Virus record (IMG/VR): IMGVR_UViG_3300021962_000035
Coordinates: 32,001 to 96,000 of that record
Direction: 5' to 3' (one strand)
Length of the DNA: 64,000 nucleotides
DNA from: a virus
Shown here: positions 1 through 64,000 of the stretch, piece by piece
How positions within the stretch are numbered: position 1 is the first letter of the stretch
Layout of the letters: every line of letters starts with the position of its first letter
Notes under the pieces: model-generated
What the model was told of the DNA's origin: nothing
The model's database searches: none
Seen by the model: only the letters and a program-made list of their open reading frames with translations
Program-made: the position numbers and the translations under genes

Positions 1-2
1 AA

Positions 3-656
3 CCTAAGATCCAGTTTTATAAAAACTATCTTATGCCCTCTGGTGTTAATGGTACGCCTACCATAGAACCTGTTACCACTGAGGGACCTAATCTAAATGA
101 TCCTGCACCTTTGTCTTACTTCTTTGATAAGTTCGTGCAAGAATCTAAAGTTCCGCCTTCAAGGTTTCACACTCCAGACGGTGGAAACACTTCTCCATAT
201 TCAAACGGAGCGGAAGGATTAGATAAGGAAGAAATAAGATTTGCTAAGTTTGTAGAAAGACTTAGATCAATTTTCCAGGAGATATTAACAAAGCCACTTT
301 GGATTCAAATGGCTAAAAAATATCCTAACCTGGAGAAGGACTTCTTATTTAAGAGCCAATTGGGACTAGATTATTTCTCTGATAATCCATTTAAGATCAA
401 TCAGGAGATGGATATTATTAATAAAAGGAAAGAATCCGTTACTGCTATGACAGGATTACTCGGAGACGAAGAGAAGCCATATTTCTCTACCGCTTTCCTT
501 ATTGAGACTTTCCTTGGTATGTCCAGACAGGATATAATAGCAAATAAGGAAGCCATGGAGAGAAAAGCTAAGGAGAAGGAAAAAGCAGAGAAGAAAGAAG
601 GCGGGGAAGAAGGCGGGGAAGAAAAAGAAGGGGAAGCACCAGAAGTAACACTATAA
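3..656 (+). CDS. Portal protein paralogue A (T4 gp20-like), 5'-truncated by the window edge
   Basis: The frame is open from position 3 (PKIQFYKNYLMPSG...), so ATG33 is internal. It aligns with the C-terminal part of 666..2291 (PKVQFYKNYLFP; EEIRFAKFVERLRSIFQEILTKPL vs DEIRFEKFLRRLRSIFQEILVKPL). Confidence 0.85.
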   Translation, partial: PKIQFYKNYLMPSGVNGTPTIEPVTTEGPNLNDPAPLSYFFDKFVQESKVPPSRFHTPDGGNTSPYSNGAEGLDKEEIRFAKFVERLRSIFQEILTKPLWIQMAKKYPNLEKDFLFKSQLGLDYFSDNPFKINQEMDIINKRKESVTAMTGLLGDEEKPYFSTAFLIETFLGMSRQDIIANKEAMERKAKEKEKAEKKEGGEEGGEEKEGEAPEVTL

Positions 657-665
657 AAATAAGAG

Positions 666-2291
666 ATGGCAGGATTTTTAGATTTTTTAAGACCTAACGA
701 GTCAGCTTTAGGTAACATACTGAGAAGCCTTGGTAAAGTATCCAAGTTCGGTATGCAGTATGATGACATGGTCGTTAGAAATTCTCAGGCCGTAGGTAAA
801 ACAGAAAGTTATTTCTTTAATCAGCAAGGAACTGGATTTACCCAGGATGACGCTTTTTACTGGACAGCTTCTTACCAGGATACCAAGGTAAGAAAATACA
901 TCGCATACTTCGATAAGGACTATGTAGAAAAAAGAAACTTCTTAAGAAAATTTTCACTAAATGGAGAAATTGAATTTATTATTGATACGATTACAGACGA
1001 ATCTATCACTTATGACGATAGAAATTATTTTGCTAATCCTTCTTTCCTTAATTTAGATCTAAAGGAGAAGGTATTAAATAAGATATCTCTACATTATAAT
1101 AGGCTGTACAATATATTTGGGTTCCAAAATTCCGTACTTGCTTGGCAGTATTTCAAACAATTTTTAATTGACGGATTTCTCGCATTTGAGATTATCTATG
1201 ACAACAAAGGAAAAGAGATAATCGGATTTAAAGAGCTTGATCCATCTTCTCTACAACCCGCTGTTGAAAAGATAGGGGAAAATGAATACCAACAATTTTG
1301 GATTCAGTATCCAAAAAATCCTCAAATGACTAGGAAACTAACAAATGAGCAAATCATTTATATTTCTTATGCTAAGGGTAATAGCGTATCTAGGGTTAGC
1401 TATATAGAAAGACTCGTTAGATCCTACAACATTCTAAGAATCATGGAGAATTCCAGAATCATCTGGAATGTTATGAATGCTTCTTATAGATTGAAGTTTA
1501 TTATTCCTACTGGTAGCCAATCTCCTCAAAAAGCTATGCAGACTTTAGGCCAGCTAATGTCTAACTACAAGGAGGATATTACCATTAATGACGCTTCAGG
1601 TGAATTAACGGTAAATGGAAGACCTAAGGTTCAGTTTTATAAAAACTATCTATTTCCTGAACAGAATGGTCAATCACCTCAGATAGAATCATTAAATCCT
1701 AATGGTCCGGATTTTAATGTTATGGATAATGTTCTTTATTTCTATAACAAGTTAAAAATGGATTCCAAAATACCTTATGCTAGATTTGCTTCAAGGGCTG
1801 CTGGTCCTGTTAATTATCAGATAGGTATAGATCAGTTGGAAAGAGACGAGATAAGGTTTGAGAAATTCCTAAGAAGATTAAGATCTATTTTCCAGGAGAT
1901 ACTTGTCAAGCCCCTTTATATTCAAATGTGCTTAGATTTTCCTGAGTTGTCAAGAGATAGAAGCTTTAAAGCAAATCTGGGATTGGATTTTCACAGAGAA
2001 AGTGAGTTTGAAGAAATGGTTCAACTTACCAACTTTACTAAGAGAAGCGAATTCATAAAAGGCTTAGGCGAGCTTAAAGTTAAGGTCGGAGAGGAAGAGA
2101 AAGCATACTTTGATAATGATTATCTTATACAAAGATTCCTTGGGTTAACTCCGGATCAAATAGCTACAAACGAAAGCTATTTGAAAAAAGAAGCAAAAGC
2201 TGCTCCTAAGAAAGAGGAAGGCGGAGCTGAAGGCGAGGCCGCTCCAGCGGAGGGCGAGGGCGAAGGAGAAGCTCCGGAGGTAACTCTATAA
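666..2291 (+). CDS. Portal protein paralogue B (T4 gp20-like)
   Basis: gp20-like motifs: EIEFIIDTITDESI, IIGFKELDP, LRIMENSRII...FIIPTG, YFYNKLKMDSKIPYARF, RDEIRFEKFLRRLRSIFQE. Confidence 0.9.
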   Translation: MAGFLDFLRPNESALGNILRSLGKVSKFGMQYDDMVVRNSQAVGKTESYFFNQQGTGFTQDDAFYWTASYQDTKVRKYIAYFDKDYVEKRNFLRKFSLNGEIEFIIDTITDESITYDDRNYFANPSFLNLDLKEKVLNKISLHYNRLYNIFGFQNSVLAWQYFKQFLIDGFLAFEIIYDNKGKEIIGFKELDPSSLQPAVEKIGENEYQQFWIQYPKNPQMTRKLTNEQIIYISYAKGNSVSRVSYIERLVRSYNILRIMENSRIIWNVMNASYRLKFIIPTGSQSPQKAMQTLGQLMSNYKEDITINDASGELTVNGRPKVQFYKNYLFPEQNGQSPQIESLNPNGPDFNVMDNVLYFYNKLKMDSKIPYARFASRAAGPVNYQIGIDQLERDEIRFEKFLRRLRSIFQEILVKPLYIQMCLDFPELSRDRSFKANLGLDFHRESEFEEMVQLTNFTKRSEFIKGLGELKVKVGEEEKAYFDNDYLIQRFLGLTPDQIATNESYLKKEAKAAPKKEEGGAEGEAAPAEGEGEGEAPEVTL

Positions 2292-2460
2292 TTCCGTAAT
2301 CCATCGTTTATTTGACTTATAGGCACTCTTTATAATTTATTAATCAAACATATGCAATTTACCGCAGGTTTCAAAATAGGGCGGTTAAAATAGCAAAAGG
2401 AAGGGTTTAAATGCTTCTAACAATTTGTCCTTAATATTTTTTTTAACCGGGATCATTTCT

Positions 2461-2468
2461 TATATTTG
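2461..2468 (+). promoter_or_regulatory. Bacteroidota-type sigma-A -7 element (TAnnTTTG) upstream of DNA ligase
   Basis: TATATTTG(C), 17 nt before ATG2486. No clear -33 TTTG at the usual spacing. Confidence 0.65.
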
Positions 2469-2485
2469 CAGAAAAATAATAAGAA

Positions 2486-3832
2486 ATGGTATTCGATGAA
2501 ATGGTAAACAACATCAAGATTCTTAAAGTTTTAGAATCTTTGACCGGCGAGGGATCGCAAAAAGCAAAGCAATCATTAATCAAGACGTCGATCAATCCTA
2601 AAATGGAGTACATTCTCGACACTTGTTTTAACCCCTTTGTTACTACAAAGCTTCACAAGCTAAATTTCCCAGAAAAATCTAATTCAGAAAATCCCAATTT
2701 ATGGGAAGATTTCAAAGATCTGGTTGAGGATCTGAAGAAAGCACCTGCTGCAAATGATTCCCTTAGATCTAGGGCAGAGGTCCTACTCGGAGCTAGGTTA
2801 TCTGAGAACGAGTCAGAGGACACTGAATTGAGAAAAAACCTAATGAAAATCCTTACCAAAAGGATGAACATAGGGATTGGTGCAAAATTAATTAACAAAG
2901 CAGTAGGCAGGGAATTGATTCCTGATCCTTCTCTTATGTTGGCTACTGACGATCATAAAGTGATCGAAAAGTGGGACAAGATCTACTGTGAGGAAAAATA
3001 CGATGGCGTACGTGTAATAGCTATCTACAAGAATGGTGAAATCACATACTTTACTCGTGCATTCAACGAACTTGATGCTACTTGCTTTCCGAAGATAACT
3101 TTCGATTTAAAACTCTGCATGATAAACTCTGGACTATCAGGTAACTGGTTTTTCGATGGAGAATTAACCGATTTGAACAGAAAATCCGTTAGCGGTAAAG
3201 TAACACAAATTCTTAAAGGTACGGCAAGCGATAAAATCGAAAGCGGATTTCTTTTTAATGTTTTCGATTTTGATGAACTCATTACTCTAGATAAGGGAAG
3301 CGGGGTTCTAGAATATGTTGATCGTAGAGATACGTTAGAAAAAATCACTAGCGGATTATCGGAGGATTCTCCGGTGAAGCTTGCTCAAATGTGGGAATTG
3401 TCAGATCCTTCTGAAATCACTGCCATCTATAAAAAAATAGTAGATATTGGCGGCGAAGGAGTTATCTGCAAGGATAACGGAGTTTATGAATGCAAGAGAT
3501 CTAAATCTTGGGTTAAATTCAAGGAAGTTAACGAGTGCGATCTTGAAATAACTGGATGGTATCCAGGAGAGGGAAAAAGAGAGGGTCTTATCGGAGGATT
3601 TATTTGCACAGACCTTTCAAAAACACTTAATGTTAAGATTGGATCTGGTTTCAATGATAACGATCTTAAGGAACTTAGTAAAGATCCGGATTCACACATC
3701 GGAAAGATTGCAGCAATACAATACAACGTAACGATCACGGATAAACACGAGAACAGATCTTTATTCTTGCCTCGATTTGTCGAGGTTCGTCACGATAAAA
3801 ATTCTGCTGATGATCTTTCTAGTAAATTTTAA
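2486..3832 (+). CDS. ATP-dependent DNA ligase (T4 gp30-like)
   Basis: EEKYDGVR (KxDG motif I), FFDGEL, FNVFD, EGVICK, KRSKSWVKFK, GSGF, LFLPRF. Confidence 0.95.
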   Translation: MVFDEMVNNIKILKVLESLTGEGSQKAKQSLIKTSINPKMEYILDTCFNPFVTTKLHKLNFPEKSNSENPNLWEDFKDLVEDLKKAPAANDSLRSRAEVLLGARLSENESEDTELRKNLMKILTKRMNIGIGAKLINKAVGRELIPDPSLMLATDDHKVIEKWDKIYCEEKYDGVRVIAIYKNGEITYFTRAFNELDATCFPKITFDLKLCMINSGLSGNWFFDGELTDLNRKSVSGKVTQILKGTASDKIESGFLFNVFDFDELITLDKGSGVLEYVDRRDTLEKITSGLSEDSPVKLAQMWELSDPSEITAIYKKIVDIGGEGVICKDNGVYECKRSKSWVKFKEVNECDLEITGWYPGEGKREGLIGGFICTDLSKTLNVKIGSGFNDNDLKELSKDPDSHIGKIAAIQYNVTITDKHENRSLFLPRFVEVRHDKNSADDLSSKF

Positions 3833-3861
3833 GAAACAACTTCTTTTTTTAACTCTAGAAA
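3833..3861 (+). promoter_or_regulatory. Putative middle-type promoter GAAAC-N18-TAGAAA
   Basis: GAAAC 3833-3837 and TAGAAA 3856-3861, with the same 18-nt spacing as at 7973 and 27338. It is very close to ATG3866. Confidence 0.4.
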
Positions 3862-3865
3862 TAAT

Positions 3866-4810
3866 ATGATACAAGAACTCTTAACAGAAAAACTACGCCC
3901 AAAGGAGCTTAGACATATGATACTTCCGCAGAGGATATCTAAGATATTCGAGAACGGTCTAGGTCATAATGTCTTATTAAGCGGACCCCCAGGATGTGGC
4001 AAAACTACACTGGCTAAAATATTAGCAACAGGATATCCTAGCATATTCATAAATGTCTCTGATGAAAGCTCGGTAGAAACGATACGGGTAAAAATAAATG
4101 ACTTCTGTTCCACCATATCCGTGATGGACGGTAAATCATCTAAGAAGATTGTCATTTTAGATGAGTTTGACGGAGCTTCGGATCAATTCTATAAAGCACT
4201 AAGGGGAACAATCGAAAAGTTCGCTAGCAACGCTAGATTCATTGCTACGTGCAACTATATCAACAAGGTTCCGGATGCAATCCAAAGTAGATTCGAAGTT
4301 ATAGATTTCAATCCAGTAAACAGTGACGAAGAAAATGCTCTTAAGTCAGAATGGAATAGGAGAATTGGTTTAATTCTAGGTAAAATTGGAATAACCATAG
4401 ATTCAGATTCGCTGAACGAGTTTCAGAAGAATTATTATCCCGATTTCAGATCAGCTTTGAATAAGATTCAGACCTGGATGATAGAGGGAGTTAAAAATGT
4501 AGATTCCGCTAAGATTAACGAGCTAGGTTGGTCTTATGAAGATCTTTATACCCTTATAACCACTTCTAAGGATCCAGTGAAAAACTACCAGAGTATCGCA
4601 GGAGAATACCAAGGAAAGGTTGACGAAGTTATGTCAGCTCTGGGTGAAGAGTTTATAAACTGGATAATTAACAACAAGCCGGAATTGAAGAAAATAATCC
4701 CAGCAGTAATCGTATTAGTTGCAGATCACCAAGCTCAGAGAACCCAGGTTATTGATCCTATGGTTTCTTTATTGTCTCTAGTTTTTCAAATACAGAAACT
4801 AACGGATTAA
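3866..4810 (+). CDS. Sliding-clamp loader AAA+ subunit (T4 gp44 / RFC small-subunit-like)
   Basis: Walker A GPPGCGKT, Walker B ILDEFD, CNYINKVPDAIQSRF (SRC-like motif). Confidence 0.93.
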   Translation: MIQELLTEKLRPKELRHMILPQRISKIFENGLGHNVLLSGPPGCGKTTLAKILATGYPSIFINVSDESSVETIRVKINDFCSTISVMDGKSSKKIVILDEFDGASDQFYKALRGTIEKFASNARFIATCNYINKVPDAIQSRFEVIDFNPVNSDEENALKSEWNRRIGLILGKIGITIDSDSLNEFQKNYYPDFRSALNKIQTWMIEGVKNVDSAKINELGWSYEDLYTLITTSKDPVKNYQSIAGEYQGKVDEVMSALGEEFINWIINNKPELKKIIPAVIVLVADHQAQRTQVIDPMVSLLSLVFQIQKLTD

Positions 4811-4811
4811 T

Positions 4812-5336
4812 ATGAATGACAGCTGGAGGAGAATAATCATAGCAGGTAAAGGTGGTTCGGGGAAGGATCACCTAGTTAAGCAATTGAGGGTGGAAGGCTT
4901 AATCTATTCGGTCTCTCACACATCCAGACCCCCGAGAGAAGGAGAATTCAATGGCGTTGATTATTACTTCGTTACTTACGAAGAAGCCATTGAAAGAGCC
5001 AACGGGGGAGATTTTTATGAATGGGTAGAATTTAACAAGTGGTTCTATGGAACATCTATGGATGAATTCTATAGAGCAAATCTTTTTATCATGACACCCA
5101 CAGGAATATCAAAACTAAAACCAGAGGACAGAAAAGAATCCTTTATAATATTCATCGATATTGACGAAAGCATTTTAAGGGAAAGATTAATGGGGAGAAG
5201 AGATGCAGACAAAGCGGAAAGAAGAATTGAAGCTGATAGAGAAGATTTTAAAAACTTTTCTGATTTTGACTGTATAATAACAAACCCCAATTTTACAGTA
5301 AACGAGGTAATGGAAAAAATAAGAAGAAATGATTAA
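4812..5336 (+). CDS. gmk: Guanylate kinase
   Basis: GKGGSGKD P-loop; SVSHTSRPPREGEFNGVDYYFV and FYEWVEF...YGTS GMP-binding signature. Confidence 0.9.
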   Translation: MNDSWRRIIIAGKGGSGKDHLVKQLRVEGLIYSVSHTSRPPREGEFNGVDYYFVTYEEAIERANGGDFYEWVEFNKWFYGTSMDEFYRANLFIMTPTGISKLKPEDRKESFIIFIDIDESILRERLMGRRDADKAERRIEADREDFKNFSDFDCIITNPNFTVNEVMEKIRRND

Positions 5337-6477
5337 TATACTTATAGACGGTAACTACATATTCCACAAGACCTTTGGCATATTCGCAGGATATGGATCA
5401 AATGTCGATCCAGGAAAGGTACTTAAAAGCAAATCAGATCAATCTATGTTTATTAGAAAGATTGCTACTGATCTTTGTGCTTCGTTAAAAATGCTTCCCG
5501 TTGGAGGCAGATTGATTTTCACATCAGATAGCAGAAGCTGGAGGAAGGATGTGGAAATAGAAGATGGAGGATATAAATCTGGTAGGGTGAAGGACGAAAA
5601 TGTTGATTGGAGCATATTTTTTGATCTTATGCAATCGTTTGGCTCTCATCTCGAAAAAATGGGATTCATTTTTTCTAAAATCGAAGGTGCCGAGGGAGAT
5701 GATCTACTTCTTTACTGGTCTCAGAAATTCAATGACGAGGGCGAAAGCTGTATTATTATAAGTGGAGATAAGGATCTACATCAGCTTGCTAGAATGAAGG
5801 GCCCGGACGTTTGGACTGCCACTTGGAATAGTAATTCTAAGAAAAATGTCCTTTCAGTCCCTACTGGATGGAAAGAGAATTGGTTAAATGAATCTAGAAG
5901 TGAAGTTAGCATTTTTAACATGAGCTCTACAATTTCTCCAGAGAAAGAAAGACTAAAAGATTTTCTTAAGAAAGTTGATATTGAAGAGATAGACAGTTTT
6001 CCTTTTATATTCAATAAAATCCTAGTTGGAGATAAAGGTGACTCTGTACCTAGTGTATGGGAATTCGAGTCTAATGGAAAGATCAGTAGATTTACACCTA
6101 AAAGTGCAGAGAAAATATATGCGATGTTTCTAGAATCCAGTTGGAGAAATCTCCCTATAAGATCACTGATAGAGGACGAGGATTTTCTGGGATGGATTTC
6201 CCCATTGATATTAAAGATAGGGAAGGGAGTAGACAGTACAGAAAACAGAGCTAAGGTTAAACACAATTTTCTTAGAAATCTCAAGTTAATGTGGCTCGAT
6301 GATATGGTGATTCCTGAGAGTGTTTCTATGAACTGTAAATTGGAAACATCAAGGGGGATTAAGCTAGAAAAGAAAGCAGTAACACTTGACCGAATAAAAA
6401 TATTAGAAGGAACAGAATGGATATCTACTGCAGGCCAGCCTAAAGGTTTTGATCCGTTCGAGCACTTTTTAAAATAA
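5329..6477 (+). CDS. 5'-3' exonuclease / T4 RNase H-like (FEN family)
   Basis: LIDGNY, EGDD, IISGDKDLHQL, ILVGDKGDSVP acidic motifs. Confidence 0.88.
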   Translation: MINILIDGNYIFHKTFGIFAGYGSNVDPGKVLKSKSDQSMFIRKIATDLCASLKMLPVGGRLIFTSDSRSWRKDVEIEDGGYKSGRVKDENVDWSIFFDLMQSFGSHLEKMGFIFSKIEGAEGDDLLLYWSQKFNDEGESCIIISGDKDLHQLARMKGPDVWTATWNSNSKKNVLSVPTGWKENWLNESRSEVSIFNMSSTISPEKERLKDFLKKVDIEEIDSFPFIFNKILVGDKGDSVPSVWEFESNGKISRFTPKSAEKIYAMFLESSWRNLPIRSLIEDEDFLGWISPLILKIGKGVDSTENRAKVKHNFLRNLKLMWLDDMVIPESVSMNCKLETSRGIKLEKKAVTLDRIKILEGTEWISTAGQPKGFDPFEHFLK

Positions 6478-6481
6478 AATT

Positions 6482-6901
6482 ATGCAACTTTTTGACGTCA
6501 TAAAACTCATATTTAACAATAAACCTAAAGAGTGGAAATCTGTAGGTAAGATAGACAAGTCTAGGAATTTTTTTATGATTAATCGTATTATGTCTATCCA
6601 GTTTCCGATACAGGCTAATCAGTTCAATAAGTTGAAGGTAGTTCCCGCACCGGTAGTTGATTGGTGGCACGATACCTTATCTGCAAGATTTTCAAAACCA
6701 CCTACTTGGTTATACACCAAAACCAAAAAAGCAGAATCGATTAAAACGGAGGAAACTAAATCTTTAGAAGCAGTAGAATCTTTTATAAGAGATAAATACA
6801 GAATATCCAAAAGGGACCTTGAAACACTTAAAAGGTTTTATCCTGATAAGTACTCTTCATGGGCATCGGACATATCCGACCAAGCGGGACTTCAAAAATA
6901 G
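6482..6901 (+). CDS. Probable clamp-loader A subunit (T4 gp62-like)
   Basis: LFDVIKLIFNNK and FFMINRIMSIQFP resemble gp62 segments; lies near the gp44-like gene. Confidence 0.5.
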   Translation: MQLFDVIKLIFNNKPKEWKSVGKIDKSRNFFMINRIMSIQFPIQANQFNKLKVVPAPVVDWWHDTLSARFSKPPTWLYTKTKKAESIKTEETKSLEAVESFIRDKYRISKRDLETLKRFYPDKYSSWASDISDQAGLQK

Positions 6902-6903
6902 AT

Positions 6904-6911
6904 AATATATA
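6904..6911 (+). promoter_or_regulatory. Late-promoter-like motif AATATATA
   Basis: Variant of the recurrent GATATATA, 6 nt before ATG6918. Confidence 0.35.
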
Positions 6912-6917
6912 AGGGAT

Positions 6918-7472
6918 ATGGCGAAGCAAAGTAATAAATTGATCGACAAGGTTATTAGCAGCTTGGATTGGGATTCCATTCTTGAGGTTAATAGATGTTT
7001 TAAAATAGGGGTAGGAGAAGGCACATCGGTCATCCCGGGATTAAAGAGGAAGGTTTTTAGTGATTCGCTTACAAAGACCGACATAAAATCAGAATTGAAG
7101 ATACTTCTTAAATACGCTATCCAAAATGATATAGCTGAACTTTTTTACGGGCCTTGGATGATCTTTTGGGTAAACGGTGAATGGGTAGAAATTCAAAGAG
7201 AGGACGATGATGACGATGATGATGATGATGACCACGACACCAAAGCTGGAATCAATTTTAATTTTGATTCAAGTCTAGAAGTTATTTATTCACCACAAAG
7301 AATCCATATAGTAGGTAATTCCGATAAGAATGACCTAACACACGACGAGTCCGATGTCACTCGTTTAGAGGCTATGCTTAAGAAAGCTTTAGATTCAGAA
7401 AACTATGAACTGGCCTCAAAAATAAAAGATCTTCTAGCGCTCCAGAATGGAGAGGCCGCTGAAGATAAATAG
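6918..7472 (+). CDS. Hypothetical protein with poly-Asp tract and C-terminal UVR (UvrB/UvrC) motif
   Basis: RLEAMLKKALDSENYELASKIKDLL matches the UVR coiled-coil pattern; EDDDDDDDDDDHD tract. Confidence 0.7.
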   Translation: MAKQSNKLIDKVISSLDWDSILEVNRCFKIGVGEGTSVIPGLKRKVFSDSLTKTDIKSELKILLKYAIQNDIAELFYGPWMIFWVNGEWVEIQREDDDDDDDDDDHDTKAGINFNFDSSLEVIYSPQRIHIVGNSDKNDLTHDESDVTRLEAMLKKALDSENYELASKIKDLLALQNGEAAEDK

Positions 7473-7476
7473 TCTA

Positions 7477-7965
7477 ATGAAATACATCAAATCAATAAAC
7501 GAAGATTTCGGTGGCGAAAGTGGAGCATTTGGTGACACTTACGGTTACGGAGGAGCAAATGGGGTTTTAAAGATAAACTACAAGCCATTTAGCGATTTAT
7601 CGGTTTCCGTAGGTACTGATCCTAATATGAAGACTGATGTAAAGGGATCTGAATACAAAATAGGAGATGTTGTAATAGCTGAGCCTCTAGATTCCAAAAG
7701 CAAAGTTACAGGAGTAATAGTTAGATCTTTCAGAAAACCTGATAATATAGAGTTCAGATATTTTATCCAGGTTTATAACAAGGGTAAAAAAACTGAGAGA
7801 GTAATAGAGGTTAAATCAGACTCTATTAAGTTTGCTGAAGGTGGCGAACACGGAAATATGGCAACTGTAACTAAATACAAAAATAGCGAGATTGCAGACA
7901 AGAGCTATAATTCTAAGACAGTTTACAATTCATCCGAATTAGGCCTAGAAACAACTGGGGGCTAA
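7477..7965 (+). CDS. Hypothetical protein with capsid-targeting-like N-terminus, possible SH3/KOW-like barrel
   Basis: In-frame ATG7477 gives MKYIKSINE (track start 7447 overlaps the upstream gene); YKIGDVVIAEP...VTGVIV...RYFIQV. Confidence 0.6.
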   Translation: MKYIKSINEDFGGESGAFGDTYGYGGANGVLKINYKPFSDLSVSVGTDPNMKTDVKGSEYKIGDVVIAEPLDSKSKVTGVIVRSFRKPDNIEFRYFIQVYNKGKKTERVIEVKSDSIKFAEGGEHGNMATVTKYKNSEIADKSYNSKTVYNSSELGLETTGG

Positions 7966-7972
7966 TTTTACG

Positions 7973-8001
7973 GAAACTTAAAGACCTTTTATCAGTACAA
8001 T
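7973..8001 (+). promoter_or_regulatory. Putative middle-type promoter GAAAC-N18-TACAAT
   Basis: GAAAC 7973-7977, AAAGACCTTT 7980-7989, TACAAT 7996-8001. Near-identical architecture at 27338. Confidence 0.6.
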
Positions 8002-8016
8002 CTTAAAAAGGATTAG

Positions 8017-8919
8017 ATGATATCAGGACAAACTCCACCAAAAATATCTTATATAGGACCTCACACAGAATCTGGTGATTTGAGGTCTCAGATAAATTCA
8101 TACGAGGAGATGCTTTATGTCATTTTAAATAACATAAAGCTTAATATAGAAATCGACATAAAGATCACATGCATTGATGTATGTGATTTTTCATATTCGC
8201 CAAATTTCTTTAGAGAGGTTATAGAGGAGGAATCTGAAAAGATCTCTTCCATTATAGATGAGATAAATTCATTCATTGCTAAAAACGATGTAAAGATACT
8301 CTTTTCTGTTAATAGAGAATATTTTCTAGGCACCCAATTGGAAAACGTAAAGAGCTCAACACTAGCTCTCTTTTCTAGATTGTCTGAGATTCTTGACCTC
8401 ATAGGTGTAAACTATCCTTCTATAATGGTCAGGGTTGGCTCAGCATACGGGAATAGAAGAAATACTATGGATCTATTTTGTGAAAGACTTTCAGATCTGG
8501 ATCAGTGTGTTATAGACAAACTTTGTGTTATGAATGACGACAAGCCTAGCTTATTTTCTGTTACCGATCTTCTGTCCGGGATATACTACAAGGCAGGGAT
8601 ACCAATTTGCTTTAGACTTCTACCCCACCAATTTAACGACGGAGGATTGAGCATAAGAGAAGCTTTGTTTCTTTCCTGTTCTACCTGGAAGGCAGGACGG
8701 AAACCCTTCTTCATTCATTCAGAATCTTTAGAATGTGATGAAATTGGATACCCGCTCACTTCAAAGACTTCGGAATACCTTAAAAGTAGAATACCAACTT
8801 TCGGATTGGATATAGACGTGATAATAGATTCACCAGCAAGAGAGGATTCGTGTCTAAAATATAGAATGGATTATAGAGGACTTCCTCCTATAGTAATAAA
8901 CAAAAACCCTAAGAAATAA
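8017..8919 (+). CDS. UV-damage endonuclease (UvsE/UVDE)-like protein with degenerate active site
   Basis: VGSAYGN, NDDKPSLFSVTDL, GIPICF, STW..KPFFIHSES and PTFGLDIDVII follow the UvsE motif order, but metal-ligand His/Glu/Asp positions are substituted. Confidence 0.75.
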   Translation: MISGQTPPKISYIGPHTESGDLRSQINSYEEMLYVILNNIKLNIEIDIKITCIDVCDFSYSPNFFREVIEEESEKISSIIDEINSFIAKNDVKILFSVNREYFLGTQLENVKSSTLALFSRLSEILDLIGVNYPSIMVRVGSAYGNRRNTMDLFCERLSDLDQCVIDKLCVMNDDKPSLFSVTDLLSGIYYKAGIPICFRLLPHQFNDGGLSIREALFLSCSTWKAGRKPFFIHSESLECDEIGYPLTSKTSEYLKSRIPTFGLDIDVIIDSPAREDSCLKYRMDYRGLPPIVINKNPKK

Positions 8920-8942
8920 TTTTTTATTTCGCGATATTGTAT

Positions 8943-8950
8943 TATCTTTG
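8943..8950 (+). promoter_or_regulatory. Bacteroidota-type -7 element (TATCTTTG)
   Basis: TAnnTTTG 13 nt before ATG8964. Confidence 0.6.
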
Positions 8951-8963
8951 TAAAAAATAAGGA

Positions 8964-9671
8964 ATGTTCACTAAGGAATCTATTTATAAGTACCTGTATT
9001 TTGACGTTGAAACTGCAGGACTTTACCCCTCGTTAGAGGTAATGCACGATGAAAATCATAGATTATGGGAGCTCTGGAAAAAGAGAGAAGATTATTATAA
9101 GGGAGCTTATCCCACTTTGGCTTCTGCTTCTTCCGAGGAAATCTATAAACAAAAAGGAGGTCTGGAACCAGAATTTTCTAGAGTTGTTTGTGTTTCCTTC
9201 GGATCCTTTACTGACGATGGACAAGAAAGATTTGCATCGTTTTACGGCGAGGATGAGCATGATATTCTGACCAAGTCAGCTAAGGTACTAAATAATGCTG
9301 CTGCCAAGAATTGGAAATTGTGTGGACACAACATTAAAGGATTTGACGTTCCGTGTTTAGGCAAAAGAATGATCTATAATGGAATAAACCCTCCGACTAA
9401 TATAAGAATATGGGACAAGAAGCCATGGGAAATACCGTACGTGGATACTTCTGATATTTTTGCTTTCGGAAGCTGGACGCATCAAAAATATCTAAGTTTG
9501 GATCTTCTTTCATGTTCTCTTGGGGTAGAATCCCCTAAGCAGTTAATGGACGGATCCAAGGTAAATGATTCCTTTTGGACTGATAAAGACTATGAAGGCA
9601 TTAAGAAGTACTGCGAACTGGACGTAAGCACAGTTATGGAGGTTATGCTTAAAATATGCTTTGAAAGCTAA
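8964..9671 (+). CDS. Stand-alone DEDDy 3'-5' exonuclease (PolB-related, DNA_pol_B_exo2-like)
   Basis: ExoI FDVET, ExoII GHNIKGFDVP, ExoIII YCELDV; also LEPEFSRVVCVSFG, KPWE, LGVESPK..MDGSKV. Confidence 0.88.
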   Translation: MFTKESIYKYLYFDVETAGLYPSLEVMHDENHRLWELWKKREDYYKGAYPTLASASSEEIYKQKGGLEPEFSRVVCVSFGSFTDDGQERFASFYGEDEHDILTKSAKVLNNAAAKNWKLCGHNIKGFDVPCLGKRMIYNGINPPTNIRIWDKKPWEIPYVDTSDIFAFGSWTHQKYLSLDLLSCSLGVESPKQLMDGSKVNDSFWTDKDYEGIKKYCELDVSTVMEVMLKICFES

Positions 9672-9708
9672 ATAAGCCATTTACGAATAACATCTAAAGC
9701 TTTTCTTT

Positions 9709-9716
9709 GATATATA
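9709..9716 (+). promoter_or_regulatory. Late-promoter-like motif GATATATA
   Basis: 17 nt before GTG9734. Confidence 0.6.
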
Positions 9717-9733
9717 CAAGAAAAGCTTTTTTT

Positions 9734-10540
9734 GTGGGTTCAGTTTTATCTTATAAAAAATTTATTAATGCTTCACCTATCCTGGAGAGACAAGTAAACC
9801 CGTTCTATCACGACGAACTAAATCCTGTTTTCTGGACGAAGAAAATGAAGGGTGATGATGTTGAATGGTTATTTGATCAGAGGGTAAGAAAAAAGCTCCT
9901 TAGAATAGCGGACGAATTCTTTGAAAAGTTTGAGGAGATTCTTAAACAAAAGGACATAGTAGATATCCAATTAACTGGATCTCTAGCAAACTTCAACTAC
10001 ACTAATCTATCTGACCTTGATGTCCATGTTATCGTCAACCTCGAAGGTATAGATGACGAAAATCCCAAGATACTTAAGACCGCACTAGACGGTATAAGAT
10101 TTATATGGAATCTAAGACACAACATATCAATCAGGGGATATGACGTGGAGCTATATGTGCAGGACGCAAAAGAGCCTCACGTAGCTTCTGGCCTGTTCTC
10201 CCTAATGAATAACGAATGGATAAAGAATCCTGTATTCGATCCGCCAGAGATAGATGAGATGGACGTGAACAAGAAGACAGATGCTATGGCATATGAAATA
10301 GAACAGCTCCACACGAGATTGATTGCTTCTACCGCACTTCCTCATAATGCCAAAGAGCTATATAATAGAGGTATGAAGTTAAAGGAGAAAATCATGAAGA
10401 TGAGGAAAGAGGGACTTGCAAAGGAGGGTGAATTCTCAATCGGTAATTTGGCATTTAAAAAGCTCAGAAATGAAGGATATATAGAGAAATTGATAGACCT
10501 GACTTCAGAGGCTTACGATAAAATCTACAACGAAAAATAG
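9734..10540 (+). CDS. Pol-beta superfamily nucleotidyltransferase
   Basis: LTGSLANFNYTNLSDLDVHV (GS...DxD), GYDVELYVQD, C-terminal helical GEFSIGNLAFKKLR. Start moved to GTG9734, downstream of the promoter motif. Confidence 0.85.
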   Translation: MGSVLSYKKFINASPILERQVNPFYHDELNPVFWTKKMKGDDVEWLFDQRVRKKLLRIADEFFEKFEEILKQKDIVDIQLTGSLANFNYTNLSDLDVHVIVNLEGIDDENPKILKTALDGIRFIWNLRHNISIRGYDVELYVQDAKEPHVASGLFSLMNNEWIKNPVFDPPEIDEMDVNKKTDAMAYEIEQLHTRLIASTALPHNAKELYNRGMKLKEKIMKMRKEGLAKEGEFSIGNLAFKKLRNEGYIEKLIDLTSEAYDKIYNEK

Positions 10541-10547
10541 GACAAAA

Positions 10548-13229
10548 ATGATAATACTTTTAGCAAAGGACGGTAAATATTCTATGGGAAATGACTTCCC
10601 GATATTTACTATTCCATTAGAAATGAAAGGTGCAACCAGTCAATCTTTAGAAGATTTTCAGTGGTGGGCTTACTCAAAAGACTTTAGAGAATGGCTTAAG
10701 AAAAATCCGAGAGAGTGGGTCGCAGATTCTGAGGATATGACCAAGTATGAAGATATTTCACAGATCATCAGAGAATCTAAAGGCGGGAGTGGTTATTCAT
10801 TAAACAAGGCAATCAGAGAGATAAACGAGTATATTGACCACGAAGAAAATAGAGTTTCTAATTTTTCAGACTTTTACTCTTCTGCAGTTTTTGAAGACGA
10901 TACAAAACAAAGTAATGCTAAAGAGGGAGAGGAAAAAGCGGTAAAACTGGCGTTCTCATATAATAAACTTCTATCTGACGGTAAGTTGGATAAGGAATAT
11001 TCCGTTATAGATCAAAAACCTGGTCAGGATAAAGCAGTATTTCTTTGTTTAGAGGATGCTGAATCAGGAGAAAATCTATTACAAACGATGGATGCCTACA
11101 AGATGGCTCCTATGGAGATTGAAAACCCTGATGCTAAATTTAGACTTTTTGAGATTAAGGATAGAATGATATCTGGACCTATACCAGACGATGCTACAGG
11201 TCCTAGTATAGCTCAAGAGGCTTTGAATAAAGGTCTTCAGTATGGAGTTTATGCAGTTGCTGCAGGAGGTATATTTGCTGGTATCAAATGGTTAGGTAGA
11301 GGCGTAGCTTTAAGACAGGCATATAAGGGACTCAAATTTTTAAGAACAGGTAAAGATGCAGCAGCAGCTGCTAGAGCGGCTAAAATCGCTAGAGACGGTA
11401 CTAGACTAGCAAGAGCTGGAAAGGGAATAAAAAGTCTTTGGGGATATGCTAGCCCGATGAAAGCTATTGCTTTCTGGGGAAGAATTGGTAAAGCTGGTAT
11501 AGAAGGAGCTAAACTTCAGAAAGCTCTTGGATCAATGGAGGGAGCAGGATTAGTTGCTAAGTCCGTTGGTATGGTTAAGGGATTCGTTACTGGTGCTAAA
11601 GCAGCAGCAGGAGCAACCAAAGCAGCAGAATGGACAAATCCTGTAGGTTGGGCACTTTTAGCTATAAATGCGATAGGTTCTACATGGAATTGGTATAGCG
11701 GTAATCAAGCACCTAGACTTGGTCAGGTGGAGGATTTTGCTAAAGATAGATTCGATCCTAAGGCTATAGATATAGGAGTTCCTATTACCATATGTTGGTC
11801 TCAGCCTGCTGGTGGATGGGGGATAGCAGTTTCTTTTCTCTGGAAAAATGAAACCAGAACCACTATGGAACTTATTAAGGTTGCTGAAAGAGGTGGTAAA
11901 TCAATATTCATATTGACCCAAATAAACGCTAAAGAAATTCAGAAACAAATAGCTGAATATGATATTACCCTTATAGCTTTTGATAATAGCGACGTGGTTG
12001 AGACCGGATTGATTGATAATGACGATCTTGATTTCGACATGTTTTGTAGTAAGCAAGATCTCAATTCTCTTTTCAACTATCAAGGATCTTGCGATTGGAG
12101 TTTGTTTGAGGATGAGTTCAATAATGCAAGCAGTAGTTTATTAATAAGCGATCCGAATGCACCAGATGAATACGAATTCCATTTTAGTGATTCTGAGGAC
12201 AACATAATAAATGTAGTGGGTAAAAAAGTTTCTACTGAAGATTTATCCAAATATTCTGAGGATGACTTAAATAGAATATTCGGTGTTACAATTTCAAAAG
12301 AGACCGAATCTAAAATAAAAGCTGGAGCTGAAAAAGCACCAGAGGAAACTGAGGAGCCTGAAGCAGAAACAGCTGAGGTTAGCGATAGCTTAAATCATGG
12401 ATGGGCTTCTGCTCTAAATGAATCTCAAGTTATAACAAGATTCTCTGATTTCAAAAAAGTAGCATATCAATTACACGAAGAAGAAGGAAACACTACAGCT
12501 AAGGGTAATCCAGAAGAGGGATCGGATGATGAGGATTCAAAATCTAGCAATATGCCAGCTTTAACCCCTGATCAGATGAGTGGACCTGCGGAGATTGCAA
12601 TATACCTTGTTACGGAGAGAGATTACGCAGATCCTAAATTAAGAGGAAAATATGAGACTGGAGAATTCACTAACTTTTTATTAGATCCTAAAGACTGGGA
12701 AGCTAGAAACGGGTCACCGGTAGACATTGATCCTAATACCGATGAAATCCTGGAGGATACCGTAAGAGGTCTTTACACTTATGTCGAGAAGAAGGAAGAG
12801 GACAAACCTATCGTAAAAGACGAAGTTCAGGACGCTGACGATTCGGATAAGGATGATAAAGAAGAAAAAGATAAGATAGAAGCTAAAAAGGATGACTATT
12901 ACATAACAGTTAGTCCTGAGGATGTTGAAATCAAGGACAGAAAAAGCTCAACAGTAATCAGAGATATGTCAATGGGGGGTGGAGTTAATTTATACGATAC
13001 CCTATTAACCTCGCAGGAAAAAGAAGCTTTAAAGATAGAAAACTGGAAGACTGTTACCTTCGCAAAAGAACTCCGTGACAACAAAGGGGATATCATAGAA
13101 GTTAAGTTTAAGAATAAATATGCTCCTTTTGGAGACAAGTCTAGAAAATATAGAGCAACAGATGGTGAAGCCTTTGAGATTGCTAAAAGATTCGTAGAAC
13201 AGACTAAGGACAGGATAAAGTACGAATAA
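10548..13229 (+). CDS. Large acidic hypothetical protein with central hydrophobic/amphipathic helices; candidate internal or ejection protein
   Basis: GVYAVAAGGIFAGIKWLG and NPVGWALLAINAIGSTW flank a long Ala/Gly/Lys-rich stretch; internal INE/LNE sites. Confidence 0.55.
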   Translation: MIILLAKDGKYSMGNDFPIFTIPLEMKGATSQSLEDFQWWAYSKDFREWLKKNPREWVADSEDMTKYEDISQIIRESKGGSGYSLNKAIREINEYIDHEENRVSNFSDFYSSAVFEDDTKQSNAKEGEEKAVKLAFSYNKLLSDGKLDKEYSVIDQKPGQDKAVFLCLEDAESGENLLQTMDAYKMAPMEIENPDAKFRLFEIKDRMISGPIPDDATGPSIAQEALNKGLQYGVYAVAAGGIFAGIKWLGRGVALRQAYKGLKFLRTGKDAAAAARAAKIARDGTRLARAGKGIKSLWGYASPMKAIAFWGRIGKAGIEGAKLQKALGSMEGAGLVAKSVGMVKGFVTGAKAAAGATKAAEWTNPVGWALLAINAIGSTWNWYSGNQAPRLGQVEDFAKDRFDPKAIDIGVPITICWSQPAGGWGIAVSFLWKNETRTTMELIKVAERGGKSIFILTQINAKEIQKQIAEYDITLIAFDNSDVVETGLIDNDDLDFDMFCSKQDLNSLFNYQGSCDWSLFEDEFNNASSSLLISDPNAPDEYEFHFSDSEDNIINVVGKKVSTEDLSKYSEDDLNRIFGVTISKETESKIKAGAEKAPEETEEPEAETAEVSDSLNHGWASALNESQVITRFSDFKKVAYQLHEEEGNTTAKGNPEEGSDDEDSKSSNMPALTPDQMSGPAEIAIYLVTERDYADPKLRGKYETGEFTNFLLDPKDWEARNGSPVDIDPNTDEILEDTVRGLYTYVEKKEEDKPIVKDEVQDADDSDKDDKEEKDKIEAKKDDYYITVSPEDVEIKDRKSSTVIRDMSMGGGVNLYDTLLTSQEKEALKIENWKTVTFAKELRDNKGDIIEVKFKNKYAPFGDKSRKYRATDGEAFEIAKRFVEQTKDRIKYE

Positions 13230-13253
13230 GCAGAAAAAAATAAAATTTCTGTT

Positions 13254-13261
13254 GATATATA
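13254..13261 (+). promoter_or_regulatory. Late-promoter-like motif GATATATA
   Basis: 28 nt before the prohead protease ATG13290. Confidence 0.65.
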
Positions 13262-13289
13262 AGTAACATAAAAAGTAGTAAAAAAGAGC

Positions 13290-15251
13290 ATGCCACAACT
13301 ACAATCATTAAACGAAAATATGGTATTCATCCTTGAGAGACAGAATTCCATACTAGAAGCGAAAAAGTCAGAATCTGACGATTACGTTCTAGAAGGTATT
13401 GCTGCTGTTTTCGGACAAGAGAACAACAACAATAGAATATACGAGGAGAAGGAATATTTACCGCACCTTGAATATTTGAAGGATAAGATCTCACAGAATA
13501 GACTGGTTGGTGAATTAGATCACCCAGAGAAATTCGATGTGTCTCTTAAGAACATCTCTCACATCATAACAGATCTTAACTACGATAAAGGTAACAGAGA
13601 GCTTAAGATTAAGGTTAAACTTTTAGATACCCCAGCGGGTAGAATAGCTAAGAACTTAGTTGATGCTGGAGTTCCTCTTTCTATTTCTTCAAGAGCAGCT
13701 GGTTCAGTAGGTAATGATAAAAAGGTGGCAATTAAGAAAATTTTTACTTACGATCTAGTAGCTGATCCTGGATTTAAGGACGCACAACTTGAAAGAGTGT
13801 ATGAAAGCCAAGGGTTTACATCTCAAGAATTCGAAGCAATGAAAAATAATAGCATATTAAATAGCTTAGAATGCTTAAATGAATCTTTAGGTATCGAAAA
13901 AGAATCTTCACTTAAGATATATAAAGTTGAAAATAACGAAGAATTCAACAAAATCGTGAATAAATCAGATAATAAAAATAAATCAGTCCTTATGGAGAAC
14001 AATGAATTTGTTACTGCGGAGGAGCTTAATCAGTATTCAGTCTTCTTGAAAAAAGAGATGGATTCGATGAAAGCCGCTATCGCAGAGGCTAAAAATCAAA
14101 AAGCATCGCTAACTGAATCTGAAGATTTAAGTAAAGCTAATGAAGCTCTTGAAGAAAGAGTTGCTAAGCTTGAAAAATATTCAGAGTATTTAGCTGAGAA
14201 TCTAGAAAATTCTATTAAATACGGTGAGTATTTAGCAGAAAACTTGGACAGCACTATCAACTACAGTAAATATTTAGCAGAAAACTTAGACAAGAATATT
14301 TCTTATTCTAAGTACTTAGCTGAAAACGTAGATAAGTCTATCTCTTATTCCGAGTATGTTGCTGAAAGCGTTGACAAGAACATCGAGTACTCTAAATACT
14401 TAGCAGAAAAATTGGATCAAAATATTCAATACTCAGAGTACTTAGCAGAAAACGTAGATAAAGGAATCGCTTATTCTGAATATCTTGGAGAAAACTTAGA
14501 TAAAGGAATCGCTTATACTGAATACGTTGCTGAAAAACTAAACAACGGAATCGAATACACTGAATACGTTGCTGAGAATTTAAACAAGGGCATCGAGTAC
14601 TCTGACTATCTTGCAGAGAACTTAAATAAAGGATTAGACTATTCTGAGTATCTTGCAGAGAAATTAAACAGAGGAATTGCTTATAGCGAATACATCGCTG
14701 AGTCAGTTTCTACTAAAATTCCATCTAATGGTACTGGAGTATTAAAAGAGAGTGTAAATCTATCTGCAGAAGCAGGTCTTAATGAATCTGGCTTTGCTGG
14801 AAACTATGATAACCTAACTTCACAGATTGATTCATTAATAGAATCGGTTAAGACACAAAAAACCGCTTCAAACATCAACGAAGCTGCTAAAGCAGTAAAC
14901 CCAGCCGAAACACAGAAGGCTAACGAAACAGCTCTTAACGAGTCAGAGAACACAACTAAAACAGGTCTTAAGTTTATTGACGAAATGCCAGCAGAATATG
15001 CTCCGGTATGGGAATCTTTATCAGAAGGACACCAAGCATCTATTGTTGCTCAGTCACACTTCTATAATTTAGATACCCCTTATCAGATCAAAAATTTCTG
15101 GTCAACTCGTCAGCTTGGAGCTAAACCAGTTGGAGTACAAAAACTTGACGAGAGTGAAAATGTAGCCGAGACTGCAAAAACACAAGCATATTCTTCAGAT
15201 TACATGAATTATATCGCTTCTGCACTTGAGCAAAAATTTCAAAAAAGATAA
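13290..15251 (+). CDS. Prohead protease (gp21-like) fused to scaffold/core (gp22-like)
   Basis: LEGIAAVFGQENNNNRIY, GELDHP, SISSRAAGS, YDLVADPG protease motifs. C-terminal coiled-coil with YLAEN repeats; immediately upstream of the MCP. Confidence 0.9.
   Translation: MPQLQSLNENMVFILERQNSILEAKKSESDDYVLEGIAAVFGQENNNNRIYEEKEYLPHLEYLKDKISQNRLVGELDHPEKFDVSLKNISHIITDLNYDKGNRELKIKVKLLDTPAGRIAKNLVDAGVPLSISSRAAGSVGNDKKVAIKKIFTYDLVADPGFKDAQLERVYESQGFTSQEFEAMKNNSILNSLECLNESLGIEKESSLKIYKVENNEEFNKIVNKSDNKNKSVLMENNEFVTAEELNQYSVFLKKEMDSMKAAIAEAKNQKASLTESEDLSKANEALEERVAKLEKYSEYLAENLENSIKYGEYLAENLDSTINYSKYLAENLDKNISYSKYLAENVDKSISYSEYVAESVDKNIEYSKYLAEKLDQNIQYSEYLAENVDKGIAYSEYLGENLDKGIAYTEYVAEKLNNGIEYTEYVAENLNKGIEYSDYLAENLNKGLDYSEYLAEKLNRGIAYSEYIAESVSTKIPSNGTGVLKESVNLSAEAGLNESGFAGNYDNLTSQIDSLIESVKTQKTASNINEAAKAVNPAETQKANETALNESENTTKTGLKFIDEMPAEYAPVWESLSEGHQASIVAQSHFYNLDTPYQIKNFWSTRQLGAKPVGVQKLDESENVAETAKTQAYSSDYMNYIASALEQKFQKR
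14178..14705 (+). repeat. In-frame 42-bp (14-aa) tandem repeat, 12 full units plus 1 partial
   Basis: Consensus Y[ST]EY[LV]AENL[DN]KGI[AE], read directly from the translation. Confidence 0.95.
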
Positions 15252-15254
15252 ATA
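15247..15254 (+). promoter_or_regulatory. Late-promoter-like motif GATAAATA
   Basis: Overlaps the stop of the protease gene, 22 nt before the MCP ATG. Confidence 0.5.
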
Positions 15255-15276
15255 AATAAAAAAAACAACTAAAATC

Positions 15277-17001
15277 ATGAAATTGATTAACGAACAAGAA
15301 ATCTATGAAACTTGGTCACCTCTTATCGAGAGCAAGGCTGGTATCACAGATGAAAGCAAAAAAGGTTGGTTGACTAAATATTGTCATTACCATTCATTAA
15401 ACGAGTCTGCTGGTGCATACAACTCATTAGGCGTTGTAAACGGTATGGGTACTGTAGCTCCTCCAGCATTCCCAGGCGCATCATTCGGTGGTGGCGCTGC
15501 TCTATCAACTGGCGCTAACGCTGGTTTCTACAACAACAGCTGGCAAGGTTCAGGAGATAAATTCCCTTCATTACTTCCATTAGCTATTCAGGTAGCTGCG
15601 AAGACTGTAGGTTTTGATATCGTTCCTGTTATCCCTATGTCAGGTCCAACTGGTATCTTATCTTACTTAGATTACGTATACGCAGGTGGTAAAGTTGCTG
15701 CTGCTGCTGCTTCTTCAGCTGCTGATCAGTTAGCTACTGCTCCTTCATTAATTAAATTCCCAGTTTACCAATCAGCAACTGGAACAGGTGTTACTGGTGC
15801 TACTGCTGGTACATTCACTGTAGGTGCTACTGCTTCTGTTGGTACTACTTTACTTTTAACTTTCGTAGGTCTATCAAGAATTGATGGTTACCCTATCTTC
15901 CAAGTTACTGGTTTAGCTTCAGGTTCTAACGTTGCTTCTTACATCAACGGTACTCCTGCACAAGTAGTTACTTCAGCAGGTGGTTCTGGTTTCTACACTG
16001 GAGCATCTTCAGTTAACTACGCTGCACAGCTAGTTAAAGCTTTAGAAGATCACATCCAAGGTTTCTCTGGTGCTGGTTTCAACAACGACCAAGCTTGGCA
16101 AGGTCCTTACGTTGATGGTACTAAAACTTACAACCCAATGTTAAGAGGTGTTGCTGAGTCTACTTACTACAACTCAATGGGTCTTTCAACTTTCACTAAA
16201 TTCGTAGAAGCTGAAACTTTCCAAGTTGCTGCATCAGTTACAACTGAGCAAATCCAAGACCTTAACAAACAATTCGGTATCGACGTTATTTCAATGATCG
16301 AGAACGCATTGGTTAACGAGGTTTCTCAAGCAATCAACAAGCACATCCTTTCAAGAACATTTGCTTTAGGTTGGTCTAACCACACTCAGTTCCTTAACAC
16401 TGAAAACCAAAACCTTAACTTGAACTTGATCATCGGTGGTGGTGCTGGTACTACAGCCGCTTACGTTAAGAAAGACGACACTACTCAAGCTATGACAATC
16501 CCTGCAGGTCCTGCATCAGGAGGTTATGAGAACTTATCAACTTTACAAAGAAGATTATTCTCAAGAATCCTTGCAGCTGCTAACGTGGTAGCTAACAGAG
16601 GTAGAAGAGGTCCTGCTAACTTCATCGTTACAAACGCTGCAGTTGCAAGTGCACTTCAAGATATCTCTCAGTTCACTTTCGCACCGTTCTCTAACACTTT
16701 AACTCAAAACAACGGTACTTTATACCCTGTAGGTTCGCTTGCTGGTATGACTGTATATGTTGATCAAAACATGAGCTACAATGATACAAGAGTTTGTATC
16801 GGTAGAAAAGGTGGAGACGACGAACCAGGTATCAAATTTATGCCTTACATGATGGCTGAATCTATTCAGACTATCTCTGAAGGTACAATGTCACCTAAAA
16901 TCGCAGTTAAATCAAGATACGCTCTAGTAGAAGCTGGTTTCTTACCAGAAACTATGTACTTGACATTCTATGTTAACGTACCTGCTGGTGGTTTAGCTTA
17001 A
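15277..17001 (+). CDS. Major capsid protein (T4 gp23-like)
   Basis: ETWSPLIE, IPMSGPTG, EAETFQV...TTEQIQDL, RRGPANFIVTN, GSLAGMTVYVD, KSRY. Followed by a strong terminator. Confidence 0.93.
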   Translation: MKLINEQEIYETWSPLIESKAGITDESKKGWLTKYCHYHSLNESAGAYNSLGVVNGMGTVAPPAFPGASFGGGAALSTGANAGFYNNSWQGSGDKFPSLLPLAIQVAAKTVGFDIVPVIPMSGPTGILSYLDYVYAGGKVAAAAASSAADQLATAPSLIKFPVYQSATGTGVTGATAGTFTVGATASVGTTLLLTFVGLSRIDGYPIFQVTGLASGSNVASYINGTPAQVVTSAGGSGFYTGASSVNYAAQLVKALEDHIQGFSGAGFNNDQAWQGPYVDGTKTYNPMLRGVAESTYYNSMGLSTFTKFVEAETFQVAASVTTEQIQDLNKQFGIDVISMIENALVNEVSQAINKHILSRTFALGWSNHTQFLNTENQNLNLNLIIGGGAGTTAAYVKKDDTTQAMTIPAGPASGGYENLSTLQRRLFSRILAAANVVANRGRRGPANFIVTNAAVASALQDISQFTFAPFSNTLTQNNGTLYPVGSLAGMTVYVDQNMSYNDTRVCIGRKGGDDEPGIKFMPYMMAESIQTISEGTMSPKIAVKSRYALVEAGFLPETMYLTFYVNVPAGGLA

Positions 17002-17021
17002 TCTTAACTAACCTAATAACT

Positions 17022-17051
17022 AAAACCCTAGGAGCAATCCTAGGGTTTTTT
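17022..17051 (+). terminator. Rho-independent terminator after the MCP gene
   Basis: AAAACCCTAGGA-GCAA-TCCTAGGGTTTT perfect stem, GNRA loop, T-tract. Confidence 0.92.
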
Positions 17052-17084
17052 GTGTAGTGTGGTTAAGGAATAAAAATGCTTAGG

Positions 17085-17092
17085 GATATATA
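17085..17092 (+). promoter_or_regulatory. Late-promoter-like motif GATATATA
   Basis: 26 nt before ATG17119, directly after the terminator. Confidence 0.65.
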
Positions 17093-17118
17093 CAGTATAA
17101 AAATATTATTGTTTAGTA

Positions 17119-18261
17119 ATGAAGAATCTACCATCATTTAATGATTTCAAAAAATACGAGTATCTGATCGAAACTGCAAGTTCTGATCTTAGAGAAGAGT
17201 TCAACTCTTTAGAAACAGCAGAACCTAATCACACAGTAAATGAGGGAATTTTTGGGGATTACATCAAAAATTCACTTTCTAAATTTTTCTTAGGATCATT
17301 ATCTAGCGTTGGCATGATAGACAAGGCTAGAAAGATCTTGGTTGAACTTGAAATAGACGGGATCGAAAAAAGAGCAGCCTTTGAGGAGTCTGTTGATAAA
17401 CTAGAATCCCAAATAGATGGTTTAAGCTCTATAAACGATAAGGAAAGAATAACTGCATTAGAAAGGGATAGAGATTCAAAGATTAAGGAGTTCGAATCTT
17501 TCCTTAAATCTAATTCACTTAAGATTAAAAAAGCAAAGGATTTCATAACAAAAGCCATAGACAACAATACAAGAAGAAGAGAGTATTATGAAGCGGGAAG
17601 AGCAGACGATGAAATCGCTTTAGCTGAGCTTGAATATCAAATGGCTAAAGATAAAGCTGATGCAGAGGAGATTAAGAAATTTGAGGAAAGAATAATGAAG
17701 AAAAAGAAAGAGGCGGAGGAAAAAGCTCAAGATCTTAAGGATAAAATGGAGGATGACGAGAAATCTAAGAATCCTGAAAATGTTGAAGATTTATCAGTGG
17801 ATCCGGAGGCTGAAAAGAAGAAAGTTTCTAGCAGAAAAGCTAAGGATATAATAGAGAGAAAGAAAGATCTTGAGAAAGAAATTGCTGATCTAAAAGCGGA
17901 TATGGAAAGAAAAATTAATGTTTTGGAAAAGAGACTTAAATCCAATCCAGACAAGGTTAGTAAATCATATATTGAAAAAAGCAGAATAGAGTTACTTGAA
18001 ATTAGCTCAGCTTTAGATGCTAAGAGAAACCTCCTTAGATTGTTCAGAAACTTGGGCAAAACCGAAGGGGATATAGAGAAAAAGCTAAGTAAAGAGCAAG
18101 AGTTTACCCAGCTAGCTAATTTAATAAATCAGGGAATAGTTGATGGCGAGGATGCTAATTCAGGAACTAAGAAAATAATTTCTGATATTTTTGTTACATC
18201 TACCGGTACTATCGATCTTGGTAAATTGAGATCAGCAAAGAATAAACTAAACGACGAATAA
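17119..18261 (+). CDS. Coiled-coil putative internal head protein, paralogue of 18261..19190
   Basis: N-terminus MKNLPSFNDFKKYEYLIE...VNE; highly charged helical body. Confidence 0.6.
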   Translation: MKNLPSFNDFKKYEYLIETASSDLREEFNSLETAEPNHTVNEGIFGDYIKNSLSKFFLGSLSSVGMIDKARKILVELEIDGIEKRAAFEESVDKLESQIDGLSSINDKERITALERDRDSKIKEFESFLKSNSLKIKKAKDFITKAIDNNTRRREYYEAGRADDEIALAELEYQMAKDKADAEEIKKFEERIMKKKKEAEEKAQDLKDKMEDDEKSKNPENVEDLSVDPEAEKKKVSSRKAKDIIERKKDLEKEIADLKADMERKINVLEKRLKSNPDKVSKSYIEKSRIELLEISSALDAKRNLLRLFRNLGKTEGDIEKKLSKEQEFTQLANLINQGIVDGEDANSGTKKIISDIFVTSTGTIDLGKLRSAKNKLNDE

Positions 18262-19190
18262 TGACTTTAAAATTTAAAGATTGGAACAGCTTAAATGAAG
18301 CTGGCTTATTCGATCAGATTAAAAACTGGTTGAGCAGTACTTTTGGAGGGAGTATAGATGCACTTGATAAATTAGCCAACGAGTACAGATCAGCAGAACT
18401 TGAGTATGTTGAAAAGTGGGAAGATATCAATGTGGAGATCGATAAATTAGATCTCGAAAGATCCCAGACTAAAAGTGATCCCGCAGAGATTAAAAGAATA
18501 GACAGACTTATACAAAGAAATCATGAGCTGATGAATGCTCAGTCAAGATCTCACGAGAAAAAGACTGAAAGCATATTCGTTAAAGTTAGAGACGTTATCG
18601 GAGAAAATAAAAGAATTCGTTTCTATTGGGAAAAGCTGAAGACCAAGGTTGATGCTGACATCGCAGAGGAGATGTACAAAAGAGCTAAGAATTTAGCTGA
18701 TTCTTCACTTTCCGGATCTTTATATGCTAAATATAAAGCTGCTGTATTAAGAGCTAAACAGAAAGACACTGATTTCAGAAACAGATACGGTAACCTCATG
18801 ACTAAGGACATTGAGAATGCTGAAAGATTCAAAAAAGAAAAAATCACCAGAACAAGATCTGAAAGTGGAGAATCCGAAGCAGGAGGTGGCACAGATGCTT
18901 CTTTTGAATTTCTTTCGAAGTTACCTTTAGTAGATTTTACTAATGCAGTAAAAGATCTTTCGTCTAAGCAAGCTAAAAGCCTAGTTTCATTTCTTTTAAA
19001 AGAGAGAAATGACAGATACGTTGCAATGGATATGGAAAGAGATATTCTGAACAAAGAAGTTGAGAACGCAGAAAACAAGGATAAAGCTAGAGAATTCGCT
19101 TCTCAAAAAATTAAGGAGATCAGAGAGAAATATATGGACGAGATCAGAGATCTTAGATCTAAAATAACAATAGCAAGAAAATATGCTTAA
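18261..19190 (+). CDS. Coiled-coil putative internal head protein
   Basis: N-terminus MTLKFKDWNSLNE; IGENKRIRFYWE...AEEMYKRAKNLAD aligns with IDNNTRRREYYE...AELEYQMAKDKAD of the upstream gene. Confidence 0.6.
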   Translation: MTLKFKDWNSLNEAGLFDQIKNWLSSTFGGSIDALDKLANEYRSAELEYVEKWEDINVEIDKLDLERSQTKSDPAEIKRIDRLIQRNHELMNAQSRSHEKKTESIFVKVRDVIGENKRIRFYWEKLKTKVDADIAEEMYKRAKNLADSSLSGSLYAKYKAAVLRAKQKDTDFRNRYGNLMTKDIENAERFKKEKITRTRSESGESEAGGGTDASFEFLSKLPLVDFTNAVKDLSSKQAKSLVSFLLKERNDRYVAMDMERDILNKEVENAENKDKAREFASQKIKEIREKYMDEIRDLRSKITIARKYA

Positions 19191-19443
19191 GTTTAAGGAA
19201 TTTCTGATAAAAGAAGCTGATAGCGATAAGACAAAAGTTCAGGAGATTAAAACCAACATTTCCCAGAAATTTGACGAGATAAAAGGGGCTAAAGATTCCA
19301 AGAAAAAGGGTGACTTTAATTCTGAAATTGCTAGCATAAATAAGCAAGCTTCGATATACCAGGAAATCTCTGTTTTACTCAAATCACTTTCTGCAGAAAT
19401 GCAGAAATCTGAAGCGGAAGGAACTAAAGACAATATATACTAA
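19183..19443 (+). CDS. Small putative internal head protein
   Basis: N-terminus MLKFKEFLIKE resembles the T4 capsid-targeting sequence MKTYQEFIAE. Confidence 0.6.
   Translation: MLKFKEFLIKEADSDKTKVQEIKTNISQKFDEIKGAKDSKKKGDFNSEIASINKQASIYQEISVLLKSLSAEMQKSEAEGTKDNIY
19432..19439 (+). promoter_or_regulatory. Late-promoter-like motif AATATATA
   Basis: At the end of the upstream CDS, 14 nt before ATG19454. Confidence 0.35.
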
Positions 19444-19453
19444 AATTCAAATT

Positions 19454-21940
19454 ATGAATAACAATCCATACATTTACAATCCGGTAGCGAAGACCTTATT
19501 AGAGGAATATCACACAAGACTTTTAGAAAATGAGCAGGTTGATTCTTTGCTTGTTAAAGTCTGCGATAATGCTTTAAATGCTTTTAAGATATTAACATTC
19601 GATTTAGCCCCAAAGAGAGATAGAAATCCTGATGTTATTAGACTTAAACTTTCAGATGTTGCAGATTCTAAAACTGTAAAATCATTAACCGCAAAATTAA
19701 TAGATTATGCGGATGACAATGATTTGCTGGATTCTAGATTTGCTGAAACGAAAAGACTTTATTTAGACAGTCTTAAAAAATTCTGTGAGGCTTTAGATAG
19801 AGCATCGGAGATTTCTAAGTCTAAGGATGATGTTGTATTTAAGCAGTTTAAATTGTCTGCTACTAAGCTTCAAAATTCCATAGATAATATAGCTAAGCAA
19901 GCAGAGGATGAAGCTAAAAAACTAAACGATAGTGAAGGATTTGAATATGGAGATACCTTAAATGAATCTATCTTTACCGGATATAAAAACAGGGTTGAGA
20001 ATCTTAGAAAAAATCTTACCAACCTAATTAGTTCGTCAGAAGGCAAGGATCAAAAATCTGGATACGGTAAAGACTGGAAAAGAATTTTTCTGGATTTCGA
20101 TGAGCAAAGAAAGATATTAGATAACACCGAAGGTGGGGATAGAAATAGAAAGTCTTTAGAGGATCTCGAAAAAAAGGTAGAGAAAGCTCAGGAAGAATTC
20201 TATAATTCTATGATCCAAACAGCAAATAGAACTTTACAGAAGTTAGAAGATGACGAGGAAGTTTACACAACTTACTCGGACGTTACTAATTTGGTTAACC
20301 AAGCATTGGATCTAATGACTAGAGCTAAGACACAATACGGATTAGCTGTTAGAATAATAAAAGACGAAAACGAAGCAAAAGAAGTCGAAACAGCTAAGGC
20401 AGTATTTCCTCTTAAAAGAGGAGACACCGATTCTGACAGAAAGATTAAAGGAAGTGGATTGATCTTTGCCATCCAAACCGCTCTTTGTAATGGTATACCT
20501 TCGGCTGGTAAATTGATAAAATCTAAAGGAGGTCCAAATGGTAAATACGGTCCAGCAACGACTTCCGTTATTGCTACTATTCAAAAGTTAAGCGGCAATA
20601 AGAACGCTAATGGACAAATAGATCAAACTCTTTTAAAAGATATCATTTCTTCTGATTGGGTTTCCGCTAAGGATAAAAAAGCAATACAAACGGCTTTAAA
20701 TACTATAGGATCTAAAATGAACGAAAGCGTTTTCGCTTCCGGCCACGTGAAGAGTATATCTGAAATGTTTTCCCCTGTTTATGAAGGAAAAATCGTTATA
20801 AACAATTCTGAATTTGAAAAAGAACTACAAGTTCAGTATAAGGCAAATTCAGTTATTTCTCATTCTTCAGGCAAGGAAGGTGAATCATCTCATTCAGGGG
20901 GAAAATCTTCTTCAGGAGTTCGCTCTTTAGCTAAAAAGCTTAGACAGAATTATAATATAAAGGTGGAGTCTGACGATTTCGTTAAACAGGACGGATCTCT
21001 TAAATCTTCTTATAATACAGAATTCATAAAAGATTGGAATGCAGCTTTAGATAAAGCGAGTCCTGCTGAGGAATTCTCTTACTTCTTTGCAAATGGAGCA
21101 GTTTATAACATCAATCTAGCTTCGTCTTCTTTAAAAACTCCTTGTAACTGGACTAAGTGGGCAGAGACCAGACAGATTAAAACATTGGGTAATGAAGATG
21201 CAACCGAATTCCTTAGAAACTATCTTAAAGGCTGGACAACTTTTGGTATGATCCGACCTGAATGGAGATACGAAGGGATTAAGTCATTGCTTAAAAAGAA
21301 TTCTAATAATAACAGTTTGGATTTACATGGTCCTTTCGAAATGATGGAATCTTCTATAAAGAACAAAGAGATCCCTTTTGTTGATTATGACAATCTTAAG
21401 GGTGATATAGCTAGAGCATTTAATATAGCTCTACAAAAAAGCGATAAGAGACCTGATTTAGGTAAAGAGGAATTCGTTGCAATCAACAATTTCCTTATAA
21501 TGATAGCTAACTGTGTTACTTTCGACGGAAGTAAATTCATAAGCTGTATAAAATGGATCAACGATAACGTTTTAGGAGCTTCTACAGCTAAGAGAATCAC
21601 GGAAGATCAAGTATTCTTTGAAAATGGTCTTAATGATTCGACTGGACAAATTTTAACTTACGAAGGATCAAAAATCATCTCTGGTGATTATGATGCCATC
21701 AAGAGAAGAAAAACCACATCGAAAAGGCAGATGTCTTCTGCACTTGACGGAATAGGTATTCTCGCTGGAATGAGAGGATCTGGAAGTGACACAAAAATAA
21801 TCCTAGGTAACAATTGCTATTATATAGCTGCTGATGTATATCCTAGCATAGCAACACACGTTAAGAGGATGAATGCTACGGAATTTGGCGATGTGCCTCA
21901 ACAAGCACCTTTTAAATGCGTCAACACAGACACTAAATAA
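19454..21940 (+). CDS. Large helical protein with a central peptidoglycan-binding (PG_binding_1-like) domain
   Basis: PLKRGD...IFAIQTAL...NGKYGPATTSVIATIQKLSG...NGQID (about 20405-20636); LNES/MNES sites. Confidence 0.65.
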   Translation: MNNNPYIYNPVAKTLLEEYHTRLLENEQVDSLLVKVCDNALNAFKILTFDLAPKRDRNPDVIRLKLSDVADSKTVKSLTAKLIDYADDNDLLDSRFAETKRLYLDSLKKFCEALDRASEISKSKDDVVFKQFKLSATKLQNSIDNIAKQAEDEAKKLNDSEGFEYGDTLNESIFTGYKNRVENLRKNLTNLISSSEGKDQKSGYGKDWKRIFLDFDEQRKILDNTEGGDRNRKSLEDLEKKVEKAQEEFYNSMIQTANRTLQKLEDDEEVYTTYSDVTNLVNQALDLMTRAKTQYGLAVRIIKDENEAKEVETAKAVFPLKRGDTDSDRKIKGSGLIFAIQTALCNGIPSAGKLIKSKGGPNGKYGPATTSVIATIQKLSGNKNANGQIDQTLLKDIISSDWVSAKDKKAIQTALNTIGSKMNESVFASGHVKSISEMFSPVYEGKIVINNSEFEKELQVQYKANSVISHSSGKEGESSHSGGKSSSGVRSLAKKLRQNYNIKVESDDFVKQDGSLKSSYNTEFIKDWNAALDKASPAEEFSYFFANGAVYNINLASSSLKTPCNWTKWAETRQIKTLGNEDATEFLRNYLKGWTTFGMIRPEWRYEGIKSLLKKNSNNNSLDLHGPFEMMESSIKNKEIPFVDYDNLKGDIARAFNIALQKSDKRPDLGKEEFVAINNFLIMIANCVTFDGSKFISCIKWINDNVLGASTAKRITEDQVFFENGLNDSTGQILTYEGSKIISGDYDAIKRRKTTSKRQMSSALDGIGILAGMRGSGSDTKIILGNNCYYIAADVYPSIATHVKRMNATEFGDVPQQAPFKCVNTDTK

Positions 21941-21941
21941 T

Positions 21942-21974
21942 AAAAACCCCGATCTAAAAAAGACCGGGGTTTTT
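21942..21974. terminator. Rho-independent terminator (A-tract/T-tract, potentially bidirectional)
   Basis: AAAAACCCCGATCT-AAAAA-AGACCGGGGTTTTT with one mismatch. Confidence 0.85.
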
Positions 21975-21998
21975 CGTGATTTCCCCGTACTAATTTAT

Positions 21999-22006
21999 TA
22001 TATTTG
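21999..22006 (+). promoter_or_regulatory. Bacteroidota-type -7 element (TATATTTG)
   Basis: TAnnTTTG(C) right after the terminator, upstream of ATG22049. Confidence 0.65.
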
Positions 22007-22048
22007 CTAAGTGGAACATGTATTGTGTTCCGCTATAGAAAGAAATAT

Positions 22049-22609
22049 ATGGTATACGTATTCGAAGGCCCCAGAAATTCAGGCAAGACATTTTTATCCG
22101 GGTTCGTCTCGGACTCCTTTAATATACCGAGATTCCAGTTTAAATTTGCAAACTTTTTTAAAGATCTAAATTTAAAAAGTGTGGATAGCAAGGAAGCACA
22201 TGCATTCTCTCTAGGAAAAGAGTTTATGCTTATGCAGCTGGCTAAGGATCTTGAACATGAGTCTTTTATTCACGACAGAGGAATATTGACAGTTTTGGTT
22301 TGGGGATTACTTGAGGGTAGAATCACGGAAGATGAAGCTAGAGATCAGATAGAAATATTGAAGAAGTATTCTTTGTTGGATCAAATAACAATAATCTACA
22401 TTCAGGGCAATAACCCAGATAAGTCTGATAGAGATAAGGATCAATGGGATCATATCGATGGTGATCCTAGAGAAAGAGAAACCTACGTAAAGGTGATATC
22501 AATGTTCCAAGAAGCTGGTCTCGATAGAATATGGGTATTTATAAACGGATTTGATGATCAATCAGTGAGCAACATGGGTTCAATGTTTGAAGATATACTT
22601 TTTAATTAA
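22049..22609 (+). CDS. P-loop nucleoside-monophosphate kinase (thymidylate/dNMP kinase-like)
   Basis: MVYVFEGPRNSGKT P-loop and FIHDRG (DR motif). Start moved to ATG22049. Confidence 0.75.
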   Translation: MVYVFEGPRNSGKTFLSGFVSDSFNIPRFQFKFANFFKDLNLKSVDSKEAHAFSLGKEFMLMQLAKDLEHESFIHDRGILTVLVWGLLEGRITEDEARDQIEILKKYSLLDQITIIYIQGNNPDKSDRDKDQWDHIDGDPRERETYVKVISMFQEAGLDRIWVFINGFDDQSVSNMGSMFEDILFN

Positions 22610-22613
22610 AAAT

Positions 22614-24017
22614 ATGTGCGGAATATTATTAACAACTAGGGCAGAAAAAAATCCCAACATTTTAGACACGATAAAGCATAGAGGTATAGAGAGATCTATT
22701 GGAGAACTTGATAACGTTACCCTTTGTCATCATAGGCTACCTATTCAAACTTTAGATGGTGATGACTGGAATCAGCCAAGAGAGATATCTCCTGGAGTTT
22801 ATTTAATGTTCAATGGCGAGATTTTTAACTATGATCAGAACCTATATACTTCTGACACCGAATACTTGTGTAGCTTATTCTCCGGGTACAAAGGAGGTAA
22901 TTTAGAATTCTTTGCTGCCACATATACACCGCACATTCAAACTTGGGATGGATTTTGGGCTATAGTTATCTATGACTCCAATAACGGTAACGTTATCGCA
23001 TTTACCGATCCTTTGGGTAAGAAATGTCTGTATAAAAACGATCTAGGCGAAATCTGCTCTGAAATTAAAGGCCTTTACGGTCCTTTGGACGAGGTTGACG
23101 AAGCTTATATAAGCTCCGTTAGAAAATGGGGTTACAATAAAGATAATAGAACTCCGGTGAAAACAATCAAAAGGATTCTACCTAACATTTTATACTCCTA
23201 CAATATAGCATCCCCACTATTTGATAAGACCTTTGGTCCTTATTATAGAACATGGGAATCTCCTATTCCCGAACTGATTGATGCTGATTATGAAACCCAC
23301 ATGGAGTGGCTTTGGGACAAGATGTTTGAAAGCGTAGGAAACAGACTGGTTTCCAAGAACTATCCAATATCTTTATTAATCTCAGGGGGCTTAGATTCTT
23401 CCATAATTGCTGGTGTTTTGAACGAGATGAAAGCTAAGGTTACTTGGTTCAGCATAGAGAATGGTGAAACCCCCTTTGTAAACGATTTAAGCGCCCATTT
23501 AAGCACTCCTGTTAATTTTCTAGAGTATGATATGGATTCTAGTAAAAATGCGCTTATATACAAGCTATGGAACGAAACACCGGTGGATTTAGGATCTGTT
23601 ATACCCCAATATCACCTTTTTGAAGCGGTAAAGAAAAATAGCGGTTATAGAATAGTCCTAAGTGGTGACGGATCGGATGAACTTTTCGGAGGATACTCAA
23701 GAATACACGACTATGATTCACAGCAATCTGATGTTTTCGAGGAGCTCACCTATTACCATCTTCCAAGACTCGATAAGATGTCTATGGCTCACACCCTAGA
23801 GCTAAGAAGTCCCTTCCTAAATTTAGATATAGTAAGATTTGCATTGCACCTCCCTATAGAGTGGAGAACAGATAAAAAGATCTTAAAAGATACCTTTGGA
23901 CCGATGCTTCCTGATTCTATAGTGAATCGTAAAAAAGAAGCCCTCAAAAATCCAGAAATAAAAGAGGATAAGCTTAAATACCGACAAAAAGCGGTAGACC
24001 TTTTTTTAGAGCCCTAG
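22614..24017 (+). CDS. asnB: Asparagine synthetase B-like glutamine amidotransferase
   Basis: Ntn N-terminus MCGI (ATG22614), HRG, HHRLPI, FNGEIFNY, SDTE, PP-loop SGGLDSS, SGDGSDELFGGY, SMAHTLELRSPFL. Confidence 0.9.
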   Translation: MCGILLTTRAEKNPNILDTIKHRGIERSIGELDNVTLCHHRLPIQTLDGDDWNQPREISPGVYLMFNGEIFNYDQNLYTSDTEYLCSLFSGYKGGNLEFFAATYTPHIQTWDGFWAIVIYDSNNGNVIAFTDPLGKKCLYKNDLGEICSEIKGLYGPLDEVDEAYISSVRKWGYNKDNRTPVKTIKRILPNILYSYNIASPLFDKTFGPYYRTWESPIPELIDADYETHMEWLWDKMFESVGNRLVSKNYPISLLISGGLDSSIIAGVLNEMKAKVTWFSIENGETPFVNDLSAHLSTPVNFLEYDMDSSKNALIYKLWNETPVDLGSVIPQYHLFEAVKKNSGYRIVLSGDGSDELFGGYSRIHDYDSQQSDVFEELTYYHLPRLDKMSMAHTLELRSPFLNLDIVRFALHLPIEWRTDKKILKDTFGPMLPDSIVNRKKEALKNPEIKEDKLKYRQKAVDLFLEP

Positions 24018-24043
24018 AAGCTTAGATTAATATTTTCTCCGTG

Positions 24044-24051
24044 GATATATA
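24044..24051 (+). promoter_or_regulatory. Late-promoter-like motif GATATATA
   Basis: 20 nt before ATG24072. Confidence 0.65.
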
Positions 24052-24071
24052 AAGAAAATAACACAACACGG

Positions 24072-24743
24072 ATGTCCAAAATTATTAAAGATTTCGATTC
24101 TTTTTCCGACGATAGAGTAAATGAGGAATTTTCTTGGGAGGGAGTAGGTAACTTCTTCACCGGATTATTCGGTTTTGCCGGAGAGGGTCTTAGAAAAACT
24201 ATAAAGCAAAAGGTTGCTGCTAAATTAATGGAGCAATTAGGGGTTAAGGAAAACTCCAATATGTCCGCTATAGTACAGGAAGTTATAGATCAAATTCCAG
24301 TAAGCGATTATCCAAAATTATTAACCGGAGAAAACGCTAATGTCGAATACCTTGCACCTATTTTAGCAAAATCCCTCCAGGAATTTATCCAGAGAAAAGG
24401 ATTTGACAGTTTAGCTGAACAAATGGGAATAGAACCTAATGGATGGCTTTACTCAACCCTAAGAGAGGGTTTACAATCAGAAAGAGGCAGAGCAATTATA
24501 GAAAATGCCTTAATCGAAGCATTCGGCGGTCCAAATGCAAAAGGTTCTGTTGGTAGAGATGCTATATCTGCTTTGGATTCTAGCGATAAAAAAGAGTTAG
24601 TTGACGCAGCTAGAAATAAGGCTTCTCAGATTTATGGTAAGCCAAATACAGTATCCCAGTCAGGTCAAAGCAAAGGAGCGATGGATTACATTTCAACTTT
24701 CTGGAACTCTCTAATGGGAGACGATAAAGCTCAAACAACTTAA
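24072..24743 (+). CDS. Putative internal head protein
   Basis: MSKIIKDFDSFSDDRVNE followed by amphipathic FSWEGVGNFFTGLFGF. Confidence 0.55.
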   Translation: MSKIIKDFDSFSDDRVNEEFSWEGVGNFFTGLFGFAGEGLRKTIKQKVAAKLMEQLGVKENSNMSAIVQEVIDQIPVSDYPKLLTGENANVEYLAPILAKSLQEFIQRKGFDSLAEQMGIEPNGWLYSTLREGLQSERGRAIIENALIEAFGGPNAKGSVGRDAISALDSSDKKELVDAARNKASQIYGKPNTVSQSGQSKGAMDYISTFWNSLMGDDKAQTT

Positions 24744-24753
24744 TATTAAAGAT

Positions 24754-25098
24754 ATGAACGTACAAAACGTAGCTCAAAGAGAATTACTGGACTTCAACCA
24801 GTTTCTTAAAAAAGTGCATGATAACGATTATAAGCCTTTATCACCAGCAAATCAATCTGAAGGAGGCTTAGAAAAATCTGGTCAATCACACATAAAAAGA
24901 GAACCTAGATATGACTATGCAGGATATGCAGATGCTGTTTTTGGACACCAATCTAAAATAGATGCTCCTGGATATAGAATAGATATCAACGGTAAGCCGG
25001 GTATGATGGACGTAGGTGGAATCGGTAACATTTCTAATATGGGCACTAACGAGTCTTTAAATAATGATTCATTTATTAAAAGATTAAGTGATTTTTAA
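24754..25098 (+). CDS. Hypothetical protein, possible internal head protein
   Basis: LLDFNQFLKK near the N-terminus and FIKRLSDF at the C-terminus, both resembling the tag. Confidence 0.5.
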   Translation: MNVQNVAQRELLDFNQFLKKVHDNDYKPLSPANQSEGGLEKSGQSHIKREPRYDYAGYADAVFGHQSKIDAPGYRIDINGKPGMMDVGGIGNISNMGTNESLNNDSFIKRLSDF

Positions 25099-25128
25099 AA
25101 ACAACCACCCAAAATAGATAGCAAAAAG

Positions 25129-25150
25129 AAAGAGCCTAATGGCTCTTTTT
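25129..25150. terminator. Bidirectional terminator between convergent genes
   Basis: AAAGAGCC-TAAT-GGCTCTTT flanked by A- and T-tracts. Confidence 0.8.
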
Positions 25151-25879
25151 TTATGTTCCTATTTGTTCAATAAATTTTTCCTTTGCTAACTTATAGATCT
25201 CAGAATTTTCTTCGAAGTTTTCGTAGATCTCTATAACATAGAATTTAGGTGAATATTTGGTGTCCGCCTTTATCTCATTTAGTATCTCGTGGTAGATGTA
25301 CTCGTAATTAAGAGAAAAGAATGAGTTTTTTAAATGGATCTTCTTCATTATAGAAACCTCCTTTTCACCCTCTGCAGTTTCCATTTTCACGTTAGACTTA
25401 AAAAAATAATTCAGTAGCTTATCAGTAACCATATTTCTGATTATAACTATTCCTGAATTTTCTACAGGATTATGGGTACTAAACTTGGATTGGATTTTAA
25501 AGATCTTTATCTTTGATTCCTCTTCTTTAAGTATTTCTAAACAAACCTCCGAATATTCATATAGCGTTTGTAGTGAATCTTCTATTATGGAATCCAGGGT
25601 TTCTTTTTGATCCGAGCTTAGACCGTCATATTCAAAAGAATCCAGATAATCACTGTCTTCCTTTTTTAGAGATTTTACTAAGGATTGTGATAGCGACTTA
25701 TCCCTCCTAAAATCATTCAGTATCCTGACTATTCTCGATATCTCCCTTAGTATCGAATAGCAGTTATCCTTATTTAGATCCTTGCTTGTCTCTTTTAGGT
25801 AATCTAATAAGACGTATTCTTTGTGCTCCGAGTCTAATGGCTCTTTTAAGAACCATATAGGACTTATACCCTTTGACAT
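25151..25879 (-). CDS. Hypothetical protein
   Basis: 242-aa ORF filling the gap, with its own upstream AATATATA motif and a downstream terminator. Confidence 0.75.
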   Translation of the reverse strand: MSKGISPIWFLKEPLDSEHKEYVLLDYLKETSKDLNKDNCYSILREISRIVRILNDFRRDKSLSQSLVKSLKKEDSDYLDSFEYDGLSSDQKETLDSIIEDSLQTLYEYSEVCLEILKEEESKIKIFKIQSKFSTHNPVENSGIVIIRNMVTDKLLNYFFKSNVKMETAEGEKEVSIMKKIHLKNSFFSLNYEYIYHEILNEIKADTKYSPKFYVIEIYENFEENSEIYKLAKEKFIEQIGT

Positions 25880-25908
25880 CCCTATGTTATTTAGTTAATA
25901 TACATAAT

Positions 25909-25916
25909 TATATATT
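25909..25916 (-). promoter_or_regulatory. Late-promoter-like motif AATATATA (minus strand)
   Basis: 29 nt before the start of 25151..25879. Confidence 0.45.
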
Positions 25917-25940
25917 CTCTTCCGTAAAAAATAAAAAATG

Positions 25941-25948
25941 GATATATA
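25941..25948 (+). promoter_or_regulatory. Late-promoter-like motif GATATATA
   Basis: 18 nt before GTG25967. Confidence 0.6.
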
Positions 25949-25966
25949 GAAGAAAAACCTAACAAA

Positions 25967-26410
25967 GTGGGAAGAATTTACGATTATTCTGCGTATAGCG
26001 CATCCAAAAAAGGAGGATCCAGAGGTGACTATTCCTTCGGAAGCGAGCTAAAGTATTCTGAGATAGACTTGTTTAATAGACCCGAAGAATATGCAGACCT
26101 AGATGATGCTAAAGCTTTTATAGAGTATAGCATAGATCTGATAGTAAAAAAATCTGGTATAGATGACTTTATATTTAATATAGATTCAATAGAACTAGAA
26201 TTTAAGATTGATGATTACCCTAACGATCCTAAAGAATTTGATATTGATTTAATTCCTGGTAAAACTATAGATTACAGCCAACTTAATGCGGAAAAGCTTT
26301 CTTCTATTATACCTACCTACCCGAATAATTTATCCATAGACATGAATAAATCTACGGACCCTAAGAATTTTAAAATTACCGCTTCCTTCGGAAGCGATTA
26401 TGTTGACTAA
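25967..26410 (+). CDS. Acidic hypothetical protein
   Basis: 147-aa ORF; N-terminal RIYDYSAY weakly resembles the tag. Confidence 0.65.
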   Translation: MGRIYDYSAYSASKKGGSRGDYSFGSELKYSEIDLFNRPEEYADLDDAKAFIEYSIDLIVKKSGIDDFIFNIDSIELEFKIDDYPNDPKEFDIDLIPGKTIDYSQLNAEKLSSIIPTYPNNLSIDMNKSTDPKNFKITASFGSDYVD

Positions 26411-27326
26411 TATGGTACTCGGATTTAATGATTATCAGAGATCCAAAATAAACGAGAGCGGATCTTATGCTGTCCCCGGAATAAAGGATTCTTGGGGGAG
26501 TGGATATGTGATCTCCGTTGTAGATGCAACCGACGGAAAGGAACAGCCAAAAGATAAGATAATCATACCAAAGAAGAATGAAAAATCTATAGCTTTATGC
26601 TACGTAGACAATGACGGAAATCAGTCTGAGTATGTGTGGATACCTATGGATGCTTGTTCAATGAAAAAATCCGATGTCGACGAAATAACTGAGATCCATC
26701 TGGATCCATACAAAAAGTGGATAACTTCAAGCGTGAATAAATCTAAGGTTGATGATTTAATTGAAGATTTTGCAGATCATTTGGAGACATCAAAAACCAC
26801 AGGGCAAGAAAGAATAAAACAAAATGCACAAGATGATGTAGAATTGCTAATGGATCTGATAGGTATACCTGGGTCCATAGAATCTTTCGAATCCTGCGGT
26901 GATTATATTTGGGATGCTAAACTGGACAACGGTATGTTGATCGAAATAACTAAAAGAAGCAAGGACGATCTTTTATCTAAATTTAAAATATATCTAAATG
27001 CTAGCGATCACCATCCTTGTGTTTACATAAATAACGATTCATTAGATAAGAAAACCTCATTCAAAATACCTGATATGAATGTAATCACCGTTCCCAAGGG
27101 ATTTACTGAGGTAAAGAATCCTGATCCTTACATAAAGTACCTTACCAGAAGATCTATGGATATCCACACTCCATCTGATCAAGAGTCCCTTTTCAAACAC
27201 TTCCAGAACTTAATATCATCAGGTTCAGGGGACAAGGAATTATTGAAAGATATAGTTTCTCTGCTTTCCGAATTTATGGATAAAAGAGATGTTGAAGAAG
27301 CATCGGGAAGCATTAATCAAGAATAA
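26400..27326 (+). CDS. Hypothetical protein, possible internal head protein
   Basis: Alternative ATG26412 gives MVLGFNDYQRSKINE. Confidence 0.65.
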   Translation: MLTNMVLGFNDYQRSKINESGSYAVPGIKDSWGSGYVISVVDATDGKEQPKDKIIIPKKNEKSIALCYVDNDGNQSEYVWIPMDACSMKKSDVDEITEIHLDPYKKWITSSVNKSKVDDLIEDFADHLETSKTTGQERIKQNAQDDVELLMDLIGIPGSIESFESCGDYIWDAKLDNGMLIEITKRSKDDLLSKFKIYLNASDHHPCVYINNDSLDKKTSFKIPDMNVITVPKGFTEVKNPDPYIKYLTRRSMDIHTPSDQESLFKHFQNLISSGSGDKELLKDIVSLLSEFMDKRDVEEASGSINQE

Positions 27327-27337
27327 TCTTAATAGCC

Positions 27338-27366
27338 GAAACAAAGACCTTTCACATTTCTACAAT
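27338..27366 (+). promoter_or_regulatory. Putative middle-type promoter GAAAC-N18-TACAAT
   Basis: GAAAC 27338-27342, AAAGACCTTT 27343-27352, TACAAT 27361-27366. Confidence 0.6.
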
Positions 27367-27371
27367 TAGAT

Positions 27372-27641
27372 ATGGAAATAGGCGAGGATTTTGTTTTACC
27401 CTATGGTGAAAGACTTATTTTAAGTAAACCATCTGGATATTCTGTCGTCGAATATTCCCGTCATCCGGATAAAGATCTTGATAATATAGTGGAAGTTTGG
27501 AAATACGATAAGAGGAAGGGCAAGAAAGGAGAAGCTTCCTGGATAATCCTTAAAGATCTGTATTCCAACATAAGATCTCTGAGAGAAGAATATACACAGC
27601 AAACGTTGGAAACAATCCCTAAAAAATCAGATAAAAAATAA
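27372..27641 (+). CDS. Hypothetical protein
   Basis: 89-aa ORF directly after the GAAAC/TACAAT motif. Confidence 0.6.
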   Translation: MEIGEDFVLPYGERLILSKPSGYSVVEYSRHPDKDLDNIVEVWKYDKRKGKKGEASWIILKDLYSNIRSLREEYTQQTLETIPKKSDKK

Positions 27642-27645
27642 TGCT

Positions 27646-28290
27646 ATGGGGATATTTTCTTCATTATTTAAGAAAGATAAAAAAAAGAAAAAAATGGAAA
27701 TAAACGAACAAACAATAAATGATGCTCGTTCATATTACGGTGCACATGATTTTCAGTGGATTAAGGGGGATGACGCAGGAAATACTGAAATATTTAAAAA
27801 CATATCCCTGAATGGAGATATCTCATTTATTGAATTTAATAGCGGTAAAAGAATAAACACGGAACTTCTGGAAGAATTTATGATAATGCTTCCAGCCCAA
27901 CCAAAACCCGTTGAAATCCCTCAGCCTCAATATAATCCACCGGTTCAAACCCACCAGTCCACCGTTACCTCCATCATATATGACGATGCAAAAAATGCTC
28001 AAATTGATTCACCGATATATAAGTTACTGAAAAAGCAGAAAAAGAACATGGTCGAGGTTTCAATAAAGATAAAATTGAATCTTCCTCCTAAAGATCTTTA
28101 CACTGTTCTTTCTGGCTCTTTTGAGGATGCAGAAAAGGAAATAATAGATTTTGTTTTGGATGGAGTTGATATAGAGAATATAAAAGCATCTCTATCCGAT
28201 TCTATCAAAAAATCTTATTACACTGACTCTAAACCGCAAGAGGGGGCAAAGAAAAGTACAAAACCACAAAAAGAAACCAATGAGCAATAA
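27646..28290 (+). CDS. Hypothetical protein
   Basis: 214-aa ORF, tightly packed in the operon. Confidence 0.7.
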   Translation: MGIFSSLFKKDKKKKKMEINEQTINDARSYYGAHDFQWIKGDDAGNTEIFKNISLNGDISFIEFNSGKRINTELLEEFMIMLPAQPKPVEIPQPQYNPPVQTHQSTVTSIIYDDAKNAQIDSPIYKLLKKQKKNMVEVSIKIKLNLPPKDLYTVLSGSFEDAEKEIIDFVLDGVDIENIKASLSDSIKKSYYTDSKPQEGAKKSTKPQKETNEQ

Positions 28291-28867
28291 CGAAGAAAAA
28301 ATATTGACATCCACCCCAAGATTTGATGTTATCGAAAGGGACGGAAAGGTTGGAATAAGATCCACTGTAGAATCTGTGATAATACTTCCCTTTGTCACAG
28401 ATGATCAAGGCTTACCTCTAATGCTAGGAGTTCTTAAAGAAAAGAACCCTTTCAGAGAAGGAGGATATTCGGTTAGCTTGATATCAGGTACGTCAGAGGA
28501 CGAGGATCCAGATTTTCTAGAGACTGCAAAAAGAGAACTAAAGGAGGAATCTGGATTTGATGTTGAAGACAGTTCTAAGTGGTATTTTCTAGGAACAGTA
28601 ACAGCTTCTAAAATGGTGGATGCCGAGCATCCGTGTTTTGCTGTAGATGTTACGGGAATAAATAAAGGTGAAGCGACAACTGATGGATCTGAACAGGAAA
28701 GACTTTCTGAATTTATTTTTATCCCTGCTAACGATGTGGTTAAAGCTAAGGATGTCTTTGTACCTGCAATATTTTTAAAACTTTTTAAATTTGTTGTTGG
28801 TATGGATCTTTATAATAGAGACGATTCGACTTTTGGTAAATCAAAAGGATTTAGCGTAGAGATTTAA
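28280..28867 (+). CDS. Nudix hydrolase (ADP-ribose pyrophosphatase-like)
   Basis: Nudix box SLISGTSEDEDPDFLETAKRELKEESGF; WYFLG; FAVDV. Confidence 0.85.
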   Translation: MSNNEEKILTSTPRFDVIERDGKVGIRSTVESVIILPFVTDDQGLPLMLGVLKEKNPFREGGYSVSLISGTSEDEDPDFLETAKRELKEESGFDVEDSSKWYFLGTVTASKMVDAEHPCFAVDVTGINKGEATTDGSEQERLSEFIFIPANDVVKAKDVFVPAIFLKLFKFVVGMDLYNRDDSTFGKSKGFSVEI

Positions 28868-28879
28868 AATTTTTTAAGA

Positions 28880-29167
28880 ATGCAAAATAGAAGAGAAAGA
28901 AGAAAACTTCTTAGACAGTTTGGTCTCCTTAAACCAAACAAATCAAATAAAGCTTTATCCGGTCTGAGCAACATAGAATCTGGTAAAGAACTTCATAGAC
29001 AGAATCTCCAGGATATGAAGAACCAAGAAATATTAAGAAACAAAATTCAGAATCCAGAATCTGTGGAAAATCATGAGATATTTTTCTATAGAAACGAATC
29101 CACAGACTATGGTAATTTCCAGTCGATGCTAATTAATAAAGACTGGGAAAATCTTGAAAATGATTGA
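28880..29167 (+). CDS. Hypothetical protein
   Basis: 95-aa ORF with basic N-terminus NRRERRKLLRQFG. Confidence 0.65.
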   Translation: MQNRRERRKLLRQFGLLKPNKSNKALSGLSNIESGKELHRQNLQDMKNQEILRNKIQNPESVENHEIFFYRNESTDYGNFQSMLINKDWENLEND

Positions 29168-29507
29168 TTTAGTAGAAATGTCCAAAAGGATTAGTGTAAA
29201 TTTTTATATCTCCAGGCACTCTCCAAAGGAAGCTAGAAAGCGGTCCAGCTTTTCTAGTGATTTCTATGTGATCGATATCACCAAGATTATAAGGGATCTT
29301 GGATACGAGACAATCAGCATGACCCCCGAATCTGAATTCATATTAAACCATTCAATTCGTAATAAAATAACTCAGGGAATATATAGTACGAAGTGTGATA
29401 GTATACTCGTTTGCTATAGAAATATGCCCTCTGATTTTAGAGACAATCTAGAAGATTTCCTTGAGGAGTTCGTAGACACAATCGAATATTCTATCCACAA
29501 TTTGTAA
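29154..29507 (+). CDS. Hypothetical protein
   Basis: 117-aa ORF; the true start may be a downstream ATG. Confidence 0.6.
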   Translation: MKMIDLVEMSKRISVNFYISRHSPKEARKRSSFSSDFYVIDITKIIRDLGYETISMTPESEFILNHSIRNKITQGIYSTKCDSILVCYRNMPSDFRDNLEDFLEEFVDTIEYSIHNL

Positions 29508-29527
29508 AAAAATTAGGATGATAGAAA

Positions 29528-31417
29528 ATGCCATCGTATAATAAGGAAGCTTTAGGTCTTCTTTGGGAAGCTTCCCGCCAAGGAACAGCCCAGGACATAG
29601 TTTCAGAAATGAGTAACCTGGGGTCCAATAACCCCTTTAAAGGACCAACTGCTAGGTCTCTCTTTTATGAGGCTGGAAGAAGAAATCCTGGTAAATATGG
29701 CCAATACCTATTCTATTCATTGGGTAGTGGTGGTAACGATTTTATCGATGCCTACTACAGATCGGAATCGCAAGACTATAACACTAGAGTTTCCTCTATA
29801 GAATCTAAAAATCCTAGCGCGGGTTTTTTAGTTAACGAGACTCTTACATTAGAAATGTCCAGTGATTTAAACACCGGAATCCTCAGTGGTCTTATTTCGG
29901 GATATGAAGGATCGATAGTAGGAGGATTATCTGCACCATATTACTGGAAAGATTTCCTTTATTGTAAACACTATGGAACCATTCCAAATAACTATATGAT
30001 AACTCTTAGGAGATATCCAACCCCAGTTTTAGATAATTTATCCATACCAGCATACAAGAAAGATTTAAAAAGCACTGAAGCATACACAGCGGGCGGAGTT
30101 GGAAGACCTGTTGCTCAAGCGGTTACATGGTTCGGCGGTAACACCTCTAATACTTTAAGCTCGCTAATCGGATTCACAACTGGGATTCAATGGGATGGTG
30201 CCAATCAACCGGACGTAAAAACCCAAGAAGCCTTTACAAAGGGATTCTTCCAGGACGGACCGGTAAAATGGATCGGTGGAGCTTTGCAAAAAATATCAGA
30301 TAAAGCGGGTAATGCTTTTGATATTGGAGCTGCCATTTTTAATGGAGCTATTGCCGCAACAGACGTTGATGAAACACTAACCAAATCAATCAGAGCTAAG
30401 AATTTTAGAGATAATGCCAAAGAAAGGGGAGGACTTTTAGGTGAATATATTTGGGTTCCTGTTGACGTTGTTTCGAATGGATATAAAAGAGGCATGGGAC
30501 TTACCTTTAGCTGGGATGCTCTGACCATTGTGTTTGAATATGAACTAAGTTCTGTTGGAGAAGTTAACAGTAAGGCGGCACTTTTGGATATCATGGGTAA
30601 TTTATTGTCCATTGGAACAAACTATGGTAATTTTTTAACCCCCGATATTAGATACAATAATCAATTTCCAGCTATAGGATTTCCGGGAGGAGAAAAAGGA
30701 CTTAATGATTTTTACAATGATCCTTTAGCTTGGATAACCACTTACGGTGCAAAGCTAGCAAATTTAACTGCTGGTTCTAGCTCATCCGAAAGTCAAGACC
30801 AAGGAAGCGAACCGGAAACCATCGGTGGAGCTGGGGATCAATTTTCTTCCGATCAATTAAATGCCATAAGAGATATTTATACAAAAATAGGTAAGGGAAC
30901 GGGAAGTCTAACAGAAGCTTTAGCACAATTGAAGAGTACTCTTGGTGACGACGCTTCTAGATTATTGAAATTTGCAGTGACCTCTGAATTTCTTTCCAGT
31001 TTCCAAGAGCCTGTGAGCTTTTTGACTGGAGCACCAATAGGGGAATGGCATTTGACTATCGGTAATCCATGTAACCCTATAGCAATGATAGGTAATCTAA
31101 TTTGTGATGGGGTTTCTATAGAATTTGGTGATGTACTAGGACCTGATGATTTCCCTACTACTTTAAAAGCCACCTTCACTTTAAAACACGCTAGAGATAG
31201 GGAGAGAGGGGAGATAGAAAGTATATTCAACCGAGGTGATGGAAGACTTTATCAGACCGCACAACCCACCTCTGCAAATCAACAAAGCTTTGATGCTGTT
31301 TCTGATGTTAACGGTAACAGATTCAGCGAAGAATATGTTAACCAGGCTTTAAACGGAGGAGCTTGGGGTTCACAACTTGATGGATTGGGTGATCAGCAAG
31401 GCCCAACAAATCCCTAA
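29528..31417 (+). CDS. Probable baseplate/tail-tube initiator (gp48-like)
   Basis: Leads the baseplate cluster; C-terminal GEWHLTIGNP...NLICDGVSIEF..LGPDDFPTTLKATFTL looks like a tube-protein fold. Confidence 0.45.
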   Translation: MPSYNKEALGLLWEASRQGTAQDIVSEMSNLGSNNPFKGPTARSLFYEAGRRNPGKYGQYLFYSLGSGGNDFIDAYYRSESQDYNTRVSSIESKNPSAGFLVNETLTLEMSSDLNTGILSGLISGYEGSIVGGLSAPYYWKDFLYCKHYGTIPNNYMITLRRYPTPVLDNLSIPAYKKDLKSTEAYTAGGVGRPVAQAVTWFGGNTSNTLSSLIGFTTGIQWDGANQPDVKTQEAFTKGFFQDGPVKWIGGALQKISDKAGNAFDIGAAIFNGAIAATDVDETLTKSIRAKNFRDNAKERGGLLGEYIWVPVDVVSNGYKRGMGLTFSWDALTIVFEYELSSVGEVNSKAALLDIMGNLLSIGTNYGNFLTPDIRYNNQFPAIGFPGGEKGLNDFYNDPLAWITTYGAKLANLTAGSSSSESQDQGSEPETIGGAGDQFSSDQLNAIRDIYTKIGKGTGSLTEALAQLKSTLGDDASRLLKFAVTSEFLSSFQEPVSFLTGAPIGEWHLTIGNPCNPIAMIGNLICDGVSIEFGDVLGPDDFPTTLKATFTLKHARDRERGEIESIFNRGDGRLYQTAQPTSANQQSFDAVSDVNGNRFSEEYVNQALNGGAWGSQLDGLGDQQGPTNP

Positions 31418-31435
31418 ATAAAATAAATCAATAAA

Positions 31436-32023
31436 ATGGCACTGGAAATAGATACACTGACCAATAATAAAAGAATATTCAATCCGGATAGCACTTTAAA
31501 TTCTACCGGTAGCTATGGAGTATGGGATCTCACTAAAGCTTCCATGACTTATAATAATGTCTCTGTACAGATAAAAACATTTTTTGCAGTAACTGAGTAC
31601 TATCAGATGAGACCTGATATCATAGCTGCTATTAAGCTGGGTGATCAAGGAATGGTTGGGTCCTTGTTAAAATTCAATAGCGTAAGTAATCCTTTTGCTG
31701 TCAAGGAAGGCACTGTCTTTGCAATACCTGAATCATCAACTGTACAGGAGAGCTTTAGAACAAAACAAATTAAAGATCAAACGGCCGTTAGTTCGAATAC
31801 GAACACAAATCCAAATAACGTGTTTAAGAAAAACCAAGAACAGAAAAAATTCAAGGTTAGCGAGGGTAGGAAAAAATATTTGCAGGACAAAGTAAAAAAT
31901 AAGCCTGCAATGGATTTACCGCCTAATGTTCTTCAACCAGGGGAGAAAGTAATAGATAAAAAGAACGGATTCTTCATATTTGCACCTGATGCAGGTGGAG
32001 GAGGATTCAATACACCTCAGTAA
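31436..32023 (+). CDS. Baseplate wedge protein (gp53/LysM-like)
   Basis: RPDIIAAIKLG...LLKFNSVSNPFAVKEGTVFAIP. Confidence 0.7.
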   Translation: MALEIDTLTNNKRIFNPDSTLNSTGSYGVWDLTKASMTYNNVSVQIKTFFAVTEYYQMRPDIIAAIKLGDQGMVGSLLKFNSVSNPFAVKEGTVFAIPESSTVQESFRTKQIKDQTAVSSNTNTNPNNVFKKNQEQKKFKVSEGRKKYLQDKVKNKPAMDLPPNVLQPGEKVIDKKNGFFIFAPDAGGGGFNTPQ

Positions 32024-32033
32024 ATCTATATAA

Positions 32034-33578
32034 ATGGGTAGAGATTCAATAAACATAGTAAACGTAGCTCTAAATAACATGAAGCTAGACGAGGCAATCC
32101 AAGTGGATTACTCGAATGGTGCTAGTGATATACAGTCTCTTAGAAATTCTGGAGAAACTGACGAAAAGCTAACTGGTCTAAATGTTCCTTTTCTTACAAT
32201 AAACGGTTATAGTGTAACAAATTTCTTAACAAGATTCAATCTGGATTTGGGTGGATTTATACCAACTGTAAGATTCTCGTTCATAGCAGTTGAAAGTGTT
32301 TTTATATCTAACAACTACCCAAAGGACGGAGATATAGTTTCTCTTTATATGAGAGCACCCGGAGATTACTATAAACCGATTAGAATGGACTTCAATATAC
32401 TAGATGTTGTCAGCGAGGTTTCTAGTACTTATTCAGAAACTGGTTCAGATCCTGATGGAAAGGGAATAAATTTGAGATTCACTATAGTAGCTGAATGTAG
32501 AATTCCTGGACTTTACACGGAGAGAATAAAGTCTTTTGCTAATATGAATTCCCATGATGCTTTATTGGAGATTTCACAAGATCTTAATTTGGGATTCTCG
32601 ACAAATGAAGGTTCACCTGACGATAAGATGACATGGCTATGTCCAAACTATTCATATTACGATCTTATAAGGGAAATTACTTTAAGCGCATATAAAGATG
32701 ACGAGTCTAGTTTTTTCGATTGCTGGATAGATCCTTATTATAATCTCAATTTTATTAATATGGGTTCCCAGTTTGAATTTGACAGGGATCCAAAATGGCA
32801 GGCAAGAATAGTTCCGGGATATACGTCAGCTGGTGTCAAAGTGGATAGCGCTATACCAGGAGCACCAACACCAGAAAATAAAACTTTGCCATTAGTTCTA
32901 ACTAATATGGCTGGATTTGGAGTTGTACCATATTTTATAAACGGCTACACCTTAACATCAAGGGCTGGTACTAACACCAACGCCTCAGGTTATGTAACTG
33001 ATATAGGATTCTATGACGAGTTATTAGAAACCAACGATCCCACCGAAAAATACGTTACGTATTCTATGGAATCCATAACTCCGGAGACGATCGGGATCGG
33101 TTCGATACTTCAGAAAGGTAGAGCTAGAGATAATGAATATAAAGAAGAAAAAAGGAGACAGTGGATGGGTGTTTTGAACACCGACGGAGTACACAAGAAT
33201 TATTATCATGCTAGACTGCAGAACACAATAAACATGAATGACTGCACTAAGCTAACCTTGGAGGTCGAGCTTACTGATTTTTTCCCGGGTCTTTATAGAG
33301 GACAAGTTATCCCCGTCGGAATTTATGTTTTTACTCAAGGAACAAGACAACAAAATGTAGGGAATATGCCTAACGGTCAGCCTAATACTTCTGCTGCTCC
33401 CACAAAGGATGAATTCCTTTCTGGAAATTATGTGATAGTCTCTATGTCCATAAAATGGAGTATTAGTTCTGGCGGAATGAAACACTATCTGACATTGGCA
33501 AAAAGAACTTGGACAGCAAACTCTTCTGGACCTATACCTAAGGCTTTCCCTATCTCAGCTATAAAGAAGCTATTTTAA
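32034..33578 (+). CDS. Baseplate hub protein (gp27/gpD-like)
   Basis: Follows the gp53-like gene; C-terminal PGLYRGQVI and FLSGNYVIVSMSIKW...HYLTLAKR. Confidence 0.6.
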   Translation: MGRDSINIVNVALNNMKLDEAIQVDYSNGASDIQSLRNSGETDEKLTGLNVPFLTINGYSVTNFLTRFNLDLGGFIPTVRFSFIAVESVFISNNYPKDGDIVSLYMRAPGDYYKPIRMDFNILDVVSEVSSTYSETGSDPDGKGINLRFTIVAECRIPGLYTERIKSFANMNSHDALLEISQDLNLGFSTNEGSPDDKMTWLCPNYSYYDLIREITLSAYKDDESSFFDCWIDPYYNLNFINMGSQFEFDRDPKWQARIVPGYTSAGVKVDSAIPGAPTPENKTLPLVLTNMAGFGVVPYFINGYTLTSRAGTNTNASGYVTDIGFYDELLETNDPTEKYVTYSMESITPETIGIGSILQKGRARDNEYKEEKRRQWMGVLNTDGVHKNYYHARLQNTINMNDCTKLTLEVELTDFFPGLYRGQVIPVGIYVFTQGTRQQNVGNMPNGQPNTSAAPTKDEFLSGNYVIVSMSIKWSISSGGMKHYLTLAKRTWTANSSGPIPKAFPISAIKKLF

Positions 33579-33585
33579 AAGATGA

Positions 33586-33593
33586 GATAAATA
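33586..33593 (+). promoter_or_regulatory. Late-promoter-like motif GATAAATA
   Basis: 20 nt before ATG33614. Confidence 0.5.
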
Positions 33594-33613
33594 CAATAAA
33601 CTAAAACAGATTA

Positions 33614-36088
33614 ATGTCATTCGGAGCAACAGATCAACTAAGGAGTCTTTTCCTAAAGGGCTTTAAACTATCCAAACAAGGAAACTACGAGGATCCAACA
33701 TATCTTGGATTTAAAATAGTGGTTGATTTTGGTGCTCTACCAGTCAGAGCTGATGATGGGCTTCCGCCTAGCCCGCTTTTCAGAGAGACAAGTTATATAA
33801 ATAACGATTTTTTCGGTAACAATCCTTTTGGTCAAGCCCAGTATTCGTACAGAACTCAGCCTAACGGAAACATATCATTTCATTCAGCAATATCTTATTT
33901 AAGAGAAAGAGAAGCACAGTTTCCCAGAGGCGGAAAGAGATCCGATATGTTAATCCAATTTAAAAATAGTTTTAGTGATCTCCTTAATAATTCACCTTGG
34001 TTTATTCAATCAATTAGCGGATTAGACCAATTGCCTTTAGTTTCGAGAAAGGGTTTTGCAGTTGAAGCAAATACAGAATTCAGTCCTCAGAGGACACAAG
34101 GGAAGGCTTTGGAATTTACCACTCTAGAATCTTTGAATTTAAGAATGACCGCTCTAGCGGATCTTTACAATCAAGCAACTTTCGATTATGATAATATGCG
34201 TGAACTTGTTCCTAGAAATCTTAGAAAGTTTACGATGTATATTTTCGTTTCGGAGATTCGTAATTTCTTTAAGACGTCTAGATTAATAGGTTCATCTGCA
34301 GCCCTAACTGCAATAGATAATATAGCTACTCTTCTTGGATCAGGAAACAACCCTGGTACAAATGTTGGTGACGTAGCGGGAGAACAGAATAGCGAATATA
34401 ACGGAGGTTCTTCGAACACCAATCCTGCTAGTGCTTTTAATTCCTTTGTTGGTAATGTTTTAAATGGGGCTGGTGTTGATAATGACTTATCGATGCTCAG
34501 AAACCAGCAAGATCAGAGCGGAATAAAACCAGTTATAGTTTTTGAGTGTAGAAATTGTGAGTTTGATTTTAGCGAAAGCACCCCGATACCTAGTGAAATA
34601 AACCCCGGTACAGATAGTGCAACTCCGGTATCCCAAAAATTCAGAGTTATTGTTGGAAGGGTTAGGGTTAGAACTCAATATCCCAATATCAGGCAGGATG
34701 AAAAGCCTTTGATACTTGGTGATAGCTGGGACGCTGCTAGATCTTCGGTACAGAGAAACCCTAACAATCTAGGAAATGATTTGCTTTCTATTGGTGGCGA
34801 GCTTCTAACTAATTTTTTAAGTAATTCTTTAAATGATCTAATAAATGAGGGAGTTGCTAATTTCATTAAGCCCAATGTTGCAGGACTGGACACACTAGCT
34901 CTTGGTAATATCTATAGCTTGAATCCTTCACAGGTATTAGGAAATCTTTCCTTCAACACTGCACAGCAGTTTTTGGACCAGCTAGGAAACATAAATCCCG
35001 GATTCAAAGAAACTAATTTACCAAATCCACAAACAACTGGACTTGGAGGTCCACCTCAAAGGGTTTATCCTGGAATTAACGATGACGTCTACACTAGGGT
35101 TCCTGGATCTGATCTGGGGGTAAGCTCTATAGCAGGTGTACAGGGAAGAGTCTACACTAAACCTACAGGAGACAACTATCCGGGTGTTCCTGGTCAGGAT
35201 CTGGGGGTTCCTCAGAGAGTTTACGTCGAGCCTAAGGGAGATGCTTATGGCGATGTTCCGGGAAAAGATCTGGGAGTTCCCGATAGGGTTTATCCAGCTC
35301 CTGTTGGAGACGCGTATGATGAAGTACCGGGAGCAGATCTTGGAGTTCCCGATAGGGTTTATCCAGCTCCGGGCGGAGACGCGTATGCGGACGTACCTGG
35401 TCAGGATTTAGGTGTTCCCCAAAGGGTTTATCCAGCTCCGGGCGGAGACGCGTATGCGGACGTACCCGGGCAGGATCTGGGAGTTCCTCAAAGGGTTTAT
35501 CCAGCTCCGAGCGGAGACGCTTACGGGAATGTTCCAGGAAGCGATTTAGGCGTGCCTAGCAGAACTTATCCGCAAATCCAAGATGATGTATACAAAAACG
35601 TTCCGGGCACAGATTTGGGTGTTCCTACACGTTCTTATGGTAAAATACAGGATGATGTGTACAAGTCAGTACCTGGTCAGGATCTAGGAGCTCCTGATAG
35701 AAGTTATAAGCCTGCAGACGGTAAAGTTTATCCTGATGCAAATAACGATCAAGCACCTCTTAATACTCAAAAAGTTTATCCCGATTCTGTAAAAACTTCT
35801 ACTAATTCTCAGATAGAACCTGCTCCGGTATATTCACAAACCCAGAAGATCAGTTCTAACGGGGAACTTAGAGATCCATCAAACACATTCACCACACAGC
35901 CAAATGCTGTTTATCCAAAGGTAGATCAGGTTAATAGAAAATCCAGGGGGGAAATCGGAAAGGCTTACCCTCAGACAACCGGAGATTTTATAGTTGAAGC
36001 CCCACTAAATTTAGGAAATTTAAAGCCAGAAGGTAAGTATAATATCAGTACAGGCGGATTAAACCCGGAGCCTGAAAAGTTTGAATAA
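33614..36088 (+). CDS. Probable baseplate/tube-associated protein (gp54-like N-domain) with Pro/Gly-rich 23-aa repeat tail
   Basis: EDPTYLGF, PWFIQSISGLD, TTLESLNLRMTAL, PRNLRKFTMYIFVSEIR; position between hub and spike genes. Confidence 0.45.
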   Translation: MSFGATDQLRSLFLKGFKLSKQGNYEDPTYLGFKIVVDFGALPVRADDGLPPSPLFRETSYINNDFFGNNPFGQAQYSYRTQPNGNISFHSAISYLREREAQFPRGGKRSDMLIQFKNSFSDLLNNSPWFIQSISGLDQLPLVSRKGFAVEANTEFSPQRTQGKALEFTTLESLNLRMTALADLYNQATFDYDNMRELVPRNLRKFTMYIFVSEIRNFFKTSRLIGSSAALTAIDNIATLLGSGNNPGTNVGDVAGEQNSEYNGGSSNTNPASAFNSFVGNVLNGAGVDNDLSMLRNQQDQSGIKPVIVFECRNCEFDFSESTPIPSEINPGTDSATPVSQKFRVIVGRVRVRTQYPNIRQDEKPLILGDSWDAARSSVQRNPNNLGNDLLSIGGELLTNFLSNSLNDLINEGVANFIKPNVAGLDTLALGNIYSLNPSQVLGNLSFNTAQQFLDQLGNINPGFKETNLPNPQTTGLGGPPQRVYPGINDDVYTRVPGSDLGVSSIAGVQGRVYTKPTGDNYPGVPGQDLGVPQRVYVEPKGDAYGDVPGKDLGVPDRVYPAPVGDAYDEVPGADLGVPDRVYPAPGGDAYADVPGQDLGVPQRVYPAPGGDAYADVPGQDLGVPQRVYPAPSGDAYGNVPGSDLGVPSRTYPQIQDDVYKNVPGTDLGVPTRSYGKIQDDVYKSVPGQDLGAPDRSYKPADGKVYPDANNDQAPLNTQKVYPDSVKTSTNSQIEPAPVYSQTQKISSNGELRDPSNTFTTQPNAVYPKVDQVNRKSRGEIGKAYPQTTGDFIVEAPLNLGNLKPEGKYNISTGGLNPEPEKFE
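35057..35735 (+). repeat. In-frame 69-bp (23-aa) tandem repeat, about 9 units plus a partial one
   Basis: Consensus QRVYPAPGGDAYADVPGQDLGVP; central units nearly identical at DNA level. Confidence 0.95.
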
Positions 36089-36090
36089 TT

Positions 36091-36795
36091 ATGTCAGGAG
36101 AAAATAAAACGTATCTTGGTAGGGTGGTTGATATCAAGGACCCACTTTACGAGGGAAGAGCAAAGGTTGAAGTCTTCGGTATATTTGACGGACTTCCAGT
36201 TGACGATATCCCTTGGGCAGAGCAGATTGCGGGTTTATCTTTTGGTGGGGATTTTGGTGGGGGTAACCTTACCATACCTAGACTTGGCTCTATAGTGGCG
36301 GTTAATTTTGAAGGTAATAACTACTACAAACTAAATTTCCACTACGTCAAAGAAATCTCCAAAGATCTTATGGCTGAACTTAAAGAGGAAAACTCTTATG
36401 AAGGAACCAACTCTTTAATATATGATTCCGAGGCTCAACCTGGAACATTAAAAATGATATACACCAGGAAGAAGGGTTTAGTTTTCCAACTGGGGGATGC
36501 CACAATACAACTGGATACTCAAAACGGAGGAACTGATAAGGAGAAGCTAAGAATAGTTGTTAAGATGAATGATGACGAGATTAGAATGGAGAAGAGCGGG
36601 GGAAAACAGAAGGTGATAGTTAAATCTGAAAATATAGAACTCGGAGAGGGAGCTGTAGAAAAGCTAGTTTTGGGTAGCACCTTTTTGACATTCTTTAATT
36701 CACACACTCATCCAACTGGAGTTGGTCCATCTGGTGTACCTGTTGTACCGATGTCCGATCCTCAGCATTTAAGTCAAGTATCTAAAACTAAATAA
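36091..36795 (+). CDS. Baseplate central spike (gp5/gpV-like OB-fold, no lysozyme domain)
   Basis: YLGRVVDIKDPLYEGRAKVEVFG...IPWA...IPRLGSIVAVNF; C-terminal FNSHTHP (HxH spike tip). Confidence 0.85.
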   Translation: MSGENKTYLGRVVDIKDPLYEGRAKVEVFGIFDGLPVDDIPWAEQIAGLSFGGDFGGGNLTIPRLGSIVAVNFEGNNYYKLNFHYVKEISKDLMAELKEENSYEGTNSLIYDSEAQPGTLKMIYTRKKGLVFQLGDATIQLDTQNGGTDKEKLRIVVKMNDDEIRMEKSGGKQKVIVKSENIELGEGAVEKLVLGSTFLTFFNSHTHPTGVGPSGVPVVPMSDPQHLSQVSKTK

Positions 36796-36797
36796 CA

Positions 36798-38258
36798 ATG
36801 CCAGCTGATTGGGGTACATTTATAGCTAATGTCGGGAATAAACTTTCAGGCCAATCCATACAGGGATCTTACGATTCTGGAGGAAAGAATGTGGACGATT
36901 TTGCAACATATTTAGCTAATCAATATGTCCTAGCTGTAGCTGGAAAAGCACAAACACCTTTTGGTAACCTTCATCAGAAGGGGAATGCTCAATTACTTAC
37001 AACCGCTTTTACTCAAGCTTTTAAGCTTCTAGAAAAAGAACAAACCCCAACATTAGAGGAAAAGCTAAAAGATCCGGATTATTCAGATCTAGAAGATTCA
37101 CTTCCTAATGTTAAAACTGACGAATATCTGGATAAGTTCGATTTAGATTTTTTAGCGTGGGCTGAGTTAAATGGTGAATCAATACCAGATTTCACATATT
37201 CTATATTCTTCTCGCAATTTCCAGATTTCCCCACGACTAGAGAACAACAAGTTCTGGAGATAGCCAGAAGAATAGTTAAAAAATATGACGGTACATCTGA
37301 CTACATACAATGGATCTATAGTTTAAGATTAAGTCCGGACTATCAGGAATGGTCAAAGGAAATTTCTGATAAAGCTTTAGAACTCATAAAAGGACTCGGT
37401 ACCGCAGAGAGCAAGAAAATTGAAGATTTCAAAAACCTCCAGAACATAGAGATTACTAAGGAATTGTTTCAGGAAGAACATGCTAATGATCCAGAAAGAA
37501 TCCCAGATTATATGGTAAAAGACTTTATAATTAAATTCACTTACGATCAAAGATATGAGTCTGGTCTATTTAAGGCTTTTAGTGGAAATATTTCAGGCGT
37601 AAATAACCTAATTGATCGGAAATTAGCAACTAATGTTATTCTAAAGAATCAGAACCTAGATAAGTTATTTTCTAATGACTTTTCGGGATTGGGGTTAGTT
37701 AATAAGCTGGACTCATTAAAAGTCGTACAACCAGGAACTCCTGCTTATCTTAATAGAACACTTAAATTCGCTTCTATTAAGCTCAGTAAATCTATTGCTT
37801 ATGATTACGAGGCAGCTAGATTTAGAGATTTGAAGCAGAGATACATTCAGGAATTAGCGGACAAGGAGAAAAAGAATAGTGAATCTGATAATCAGAATGA
37901 CCCATATTATATAATGGCAACCGGGGTTTTAGCATATTGGGCATCTACCTTACAACAGCCATTTACGCCAACTCCGCCAGTTCCCCCTTGTTTGCTTACC
38001 TTGCCTCTGGGAGGTTTTTTCATTCCGATATACTACGGTAGCAGAAAAAGACTTGCAGATTATCTCAAAAGAGCTTTTAATAGTGGGAAAAAATTTAAAA
38101 CTATTCCGGAGAGACAAATAGGCGCAAGAGTAGTTGCTTCAGCTTTAGCTTTCTCTTTTGCAGCCAATATGCTTGAATTTAAGCTCATTTATAATGGGGG
38201 TGTTCCTACAAGCGGTCCCCCAGCTCCTATGATCGGTTTTGTCCCCATTGTTTTTTAA
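36798..38258 (+). CDS. Hypothetical protein next to the spike gene
   Basis: 486-aa ORF starting 2 nt after the spike stop; no recognised motif. Confidence 0.7.
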   Translation: MPADWGTFIANVGNKLSGQSIQGSYDSGGKNVDDFATYLANQYVLAVAGKAQTPFGNLHQKGNAQLLTTAFTQAFKLLEKEQTPTLEEKLKDPDYSDLEDSLPNVKTDEYLDKFDLDFLAWAELNGESIPDFTYSIFFSQFPDFPTTREQQVLEIARRIVKKYDGTSDYIQWIYSLRLSPDYQEWSKEISDKALELIKGLGTAESKKIEDFKNLQNIEITKELFQEEHANDPERIPDYMVKDFIIKFTYDQRYESGLFKAFSGNISGVNNLIDRKLATNVILKNQNLDKLFSNDFSGLGLVNKLDSLKVVQPGTPAYLNRTLKFASIKLSKSIAYDYEAARFRDLKQRYIQELADKEKKNSESDNQNDPYYIMATGVLAYWASTLQQPFTPTPPVPPCLLTLPLGGFFIPIYYGSRKRLADYLKRAFNSGKKFKTIPERQIGARVVASALAFSFAANMLEFKLIYNGGVPTSGPPAPMIGFVPIVF

Positions 38259-38292
38259 AATAATTCCGAGCTTTTAAAGGAACTTAAGCTTG

Positions 38293-38300
38293 GATATATA
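38293..38300 (+). promoter_or_regulatory. Late-promoter-like motif GATATATA
   Basis: 31 nt before ATG38332. Confidence 0.6.
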
Positions 38301-38331
38301 GTAAGATTAATAACTTCTTAAACAAAAAAAT

Positions 38332-39522
38332 ATGATTGATTTTTCATCAACTAACACACCAAACTCAGACGATTTTAACTGGGACGTAAGGAATGGAAGA
38401 ACTCCGAACACTAAACTCAAAAGGATTCCTAGTGGGTCTAAAATTTATTGCCACGAGCCTTATGCTCAGGAGCTTTTAGATGCTTATAATAACTATTTTG
38501 AAGGGTCTTCTTCTAATACAGTTTTCTCTAAGGATCTTGACGAGGGTAACGTTTATCCTTGCAAGATTGTATCTGTTAGCTTGAATGAAGCATTAGCTCA
38601 AACAAGTACGGGTCAAACAATTTACATCGATCTTAAGAAGGAAAGAAAAGATGCAGATAAATTAAGAATAACTGGATTATCTTTCAATCCAGGCGACGTT
38701 TTACAAGCTAGAGTAAGAAAAATCGGGGGTAATTACACAGGATCAGTGGTTGAATACTATATTCACAGTCTTAGAGCTGAATTATTCGAGCAGATTAAGA
38801 AAGAGTCTAGTGCATACAGCGTAAGAATTGAAAGCATCAATAAAGGTGGATACATCGTTGATCTATCGGGTATTAAATGTTTCTTACCTGGATCTTTAGC
38901 AGCTGCTAATAGAATCACTGATTTCGAATCTTATATCGGTAAAGAGCTACACGTAATGATTGAAGGTTATGTCGAAGCTAAAGATATCTTCATCGTTTCT
39001 TACAAGAAGTACCTTAACAAAATTATGGAGAGCAAGATTCAAGAATTGGATCTTACTAAGAAATACAAAGGATATGTCACAGGAACAAGTGACTTTGGAG
39101 TATTTGTTGAATGGGAAGAAGTTTACACAGGACTCATTCACAAAACTGAATTCAGTGAAGAGCACACAATTGCTAGTGTAAATCCTGGAGACGAGATTGA
39201 ATTCTACGTTAAGGAAATTAAGGATAATAACAGATTAACATTGACACTAGAGAAACCTTTAGAGAGAAATGTTATCATACACGATCTTGATAAACAAATC
39301 AAGGACGGAACATGTGAGCCAATCGAAGCAAAAATTAAACACAAGAGAAAAAACGGAATTTTAGTTGATCTTGTGGAATTTGGTCTTATGGCTCTTGTCC
39401 CTCAGGATAAAATTGGTAAAAAGACCAAGAATCTTAAGCCTGGGGATGATCTACTAGTTACGGTTTATGAAGTTGAACCATCTAGCGGAAAAATCTTCGC
39501 AGAACCGGTAAATGACCGATAA
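38332..39522 (+). CDS. Ribosomal protein bS1-like protein with four S1 domains
   Basis: INKGGYIVDLSGIKCFLPGSL, YKGYVTGTSDFGVFVE...GLIHKTEFS..VNPGDEIEFYVKEI, plus two further OB repeats. Confidence 0.85.
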   Translation: MIDFSSTNTPNSDDFNWDVRNGRTPNTKLKRIPSGSKIYCHEPYAQELLDAYNNYFEGSSSNTVFSKDLDEGNVYPCKIVSVSLNEALAQTSTGQTIYIDLKKERKDADKLRITGLSFNPGDVLQARVRKIGGNYTGSVVEYYIHSLRAELFEQIKKESSAYSVRIESINKGGYIVDLSGIKCFLPGSLAAANRITDFESYIGKELHVMIEGYVEAKDIFIVSYKKYLNKIMESKIQELDLTKKYKGYVTGTSDFGVFVEWEEVYTGLIHKTEFSEEHTIASVNPGDEIEFYVKEIKDNNRLTLTLEKPLERNVIIHDLDKQIKDGTCEPIEAKIKHKRKNGILVDLVEFGLMALVPQDKIGKKTKNLKPGDDLLVTVYEVEPSSGKIFAEPVNDR

Positions 39523-40918
39523 TAGAACTCATTTTGACAAAGCGCATGCCCTTAGCTCTTCTGTAATAGGATTCGAATTTGAATTTTATACTAATTTGCT
39601 AAAGGGCAGAGCAGCGGAGTTACTTTCTAAGCTTGTTAATAAAAAGGTAGTGGTATCCGAAAGGTACCACTCTAATATTGAGGTAGATGCAAATACTTGC
39701 AAGCTAGAGCCAGATTATTCTGGCGGGAGCAAAATGATGGAGTTTATTACTGGTCCGCTTCCTTACAATGAGGCTATCCCTATATTAATTAAGGTTCTTA
39801 ATTGGATAGACGAAAATGGGTGGACAACGGATAGATGTGCATTCCAGTTTTCTGTTAGTTTTGATAAATTCAGAAGGGATGTTAAGGATAAAATAGAGAA
39901 CTTAGATAAACTTAAATTTATATTGGGTCTTGATGAAAACCTGATCTATTCTAAATTTGGAAACAGATCAAAAAACGTTTATGCTAAATCTATAAAAAGG
40001 GTGGTTCCCAGAAATAGATTTTCTATGGTTGAAAATCTGACATCTATTGATCCTAAGATGTTTAAAGTTCCGGAGGACAAATACTACGGAGTAAATTTCA
40101 CAAAAATTCCAAAGGGATATTTAGAGTTCAGATATTTAGGAAACAGAGATTATCAAAAGAAAACTAAGGACATTAGAGAAATCATAGATTACGTTATCCT
40201 TTATATGTATGATTTATTAAGTCATAGAATATCTGGATATACCAAGGAAGATCTTTCAAAGCTTCAGGGAATGATGAACCAATACACAAAGGTTGTTAGA
40301 TCATTCAGTAACCCGGATTTCTTTTTCAGAAATTTTCCAGACTTTCATATATTCGTAGATCTTAAGGGTCTAGACGAAAACATAAAAACTTATTGGTCAA
40401 TTATAAGAGACAAGGTCTTTGAAATAATCGTGGAAGGAAACGTTACTTCGGGATACTTCAACTACGACACAACCACAGGAAGATGTCAATTAAAAGATGC
40501 TAGAAGTAGAGAAGCTTTAGAATTAAAGGATATAGATCTTATTTTATGTGACATAAAGAATGGTATAGTTAAAAATTGTAACATATACAGTTCCAAGATA
40601 AAGAAGTCTTCAGTAGAGGAGTGTTACATAGTTAATGACACTAAAGTTATATCGTCCAAGATTAAGAATTGTGTTGTAGATTTTGGAAATGAACTAGAAG
40701 ATTGTTTTATAGACTGCGAGGGTAAAACCATAAACTGTAAAATAATAGAAGGAGTCTTAAGAGCTGGTAACGTTGGTGAAAATGCTGAGGTAAGCAAAGA
40801 AACGCTAAAAGTTAAAGGATGGGAAGATTTTAGAAAAGAAAGATTTATTACAGATAAAAGATTGAAGGATCTCAACGATAGATACAATAATCCAAGGTTC
40901 GGTAATATGAACTTTTAA
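39512..40918 (+). CDS. Putative amidoligase (COOH-NH2 ligase, glutamine-synthetase-like fold) with C-terminal beta-helix
   Basis: IGFEFEF, MEFITGPL, TTDRCAF, KYYGVNF, YLEFRYLG; C-terminal [IV]KNC-type repeats. Confidence 0.7.
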   Translation: MTDNRTHFDKAHALSSSVIGFEFEFYTNLLKGRAAELLSKLVNKKVVVSERYHSNIEVDANTCKLEPDYSGGSKMMEFITGPLPYNEAIPILIKVLNWIDENGWTTDRCAFQFSVSFDKFRRDVKDKIENLDKLKFILGLDENLIYSKFGNRSKNVYAKSIKRVVPRNRFSMVENLTSIDPKMFKVPEDKYYGVNFTKIPKGYLEFRYLGNRDYQKKTKDIREIIDYVILYMYDLLSHRISGYTKEDLSKLQGMMNQYTKVVRSFSNPDFFFRNFPDFHIFVDLKGLDENIKTYWSIIRDKVFEIIVEGNVTSGYFNYDTTTGRCQLKDARSREALELKDIDLILCDIKNGIVKNCNIYSSKIKKSSVEECYIVNDTKVISSKIKNCVVDFGNELEDCFIDCEGKTINCKIIEGVLRAGNVGENAEVSKETLKVKGWEDFRKERFITDKRLKDLNDRYNNPRFGNMNF

Positions 40919-40934
40919 AAATAATCGCTAAAAG

Positions 40935-41711
40935 ATGACAGAAGAAGAACTAATCCAGGAAATAGAAGATGCGCTTTCTTTTAGTTGTGCCCTCCCTTAT
41001 AATCTAAACGAGCAGGAAACCAAAAGGATAATAAAGAGAGCGAGAGCATGGTTTCTTGATAACTATCAATATGCGGTAGAGGAGAGAGTTTTTGTTCTTG
41101 CAAACGCAATATTTCAGCATCCTGAATTTAGAGCAACCAGACAATTAAAGCTACCTGAATCTATAGTTACCGTTTATGACGTTAGAGAAGTTGGTGGGTA
41201 TGGTATATCGGGTAACCCTGACAGGGATTTTGGTGATTCTAAATTGCTCGGATCTGAGCTTCTATTATCGCCTTTCGTAGGAGATAACCTTGTTTATCGT
41301 ACAGTAATGTACTCATACTTCGATCTAGCCAAAGCTTATTTGTTAAATAGCTTTGCTTTCAAATGGAATAAAAACAGTAAAAAACTAACTATTTTAGGTA
41401 GAGACCCAAACAGGACTGGAAAGGGGCAACTTGCTCAGGGATTTGGTGCTGGTGGGGTGGACGTATCAATTAGATGTTTCGTAGCTTTAAATGACGATGA
41501 CCTCTTTGCAGACGAGCTTTTCATCAGATATTGTATAGCCAAGGCTAAAATTGCATTGGCAAATATGCTTTCAGTTTTTACATATAACTTACCGGGTGGG
41601 GTACAGGTGAATGCAGCAGATATAAGATCCACTGGAGAAGCAGAATTACAGGAAGTTATGGATATGATCAACGGAGAAAATACTCCAAGTTACTTCCTTC
41701 AGTGGAACTAA
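40935..41711 (+). CDS. Neck / head-completion protein (gp13-like)
   Basis: IRYCIAKAKIALANML..NLPGGVQVNAADIRSTGEAELQE resembles the gp13 C-terminus. Confidence 0.75.
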   Translation: MTEEELIQEIEDALSFSCALPYNLNEQETKRIIKRARAWFLDNYQYAVEERVFVLANAIFQHPEFRATRQLKLPESIVTVYDVREVGGYGISGNPDRDFGDSKLLGSELLLSPFVGDNLVYRTVMYSYFDLAKAYLLNSFAFKWNKNSKKLTILGRDPNRTGKGQLAQGFGAGGVDVSIRCFVALNDDDLFADELFIRYCIAKAKIALANMLSVFTYNLPGGVQVNAADIRSTGEAELQEVMDMINGENTPSYFLQWN

Positions 41712-41730
41712 TAGACTTAATTTTAATTAT

Positions 41731-41764
41731 AAACCCCTGGTTTTTAAAAATCCGGGGGTTTTTT
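41731..41764 (+). terminator. Rho-independent terminator
   Basis: AAACCCCTGG...CCGGGGGTTT stem followed by a T-tract. Confidence 0.8.
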
Positions 41765-41792
41765 GTTTACGTTTACTGTGTTTAAAATCTGC

Positions 41793-41800
41793 GATATATA
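41793..41800 (+). promoter_or_regulatory. Late-promoter-like motif GATATATA
   Basis: 18 nt before ATG41819. Confidence 0.65.
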
Positions 41801-41818
41801 ATACGAAAAAAGATTCCA

Positions 41819-42190
41819 ATGAGAGAGATTTACAACAGAGATCCTTTAGATCCCAACTACAATCCATACCAGATCGAAACGTCGGATCCGGTAGAGATTT
41901 GCGTGGGTCAAATAAAAATGCTTCTCCTGACAAACAAGGGAGAAGTTTTGGGAGATCCTAAGTTCGGACTCAATCTGGAAGATCTGATATTTACACTTAA
42001 TTTATCCGAAGCTAGCATAAGGAAAGAGCTCGATTTATTCCTGCAAACTTATATCCCTTTATTTAAGAAATTGGGTGGTTCATATTCGCTTAAATTTTAT
42101 CAAGGGACACAAAGAGATATAGCTACACTTGATTTTAATATACCAGTTAACGGTGGATTAAGTCCGGTCGTTACACTAAGAATAACTTAA
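41819..42190 (+). CDS. Baseplate wedge subunit (gp25-like)
   Basis: QIKMLLLTNKGEVLGDPKFGLNLEDLIF. Confidence 0.85.
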   Translation: MREIYNRDPLDPNYNPYQIETSDPVEICVGQIKMLLLTNKGEVLGDPKFGLNLEDLIFTLNLSEASIRKELDLFLQTYIPLFKKLGGSYSLKFYQGTQRDIATLDFNIPVNGGLSPVVTLRIT

Positions 42191-42199
42191 TATAGAGAA

Positions 42200-43924
42200 A
42201 TGAACATTTTTAAGAAAAATAACATCCTGATTAACGGTCTATTAAATGACACGTTTACTTTTTTGCAGGACACATATAACCAAACGGCTAATTTATTTAC
42301 CGTTGCATCTGCATGGGGACAAATACTATTTGTTCTCCAGAATCTTTCTCAGATGATCTTATATTTCATTGAGGATTCAATCACTGAGCTTAACATGGAG
42401 CAAGCAACTAGAGATTACTCAGTCAGAAGTTTAGCTAGAATAGCTGGGTATGACCCAGGAAGAGCTTCTGCTGCTCAGGGAGAAGTTACGCTTTCATGGA
42501 ACAGGAGAGAATCTGATGTTGGCGGAAGTGCGGTCATAATAAACAATAACGCTTTAATAAGATGCCAAGAAAATGGTAAAGTCTATGCTTTAGTTTTTGG
42601 TTCATCTAGAGTAACCATTCAGCTTAGCGGAAGTTATCCTGCATTGAGAACTAAAATAGCTCAGGGAGAATTTCAGACATCCGTTGTTACCGGTACAGGT
42701 AACGCTCTCCAAAGTTTCAATCTACCTTCAAGCACTGGTGCTTATCTAGACCAATTTTATGTTAACGTTTATGTAAACGAGGAGAAATGGAGAAGATATG
42801 ATTCACTATATGACATACCTCTAAATGGAAAGGGATTCATGGTAAGAACAGGGATTCAAGAAGGCCTTGATATTTATTTCGGTAATTCTAACTTTGGTAT
42901 GATCCCTCAGAGAGGATCAAGGATAAGAATAGAATATTTACAGACATCGGGTTCTTCAGGAAATGCGAATTCTACAAAAGATAAGGGTCTAACCTATAAA
43001 TTCGTTACAACAGGAACAGATCTATTTGGTAAAGAAGTTGATTTAAACAATTACCTGGATATCTCTAACCAGATCGATCCTTCTTTTGGTACAAATCCGG
43101 AATCTATAAACCTCATAAGACTAGTTGCTCCGAAAACAAGTAGATCCTTCGTTTTTGCAAATGCACAGAACTATGAGATATTCTTAAATAAATTGGGAAT
43201 ATTTTCACAGATCCAAGCATTCTCCACTTTCGATGACGAGTATCTGGATGATGATAACGTTATTTACATTTTCTTGGTACCTGATATAACACTAAACATT
43301 TCTTCTAATGAGGATTATTTCGATATACCGGTATCTAATTTCCTTCTTACGACTGCACAGAAAAACAAGGTTATAAATCTTATAGAGGATTCAGGTTCAA
43401 TGATAGCAACAACCGTTGTTAAAATTGTCGAACCTACTGTAGCTAGATTTGTAGGTAATGCGGTTATAACAATGTTTGAGGGATATGATCCTGAAACGAT
43501 CCGACAAGCTATAAGAAAGAAAATTTCAGAATACATGCTGAATCTTAAAAGAAGAGATTTTATACCTAAGTCTGACATGATTGCTTTAATTGAATCTGTA
43601 GAGGGTGTGGATTCAGTTTCCTTCTATTTCGTTGGGGAAGCAAATGAAAAGAATCAGCAGCTTATGAGTGGATTAAGCAACGTTAGTCAGGAGCAATTAC
43701 AGCAACAGGTTGGATTAAATGAATTTGGTGATATAATTATAGGAAGAAATCAATTGGTAGTTCTTAGAGGTGGATGGACGGATAGAAACGGAACAGAATA
43801 TCAGACTGGTATAGTTACAGGTAAACCTGGACCTTTAAATATAAGCATATCTAAAGTGGTTCCGATGAATTTTAACATGTCTCTAAATTCAGAGATGAAA
43901 GCTCAACTTATAAGCAATAAATAA
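42200..43924 (+). CDS. Baseplate wedge protein (gp6 / baseplate-J-like)
   Basis: ATRDYSVRSLARIAGYDPGRASAAQG; GTNPESINLIRLVAP...AQNYE. Confidence 0.85.
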   Translation: MNIFKKNNILINGLLNDTFTFLQDTYNQTANLFTVASAWGQILFVLQNLSQMILYFIEDSITELNMEQATRDYSVRSLARIAGYDPGRASAAQGEVTLSWNRRESDVGGSAVIINNNALIRCQENGKVYALVFGSSRVTIQLSGSYPALRTKIAQGEFQTSVVTGTGNALQSFNLPSSTGAYLDQFYVNVYVNEEKWRRYDSLYDIPLNGKGFMVRTGIQEGLDIYFGNSNFGMIPQRGSRIRIEYLQTSGSSGNANSTKDKGLTYKFVTTGTDLFGKEVDLNNYLDISNQIDPSFGTNPESINLIRLVAPKTSRSFVFANAQNYEIFLNKLGIFSQIQAFSTFDDEYLDDDNVIYIFLVPDITLNISSNEDYFDIPVSNFLLTTAQKNKVINLIEDSGSMIATTVVKIVEPTVARFVGNAVITMFEGYDPETIRQAIRKKISEYMLNLKRRDFIPKSDMIALIESVEGVDSVSFYFVGEANEKNQQLMSGLSNVSQEQLQQQVGLNEFGDIIIGRNQLVVLRGGWTDRNGTEYQTGIVTGKPGPLNISISKVVPMNFNMSLNSEMKAQLISNK

Positions 43925-44454
43925 TGGAAAAATTTTCACCTTTCTTCCCCGATCTAAAGAAGGATATTAATTATACGGTATCCGGAATAAAACCCCGTAC
44001 CAATAATACAACTTTCTATAACTCTAAGGATGCTTATCCTACACAGGCTCTTGCTGAGGATAGAGCAATTAACATAGGATGCTCTGGCTATCGAAGAATC
44101 ATAGTTAGCGGCACAGGCGAATATAAATTTTCACCTTGCTCTGATGCTAATGAATATAAAACAATTATGAAAGCTATGCCTAAGATTCCGGTTGAGAGAA
44201 GGTATTACGAATATGATCCGACATCAAATATCTATGATATAAGGGATAGCTTTAATGACAATCTCTATAATGGTTTCGAATATAAAGATCAAATATTAAA
44301 GAGATCTTTAGCTAATGCTATGTACAGAGATCCCATTAAAGAAGCAATACTGGGTTACTTCAATAGAGTAGTTTTTGGGTTGATCGAAACAACAAAGCAA
44401 ATTAAAAATTTTGTTAACTATACAGTTAAGAAAAACAACAGAAGAGTTTTTTAA
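43924..44454 (+). CDS. Hypothetical baseplate-region protein
   Basis: 176-aa ORF coupled to the gp6-like gene. Confidence 0.6.
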   Translation: MEKFSPFFPDLKKDINYTVSGIKPRTNNTTFYNSKDAYPTQALAEDRAINIGCSGYRRIIVSGTGEYKFSPCSDANEYKTIMKAMPKIPVERRYYEYDPTSNIYDIRDSFNDNLYNGFEYKDQILKRSLANAMYRDPIKEAILGYFNRVVFGLIETTKQIKNFVNYTVKKNNRRVF

Positions 44455-44457
44455 AGT

Positions 44458-47400
44458 ATGTCAAATTTTTTCTACAGAAGGCTTAATTTTTATGATAAAA
44501 CTGGAAGTCCATTAAATTTCGAATATATCGGAGCTACTGGACCGAGCGAGCTTGATCTTAAATTTACCTACATAACTAACTCGTCTGTTTCTAGCTCGGG
44601 TGCATGTTCAGTTGCTCAACTTGATAATAACACGTCACCTTACATAGACTTAAATCCTACTGATTTAAACGGGTACTACATAAACAGTTGGGCAACGGAA
44701 GCAAATGATTATATTCTAAATGGAGCTGATGTATTTCTATACGGAAGAATTGCAGGTCAGAATGAATTCAGCGCAAAGATAACTTCGGTTGTTGACAATT
44801 CAACATATTACAGAGTAAACTTCGAAACTGATAGCGTATCTGGACAGGAGTTAATAAGCTTGGATAATCAGATATATTTCAACACTGTCTATACAAATAG
44901 ACCGGGTGGATATTTTAAGGGTAACATATATTTCGATCCGGTTTCTTCTGGACTTTACGAAAACCAGCAGATATTCATAGTACAGCTACTCGAATCTTCT
45001 GGTAATTTTGAATACGGACTTCCACACACTGGGGTAACTGGAGCTACTGCAGGTGTATGGAGAACTAGATGGTACAATGACAGCTACGGCGAAACTGATG
45101 TATCTGAAATACTTTTTACTTACAAGATCGAAGACCAGTTAGAGGGGGGTGAAGGCAAACCTCTTATAGTTAGCTACCCAAACATAGTTTATAGTGTTGA
45201 TGCAGATCCTACTGACTCATTGACTGGAAACGGATACGTTTCAACAAGCACTGTTAGTTCAGAGGCTCTTTCGATTAACGTTGCAATTAACGCAACAGAT
45301 CTTGCTTCAAATATTTACGAGAGAAAATTAATAGTAGAAGATATCAGTAGTGGAACCCCACAGAAGGTAATTGAGATAGATTTCTATGGTGAAATTATTG
45401 GCGAGGATGAAAGATTTGATATAATGCTTCGAAATATAGGTAGAGCTTTCTACCAAGAAGATTCGATTATATTAAGAGATCACGATCCGAATGAGCCCCT
45501 TCCGAATTATTTGGAAATAAACGAGAAAAGGAAAGAGCTACTTGTAGCAGGAGAGGAAATTTTTCCTTATTTGGGAAGTTATAAGGGGCTTATAAATGTA
45601 ATAAAATTTTTCGGGTATCAGGATCTTAGAATAAAGGAGTATTGGTTAAATCTTCAATACCAAAGCTTGAAGCTGGAATCGCCTTTGCAACAGAATGCAC
45701 AGTTTCTTAGGGCGATAAAGAATCAGCAGAAAGGTGGATATTCCCAAAGCTACCAGATAGGAGATGTATTAGACAATCCAAATTCAGGTAAATATAAGCT
45801 GGTTCAGACATATGGACCCGACGGGAACGGTAACTACGTGTTAGATGTTTCTTCAGAGGAAACCTTGCTTCCTAGCAGAACCTATAAAAAGACCTCCCTA
45901 TTCGGTCTCTATTACGATATAAATAAGACAACCGGATATGATTCTGATTTTGGATATCCTGAGGTTATAGATTCTTTTCAGTTTACTCAAGAGGAAGTTC
46001 TTATAAAGATGTTTGCACTAAAGGAAAGGCTCAAGAGAGATTATCTTCCTTTAAACGCAAGAATCATAGACATCACGGGCGAGGGTATTTACTTCAACGT
46101 TTATAATACTAAGGCTTGGACCGATGTTATGGAAAGACCTGACATCGAATCAGGATTTTATACTGACATAAAGGTTACACCGGATTTTGGATTTTTAGAA
46201 GATCTTAGAAATTTCTCAACAAGACCTTTAGCAAATTCAATACAAACCCCAAGCTCATACAATAATTATTATAAAATCGAATCCAGCGTTGGCGGCGGAA
46301 CCGGAAGTGCTATGTATTTCTCCGGAATTCCTGCAACGGGACCGAATCCTTTATTGACGGTAACCGCGGGTAAAACATACGAATTTAGTTTCGATACAGA
46401 TGGATTTGATCTCTACATAACAACCGATAGCTCTTTAAATCAGAGCGATCCTATCGGATTAACTGGAAATGGTGCAACTGCGGGTTCTTCTAGTATTGTT
46501 TGGTATGTAAATCCTCAGCAGACATCTCCTGTTTATTATTATTCTTCGCCCAATAAGGCACTTCTGAATGGTGTGATCAATGTCTTGCCTTCCGAATTAT
46601 CTGATCTTGGTAATATAATAGACCCTCTTTCATTCCAACAGAATTATAGTGCAAATCAGAATCAATCACTTATAAGTTCAATAAGCGAATTCTATACACT
46701 TAAACAGAATTCCGACCTAGTTGAACTTGGAGATGGGAAATACGATCCACCTGCCTACATAGATCCTGTAACGGGACTCCAATACCAGACACCGATAGGA
46801 ATGCCTATTATATTGGAGTTGATCAGAGACATATGGTCTTGGGATGAGCTTAACATAAGCTGGTCTTCATTATTAATACCTTCGTTCAAAGTTGGAAGCA
46901 GGGTATTGTATAAACCCACAAACATATATGGAACGGTTACTAGCGTTGATTACTCTACAGGGATCTACGATATTTTACTCGATAATTCAACTACAGTAAC
47001 AACTGACGAGTCCTCCTTATTTTCAAGCATCCAAAATTACACCATACTTAACTGGAAGAACGTAGATTTCTCAAACATGGTTGATATTGAATGGATCATA
47101 AATAAACCAGCAACACAACAAGGAAGCCCTTATAATTTTCAATTTAGAGGATCTATACTGGACTTTTATACATTAGCCCACTTTGTACCATACACTGGGG
47201 TTTATCAAGTAACTTGCAACGTTTATGATGCGTTTAATGCTAAAACAGTAGCAATCAAGAATGGAGCTATAACAGTTAGTCCTAAAGTTATAGATATCGA
47301 TGCTTGGTCTAGATTTAGAGAGGTTGAAGACTATAGATGGAGAAATGTATATAGGGGATGGGACGATTACAGCTCTATCTGGGAATATCCCGCCGAGGGA

Positions 47401-48636
47401 AAATCTATAGAAGTTCTGGAAAGAACAATTCCTGCGGAAATACTTGATTTTGCAACATACGGTAATAAATCAGAAGAAGGACAGGATGTTTACGTCAAGG
47501 TCAACCCTGATCCAATAGGTGCAACCGGATACGTTTCTTTTACCCAGTCTGAAATATCAATAAGCGACATATCATCGTATTTAATAATATCTGGACAATA
47601 TGGTTTAGCAACAATAACTTGTTCAACTGCTCACGGTTTACAAACGGGAGACGAAGTAACTTTACTTAACACAATTTCTCAGCTAACTGGAAGATGGGTG
47701 GTGACGGTGCCTTCCGGATCAACTACCACTTTTAAGATTCCTGTAACAATGGAATCTACTTGGAACTTTACTTATATTCAAACCGGTCCTACTAGAATCT
47801 CTGTTGATACATCAATATACCCAAATCAGTATTTTACTGGAACTGGATCTGTCTCAGTTTATGCTGGGGGCAGACTTATTGGATCAGCTGAAACGGGGGA
47901 TTCCCTATACAGAACAGCTAATGCTATAGTTTCCTCTGTAAATTCATTGAGAACTTACCCCGATTATTTCGCATCTTGCTCAGATCCTGGCCTAGACCCT
48001 GTTACTGTTGTTATCAGTGCTCCGGATGAATTAGGCGCAGATCAAAACGGCGTGGCACTGGCTTTTGAAGTTAGCGGATCGCTATCAATATCATCAGCTT
48101 CTACTGGATTGACAGGTGGGGTCACAGCAGAGGAAACTTACGTATACTGGACAGAGTCTAGTGAATCCCTGCCCAACTCAAATCTTAAATATTGGGGAAC
48201 AAAGAGGATAAACTGGAACATATTCTCTGATAATAACTGGGATAATGGATACGCACACACGTGGTTCGATTATGAATTTAATAATGATTGGCTAGGTGGT
48301 TATGAATTACATAATATTAATCCCGGTGATTTTATAAAGATTAGCACGGCTAATGAATTTGACCCATTCCCAATCGGTATAACAGTTCAGCCTGGAGTTT
48401 CCGCTCTAACTATACAGGAGTTATCAAATCAGTTAAATAACGCTTCAGATCCTAATCTGACTAATTTTTATTACAGACCCATACCAAACGAGAGCGGTAG
48501 CTTACCTTTAAACTCTCCGCCGATAAACTTGTCAATATCTAATTCGGTTGTTTCCGCATCTGGATATTTAGCACCTCCTAGTATACTTGGGGGTAATGGA
48601 TTATTAGTAGCTTCTTTCAATTACACTGCGGTGTAA
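44458..48636 (+). CDS. Large baseplate wedge / fibre-attachment protein (gp7-like)
   Basis: YLGSYKGLINVIKFFGYQDLRIKEYW; position after the gp6-like gene; beta-rich C-terminus. Confidence 0.6.
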   Translation: MSNFFYRRLNFYDKTGSPLNFEYIGATGPSELDLKFTYITNSSVSSSGACSVAQLDNNTSPYIDLNPTDLNGYYINSWATEANDYILNGADVFLYGRIAGQNEFSAKITSVVDNSTYYRVNFETDSVSGQELISLDNQIYFNTVYTNRPGGYFKGNIYFDPVSSGLYENQQIFIVQLLESSGNFEYGLPHTGVTGATAGVWRTRWYNDSYGETDVSEILFTYKIEDQLEGGEGKPLIVSYPNIVYSVDADPTDSLTGNGYVSTSTVSSEALSINVAINATDLASNIYERKLIVEDISSGTPQKVIEIDFYGEIIGEDERFDIMLRNIGRAFYQEDSIILRDHDPNEPLPNYLEINEKRKELLVAGEEIFPYLGSYKGLINVIKFFGYQDLRIKEYWLNLQYQSLKLESPLQQNAQFLRAIKNQQKGGYSQSYQIGDVLDNPNSGKYKLVQTYGPDGNGNYVLDVSSEETLLPSRTYKKTSLFGLYYDINKTTGYDSDFGYPEVIDSFQFTQEEVLIKMFALKERLKRDYLPLNARIIDITGEGIYFNVYNTKAWTDVMERPDIESGFYTDIKVTPDFGFLEDLRNFSTRPLANSIQTPSSYNNYYKIESSVGGGTGSAMYFSGIPATGPNPLLTVTAGKTYEFSFDTDGFDLYITTDSSLNQSDPIGLTGNGATAGSSSIVWYVNPQQTSPVYYYSSPNKALLNGVINVLPSELSDLGNIIDPLSFQQNYSANQNQSLISSISEFYTLKQNSDLVELGDGKYDPPAYIDPVTGLQYQTPIGMPIILELIRDIWSWDELNISWSSLLIPSFKVGSRVLYKPTNIYGTVTSVDYSTGIYDILLDNSTTVTTDESSLFSSIQNYTILNWKNVDFSNMVDIEWIINKPATQQGSPYNFQFRGSILDFYTLAHFVPYTGVYQVTCNVYDAFNAKTVAIKNGAITVSPKVIDIDAWSRFREVEDYRWRNVYRGWDDYSSIWEYPAEGKSIEVLERTIPAEILDFATYGNKSEEGQDVYVKVNPDPIGATGYVSFTQSEISISDISSYLIISGQYGLATITCSTAHGLQTGDEVTLLNTISQLTGRWVVTVPSGSTTTFKIPVTMESTWNFTYIQTGPTRISVDTSIYPNQYFTGTGSVSVYAGGRLIGSAETGDSLYRTANAIVSSVNSLRTYPDYFASCSDPGLDPVTVVISAPDELGADQNGVALAFEVSGSLSISSASTGLTGGVTAEETYVYWTESSESLPNSNLKYWGTKRINWNIFSDNNWDNGYAHTWFDYEFNNDWLGGYELHNINPGDFIKISTANEFDPFPIGITVQPGVSALTIQELSNQLNNASDPNLTNFYYRPIPNESGSLPLNSPPINLSISNSVVSASGYLAPPSILGGNGLLVASFNYTAV

Positions 48637-48675
48637 AAAGATGTTTTTGATAATTACATAGACTCTTAGACTAGG

Positions 48676-48683
48676 GATATATA
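48676..48683 (+). promoter_or_regulatory. Late-promoter-like motif GATATATA
   Basis: 25 nt before ATG48709. Confidence 0.65.
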
Positions 48684-48708
48684 ATTAAATTAAATTGTAA
48701 TTCTTTAA

Positions 48709-50469
48709 ATGTCTTTAACAATAACTCAGGGAGATTATGTATACTATCAGGACACCAGTTCGGGTGGTCCTAACGGATGGACATGGAATTTCTCTGGAGG
48801 TAGCCCAACCGGTTCTACTGCTCAGAACCCTTTAGTTAGATATCTCTCCCCATCAACTCCTGGATTCGATACCGTTTTAACCGCATCAAAAACAATACCA
48901 GGGGGAATCATTCTAACATCAGTTAAAACCGAACCTAACCTTATAAAGGTCAATGCAGAAAATCTTACTGTTTCTTTAAGTGCAACTCCATCAACTATAA
49001 GAATGAGCCAAAACGTGGTGTATGGTGCTAGTGGACCTACTGGTAACCTATCATACTATACATGGTCTTTAGCAGGAACTGCAGGATACACAGGTTTGAC
49101 TGCAAGTCAGTCTCTTAACGTTATTAATTGGCTGACTCTTACCGGATCCGAATTGGGAGCAACTTATTCTACTTATTCTACATCGTCCAGTGTTACTGTT
49201 ACCAGTATATTGTCAAACACCGCAAATTCTACGGTGAATGTCACTTATAGCAAGAATGGTCCGGTAGAGATCTATAACTATCTTGATATAGATATTTATC
49301 AACCAAACGTAAGCTATTCCACCACTACTGCTGTTGCTGGGGGTGCACTTTTAACATCAAATCCTACCCTGGCACTATCTGGGTCCGGATATCTTTTTAA
49401 TATCGATACTCATGCATCAGTCCCTAAAAATATAGACAATCAATATTTTAGAGCCCATGGGGAATTTCTTGCTTACTTTTCCCCTTCAATGGATTTTGCT
49501 TATCTTAGCCAGTATGGTTATATTCCGGGACAACTGGTAACAGCTTTTAATGCACTGACCCTGTGTGGCCTGACACCTCCTCCATTGACGAGATATACCC
49601 AGGGAAACTATATGCTTCCTGGTGATATTGGAACTTATTTCGGAGACCAGTTTATTTTCGCCGATGTTCTTTCAGTGACTAAGACTCTTGTAGATAATAG
49701 ATATTGGGCTGTCTCAGATGTTGAATCGATTGTGTTTAGCGATACTTCTGTTGCTTCTCAGTCTTCCAGATCTCTAGAAATTGCAAACGCTACTATATTC
49801 TTTCCTGTGGCTTGTAAAGAGAACATAGACGGAGGATATACCGGGTTTTCTACGGGGAAGGGCGGAATTTGCTTACCTTCATCCAGTTTTGCCATAGGAA
49901 ACCCTGAAATACACCTATTCTTTAACATAGAATACAGCCCAACCGGAAGTATATCAACCATAAATCCTGCATTGACACATCAGATAGATATTCCAATTTC
50001 TATGGGGGGATCAGTCGGAAATACCCCCGATGGAAGCTTGATAACCGCTCAAGACTCTGCATTCGGTACCTTTTATGGAATTGCATCATTGATAAATACG
50101 GAGTTAACAAATCAGGGATATTCCGCGTATATCCAAGCGGAGGCTTCGCCCGCATATGCATGGGGAAAGGGACAAAATTCTTCGGGTGTTTTTTATAATG
50201 CGAATGAATTCCAGGGATTGAAGATATCAATAATAGACAGAGGTCCTACCGGGCCTGCAAACCAATTAATTACAAGAATAACGATAACTGATAACGGCCC
50301 TTGGCCTATACCTTCAAATCCAGCTAACACGTATTCTGCTACAGGACTAACGGGAGGAATTACAGCAAACTGGTTAGGCTTTTATAATGACTATATAGCA
50401 AATCCTTGGCAAATTACAAATCAGGCGGATTCTCAACCTAGAAGAGAATGGTATTTTGGATTACCTTAA
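48709..50469 (+). CDS. PKD-domain virion/tail protein
   Basis: YYQDTSSGGPNGWTWNFSGGSPTGSTAQNP is a PKD-domain signature. Confidence 0.75.
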   Translation: MSLTITQGDYVYYQDTSSGGPNGWTWNFSGGSPTGSTAQNPLVRYLSPSTPGFDTVLTASKTIPGGIILTSVKTEPNLIKVNAENLTVSLSATPSTIRMSQNVVYGASGPTGNLSYYTWSLAGTAGYTGLTASQSLNVINWLTLTGSELGATYSTYSTSSSVTVTSILSNTANSTVNVTYSKNGPVEIYNYLDIDIYQPNVSYSTTTAVAGGALLTSNPTLALSGSGYLFNIDTHASVPKNIDNQYFRAHGEFLAYFSPSMDFAYLSQYGYIPGQLVTAFNALTLCGLTPPPLTRYTQGNYMLPGDIGTYFGDQFIFADVLSVTKTLVDNRYWAVSDVESIVFSDTSVASQSSRSLEIANATIFFPVACKENIDGGYTGFSTGKGGICLPSSSFAIGNPEIHLFFNIEYSPTGSISTINPALTHQIDIPISMGGSVGNTPDGSLITAQDSAFGTFYGIASLINTELTNQGYSAYIQAEASPAYAWGKGQNSSGVFYNANEFQGLKISIIDRGPTGPANQLITRITITDNGPWPIPSNPANTYSATGLTGGITANWLGFYNDYIANPWQITNQADSQPRREWYFGLP

Positions 50470-50492
50470 TAATAATGAGATATCGGAAATAA

Positions 50493-50500
50493 AATATATA
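50493..50500 (+). promoter_or_regulatory. Late-promoter-like motif AATATATA
   Basis: 19 nt before ATG50520. Confidence 0.5.
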
Positions 50501-50519
50501 ATTTACACTAGAAAATTAA

Positions 50520-53500
50520 ATGCCTAACAGTTCAATCTACATAAATCAAATAGCTTTAGATCAGGAATTCTATGTCTGGGCTTCGGGACAGGATCTTAGA
50601 AGATTCAATGGTTCCACTTGGGAATATTATGACTCTACAAATTCTGCTGTTCCCTCTGCATCTCCTTACTATATGGACACCAGATCTATATCTATGGATA
50701 ATGAGGATAAAGTATGGGTTGGAGCAGCTCAGGGATTAACGGCAGGATTTAATGATGTTGCTGTTTTTTATGTAAATACTAATAAAGTCACCGAGGGTAG
50801 AAGCTGGAATTTTAGTGATTTGGGAACATTTACTCAACCACAGGAGGTTTCCTTAGTTCACGCCTGTCAGTTTGGCGACGATATCCTTGCCTTTATTAAC
50901 CCACTTAACGGTGTTGGTGGAACTGCTGGTGTTAGTGCATATACTAGGATTACTGGTGTTACCGGGGGGAGACTTTTTTACTATTTGAAGGAAACCGACC
51001 AGTGGAAGGAAACTGTCGAAAATTACACTTGGCCACACATATACGATATAAAAACCAAAGGGTATGGAGGGTTGGATTATTTCTACTATATGGGGACCTC
51101 AGAGGGTCTTTTTGTTGTACCTCAGGGATCTTTACAAACTTTAACACTAACGGACGGATCTGAATATATTCAACAGGCAAAAGTTTATAACACTAGCACT
51201 AGTGGGATAATCTCCGATAATATTTACTGTCTAGATTTTGACGAGAATGGAAATCTTTGGATGGGCACTGACTCGGGACTTTCATATTTTAATGGAAAGG
51301 AATTTTGGAATTATGGTGTCACTGGAGGCCCAATAAGTTCTATAAAGTCTAGAGAAAATGGGCATGTATTTTACTCCAAAGGTGACGGGGAGCTTTTAAA
51401 CGGTACAGGTATTTGGCATTTTAATGGTACTACACACACTCAATTCAATACATCTAATTCATCCTTACTAAGCGACGATGTGCTCGATATAAAGCTAATA
51501 GAGCACGGTACGACTCAGGAATCTTTAACTATCCACGAGAACGATCTTTGGGTTCTTGGATATAACACTATTTCTCTTTTTGATTACGATATTCCGCATG
51601 TTTACGCCTCTTCTAAGTACGCTGGAGCAACGGGATGGAACTTTACATACTATACACCCACCGGAGGAGCAGCTCCTCTACCAAAGGTAAACAAATACAC
51701 ATGGACATATCCTGAGTGGATGGTTTATCAAACAGAATACTTAGCTGATAAGCATCCTGGTTTAGATCCAGATAACCTATTTTTGACTACGAAATTAAGT
51801 GATATAGCAGACGGAAGAGCGGGTAAACAAGCTTATTGGAACAATTGGCCTTTGCCTTCTTTCGAGCAGGATCAAACATCCGAATCTATACAACCTGCTG
51901 CTTGGGAAGATGCTATTTCTTATATTTCAGGTGCTTCAGGTAATATCGGAATGCTTAAAGTAACATCCGCTACAACACAGACTTTTCTGGGCGATAAAAA
52001 ATATTACGTTGGTGGATACATTCAGCCTGACATTTACACAGGGACTTACTCTATTCAATTTGGATATTACGAGGATTCAACCCCAGCAATACTATCAGGT
52101 TATGGTCCTAGCTTAAATTCGGGTACTTCTTCGACATACAACTCGATGAACAACGGAAAAACTGGATTCGTAGTATCATATTCCGAAAGCGGTAATGTCG
52201 ATTCTATACTTCCATTTAAAGGATTTAGTACAGAGGTTCAGAGCTTATGTGCAAGTGACGATGGACTTTATTTATATGCCTCTGGTACTTTTGATAAATT
52301 CATCGAAGTCGGTGAATTTGTATGGGGAGCATATGAAAATTTAAGCGGACCAACAGGAGCTACCGGTTCTCCTATAGGAATAACTAATTCTATGGTTCCC
52401 GGAGCTACCTCAGGCTCTTATGCTGGAATAGGAACACCTTCTAACGGAACTCTTATTCTTTCTGCCTCTTGGTTGGTCTCGATTGGCAGCGGTGATGCTG
52501 TAGCTTCAACTTATTGTGATTTTGGATTCAATGGTATAGCAGCAGGAACCGGTGGAAAATATAGTGATGTTAATATAGTTTATCTTAACTTCCTAGATTC
52601 TGGAAGTACTAATAGATCTTCGACAATTCTTGCTAGATTAACCGGACAAACCATAGTAATTACTCAGGGTAGTAATACTGCATATTACAGAATAGATCAG
52701 ATTTACAGAGACGGAAATTCATTTGGGATCAGAACTACCTATCAAAGTGGTGCTACAGTTTCATTCCCTTATAATAACGGAGCTTCAATTACCATAAGCT
52801 TTTATGATCGATATAGTACTGTTTATCCATATACTCTTTATAATGGGTCGTCCCAGGCAAATTCTAAAGCAATTTATGTTGCCAAGATAGGAAGAGATTT
52901 GGGTGACTCCTCAACATTTGCTGATATAAATGGAGTTACTGGAGATTACCCAAGAAGTGTAAGAAAAAGATATAGAGTAAATTCGTTTAGATACTTTCCG
53001 CCAGTTTCGACGTATCCCGGAGGAACTGCAAGTACCAAAATAGATTCGTCCAAGTATTACGTAAATCTTGCTATAACCCACACTGCAAGTACTCCTGTTA
53101 CTTTTAATGCTCTAAAAAATCAATGGAATAGAACCACTGATTTACCAACGAGTCTTTCTTATATTGGGGATTCAGCATCAAATCAATTTGGAGCTTATGT
53201 TAAATTGGATTCCGATAATTTGGATTTAGTCGAGATTGCTAATACTTCGGGGTCAACTGGAGGATTTTCTATAGGAGACATCAAATCAGCTAATAACGAA
53301 AGCGGAGTAATTATAACAGGTCAATCCTCTGGAACTTTTAACATGATGGGCATAGAGGTTCTACACCCTTCGCCATCAGCAACTAAAAACTATCCATTCT
53401 ACTTAATATCTGGGGCAACTGCTAACGGAATAACTGGAGGAATAGTAGATATAGGAGGAACCTCTGCTTATAATAACATAAAGAAAATAATTCCACTTAA

Positions 53501-54533
53501 GGATAATTCGGGATATTATGTAAGTACGGTGTTGGGAGATTATGGTCAGGGAATAACAGGTAGTTATTTCGGTAGTCAAACAGTACTCGGATCTACCGGA
53601 CAAAATTACATATACACCGCTAAGATAACAGATCAAGCAACCTTAGTAAAAACTTTTAGTAATTCTACTGGAGTCCTTGATCCTGATATGGGACTTATAG
53701 CTTTCGAAAAGATAAATGATCAGCAGTTCTTTACCTCGTATGAAATTAATACCCCAGGATTAACCGGATATAATGTTGCTCTACTTAAAACAAATAACGC
53801 TAACAAAAATTTAGATTTAAAAAATCTGGATCTCTTTGAAGGAAACTTAGCTTTCGCTAAGGATTCAGATTCTAATATATTTATGTTCGGAGTTAACACG
53901 GGAGGAACAGCGGGAGGAACCGGCAGCTTTATCTCTTTTGGATCGACCGGGGGATTTGCTGCTCTTTCTGAGCAGTACTATCCGGATCTAGGTATAAATT
54001 TAGGAAATATAATCTCCAGGCCTGGATCAGGAGCTTGGACATGGTGCGATGTTCACTCCACTGATAACTATATGGAAGTACCTCTTTTATCTACCGTAGT
54101 ATTCAGTAACTATGCTTCAAACATATACGGTAAAAATAGCAATAAATGGATTCTAAGTAATCCTGAAACCGGCGAGGAGTATCTAAATGTGAAGGAAACT
54201 CCTTATTTTATATACACTTTCATTAATCCAGGATTCTACAGCATATACAATCAGGTGGAGGATTCATATGGTAATATCTATGAAGTTTCCAAACCCGGAT
54301 TCATAAAAGTTGTGAATCATAAAGAGAAAAGAGCAGACGATCCTAGACCAGATTTTGTTGACTCTAGTGACTACACTCTGGAAACTCCTTTAGAATCAAG
54401 AAGAGCTTATCAAACTTCAAGATTAAACAGAGAATTAGAGGCTGATGAAAAATCAATAATGGAAGCTAACGAAGGCCAATTCGGATCTGCAGTTATCATT
54501 CCTGATAATCCAGATGCAACTTTTAATCGCTAA
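50520..54533 (+). CDS. Beta-propeller (two-component-regulator-propeller-like) putative receptor-binding protein
   Basis: IISDNIYCLDFDENGNLWMGTDSGLSYFNG, LLSDDVLDI, RSISMDNEDKVWVG; C-terminal PKD-like YTFINPGFYSI. Confidence 0.7.
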   Translation: MPNSSIYINQIALDQEFYVWASGQDLRRFNGSTWEYYDSTNSAVPSASPYYMDTRSISMDNEDKVWVGAAQGLTAGFNDVAVFYVNTNKVTEGRSWNFSDLGTFTQPQEVSLVHACQFGDDILAFINPLNGVGGTAGVSAYTRITGVTGGRLFYYLKETDQWKETVENYTWPHIYDIKTKGYGGLDYFYYMGTSEGLFVVPQGSLQTLTLTDGSEYIQQAKVYNTSTSGIISDNIYCLDFDENGNLWMGTDSGLSYFNGKEFWNYGVTGGPISSIKSRENGHVFYSKGDGELLNGTGIWHFNGTTHTQFNTSNSSLLSDDVLDIKLIEHGTTQESLTIHENDLWVLGYNTISLFDYDIPHVYASSKYAGATGWNFTYYTPTGGAAPLPKVNKYTWTYPEWMVYQTEYLADKHPGLDPDNLFLTTKLSDIADGRAGKQAYWNNWPLPSFEQDQTSESIQPAAWEDAISYISGASGNIGMLKVTSATTQTFLGDKKYYVGGYIQPDIYTGTYSIQFGYYEDSTPAILSGYGPSLNSGTSSTYNSMNNGKTGFVVSYSESGNVDSILPFKGFSTEVQSLCASDDGLYLYASGTFDKFIEVGEFVWGAYENLSGPTGATGSPIGITNSMVPGATSGSYAGIGTPSNGTLILSASWLVSIGSGDAVASTYCDFGFNGIAAGTGGKYSDVNIVYLNFLDSGSTNRSSTILARLTGQTIVITQGSNTAYYRIDQIYRDGNSFGIRTTYQSGATVSFPYNNGASITISFYDRYSTVYPYTLYNGSSQANSKAIYVAKIGRDLGDSSTFADINGVTGDYPRSVRKRYRVNSFRYFPPVSTYPGGTASTKIDSSKYYVNLAITHTASTPVTFNALKNQWNRTTDLPTSLSYIGDSASNQFGAYVKLDSDNLDLVEIANTSGSTGGFSIGDIKSANNESGVIITGQSSGTFNMMGIEVLHPSPSATKNYPFYLISGATANGITGGIVDIGGTSAYNNIKKIIPLKDNSGYYVSTVLGDYGQGITGSYFGSQTVLGSTGQNYIYTAKITDQATLVKTFSNSTGVLDPDMGLIAFEKINDQQFFTSYEINTPGLTGYNVALLKTNNANKNLDLKNLDLFEGNLAFAKDSDSNIFMFGVNTGGTAGGTGSFISFGSTGGFAALSEQYYPDLGINLGNIISRPGSGAWTWCDVHSTDNYMEVPLLSTVVFSNYASNIYGKNSNKWILSNPETGEEYLNVKETPYFIYTFINPGFYSIYNQVEDSYGNIYEVSKPGFIKVVNHKEKRADDPRPDFVDSSDYTLETPLESRRAYQTSRLNRELEADEKSIMEANEGQFGSAVIIPDNPDATFNR

Positions 54534-55297
54534 TTAGAATTACCCGGCTTAGTATTTTTTTCTTCCCATTCGTCAAAGGTTTCCTCTATCAGTCTCACGA
54601 TAGGATCTCTAACAATGTCGCTTACGGCAAAGTGCATAGTTCCGATGTCATCTTTGTTCTCGAATAGTCTAATAACTAGATCTAATGAAGAAAACTTAGA
54701 GTTCTTCATATCAATCTGTTTTGTATCTCCAGTGATGATCATTTTAGTGTCAGTACCTATTCTGGTCATCGTCGATCTCATGTTTTTCTGAGTGATATTC
54801 TGAGCTTCGTCAACTATGATAATAGCGTTATCGATAGATCTACCCCTAATGAAAGCTAAAGGTAACACTTCAATGTAACCCTGATCTACCATGATTTGAG
54901 TTAGTCCTTCGCCTATTATCTTGTGGAAGTTATCTAGAAATGATATGGTAAACGGAAGCATTTTTTCTTTAAGATCTCCCTTGAGAAATCCAACCTCTTC
55001 TCCCTCAAGAACCGTCACACTTTTAACGAGTATGATTTTCTTAAATCTTGAATCTGTTTTTAGAAGTTTTAATGCTTGAGCACAAGCGAGATAAGTTTTA
55101 CCTGTTCCTGCAGGGCCTGCTACAATAGTTATCTTATTGTTGTTTATTAAGGTTACTAGAGACTTTTGGCTTTCGTTTTTGAATTTGTAATCCAGTTTCA
55201 ATTTTTCTAAATTGAAAGATCCATTAGATGGCTGATACCCCGGTGGGAATGTCTCGTAAAATTCTTCGTCGCTAATTCTTTTTTTTCTGTTCGCCAT
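54530..55297 (-). CDS. phoH: PhoH-family ATPase
   Basis: GPAGTGKTYLA, PLAFIRGRS, IVDEAQN, TRIG, ITGDTKQID. ATG at 55297 preferred over GTG55318. Confidence 0.93.
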   Translation of the reverse strand: MANRKKRISDEEFYETFPPGYQPSNGSFNLEKLKLDYKFKNESQKSLVTLINNNKITIVAGPAGTGKTYLACAQALKLLKTDSRFKKIILVKSVTVLEGEEVGFLKGDLKEKMLPFTISFLDNFHKIIGEGLTQIMVDQGYIEVLPLAFIRGRSIDNAIIIVDEAQNITQKNMRSTMTRIGTDTKMIITGDTKQIDMKNSKFSSLDLVIRLFENKDDIGTMHFAVSDIVRDPIVRLIEETFDEWEEKNTKPGNSN

Positions 55298-55307
55298 ATT
55301 ATATTTT

Positions 55308-55466
55308 TTATTGTACACCAGGATTTAACACCTTCCTAGGCTGTTTATTCTTACTTAATAAAATTATTGATTTTTTTGGGATTATTGGGGAATAAATCTC
55401 CTTTTTTTGACTTAAAGATATGTCTTCGATGTCATTTATGGTAAGTTTGTGTTTTTGTACTGCCAT
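55308..55466 (-). CDS. Small basic hypothetical protein (52 aa), below the track cutoff
   Basis: Manual translation MAVQKHKLTINDIEDISLSQKKEIYSPIIPKKSIILLSKNKQPRKVLNPGVQ*; fills the gap between the promoter motif and phoH. Confidence 0.5.
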   Translation of the reverse strand: MAVQKHKLTINDIEDISLSQKKEIYSPIIPKKSIILLSKNKQPRKVLNPGVQ

Positions 55467-55489
55467 ATTTAAGTGTTGTCTGAGACATA

Positions 55490-55499
55490 GATATATATT
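55490..55499. promoter_or_regulatory. Overlapping bidirectional late-type motif (GATATATA on +, AATATATA on -)
   Basis: GATATATATT between divergent starts at 55528 (+) and 55466 (-). Confidence 0.55.
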
Positions 55500-55527
55500 T
55501 CACTTTAAAAAGAAATAAAACAACAAA

Positions 55528-56442
55528 ATGGCAACAGTAAACATTACAGAAATTTTAGGAACCGATTCCATCTCAGGATCTAGAGTAACTATCAATTCCA
55601 ATTTTCTTATTCTACAAAACTGGATAAACGGGTACGTTACAGTTTTTGGAGTAGACTCGGTGAATGGTATATTAGATCTTAGCTCAGCTTCAACAGGTAA
55701 AGTTCAGGCAAAAATAGGAGCTTTTGATGCTATATCAGTACCTAGTACAGGAACGGTCAAAGCATCTATTAGCAACCTTGGAGCTGCTGGATTCGTTGAC
55801 GTTCAGACTACCACTTTAACGGCTTCGGGAGCGGTTACACTAAACGGAGCGGTTACTTACGGAACTGGCTCAGTATTTACGGTAGGTGGAACGGCCAGCT
55901 TCAACGGAAGCTTTAGCGCTAATGCTGCTTTAAACCTAGGAACACAGGGTCACATAGTAAGTGCTAACACTACATATCAAACAGGTTTAACAGCAGGATC
56001 TGCTTTCCCTGCCAATACTTCAGGTATCGGAGGCGGTGGACGTATTACTTCAGTGAACTCCCCTTATGCAATAACTGGTTTAGAAGACGTTATTTATGCA
56101 AATTGCGGTCCAACAGGATTTTTCATGAAGGTTGTTGACGGAACTTCCCCTGTAGGAGGTACTTTACCTAACATTCCTCAAGGAACTAGAATTACCATTA
56201 TTAACACTTCAGCAGCTACTGGTTACATCTATACTGGTTTAACCGGAACTACCTCCACTTATTATACTGGATTTAATACCAGTGCTTCTTACGGAGGATA
56301 TTCTTCTACTGGTATCGTTCTAACCGCTAGTAAATCGTACAGATCAGCGGTAACTTTACAATGGGAATCTAGAGTTGGACAAGGCCAGGCAACACAAAAT
56401 GGTTCTTGGATAGTTCTAGCTTCTACTAATGCTACGGTTTAA
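55528..56442 (+). CDS. Thr/Gly-rich tail fibre or baseplate-associated protein
   Basis: N-terminal ILGTDSISGSRVTINSNF; beta-rich composition. Confidence 0.55.
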   Translation: MATVNITEILGTDSISGSRVTINSNFLILQNWINGYVTVFGVDSVNGILDLSSASTGKVQAKIGAFDAISVPSTGTVKASISNLGAAGFVDVQTTTLTASGAVTLNGAVTYGTGSVFTVGGTASFNGSFSANAALNLGTQGHIVSANTTYQTGLTAGSAFPANTSGIGGGGRITSVNSPYAITGLEDVIYANCGPTGFFMKVVDGTSPVGGTLPNIPQGTRITIINTSAATGYIYTGLTGTTSTYYTGFNTSASYGGYSSTGIVLTASKSYRSAVTLQWESRVGQGQATQNGSWIVLASTNATV

Positions 56443-56467
56443 TTAGAATAAAAATAAAAGAAATTTA

Positions 56468-58669
56468 ATGGCAAAGACACCATTTATAAGGCCACTACAA
56501 GTACAAGGCGGAACATTTTACACATTCTCTTCTTCTGCAGAGGATCTGTCTTTTACGTTTAATAGTTCGGATAGCAAATTTAGATTCTCTAAATTCGCTT
56601 TGTTGAATATTCCAAATATAGACAACAACGCATCTACTCAGACAAACTATATAAGACTAAATGGACCTGATAGTGCTTTTCTAGACTGGGCAAACAACAC
56701 GCAACAAATTATAACTGGTGACGCAAACATAGATTTTTCTCAAAGTTTTCAAAGTTATTGCTTAAATATAGAATCAACTATAACTGGAGACGATCAATAC
56801 GATTCAAGCTTAAAACAAAACATTTCTGAAAGAATATTTTTTAAGTGGCTAAAGGAAATAGGAGCTATAAGATATAGGGCTGCAAACTCTACCGAGGTTT
56901 CTCCTGCTCTAGATCAAAACACCGTTACTGTTGTCAATGATGTTCCTATAACTCAGAAAAGATATGTTGAAGGTGACGCATCCTATGGTACTACCGGAGC
57001 ATACGGTATGACCGGAACAACATACAATAGAGTAGTTCAGTATGTGGGAAATTTGGATATAGTAAATTCTGTGAAGAATTCAACTAATGCTTATTCTGAA
57101 GTTTATGTTTATATTCCAACCAAAGATGGTAATACACCATATGTTCTTTTCAAGAACGTAACTGATCAGAATTATTATCCAGACTACCAATGGACAAACA
57201 ATCCAGCTAATCCATTAAACGATGAGTATTTATTCTCAAGAAATTATGACGAGACGAATCCTAGCGGATTAACAACTCTTGCTATATTCGATGATGATGT
57301 TTTAGGTTCTCCTACAGCTACTTATTTTGACACTGGGATAAATGGTGCTACTGCAGCAGGTAACTGGTATTCACCAAGAGATACTGCTAACACATACTTC
57401 TCGGACGAACTATTTACCGATCCTGCTAACTACATATTAACTAAAACTGCAAATTCTCAAACATTAAGTTATGTAAGAAGCAAACTGGACTCAGTCGGGA
57501 TAGATTTTGATCCTGATTCATATCAGGAAATTCTTAGCAACTCTAACATTTCTACTCTTGAAGAATTTAATGCTACTGCGGAAGCATCTGACTTTGAATT
57601 TAATGCAGTTTTGATCTATTATGATGTCTATGACCCAGCAAATCCTGCTACCTCAGCAACTAATCTTTATGGCGTACTATTTTTAGATGATGTAAACAGT
57701 GAAGGAGGAGACATATACATTCCTAGACTAAAAAAATATAGACCTAATCCAGTAACCAAATTAAACGGTAACTCTTATGGATTTAAGATCAATTTAAAAT
57801 TTGATACTGACGTAGATCAAACGGGGGTAGAACAAGCTATTAACGACTACTCTCCATTCTCGCTTTCCATGTTCATGGACGCTATGAACGTTTTACAGGA
57901 TGCAAGTTCAACTTTAAATAACGCATCTAGTGACTTCATACAGCTTAGCGATCGAGTTACAAACTTAGAAAACATAACCCTAAGTAGTCCTACTGCTATC
58001 AATATGGATAGAAGGATAGAGAACATAGAAAGAACACTAGCTGCAAACCAGGCTTTATTTAACAATACACAGTCTGTAATGCAGTTAATAAATCAAAACT
58101 ATGATCTAGTAAGGTCTATTCTAAATAATCAAACTAGCGTTGAAATATCATATGATTTAGACTTGGTTAAGCAAGGATCTGGTATCATTGTGGATAGAAC
58201 GGTACCTAATCAGCTTTCGATTATAAATGATTCTCAGGACTTTAATATCGGAGCAGATTCCGGCAGAGGAACTCTAACACAGAACGGACTTAATGAGATA
58301 AAGCTTCTTGATTATTCCAATTACTATAAACACGTAAATAACGGAAACCCACTTACCCTTACTGGGGATATGACCATAAGATTAAAAGACGATCCTACCC
58401 GATGGAAGAAGGGACAGAGATTTAGATTATCTTTTGGCGACGAGATTTATCCTGGAGGGTTCATAATTAACATACTAACTAATTCTACGGGTCTATATCC
58501 TTTAAGTTCACCTAGTGGTGTTAGCTACTCTACATTGATCGTTTCATTAGACGACTCAGTATTCTCTCCGTACGACTATCTCCCAGTTTTTGACATAGTT
58601 TGTATAGACGATAAATCTTTAAAATTCCAAGTAGATATAGTAGGAAAAAGTTTAACCAACAACCAATAA
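56468..58669 (+). CDS. Putative tail/baseplate structural protein
   Basis: 733-aa ORF in the late operon with a central coiled coil; no enzyme motif. Confidence 0.55.
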   Translation: MAKTPFIRPLQVQGGTFYTFSSSAEDLSFTFNSSDSKFRFSKFALLNIPNIDNNASTQTNYIRLNGPDSAFLDWANNTQQIITGDANIDFSQSFQSYCLNIESTITGDDQYDSSLKQNISERIFFKWLKEIGAIRYRAANSTEVSPALDQNTVTVVNDVPITQKRYVEGDASYGTTGAYGMTGTTYNRVVQYVGNLDIVNSVKNSTNAYSEVYVYIPTKDGNTPYVLFKNVTDQNYYPDYQWTNNPANPLNDEYLFSRNYDETNPSGLTTLAIFDDDVLGSPTATYFDTGINGATAAGNWYSPRDTANTYFSDELFTDPANYILTKTANSQTLSYVRSKLDSVGIDFDPDSYQEILSNSNISTLEEFNATAEASDFEFNAVLIYYDVYDPANPATSATNLYGVLFLDDVNSEGGDIYIPRLKKYRPNPVTKLNGNSYGFKINLKFDTDVDQTGVEQAINDYSPFSLSMFMDAMNVLQDASSTLNNASSDFIQLSDRVTNLENITLSSPTAINMDRRIENIERTLAANQALFNNTQSVMQLINQNYDLVRSILNNQTSVEISYDLDLVKQGSGIIVDRTVPNQLSIINDSQDFNIGADSGRGTLTQNGLNEIKLLDYSNYYKHVNNGNPLTLTGDMTIRLKDDPTRWKKGQRFRLSFGDEIYPGGFIINILTNSTGLYPLSSPSGVSYSTLIVSLDDSVFSPYDYLPVFDIVCIDDKSLKFQVDIVGKSLTNNQ

Positions 58670-58682
58670 TATTAAAAAGTAA

Positions 58683-61600
58683 ATGGCAGGCACACAAAAT
58701 TCCATAAGTTCATTAGTAGCTCAATTCCTGAGACTTCAAAAAAATTCATTAGAAATTATAAATGGATTAAACGAAGTTGCGGTATCTACCAATAATACGG
58801 TTACTATTGAGGTCCTTGATGAGCAAGGTCTACCTCAGAACGCTAATATCCCATCTTACGGATTTCTAAGAGGAGAAATACAAAGAATAGACAACAATAT
58901 AAAAGCTTTAGCAGGGATTAGCGAATCCTCAGCTACAGTAAGAAATCCTGATGGAACTTACTCACAAGTTTACAAATCGGAAACTTTAAAAGAGCCAGCA
59001 AGAATAACTAATCTATCAGTACCCAGTACTTTTGACGTTAAGGATAATTGGTTTTTTGAAAGCTTCTTAACTCCGCTTCTATACATAAACGTAAATGTAA
59101 CTGGACAAATACCAGATTCTGCTGATAGAATAGTTGTTAAGAGAATTATAGCTAACACGACTACTGACGCACAGAAAGATTATTTTGATACTTCTCTTAA
59201 GGGACGAAATGATTTATCCTACGATCAGTTCGTACAGGCTTTAACTGATAATGGTATAGGCTATTTCGTAGACGAAGACATTGCACAGCTTCCTTTAAGA
59301 ACGATAAGATTCATTGGTAATTTTAGCGTTCTAAGCTACTATGATGATTTAGTTACTATAACGGATGCTAGCGGAAACACATTCCAAGAAACGAGAAGAA
59401 ACTACAAGCTAGATAAATTATCTTATACTGATACGCTTAGCACATTCAGAGACGGAAGATCTCTTAATGTTGGAGACAAGATATCAACACAGGATGGATC
59501 TTTGTACCAGGTAACTTCTGTTGATAGAGACCAATCTTCAATACAGGCTAAGAGGGTTTCTGGATATCAACCAATTACTCTCGGTGCAGGAACTCTCTCA
59601 ATATCTTCTACCGATTTTGGACCAAGATATGCTCAGGTCAACATAGGATATAACGAGAGACAGGGGATTTTCTTTAAAGCGATAGATGATAATTTTAATA
59701 TCGTTGCCGCTGTTTGGTCTACTGGTATAGTTTTCTGGAGTAATGAGCTACAGACAAAAAATCAAAACGGAACAGTCGTTAACTTGGAAACGTACTACCT
59801 GAGCGAAGTTTCCGACTTGGGTAAAATCTTTTTGGGAGCTGCTAAAGAAAATAAGGTACCAGCGGTTGAAGGTTTAGTTCCTAATGTACCGGTAGTAAAT
59901 CAAACAAACTTCACTGTTGTACAGATTAATAAACAGGTAACTGAATCAACACCAATAAAGGTGATTAATGATAAGCTACAGGTTAAGTCTTCTATAAAAA
60001 ATGAAATAGCAGCTCTAGACGATTCCATCAACCAAGCTAAACTTCAACTAAACACTGGACTTGCAGCTATAAACGAGGGATCACTTCAGTTAACTAACGT
60101 TAGTGATAGTCCTATACTTGGAAACAATCTAACTCCAGTTAGCGTAACCGGACAACAAAACACTCCAATTGGTGTTAACACTCAGGCAGTTAAAGCTAAT
60201 CTATTCTCTTTAATAGGAGAAAGAGCTAAAAAAGTAGAACTTTATTCATCTCTTGTAACTGAGGTTAAAACTTTATCGATAGACGTTCCCCAAATAGTAA
60301 CTCCACCTAAATATAGAGTTAGAGGATTTTGGCCTATACCTTCTCCGCAATTAAGTCCATCTACGGGAGCTCAGGAGGTAATACAATTCTCTGTTAGATA
60401 TAGATATTTGAGCGACAGCGGTGCAGCGGTACCTTCAGAGCAGATAGAATTTATAGACAATGACGGAACTAGAAAAAATGCTGCTTTTTCTAACTGGACT
60501 GAATACAAGACTGATATCAGGAAGAAAGTTTATGACCCTAAAAGAGGTATTTACGTTTGGGCTCCAGAGGACACTTCAAATTCTAATGTACAGAACATTA
60601 ATCAACTGGATCTTGCGATCACAAAGGGAGAAAAATTAGAAATTCAAATAGCTGCTATATCAGAAGCAGGTTGGCCTGACAATCCTCTAACCTCTGACTA
60701 CTCACCTTCAGTTATAATTAGCTTCCCTGATAATTTATCTGTAACTGGTGTTGATGTTGCATTAAGAACAAATAGTGAAGATGCTGCAGTTAATAAAATG
60801 CAGGCAGAATTAAATGCTCAAGGTCTTCCTTCCCATCTTTCGCAACAATTTGTTGCTAATGATAAAACTTATTATCATGACTCAACAGGAATTGCTAGTG
60901 GATTCTATACAAATAGTGGGGGAGTAATAAATCTTTTCGATAAGATCACGGATTTACAAAATCAGATCTCAGTTCTTAAATCTCAATTAAGCCAAGCTAA
61001 GGGAGTACTTCAGGTGTTTATCGTTGATTCAAACAACAACAAGGTAAAAGTTTCTAAAGGTTCTACGGTTAAGCTTAACGCTGGATTTTATAACGAAATA
61101 TACACAAATCCAACCACAACGGACGCTGGTAAAGTTGCATCGGTAACTTATAACATCCAGCTTTTCAACGAGCAATCATCACCTGTTGAATTAGCTTCTG
61201 TTATACCAGGAGGTCTTGAAACTAAAGCACCTTCATCTATAGCTTCATCATATCCTGCTGGTTACAACGACAATCTAAGATACGGCGACGGACCAATATC
61301 ATTAACTTCTCTCGTAGCAAGTAATGTTGAAACGTCAACTGACTTTAGACAAGCACCTCCTTATGCTTCCTCGAGTGCTTATTCACAGTTTCTTTATCCA
61401 AGATACAGAAATATAGGATTTAATCAGGTTCTTTATTATAACACGGCATTAACTGATATCGGTCAATACTTCACTAACGCTTACAGCTCTTCTTACACAT
61501 ACAATGGGGTTTCTTCTTCAACTCAAACTAACTTTGGTATTGATGGGGTTTATCCTCAGAATGGTACGATATTTACCCCATACGATCCTACACTTTATGC

Positions 61601-62333
61601 AGACTATAGCACAGTAACAGGGGGTACCGCAGCGGCTGTTTGGAACGGTACGTTTACCGGAAGTACTGGCGGTAATCCGGTAGGAAGCGGATATTTATCA
61701 GAATTCTGTATTCATACGAGTCACCCTTATCTAACAAGCGTAGGAAGCTCTTATTCATTCACCAGCTATTCTGATATGGTTAAACCTTATAGTTCAACTG
61801 TAGTTAGCTACGCTCCTTTCAGACACACCCAAACATTCTGGGGAGATACATCTCTTCCTCAATATTGGGTACAGCAATCTTTTAGAACCCCTATAACATT
61901 TGCTACTGGTGCTACTGCTTCTAGAGAAGATAATATGTATGCAGATAAATTAGGTTTCTCCGCTAATGACGAATACCTAATCGGTAAATATTCATGTGGG
62001 GCTTACCTATACTTAGGACCTGTTACTAACACGGTTTTACAAGTACCTGGAACTACTGCATTATCGGTAACTTATCTAGGAGAGGGAGAGACGAATGCAA
62101 TAAACGTCCCTGTTATATTCCAATTTAGAGCAGTCGATAAGCTTGGATATATCGGTGGATGGAGAAAGGCAGGAATACTTTCAAATATAACTTACACTAA
62201 GAAAATAGGTATAGATATTCAGCTTAGAAATGATGACGCATTTTCTTTCGATGTACAAGTTAGTGGATCTTACCAAAATGACACATTAGTAGCTCCTAAT
62301 TTCGATAGCGGAATTAAAGCTCTTAATTTTTAA
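58683..62333 (+). CDS. Large putative tail/baseplate structural protein
   Basis: 1216 aa, coiled-coil segments plus beta-rich (Fn3-like) regions. Confidence 0.55.
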   Translation: MAGTQNSISSLVAQFLRLQKNSLEIINGLNEVAVSTNNTVTIEVLDEQGLPQNANIPSYGFLRGEIQRIDNNIKALAGISESSATVRNPDGTYSQVYKSETLKEPARITNLSVPSTFDVKDNWFFESFLTPLLYINVNVTGQIPDSADRIVVKRIIANTTTDAQKDYFDTSLKGRNDLSYDQFVQALTDNGIGYFVDEDIAQLPLRTIRFIGNFSVLSYYDDLVTITDASGNTFQETRRNYKLDKLSYTDTLSTFRDGRSLNVGDKISTQDGSLYQVTSVDRDQSSIQAKRVSGYQPITLGAGTLSISSTDFGPRYAQVNIGYNERQGIFFKAIDDNFNIVAAVWSTGIVFWSNELQTKNQNGTVVNLETYYLSEVSDLGKIFLGAAKENKVPAVEGLVPNVPVVNQTNFTVVQINKQVTESTPIKVINDKLQVKSSIKNEIAALDDSINQAKLQLNTGLAAINEGSLQLTNVSDSPILGNNLTPVSVTGQQNTPIGVNTQAVKANLFSLIGERAKKVELYSSLVTEVKTLSIDVPQIVTPPKYRVRGFWPIPSPQLSPSTGAQEVIQFSVRYRYLSDSGAAVPSEQIEFIDNDGTRKNAAFSNWTEYKTDIRKKVYDPKRGIYVWAPEDTSNSNVQNINQLDLAITKGEKLEIQIAAISEAGWPDNPLTSDYSPSVIISFPDNLSVTGVDVALRTNSEDAAVNKMQAELNAQGLPSHLSQQFVANDKTYYHDSTGIASGFYTNSGGVINLFDKITDLQNQISVLKSQLSQAKGVLQVFIVDSNNNKVKVSKGSTVKLNAGFYNEIYTNPTTTDAGKVASVTYNIQLFNEQSSPVELASVIPGGLETKAPSSIASSYPAGYNDNLRYGDGPISLTSLVASNVETSTDFRQAPPYASSSAYSQFLYPRYRNIGFNQVLYYNTALTDIGQYFTNAYSSSYTYNGVSSSTQTNFGIDGVYPQNGTIFTPYDPTLYADYSTVTGGTAAAVWNGTFTGSTGGNPVGSGYLSEFCIHTSHPYLTSVGSSYSFTSYSDMVKPYSSTVVSYAPFRHTQTFWGDTSLPQYWVQQSFRTPITFATGATASREDNMYADKLGFSANDEYLIGKYSCGAYLYLGPVTNTVLQVPGTTALSVTYLGEGETNAINVPVIFQFRAVDKLGYIGGWRKAGILSNITYTKKIGIDIQLRNDDAFSFDVQVSGSYQNDTLVAPNFDSGIKALNF

Positions 62334-62357
62334 TATAATATAATTTGGGCTTAAAAT

Positions 62358-64000
62358 ATGTCTCAATCTAGACTTTTTGATTATAATTCTTCGTTCGCTG
62401 TAATTAGAACAAATCCTAAATTAACGGGTAATTTTAAAATATCTGTTGATTCTCAAGGTGGAGTTTATTTCAATTCGATGAATGTAAATGACACTTTGAG
62501 TAATGATGCTTTTAAAAATTTCAATATCAGCGGAGAGAACAGTTATGCTACGGATGTATCAGATTTCTTCAGAAACGGAAAGATATCCAATGATCTAATA
62601 TTTCAGGTTGGAAATTTCACAAACGGACAGGCACAATCGGCCCAAGATTTTTCAGATCAATATGATTTCTTTTATGCTAGCGGAGCATCATCTTTAGCTG
62701 ATAAAAACTATCCCGAAGATTTTAGCTACTTCGCACCACTTTGGATTAAAAACGAGATCCCTGATTTCTTTGTAATATTTAAACTTAATGATCCATTAGA
62801 TTATCCATATTCTAAGAACGTTACCACTATCGAGCCTTTGACTAAATATAAAGTCATACAAGATTTTGATAGTTCAGAGACATTTAAGATTGCTTATGGT
62901 AAAACCCCAGCCGGAAATGATATCTACTATTCATCGGGTGAAGTATTTACCGGAAAAACTAGCTCTACTACATATAGCGTAATATCAGGATCTGGTAAGG
63001 TTGCTATTTATAATGAGATTGAATACTTATCCTCAGTTAATGATGTTTCGTCAACTTTCAGGAATAAGATCTTGAATAAAGCTACTGCAATAAAAACTTT
63101 CGATCTTAGAGAAAATACAAAAATAGGTAAGTACATTAGAGCCCTCTTCAATAATGATCAATTCTCTAATTCACCTCTTGAGGTTAGTTGGGGATATGAT
63201 TCTTATACGTATTATAAAGGTGCAAGCATATCCGATGGTGTTTACACTAAAAAAGGAGAGCTACTTAATCAATACCTTTCAACATCTAAGTCGGATCCTA
63301 TGATAGATTTGGAGGATTATGTAACCTCCGGATTTTCTAGAAATGGTATAGTTTGTCCCAATTTATTGAATCTTGAATTTTTCTTTGATGACGACGATTC
63401 AGATCTTTACACGATCAACAGATACATCGGAATGTATGTTTCTAGAAATGATATTGCTTCTATCCGAACCAACGGTAATTTCTTTTACGAATTCAGGAAT
63501 ATGGACGGTAACGAGAATACTCCAATCCCATCCAGAAATAATGTAGGATACTACTATAATAACACCCCATATGAAATCGGAGCTACTTCGGGCGTTAGAA
63601 TTTTCTATGAAAATGGATCTGGATTTTTACCCGGATCTGATAATGTAAATTTGCTTGATCCTAATAAGCTTTTTTACGTAACTGATAAAAATGACAGTTT
63701 CTATAGCTTAAAAAGATCTGAAGATTATGCAGTTTATGGCGGAACCGGTCCTAAATATGCCTATGGTCCTTATAGTTACACTACCGAAACCTTTTCAGCA
63801 ACAGGTTCAACTGGTGCTACTTCCGGATCTTTAGTTCTCCAGAATAAGACAATAAATCTTCTGAATTTCACAGGTAGCGATGATAAGCTTGCAACAATAA
63901 AGGGAGAGCTTGCTTTAGAACCAGGAAGGGCATACACTGAAATAGAATTCTTAAAAGCTTATGACAAAGAAAAGCCTTTAACTTTTAAGATATTCTGGCC
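62358..64000 (+). CDS. Large putative structural protein, 3'-truncated by the window edge (not in the ORF track)
   Basis: Manual translation from ATG62358 (MSQSRLFDYNSSFAVIRTNPKLTGNFKISV...) stays open to the window end. Confidence 0.85.
   Translation, partial: MSQSRLFDYNSSFAVIRTNPKLTGNFKISVDSQGGVYFNSMNVNDTLSNDAFKNFNISGENSYATDVSDFFRNGKISNDLIFQVGNFTNGQAQSAQDFSDQYDFFYASGASSLADKNYPEDFSYFAPLWIKNEIPDFFVIFKLNDPLDYPYSKNVTTIEPLTKYKVIQDFDSSETFKIAYGKTPAGNDIYYSSGEVFTGKTSSTTYSVISGSGKVAIYNEIEYLSSVNDVSSTFRNKILNKATAIKTFDLRENTKIGKYIRALFNNDQFSNSPLEVSWGYDSYTYYKGASISDGVYTKKGELLNQYLSTSKSDPMIDLEDYVTSGFSRNGIVCPNLLNLEFFFDDDDSDLYTINRYIGMYVSRNDIASIRTNGNFFYEFRNMDGNENTPIPSRNNVGYYYNNTPYEIGATSGVRIFYENGSGFLPGSDNVNLLDPNKLFYVTDKNDSFYSLKRSEDYAVYGGTGPKYAYGPYSYTTETFSATGSTGATSGSLVLQNKTINLLNFTGSDDKLATIKGELALEPGRAYTEIEFLKAYDKEKPLTFKIFW

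Follow-up and report, generated by a model that had tools for sequence, protein, structure and literature searches.

The capsid-targeting sequence (CTS) of phage T4 was reportedly worked on by Mullaney and Black in 1996. The T4 genome encodes MKTYQEFIAE twice, and the cut site of its major capsid protein (MCP) gp23 is FGSFLTE/A (the slash marks the cut). In IPIII the N-terminal 10 residues are enough for a CTS, with residues 4 and 7 acting in targeting and residues 8 and 10 needed for processing (PMC9026906), and the CTS on IPI, IPII, IPIII and Alt is removed by the prohead protease gp21 (reviewed in PMC9026906). In phiKZ, 201phi2-1 and SPN3US (proteases gp175 / gp245) whose heads contain inner-body and ejection proteins, N-terminal propeptides are thought to be prohead-targeting as well; these phages cut after A/S/G-x-E, their propeptides are mostly long (111-254 residues) and do not share a short consensus, and ~80% of the head proteins of SPN3US are uncut (PMC5694885, PMC10052503).

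The stretch analysed here (the window, 64,000 nucleotides; Table 1) is part of a 122-kb viral contig, which is best explained as a piece of the ~350-kb genome of a jumbo phage that is related to T4 and belongs to a large uncultured clade; the closest phage records have an MCP identity of 44% or less, and the GC content is 36%. Among the 108 ORFs of the contig, 9-12 start with the pattern [ILV]-x-x-[FY]-x-x-[FWY], 0-9 residues and then [LIV]-x-E (hereafter the tag). With an a priori definition based on T4 genetics (an aromatic pair spaced i, i+3 that begins at residue 3-10, then [LIVM]-x-E within 9 residues) 9 ORFs were tagged at their first start and 12 with alternative starts, against 1.3 expected from shuffled N-termini (maximum 6 in 2000 shuffles) and 1.9 expected from the rate at internal positions (binomial p = 1.2e-4). 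The initial annotation had proposed about ten unrelated proteins with a T4 CTS-like tag, and this was borne out: the N-termini it listed were all recovered at their positions, and the carriers were mutually unrelated in an all-against-all BLASTP comparison, with the paralogous pair 17119/18261 (E 1e-9; proteins are named after their start position) as sole exception. Both genetically defined parts of the T4 CTS, the targeting positions 4 and 7 and the processing positions 8 and 10, have their match in the tag. A scan of all N-termini showed that it is enriched in the contig and absent from the replication enzymes encoded upstream and from the downstream baseplate and tail ORFs.

Table 1. Features in the window (positions count from its first letter)
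Feature	Position	Strand	Remarks
162-aa protein	7477..7965	+	leader MKYIKSINE (7477-7503), ends in conserved [IL]-[NY]-E
Putative late-promoter motif GATATATA	9709..9716	+	25 nt upstream of the GTG start at 9734
Further copies of GATATATA in the region	10476, 13254, 17085, 24044, 25941	+	
Pol-beta-type nucleotidyltransferase-fold protein, 268 aa	9734..10540	+	18-aa tag (9734-9787), (M)GSVLSYKKFINASPILE, then predicted cut
893-aa head-module protein	10548..13229	+	internal cassettes at residues 92-116 (10821-10895) and 623-644 (12414-12479)
Prohead protease-scaffold fusion, 653 aa	13290..15251	+	S77 domain at ~residues 32-175 (13383-13814)
Scaffold array, 13 tandem 14-residue repeats	14178..14723	+	Y-[ST]-[EK]-Y-[LVI]-A-E-[NK]-[LV]-[DN]-K-x-I-x
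gp23-type major capsid protein	15277..17001	+	candidate cut sites LINE6, LIE18, SLNE43; propeptide 15277-15405
380-aa highly charged protein	17119..18261	+	tag MKNLPSFNDFKKYEYLIE (17119-17172); second site VNE41
309-aa protein	18261..19190	+	tag MTLKFKDWNSLNE (18261-18299)
86-aa protein	19183..19443	+	tag MLKFKEFLIKE (19183-19215)
828-aa protein	19454..21940	+	internal site LNE171 (19958-19966); cassette MNE424...VYE444 (20717-20785)
223-aa protein	24072..24743	+	tag MSKIIKDFDSFSDDRVNE (24072-24125)
114-aa protein	24754..25098	+	conserved LDFNQF at residues 12-17; doubtful member
147-aa acidic protein	25967..26410	+	starts (M)GRIYDYSAY: aromatic motif without cut site
304-aa acidic protein	26412..27326	+	tag MVLGFNDYQRSKINE (26412-26456)

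As in T4, unrelated proteins have an N-terminal leader of 10-20 residues in common, in which hydrophobic or aromatic residues three apart precede [LI]-x-E and a small residue, and the leader occurs together with a protease of family S77, a gp23-type MCP that has a propeptide, putative late expression and carriers that vary among relatives. In contrast to the handful of carriers in T4, ~12 are predicted in the 122-kb fragment and 35-50 in complete relatives. Other differences with T4 are the variable spacing between docking part and cut, the frequent Asn at P2, the tag cassettes that two large proteins carry internally between predicted cut sites, and the fusion of the protease to the scaffold; T4 gp22 is without an array of 13 x 14-residue repeats. 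With phiKZ, 201phi2-1 and SPN3US the contig shares the character of a jumbo myophage with many (here putative) head-internal proteins and a gp21-related protease, those phages also cutting after Glu. Unlike in these phages, the leaders are short (9-25 residues) with one shared consensus and have L, I or V at P3 (49 of 51 tags); together with a Pfam S80 match of the protease under the cut-off (22.9 vs 23.4 bits) this speaks against a phiKZ-like (S80) head maturation. A protease-scaffold fusion with many [LIVM]-N-E sites is also found in Tenacibaculum phage PTm1 ('prohead core scaffolding protein and protease') and Flavobacterium phage MaF61 ('prohead scaffold'), which have related gp23-type MCPs (30-33% identity). 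Their scaffolds, unlike the one described here, are without the Y-x-x-Y-L-A-E repeat array, and the N-terminal tag is not enriched in PTm1 (4 vs 4.9 expected) or MaF61 (0 vs 2.7).

The tags also have features in common outside the search pattern, namely an aliphatic residue at -3 (33 of 43), Asn at P2 (20 of 51) and S, A or G at P1' (28 of 51). They are appendages ahead of a folded domain (the ADK domain begins at residue 27, the CHAP domain at residue 73). The membrane-active helices that had been suggested for some carriers were not found: none of the tagged proteins contains a segment as hydrophobic as a transmembrane helix. Orthologues in 80 related loci have kept the pattern despite sequence drift, and it was present in 60-100% of the members of carrier families and in 0-7% of those of neighbouring enzymes. 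In a complete 348-kb relative 35 of the 451 ORFs are tagged (7.5 expected, p 1e-13) and in the 462-kb relative LR756500 39 (11 expected, p 2e-11), with the consensus MKYIKEYEEFINE, near T4 MKTYQEFIAE; the core of the pattern shows a 5-of-7 match with the tested T4 CTS. The presence of an enzyme and of a cell-wall function among the carriers was supported by the nucleotidyltransferase fold of 9734, with an intact GS...DxD motif, and by tagged cell-wall enzymes (a CHAP protein of this contig, and SLT, PG_binding_1 and CHAP proteins of a relative), and GDPD and adenylate kinase are other tagged enzymes in the clade. Carrier genes turn over among close relatives, like the T4 ip genes. Several observations run counter to a role in capsid targeting: the 35-50 tagged proteins (~10% of genes) are far above the number in T4, the set includes enzymes of a housekeeping type (adenylate kinase among them), for which a use in the capsid is not obvious, the distance from docking part to cut varies, as it does not in T4, and the tag is not enriched in PTm1 and MaF61 despite their related protease-scaffold fusions.

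Motif GATATATA, which we infer to be a late promoter, occurs 22 times on the plus strand of the contig and 0 times on the minus strand, mostly 26-39 nt upstream of start codons. It was found upstream of 23 of the 51 tagged versus 35 of the 400 untagged genes (OR 8.6, p 7e-10), in line with the earlier observation that most carriers lie downstream of a late motif. In the contig the units that begin with this motif are those of 9734, 17119, 24072 and 25967/26412, and the portal, protease and baseplate genes are likewise preceded by it.

The product of 13290 had been taken for the scaffold; it has a scaffold part but is not a plain scaffold, as it is fused to a gp21-family S77 protease, encoded next to the MCP. 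The protease part matched Pfam Peptidase_S77 (PF03420; 33.5 bits vs a cut-off of 27), phrog_207 (4e-36) and T4 gp21 (hhalign probability 92.5%, E 5e-7), and H78 (in GELDHP) and S134 (in ISSRAAG), both invariant in 10 orthologues, align with the catalytic His and Ser of gp21 that are Ala in PDB 5JBL. The MCP matched Pfam Gp23 (PF07068; 7.8e-39), with an alignment to T4 gp23 that starts at residue 5. The [LIV]-x-E motifs pointed out by the initial annotation in MCP and scaffold proved to be conserved, those of the MCP across 44 distinct N-termini (76 orthologues), and the N-terminus of the protease bears conserved candidate sites as well (LNE9, ILE16 and ILE23). Every repeat of the scaffold array (YSEYLAE...; TRF period 42) has the form aromatic-x-x-aromatic-[LIV]-x-E, resembling the T4 CTS core YQEFIAE, and carries a putative cut site. 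The array has 10-14 copies (mode 13) in 63 orthologues, with Y1, Y4 and E7 essentially invariant, and a degenerate form in LR756500; an AF2 model gave a single helix over residues 2-219 of the modelled excerpt.

Internal copies of the tag, noted before in two large proteins, were conserved too. In the family of the 893-aa protein, 54 of 57 orthologues have a tag-like motif in both zones; the second cassette reads LNE/SQVITRFSDFKKVAYQLHE/, and 29 orthologues also have [LIVM]-x-E directly upstream of it. The protein is probably cut into three pieces. In the 828-aa family, LNE171 was present in 48 of 48 and the VYE444 site in 45 of 48 orthologues, some of which have clearer forms of the cassette (e.g. 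STVFSFDDF...INE).

Among the smaller carriers, 9734 has a GTG start, like most of its orthologues, and matched phrog_36119 (4.5e-39) and Pfam NTP_transf_2 (1.5e-4). The tag is present in 46 of 57 orthologues, with a nearly invariant P1 Glu and GS...DxD kept. It forms a low-confidence N-terminal appendage in the AF2 model (pLDDT 77), for which every Foldseek match was an NTase, but weak. Both the tag and VNE41 are conserved in orthologues of 17119, a probable prohead core or scaffold protein; orthologues of 18261 share MTLKFKEW..LNE, and 97 of the 128 members of the joint 17119 and 18261 family are tagged. All orthologues of 19183 (31/31) are tagged, with aromatic residues at positions 4 and 7, like T4 IPIII. 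The products of 17119, 18261 and 19183 are charged, are encoded beside the MCP and look more like degradable prohead core or scaffold parts than like effectors. The strict pattern was found in 28 of 47 orthologues of 24072, most others fitting by eye, and the 24072 protein has no TM segment. In 26412, an accessory gene of close relatives only (6 related loci found), M[VI]LGF[NK]D[FY]Q...INE is kept and the orthologues are without an upstream ATG; the starts of both 7477 and 26412 are backed by orthologues without any upstream start.

Less regular are 7477, 24754 and 25967. The short leader listed for 7477 is indeed conserved, as 55 orthologues keep MK[YH]IK[ST]I[NY]E (one variant has LDE) and many begin at the same residue, but the aromatic pair is lacking; the leader is probably a variant of the tag, on a protein without a match in Pfam and PHROG searches. 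The inclusion of 24754 was not upheld: LDFxxF is kept in 46 orthologues without a conserved cut site, so that it is not a canonical tag, the definition applies to 0 of these 46, and the pre-motif position often holds Asp, not Glu. A few relatives of 25967 have an extra MKRINE/G leader, and this protein is a possible member of the tagged set. The departure of 7477 and 24754 from the consensus likewise runs counter to a role in capsid targeting.

We consider it likely that the tags are capsid-targeting propeptides of the T4 type, employed on a far larger scale than in T4 by a phage that builds its head as T4 does. The prohead core would form around the gp21-type serine protease fused to its long helical scaffold, and proteins of the head interior would bear a short propeptide of two separable parts, N-terminal or, in two proteins, internal. 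The docking part, [ILV]-x-x-[FY]-x-x-[FWY], would present one hydrophobic face of a short helix and correspond to T4 CTS residues 4 and 7, and the cut site 0-9 residues on, [LIV]-(N)-E with a small residue after it, to residues 8 and 10. Upon shell closure the tags would be clipped off by the protease, which would also trim its own N-terminus and the MCP (after E43) and cut the scaffold after each of the 13 [LVI]-A-E repeats, yielding 14-mers able to exit the head. The tags would target proteins to the prohead and their predicted sites would be cut by the protease; the phage probably packs many proteins, enzymes too, into its capsid. The carriers 17119, 18261 and 19183 may be parts of the core that are destroyed, and the enzymes (the nucleotidyltransferase fold, and CHAP, SLT, GDPD and adenylate kinase in the clade) may remain inside the capsid and reach the host cell along with the DNA. 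The injected effector kit that had been envisaged for this locus is supported in part, by a tagged enzyme here and tagged cell-wall enzymes elsewhere; three of its carriers are core- or scaffold-like, its membrane helices were not found, 24754 is without a cut site, and injection we only infer.

It is unlikely that the leaders are propeptides of assembly factors only, with all carriers degraded and expelled and none retained or injected, which would leave no effector kit. The three charged proteins that directly follow the MCP and contain several internal [LIV]-x-E sites, and the 13 sites of the scaffold itself would suit such a role, and T4 gp22, gp67 and gp68 are cut into fragments that are mostly expelled (PMC9026906). 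However, enzymes are numerous among the carriers (NTase fold, CHAP, SLT, GDPD and adenylate kinase), and these have their catalytic motifs intact and contain few internal sites; in addition, the turnover of carrier genes between close relatives resembles that of the T4 ip genes.

We regard as quite improbable that the motif is a signal unrelated to the capsid (for a chaperone, a membrane-bound assembly site or an intracellular phage compartment), with an [LIV]-x-E that is coincidental or meant for another protease. The tagging of ~10% of the proteome, including nucleotide and nucleic-acid enzymes, would agree with this, and the N-terminus of T4 gp23 reportedly directs proteins to GroEL (Snyder and Tarkowski 2005). 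Yet the same two-part pattern is borne by the propeptide of the MCP, the N-terminus of the protease and the repeats of the scaffold; P1 is almost invariably Glu, the core is close to the tested T4 CTS, and one cytoplasmic address common to cell-wall and nucleotide enzymes would be hard to account for otherwise. Hardly credible is an artefact of composition or annotation, in which a motif defined post hoc reflects AT-rich N-termini that favour K, N, I, F and Y: the genome has 36% GC and a loose pattern is ~2-fold enriched near N-termini, but matches to the a priori definition are 5-7 fold more frequent than after shuffling of these N-termini, the enrichment is repeated in two further genomes (p 1e-11 to 1e-13) and absent in PTm1 (30% GC), and the pattern survives amino-acid changes among orthologues.

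Within the capsid-targeting reading, we tentatively raise the possibility, on which we would not count, that the tag is a single-copy mimic of the scaffold repeat. Along a helix of ~30 nm, the fusion would expose 13 units of aromatic-x-x-aromatic-[LIV]-x-E in register, cargo would dock via one such unit, N-terminal or within polyproteins, and the fused protease would cut cargo and scaffold at the same sites. When a strict profile was derived from the repeats of the scaffold, it failed to single out the tags, which favour Phe where the repeats have Tyr, so that the step from repeat to tag draws on the pattern only. If true, this would also answer the question of what the T4 CTS binds to, and ~10% of the proteome in a widespread clade of jumbo phages would be loaded by a 'packaging code' that is simple, portable and limited by stoichiometry.

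The tagged open reading frames (ORFs) were found in the head module of a T4-related myophage, located on a single virus contig of 121,823 bp (36% GC, nearly all genes on the + strand), bases 32001-96000 of which make up the window, with a T4-type portal gene upstream of the head region and baseplate hub and wedge genes downstream of it. The closest deposited phages are the Lak megaphages, the LR7565xx huge phages, Tenacibaculum phage PTm1 and Flavobacterium phage MaF61 (30-44% identity of the major capsid protein, MCP), and IMG/VR contains 250 MCP relatives of 72-92% identity on contigs of up to 434 kb, one of them a record of 348,582 bp that is 100% complete according to CheckV (the 348-kb relative). 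From these relatives it follows that the contig covers only part of a jumbo-phage genome of about 350 kb, the phage belonging to a large clade without cultured members; the host is probably a freshwater member of the Bacteroidota. Amid the head-cargo genes there are two untagged genes, for a dNMP-kinase-like protein and an AsnB-type amidotransferase (22004-24017), that are kept in more than 50 relatives. A gene encoding a 242-aa protein without family match (25151-25879), conserved in 43 related loci, is among the few minus-strand genes of the contig and the sole one inside the head module.

For the T4 internal protein IPIII it was established that the first 10 residues are enough for targeting, with targeting residing in residues 4 and 7 and processing in residues 8 and 10 (PMC9026906). 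To avoid a post-hoc motif, the definition of the tag was drawn from T4 genetics: an aromatic residue at positions i and i+3, the first of them at residue 3-10, followed by [LIVM]-x-E within nine residues. In the T4 genome, MKTYQEFIAE opens two genes (193 and 100 aa). The N-termini listed in the initial annotation, which had proposed a shared tag like the T4 capsid targeting sequence (CTS) on unrelated proteins, are all present in the sequence, and an all-against-all BLASTP comparison of the carriers returned 17119 and 18261 as the sole related pair (E 1e-9). The tag was matched by 9 of the 108 ORFs of the contig at the first start codon and by 12 when alternative starts were included, compared to an expectation of 1.3 from shuffled N-termini (maximum of 6 in 2000 shuffles) and of 1.9 from the rate at internal positions (binomial p 1.2e-4). 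The nucleotidyltransferase-fold gene at 9734 has a GTG start, 25 nt downstream of a GATATATA motif, and the upstream TTG falls at the motif itself; the GTG start is used in most of the clade (orthologues in L005-L084) and not in this contig alone. For 7477 and 26412 the start is the first possible one in many orthologues. Two other matches were treated as chance: that of the dNMP kinase (MVYVFE/GPRNSGK, where the slash marks the cut), in which the cut would enter the P-loop fold, and that of an RNA-ligase/cytidylyltransferase fusion outside the window (genome 116054-118081, L004:11054-13081), in which the match runs up to VNE and the KMDG lysine of the ligase follows immediately. The orthologue of this fusion in the 348-kb relative is absent from the tagged list, and a functional tag on it is doubtful.

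Features of the head module and conservation of the tag in families from related loci
Feature	Position	Strand	Database match	Tagged members
Major capsid protein, gp23-type	15277-17001	+	Pfam PF07068, 7.8e-39	74/76
Protein with N-terminal gp21-type prohead protease	13290-15251	+	Peptidase_S77, 33.5 bits (cut-off 27); phrog_207, 4e-36	
893-aa protein	10548-13229			
828-aa protein	19454-21940			
17119/18261 family				97/128
Nucleotidyltransferase-fold family (9734)				46/57
19183 family				31/31
24072 family				28/47 (strict regex)
Control, exonuclease family (neighbouring enzyme)				2/57
Control, UvdE-like family (neighbouring enzyme)				0/55
Control, AsnB-like family (neighbouring enzyme)				0/53
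Control, dNMP kinase family (neighbouring enzyme)				4/54

Clustering of 1319 ORFs from the contig and 80 related loci showed that in the tagged families the pattern is kept while residues drift and the linker changes in length; most of the 24072 family members missed by the regex were recognized by eye. In the 9734 family the Glu before the predicted cut (P1) is nearly invariant and the remaining tag positions are variable, which points to selection on a peptide pattern and not on a nucleotide element. Two of the families originally listed deviate: that of 7477, which has only a short leader without the aromatic pair (MK[YH]IK[ST]INE, equal to residues 1-5 plus the cut site of the full consensus), and that of 24754, in which LDFxxF is kept at residues 12-17, no cut site is conserved and a nearby Glu is often replaced by Asp. 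Like the T4 ip genes, the carrier genes turn over between close relatives. For instance, 26412 is present only in close relatives, and extra tagged genes were found inserted right after the MCP gene (MDKAINFKDFSNSNVSE..., 622 aa, L081:11798-13666) and before the nucleotidyltransferase-fold gene (MNRTKHIAQFESFRE..., 156 aa, L008:3739-4209).

The tag was also enriched in two of the independent genomes. In the 348-kb relative, 35 of the 451 ORFs are tagged at the first start, where 7.5 were expected (p 1.2e-13); the number rises to 51 if alternative starts are included, the consensus being M-K-x-[ILV]-[LK]-x-[FY]-x-x-[FYW]-x(0-9)-[LIV]-N-E followed by S, A or G. Regularities beyond the search pattern included an aliphatic residue three positions before the first aromatic (33/43), Asn at P2 (20/51) and a small residue at P1' (28/51). 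LR756500 (462 kb, 24% GC, MCP 44% identical) has 39 tagged ORFs versus 11 expected (p 2e-11), with the nearly uniform consensus MKYIKEYEEFI(N/L)E, the core of which (Y-E-E-F-I-x-E) is identical to that of T4 (Y-Q-E-F-I-A-E) at 5 of 7 positions. In this genome (L127-L151, e.g. 312960-318055 and 12212-15898) up to eight tagged ORFs in a row, all beginning with MKYI(K/L)EYEEF, form tandem arrays that have the appearance of growing sets of paralogues or cassettes. No enrichment was observed in PTm1 (4 versus 4.9 expected) and MaF61 (0 versus 2.7 expected), indicating that the tag is no general feature of Bacteroidota-type T4-like phages; an open-access virion proteome of PTm1 was not found in the literature.

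The carriers may be expressed late. In the contig the motif GATATATA is present in 22 copies, each on the + strand and most of them 26-39 nt ahead of a start codon, and is found upstream of the portal, protease-scaffold and baseplate-region genes. It resembles the T4 late promoter TATAAATA and, by analogy, is a putative late promoter. As to the earlier suggestion that most carriers lie behind a late motif, GATATATA heads the units of 9734, of the 893-aa protein, of 17119-19454, of 24072 and of 25967/26412. In the 348-kb relative the motif is present within 70 nt upstream of 23/51 tagged versus 35/400 untagged genes (odds ratio 8.6, p 7e-10). Its distance to the start, in G001 (L096-L114) and the window, falls into two classes, of 12-15 nt and 22-40 nt; in the short class almost no 5' leader would remain.

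The 653-aa protein annotated initially as the scaffold indeed has a scaffold in its C-terminal half but starts with a gp21-type protease. A profile of ten orthologues matched T4 gp21 in hhalign (probability 92.5%, E 5e-7), and His78 (GELDHP) and Ser134 (ISSRAAG) align with the two gp21 residues that carry Ala substitutions in 5JBL, a crystal form of the inactive enzyme; phmmer against the PDB gave no match for the protease, gp21 being reached only by profile search and hhalign. Candidate cut sites are conserved at the protease N-terminus (LNE9, ILE16 and ILE23, like LIE9 of T4 gp21) and in the MCP (LINE6, LIE18 and SLNE43). In the 9734 and 18261 proteins the predicted cuts follow ILE18 and LNE13, respectively, and in the MCP SLNE43. 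The C-terminal half, in a feature that the initial annotation lacked, contains a 14-residue repeat in 13 tandem copies (Y-[ST]-[EK]-Y-[LVI]-A-E-[NK]-[LV]-[DN]-K-x-I-x), with Y1, Y4 and E7 essentially invariant over 818 units and a copy number of 10-14 (mode 13) among 63 orthologues. AlphaFold2 modelled the array as a single uninterrupted helix some 218 residues long (best model pLDDT 73, the other four models poor). Every repeat follows a pattern that is also seen in the CTS core of T4 and in the T4 gp23 cut site FGSFLTE/A. LR756500 has a degenerate form of the repeats, whereas T4 gp22, PTm1 and MaF61 are without such an array. LR756500 also contains, far from the head module, a 135-aa open frame matching the prohead protease domain (W01:C1:154846-155151, - strand, E 1.3e-20), which brings to mind the diverged paralogue of the protease described for SPN3US-like phages.

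Internal copies of the tag were confirmed in both large proteins. The 893-aa protein has two cassettes resembling the tag, one at residues 92-116 and one at 623-644 (the latter reading LNE/SQVITRFSDFKKVAYQLHE/ in the contig, with slashes at predicted cuts), which are both kept in 54/57 orthologues. In the 828-aa protein LNE171 is kept in 48/48 orthologues and the downstream site of the cassette MNE424...VYE444 in 45/48, with clearer cassette forms in orthologues (e.g. STVFSFDDF...INE). Cleavage of each of the two proteins into several pieces is probable. Internal tags are without precedent in T4.

As proposed, an enzyme is found among the carriers: 9734 has a Pol-beta nucleotidyltransferase motif with conserved G82-S83...D94-x-D96. 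In its AlphaFold model (pLDDT 77) the tag is a low-confidence appendage, and Foldseek gave weak matches (E ~3e-3, TM 0.2-0.27), all to nucleotidyltransferases, that gave no subfamily. A tagged CHAP peptidase is encoded on the same contig outside the window, and the tagged proteins of the 348-kb relative, in which the tag precedes the domain, include PG_binding_1, SLT, CHAP and GDPD proteins as well as an adenylate kinase (3e-40) and an LRR protein. The products of 17119, 18261 and 19183, which are highly charged and adjoin the MCP, resemble prohead core components. The suggested membrane-active helices were not supported, since no 19-residue window reaches a hydropathy of 1.6 in any carrier. 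PHROG and Pfam gave no match for 7477, 17119, 18261, 19183, 24072, 24754, 25967, 26412 and the 893-aa and 828-aa proteins, and ESM Atlas searches with 24072 and the middle of the 893-aa protein returned nothing informative.

The best-supported interpretation is that the tags constitute a T4-type capsid-loading system, in which docking element and cut site would form a removable propeptide that carries proteins into the prohead core, after which the gp21-type protease would strip the tags, mature the MCP and dismantle its own scaffold. The tag may imitate one scaffold repeat, an idea that is attractive because of the same pattern and of co-occurrence (two tagged genomes with and two untagged genomes without the repeat, n=4). 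It did not pass a strict test, however: a position-specific profile of 309 distinct repeats failed to place tagged N-termini higher than internal windows, owing to a preference for Phe in the tags and the use of Tyr in the repeats. The likeness holds at the pattern level only. [quoted passage not shown] Giant phages studied so far have A/S/G-x-E sites and mostly long propeptides without shared consensus, in contrast to the short T4-like code described here. Compared to T4 the code is the same, but the repertoire is much larger, there are internal cassettes and the protease is fused to a repeat scaffold.

The T4 CTS, the textbook peptide for bringing foreign proteins into capsids, underlies the T4 delivery vectors and has until now been seen as a trait of the internal proteins of T-even phages; our literature search gave no paper on CTS-like tags in huge or Bacteroidota-type phages. 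The same two-part code was found here in distant, environmentally widespread jumbo phages, where it marks about one gene in ten and where the carriers of the clade include nucleotidyltransferases, cell-wall hydrolases and a kinase. The internal excisable tags point to a polyprotein form of loading, and the repeat scaffold fused to the protease is a tangible candidate for the partner to which the CTS binds. The code offers a route, from sequence only, to predict the head-internal, probably injected, proteomes of uncultured phages.

Follow-up and report, generated by a model that had tools for sequence, protein, structure and literature searches.

Modified bases determine whether the DNA of a phage withstands restriction enzymes and CRISPR and whether it can be cloned or sequenced, and base-modification systems have yielded useful enzymes. 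The best-known precedent is phage T4, with its dCMP hydroxymethylase gp42, dNMP kinase gp1, dCTPase gp56 and deaminase cd. A more recent one is the CmoA/CmoX/CmoY system of Synechococcus phage S-B43, in which CmoY, a homologue of asparagine synthetase B (AsnB), acts on 5-carboxymethylcytosine in double-stranded DNA; Yang et al. (2025) also noted a ligase cluster with a glutaminase domain and predicted a glutamine-using variant (PMC12783734). In AsnB itself, residues T322, T323, R325, E348, D384 and C523 have been tied to aspartate use or beta-aspartyl-AMP formation (PMC5775275, PMC6748925). Here, we analysed a two-gene cassette in a 64,000-nt window (positions 32,001 to 96,000 of the IMG/VR record IMGVR_UViG_3300021962_000035) of a giant lake-type phage whose contig is 44% complete. 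The cassette probably helps the phage to make a modified cytosine of a previously undescribed kind for its DNA, and not asparagine, because its AsnB-like gene travels with a cytosine-type relative of thymidylate synthase (TS) in every genome checked. No description of such a TS-like and AsnB-like pair was found in the literature.

Both genes lie on the plus strand. The kinase gene (22049-22609; ATG start, 186 aa) is separated by 4 nt (22610-22613) from the AsnB-like gene (22614-24017; beginning MCG, 467 aa), and both are regarded as real genes because each has many homologues. The upstream boundary of the cassette is an intrinsic terminator on the same strand (21942-21974; a hairpin followed by a U-run, -16.2 kcal/mol, z -3.94 versus shuffles), which closes the preceding late gene, coding for an 828-aa protein; a hairpin and T-run are present at the equivalent site in most relatives. 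The downstream boundary is a plus-strand late-type promoter box, GGATATATA (24043-24051), which would serve the next gene. This box occurs six times in the window against 1.19 expected, always on the plus strand, and the four copies with printed upstream regions, including that at 24043-24051, sit just ahead of genes. The two-gene unit with its short gap, upstream terminator and downstream late box, as described in the original prediction, was thus borne out.

That prediction also gave the unit a host-type promoter of its own. A generic sigma-70 scan of 21975-22048, ahead of the kinase gene, revealed nothing, whereas two conserved candidate boxes are found there on the plus strand. One is a Bacteroidota-type -7 box, TAtaTTTG (21999-22006), a host-type early promoter candidate within the 10-mer TTATATTTGC, an identical copy of which precedes the ligase operon; a TAtgTTTG box is found ahead of the ORF overlapping a dCMP deaminase match placed by a separate search, and many relatives have a TAnnTTTG box before their kinase gene. 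The other, GGAAC-N16-TATAG (22013-22038), is a middle-type candidate similar to a GGAAC-N17-TATAA box elsewhere on the contig, and GAAAC/GGAAC-N~17-TATAA is found at the same position in relatives down to about 40% kinase identity. Both box types also precede the kinase gene of distant relatives. In the window, the strict pattern TTTG-N17-21-TAnnTTTG occurs at chance level and GAAC-N15-18-TATAR likewise shows no enrichment, which leaves conservation among relatives as the basis of the promoter calls. These data support the view that the cassette is an insulated early/middle unit, with predicted promoters, within a late-gene block.

The product of the second gene has the complete AsnB fold, comprising an Ntn glutaminase domain and a PP-loop adenylating domain. 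It matches Pfam Asn_synthase (PF00733; 6e-40, above the cut-off) and GATase_6/7, and its AF2 model (pLDDT 96.4) gave Foldseek TM scores of 0.76 to human ASNS (6gq3) and 0.75 to E. coli AsnB (1ct9). Alignment to these two enzymes revealed that the glutaminase site is kept, with Cys1 provided by the MCG start and equivalents of R49 (HRL), N74-G75-E76 (NGE) and D98, all conserved within the AsnB-like subfamily. The PP-loop S257-G-G-L-D-S262 and K441 (the K449 equivalent) are invariant or nearly so in 63 sequences; D351, E352, R387 and K449 (E. coli AsnB numbering) are retained, as is most of the acidic pocket (D, D, E) holding the amino group of aspartate. In a profile alignment with 1ct9, by contrast, T322/T323 are replaced by G/S, R325 is deleted, D384 is an invariant His, and E348 is Asp, which confirms the earlier reading of SGDGSDE in place of the SGEGSDE of AsnB. 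An E348D variant of AsnB may retain activity. The C-terminal ~100 aa of E. coli AsnB are absent, including the C523 region, since the protein stops ~25 residues past the K449 equivalent. Its scores were 206.1 bits for TIGR01536, against a curated equivalog cut-off of 267.1, and 142.6 for NF006949, against a cut-off of 499. Taken together, the sequence comparisons support the view that this enzyme differs from an ordinary asparagine synthetase.

The first gene encodes a P-loop kinase of the thymidylate kinase (TMPK)/deoxynucleoside kinase (dNK) fold, resembling the SPbeta prophage protein YorR, as judged from its AF2 model (pLDDT 92.7). The best fold matches were S. aureus TMPK (4dwj; Z 14.8, rmsd 3.1 Å over 170 residues), dGK (14.2) and vaccinia TMPK (14.2). 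The fold of TMPK, deoxynucleoside kinases and B. subtilis YorR (4dwj, 2ocp, 2axp) is shared across the whole protein, as are a P-loop with Arg and a DR(G) acceptor-site motif; the corresponding GxRNSGK (GPRNSGKT) and DRG motifs are invariant in the family. Nevertheless, identity to these proteins is merely 12-16%, and an invariant KDxWD segment sets the cassette kinase apart from them. No Pfam or NCBIfam model, PF02223 included, scored above threshold (AAA_14 alone appeared, at E 0.048, and NCBIfam gave no match), while phrog_761 'thymidylate kinase' was matched at E 0.005. The designation 'dNMP kinase' in the original prediction therefore holds as a call at the level of the fold, with no Pfam or NCBIfam model passing threshold. 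The enzyme is probably a kinase for a modified dNMP.

The AsnB-like subfamily was found in 456 viral contigs. Among 185,579 species genomes, there was one match above 30% identity and no true cellular genome; this sole match is a mis-binned phage contig, because its length, coordinates and score equal those of a viral locus (L101). The subfamily is therefore virus-only. When the cassette, its kinase or AsnB-like protein, a remote member of the subfamily or a DNMT-like neighbour was used to search 50,697 phage records by DNA and protein, no close isolate emerged, and no member of the AsnB-like subfamily was found in the isolate phages of that collection. A close relative, the genome of L002, has a kinase and an AsnB-like protein 85% and 88% identical to those of the cassette. 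In the jumbo clade, the kinase adjoins the AsnB-like gene in 79 of 79 loci with upstream DNA, even where the flanks differ, although adjacency alone says little here because the whole block is syntenic within the clade. A second kinase family, homologous to the cassette kinase (hhalign 96.6%), immediately precedes the AsnB-like gene in 14 loci of small phages, some of them in the order TS-like, kinase, AsnB-like. This order, frequent in small phages, stands beside dCMP deaminase and MazG-like genes, and one locus (L159) reads kinase, MazG-like, AsnB-like, TS-like, DNMT-like, deaminase. The genes constantly found nearby serve DNA-precursor supply and replication, namely those for dCMP deaminase, ThyX, MazG-like proteins, DNA polymerase and helicases, and genes of the DNMT fold are frequent neighbours in small phages.

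Linkage to thymidylate-synthase-like genes had been set beforehand as a check, and it was found in both directions. A divergent cytosine-type TS homologue is present in all 30 records with an AsnB-like gene, including five jumbo genomes in which the genes are far apart. In a reverse scan with a narrowed TS-like alignment, the AsnB-like gene lay directly downstream, usually overlapping, in 78 of 80 loci, and the remaining two end within 200 nt. The kinase was found in 19 of the 30 records (12 of the 18 complete ones) and is absent from six complete genomes holding both other genes; it is a non-universal partner, and the TS-like enzyme is the constant one. The TS-like family keeps the catalytic Cys (RVPC) and has an invariant Asp at the N177 position, both positions being read from the family consensus against the E. 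coli ThyA sequence. Asp at this position is a signature of cytosine-type enzymes (PMC13326640). MilA, which hydroxymethylates CMP in antibiotic biosynthesis, is a further match of the family profile. The TS-like gene is outside the window and off the 44%-complete contig, lying ~100 kb away in this clade, so its presence in the source phage rests on the L002 genome.

Besides the TS-like gene, the jumbo genomes encode a dCMP deaminase, found at contig position 21608-21928 in the source phage, and an ordinary TS. In one jumbo relative, the genes around the TS-like gene (phosphoesterase, RNase HII, SLT and RimK-like ligase) included no clear extra pathway gene. A guanylate kinase gene (4812-5336) and a Nudix gene (28280-28867) are present in the window, as had been noted originally; the Nudix gene and the MazG-like genes of small phages are candidates for dCTP-destroying pyrophosphatases. 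A CmoA/CmoX system was considered and rejected. CmoA (TIGR00740) was found in none of the 30 records, 18 of which are at least 90% complete, and there was no SPPC-type CmoX: the DNMT-fold neighbours in small phages carry HPEC/HTEC and not the SPPC of CmoX, and five jumbo-clade records (the source contig and four complete genomes) gave no PF00145 match.

On this evidence, we think it rather likely that the cassette supplies the kinase and the amidotransferase, one half of a phage pathway that makes a non-canonical cytosine nucleotide destined for the DNA of the phage itself. As its T4 counterpart does, the TS-like enzyme would modify C5 of dCMP. The AsnB-like enzyme would then spend ATP on activating an oxygen function of this product and exchange the oxygen for ammonia derived from glutamine, which would yield a cytosine bearing an amide or amine, and the TMPK-like kinase would phosphorylate the unusual dNMP, which host kinases would reject, for use in replication. 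There is a gap between the first two of these steps, since, to our knowledge, the known AsnB-family enzymes all act on carboxylates, whereas TS-family chemistry yields methyl, hydroxymethyl or hydroxyl groups. Also weighing against this reading are the largely preserved acidic aspartate pocket, the activity that an E348D AsnB may keep, the six complete genomes that have both other genes and lack the kinase, the absence of the subfamily from the isolates searched, and the position of the TS-like gene off the source contig. The more specific proposal, that the three enzymes make a cytosine derivative unseen in any DNA, such as a 5-aminomethyl- or 5-carboxamide-type deoxycytidine, and do so at the nucleotide level, is tentative, and we rate it somewhat below an even chance. 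The original idea of a dNMP-modification pathway is partly supported: a non-ordinary AsnB-like enzyme, a TMPK/dNK-fold kinase and linkage to TS-like genes were found, and because substrate, product, order of steps and action on nucleotide or DNA are what we infer, the support stops short of the chemistry.

An unlikely alternative is that the modification is post-replicative, with the AsnB-like enzyme amidating or aminating a C5 substituent in DNA, like CmoY, and the kinase just feeding the TS-like product into DNA. The action of CmoY on double-stranded DNA is a precedent, the ligase cluster with a glutaminase domain is consistent with it, and DNMT-fold genes are common beside the small-phage loci. 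However, the lack of CmoA in all 30 records, the lack of PF00145 in the five jumbo-clade records, four of them complete, and the HPEC/HTEC motifs of the DNMT-fold neighbours argue against it, and the overlap with a TS homologue of mononucleotide type and the early/middle timing suit a nucleotide-level step equally well.

The cassette might instead be plain auxiliary metabolism, with a trimmed asparagine synthetase raising asparagine supply during infection and the phage's ordinary thymidylate kinase beside it through inherited gene order and no common function, or it might make a nucleotide-derived small molecule that stays out of DNA. Asparagine synthesis would account for the finding that true asparagine synthetases are the best fold and sequence matches of the AsnB-like protein, which shares with E. 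coli AsnB and human ASNS the two-domain fold, the Cys1 glutaminase site, the SGGLDS loop, D351, E352 and K449, and the synteny of the jumbo-clade block takes weight from the adjacency. Nevertheless, this reading is improbable given the loss of R325 and T322/T323, the His at D384, the missing C523 region, the TIGR01536 score under the equivalog cut-off, the virus-only distribution, the two-way coupling with a cytosine-type TS homologue, and a kinase pairing repeated in lineages of unrelated gene order. We hold it equally doubtful that the product is an amidated pyrimidine or a nicotinamide-type nucleotide for counter-defence or cofactor salvage. The kinase model does match the ribosylnicotinamide kinase domain of NadR (Z 13.6), and the match of the TS-like profile to MilA fits such a product, but the constant neighbours are genes for DNA precursors and replication, and no NAD-pathway gene is among the annotated recurrent neighbour families.

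The gene set points to an AsnB-family enzyme acting on a nucleotide. If the more specific proposal of a 5-aminomethyl- or 5-carboxamide-type deoxycytidine is true, the AsnB family would gain a reaction type new to it, one at work in hundreds of uncultured phage lineages, Bacteroidota jumbo phages among them. Given that the gene set is found in ~450-570 viral contigs spanning very different genome sizes, and in none of the cultured phages searched, a widespread DNA chemistry may have escaped notice.

Compared with the described systems, the pathway resembles that of T4 in joining a cytosine-type TS homologue to a putatively dedicated P-loop nucleotide kinase, and also in its dCMP deaminase, its NTP pyrophosphatase candidates, its predicted pre-late expression and the presence of an ordinary TS besides. 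It differs from T4 in that the kinase is TMPK/YorR-like, the TS-like homologue has Arg at the position of E. coli ThyA L143 where T4-type enzymes have Asp or Glu, the pathway genes are scattered in this clade, and an ATP- and glutamine-dependent AsnB-like step, which T4 lacks, appears to have been added. With the S-B43 system (PMC12783734), it shares a phage AsnB-family adenylating enzyme, which there amidates a cytosine C5 substituent; yet the cassette enzyme has the glutaminase domain missing from SpCmoY, and its partner is a TS homologue, whereas CmoY is coupled to a carboxy-SAM system.

The window covers positions 32001–96000 of a viral contig that is 121.8 kb long, with a completeness of 44% by CheckV. 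Its major capsid protein shares 30–45% identity with the capsid proteins of Lak megaphages and of jumbo phages of Tenacibaculum, Flavobacterium and Chryseobacterium, and its complete relatives have genomes of 319–430 kb. The kinase gene (22049–22609, + strand, 186 aa) is separated by 4 nt from the AsnB-like amidotransferase gene (22614–24017, + strand, 467 aa, starting MCG), and a putative terminator, a hairpin with a U-run that folds at −16.2 kcal/mol (z −3.9), lies upstream of the pair at 21942–21974. A generic sigma-70 scan was negative for the spacer 5′ of the kinase gene. Two candidate promoters of other types are found there, a TAtaTTTG box (21999–22006) within the 10-mer TTATATTTGC and a GGAAC-N16-TATAG box (22013–22038). 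The identical 10-mer is also found ahead of the ligase/clamp-loader operon, a TAtgTTTG box lies upstream of an ORF overlapping a dCMP deaminase match, and boxes of both types recur 5′ of the kinase gene in relatives that share only ~40–60% kinase identity. Ahead of the gene after the cassette is a late-type candidate promoter, GGATATATA (24043–24051, + strand). This box occurs six times in the window against 1.2 expected, always on the + strand (10475, 17084, 24043, 25940, 38292 and 48675), a pattern compatible with a late promoter class. Because the pair has its own boxes upstream and a late-type box before the next gene, it appears to be a non-late unit within a late block, in line with the insulated cassette of the original prediction. 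A Nudix hydrolase gene (28280–28867; Pfam NUDIX, 29 bits) is located among the late genes 4 kb downstream; its product may be unrelated or may serve the cassette pathway as a dNTP pyrophosphatase.

No Pfam or NCBIfam model matched the kinase above threshold, the best sub-threshold matches being AAA_14 (E 0.048) and phrog_761 (E 0.005). An AlphaFold model built from an alignment of 45 homologues was confident (pLDDT 92.7). Fold matches extending over its whole length were to S. aureus thymidylate kinase (Z 14.8), vaccinia thymidylate kinase (14.2), human deoxyguanosine kinase (14.2), deoxyadenosine kinase, the NadR kinase domain and the SPbeta protein YorR. Conserved elements are the P-loop GxRNSGK, a DRG motif and a KDxWD segment. 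These matches and motifs therefore support, at the fold level, the modelled protein as a nucleotide or nucleoside kinase.

The AsnB-like protein matches Asn_synthase (6e-40) and GATase_6/7 in Pfam, and its AlphaFold model (pLDDT 96.4) aligns with human ASNS and E. coli AsnB at TM 0.75–0.76. Its score against the asparagine-synthase equivalog is 206 bits, below the cut-off of 267. Residue comparisons, in E. coli AsnB numbering, come from aligning that enzyme with a profile built from 63 members of the subfamily. The subfamily keeps the glutaminase residues, SGGLDS, D351, E352, R387 and K449; T322/T323 are replaced by invariant G/S, R325 is deleted, E348 is D, D384 is an invariant His, and the last ~100 residues of AsnB, including the C523 region, are missing. 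AsnB residues T322, T323, R325 and C523 are tied to aspartate/ATP binding (PMC5775275), and the equivalents of E348, D351, E352, D384 and R387 surround the aspartyl amino group (PMC6748925). Taking the kept and changed residues together with these published roles, the alignment indicates that the adenylating and ammonia-transfer machinery is intact and the acceptor site remodelled.

A full HMMER scan found the AsnB-like protein in 208 representative clusters at E<1e-30 (mostly ~420–480 aa among the clusters listed), and a pattern scan found the subfamily in 456 viral contigs. The nearest clusters in the protein atlas are viral. Among 50,697 phage records searched, no isolate was found to carry a member. 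The same kind of scan over 185,579 prokaryotic species, one genome each, gave a single match of >30% identity, on a 75-kb contig (L175; RPRB01000006.1, 75,335 bp) from a metagenome bin labelled ‘Myxococcaceae bacterium’. In length, coordinates and match score this contig agrees with the IMG/VR viral locus L101, and direct terminal repeats are present in the underlying record. Very probably it is the genome of a phage that was wrongly assigned to a bacterial MAG.

All 79 jumbo-clade loci that include upstream DNA have the kinase gene as the immediate 5′ neighbour of the AsnB-like gene, and the most distant branch, with its different flanking genes, is no exception. Across these loci the AsnB-like protein is 51–89% identical, and only the capsid protein ranks higher. 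At ~60 distant loci, no kinase of the jumbo type was found within 7 kb. The neighbours of these loci were clustered into recurrent families and representatives annotated by Pfam, giving a weak thymidylate-synthase match, dCMP deaminase, ThyX, MazG-like and dUTPase_2 pyrophosphatases, DUF1599 (‘nucleotide modification associated domain 1’), a DNMT-fold protein, SNF2 and DnaB helicases, UvsX and DNA polymerase A. Immediately 5′ of the AsnB-like gene in 14 of the ~60 loci is a 170-aa family with a P-loop EGPDGSGKST and a DR motif, which matches YorR (E 1.8e-12) and is homologous to the jumbo-clade kinase (hhalign probability 96.6%, E 5e-10). Several of the 14 have the order TS-like, kinase, AsnB-like, and the small-phage locus L159 has the order kinase, MazG-like, AsnB-like, TS-like, DNMT-like, deaminase. 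Counting either family, a kinase is present in 19 of 30 AsnB-like records and in 12 of the 18 complete ones. The kinase is a frequent, non-obligatory partner. The DNMT-fold proteins adjoin the AsnB-like gene at L111 (9017–10201), L159 (9093–10280) and other small-phage loci. They have motif IV as G-H-P/T-E-C instead of the usual PPC(Q), a Cys-rich C-terminal tail, and DNL in place of the usual ENV, and seem to form an uncharacterised branch of the C5-pyrimidine DNA transferases.

The constant partner is the TS-like family, present in 30 of 30 records carrying the AsnB-like gene, jumbo genomes included, where the two genes are far apart (~100 kb in two). Conversely, the TS-like protein as query matched 572 viral contigs, and 78 of the best 80 loci have the AsnB-like gene 3′ of the TS-like frame, in most cases overlapping or abutting it; the remaining two loci end within 200 nt. 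The proposed linkage to thymidylate-synthase-like genes was therefore found from both sides. The TS-like profile matches thymidylate synthases, MilA CMP hydroxymethylase and T4 dCMP hydroxymethylase. Read against the E. coli ThyA sequence and numbering, its consensus keeps the catalytic Cys and D169 and has an invariant Asp at N177 and an invariant Arg at L143. Asp at N177 is the cytosine-type signature (PMC13326640). Since the jumbo genomes also encode an ordinary TS (273–325 bits) and a dCMP deaminase, the TS-like gene is an extra one rather than the dTMP source. In the 430-kb relative G003:C1 (the record of L027), the open frame of the TS-like gene is 637 aa long (396502–398406), and the family profile matches it in two parts, positions 1–167 and 165–242, that lie ~1.1 kb apart, suggesting an intein or other in-frame insertion. 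The ordinary TS frames of four jumbo relatives (L255–L258) are 407–434 aa, far above the usual TS length, with the Pfam match broken near the C-terminal part in three of them; a fusion or insertion is possible. In a 348-kb relative (L344), the TS-like gene (7905–8690) has a calcineurin-like phosphoesterase gene (8740–9396) directly upstream and, ~4.4 kb away, a gene for a 485-aa RimK-like ATP-grasp ligase (13081–14535, − strand).

On balance we favour, with moderate confidence, the pair as the activating-aminating enzyme and dedicated kinase of a pre-replicative cytosine-modification pathway. The AsnB-like enzyme may amidate a carboxyl-bearing C5 substituent, or may adenylate a 5-hydroxymethyl group that is then displaced by ammonia; both options are chemically reasonable inferences. 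Three rival explanations are to be weighed with this reading. Plain asparagine synthesis would accord with the Asn_synthase match and the AsnB fold, and has against it the score below the equivalog cut-off and an acceptor site that appears remodelled. The enzyme may instead act at the DNA level, or the pair may make a nucleotide product that is not for DNA.

In Synechococcus phage S-B43, CmoA and CmoX make 5-carboxymethylcytosine in DNA, to which CmoY, an AsnB homologue that lacks the glutaminase domain, ligates glycine; a ligase cluster possessing the glutaminase domain was mentioned, untested, in the same work (Yang et al., 2025; PMC12783734). CmoA was found in none of the 30 AsnB-like records, PF00145 had no match in the five jumbo-clade records searched, and the small-phage DNMT-fold neighbours have HPEC/HTEC at the SPPC position of CmoX, ruling out membership in the CmoA/CmoX/CmoY system. 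The likeness is one of principle, an AsnB-type enzyme acting, as proposed here, on a cytosine substituent. A closer analogy is the T4 pathway (gp56, gp42, gp1 and cd), from which the proposed pathway would differ by one added ATP- and glutamine-dependent step.
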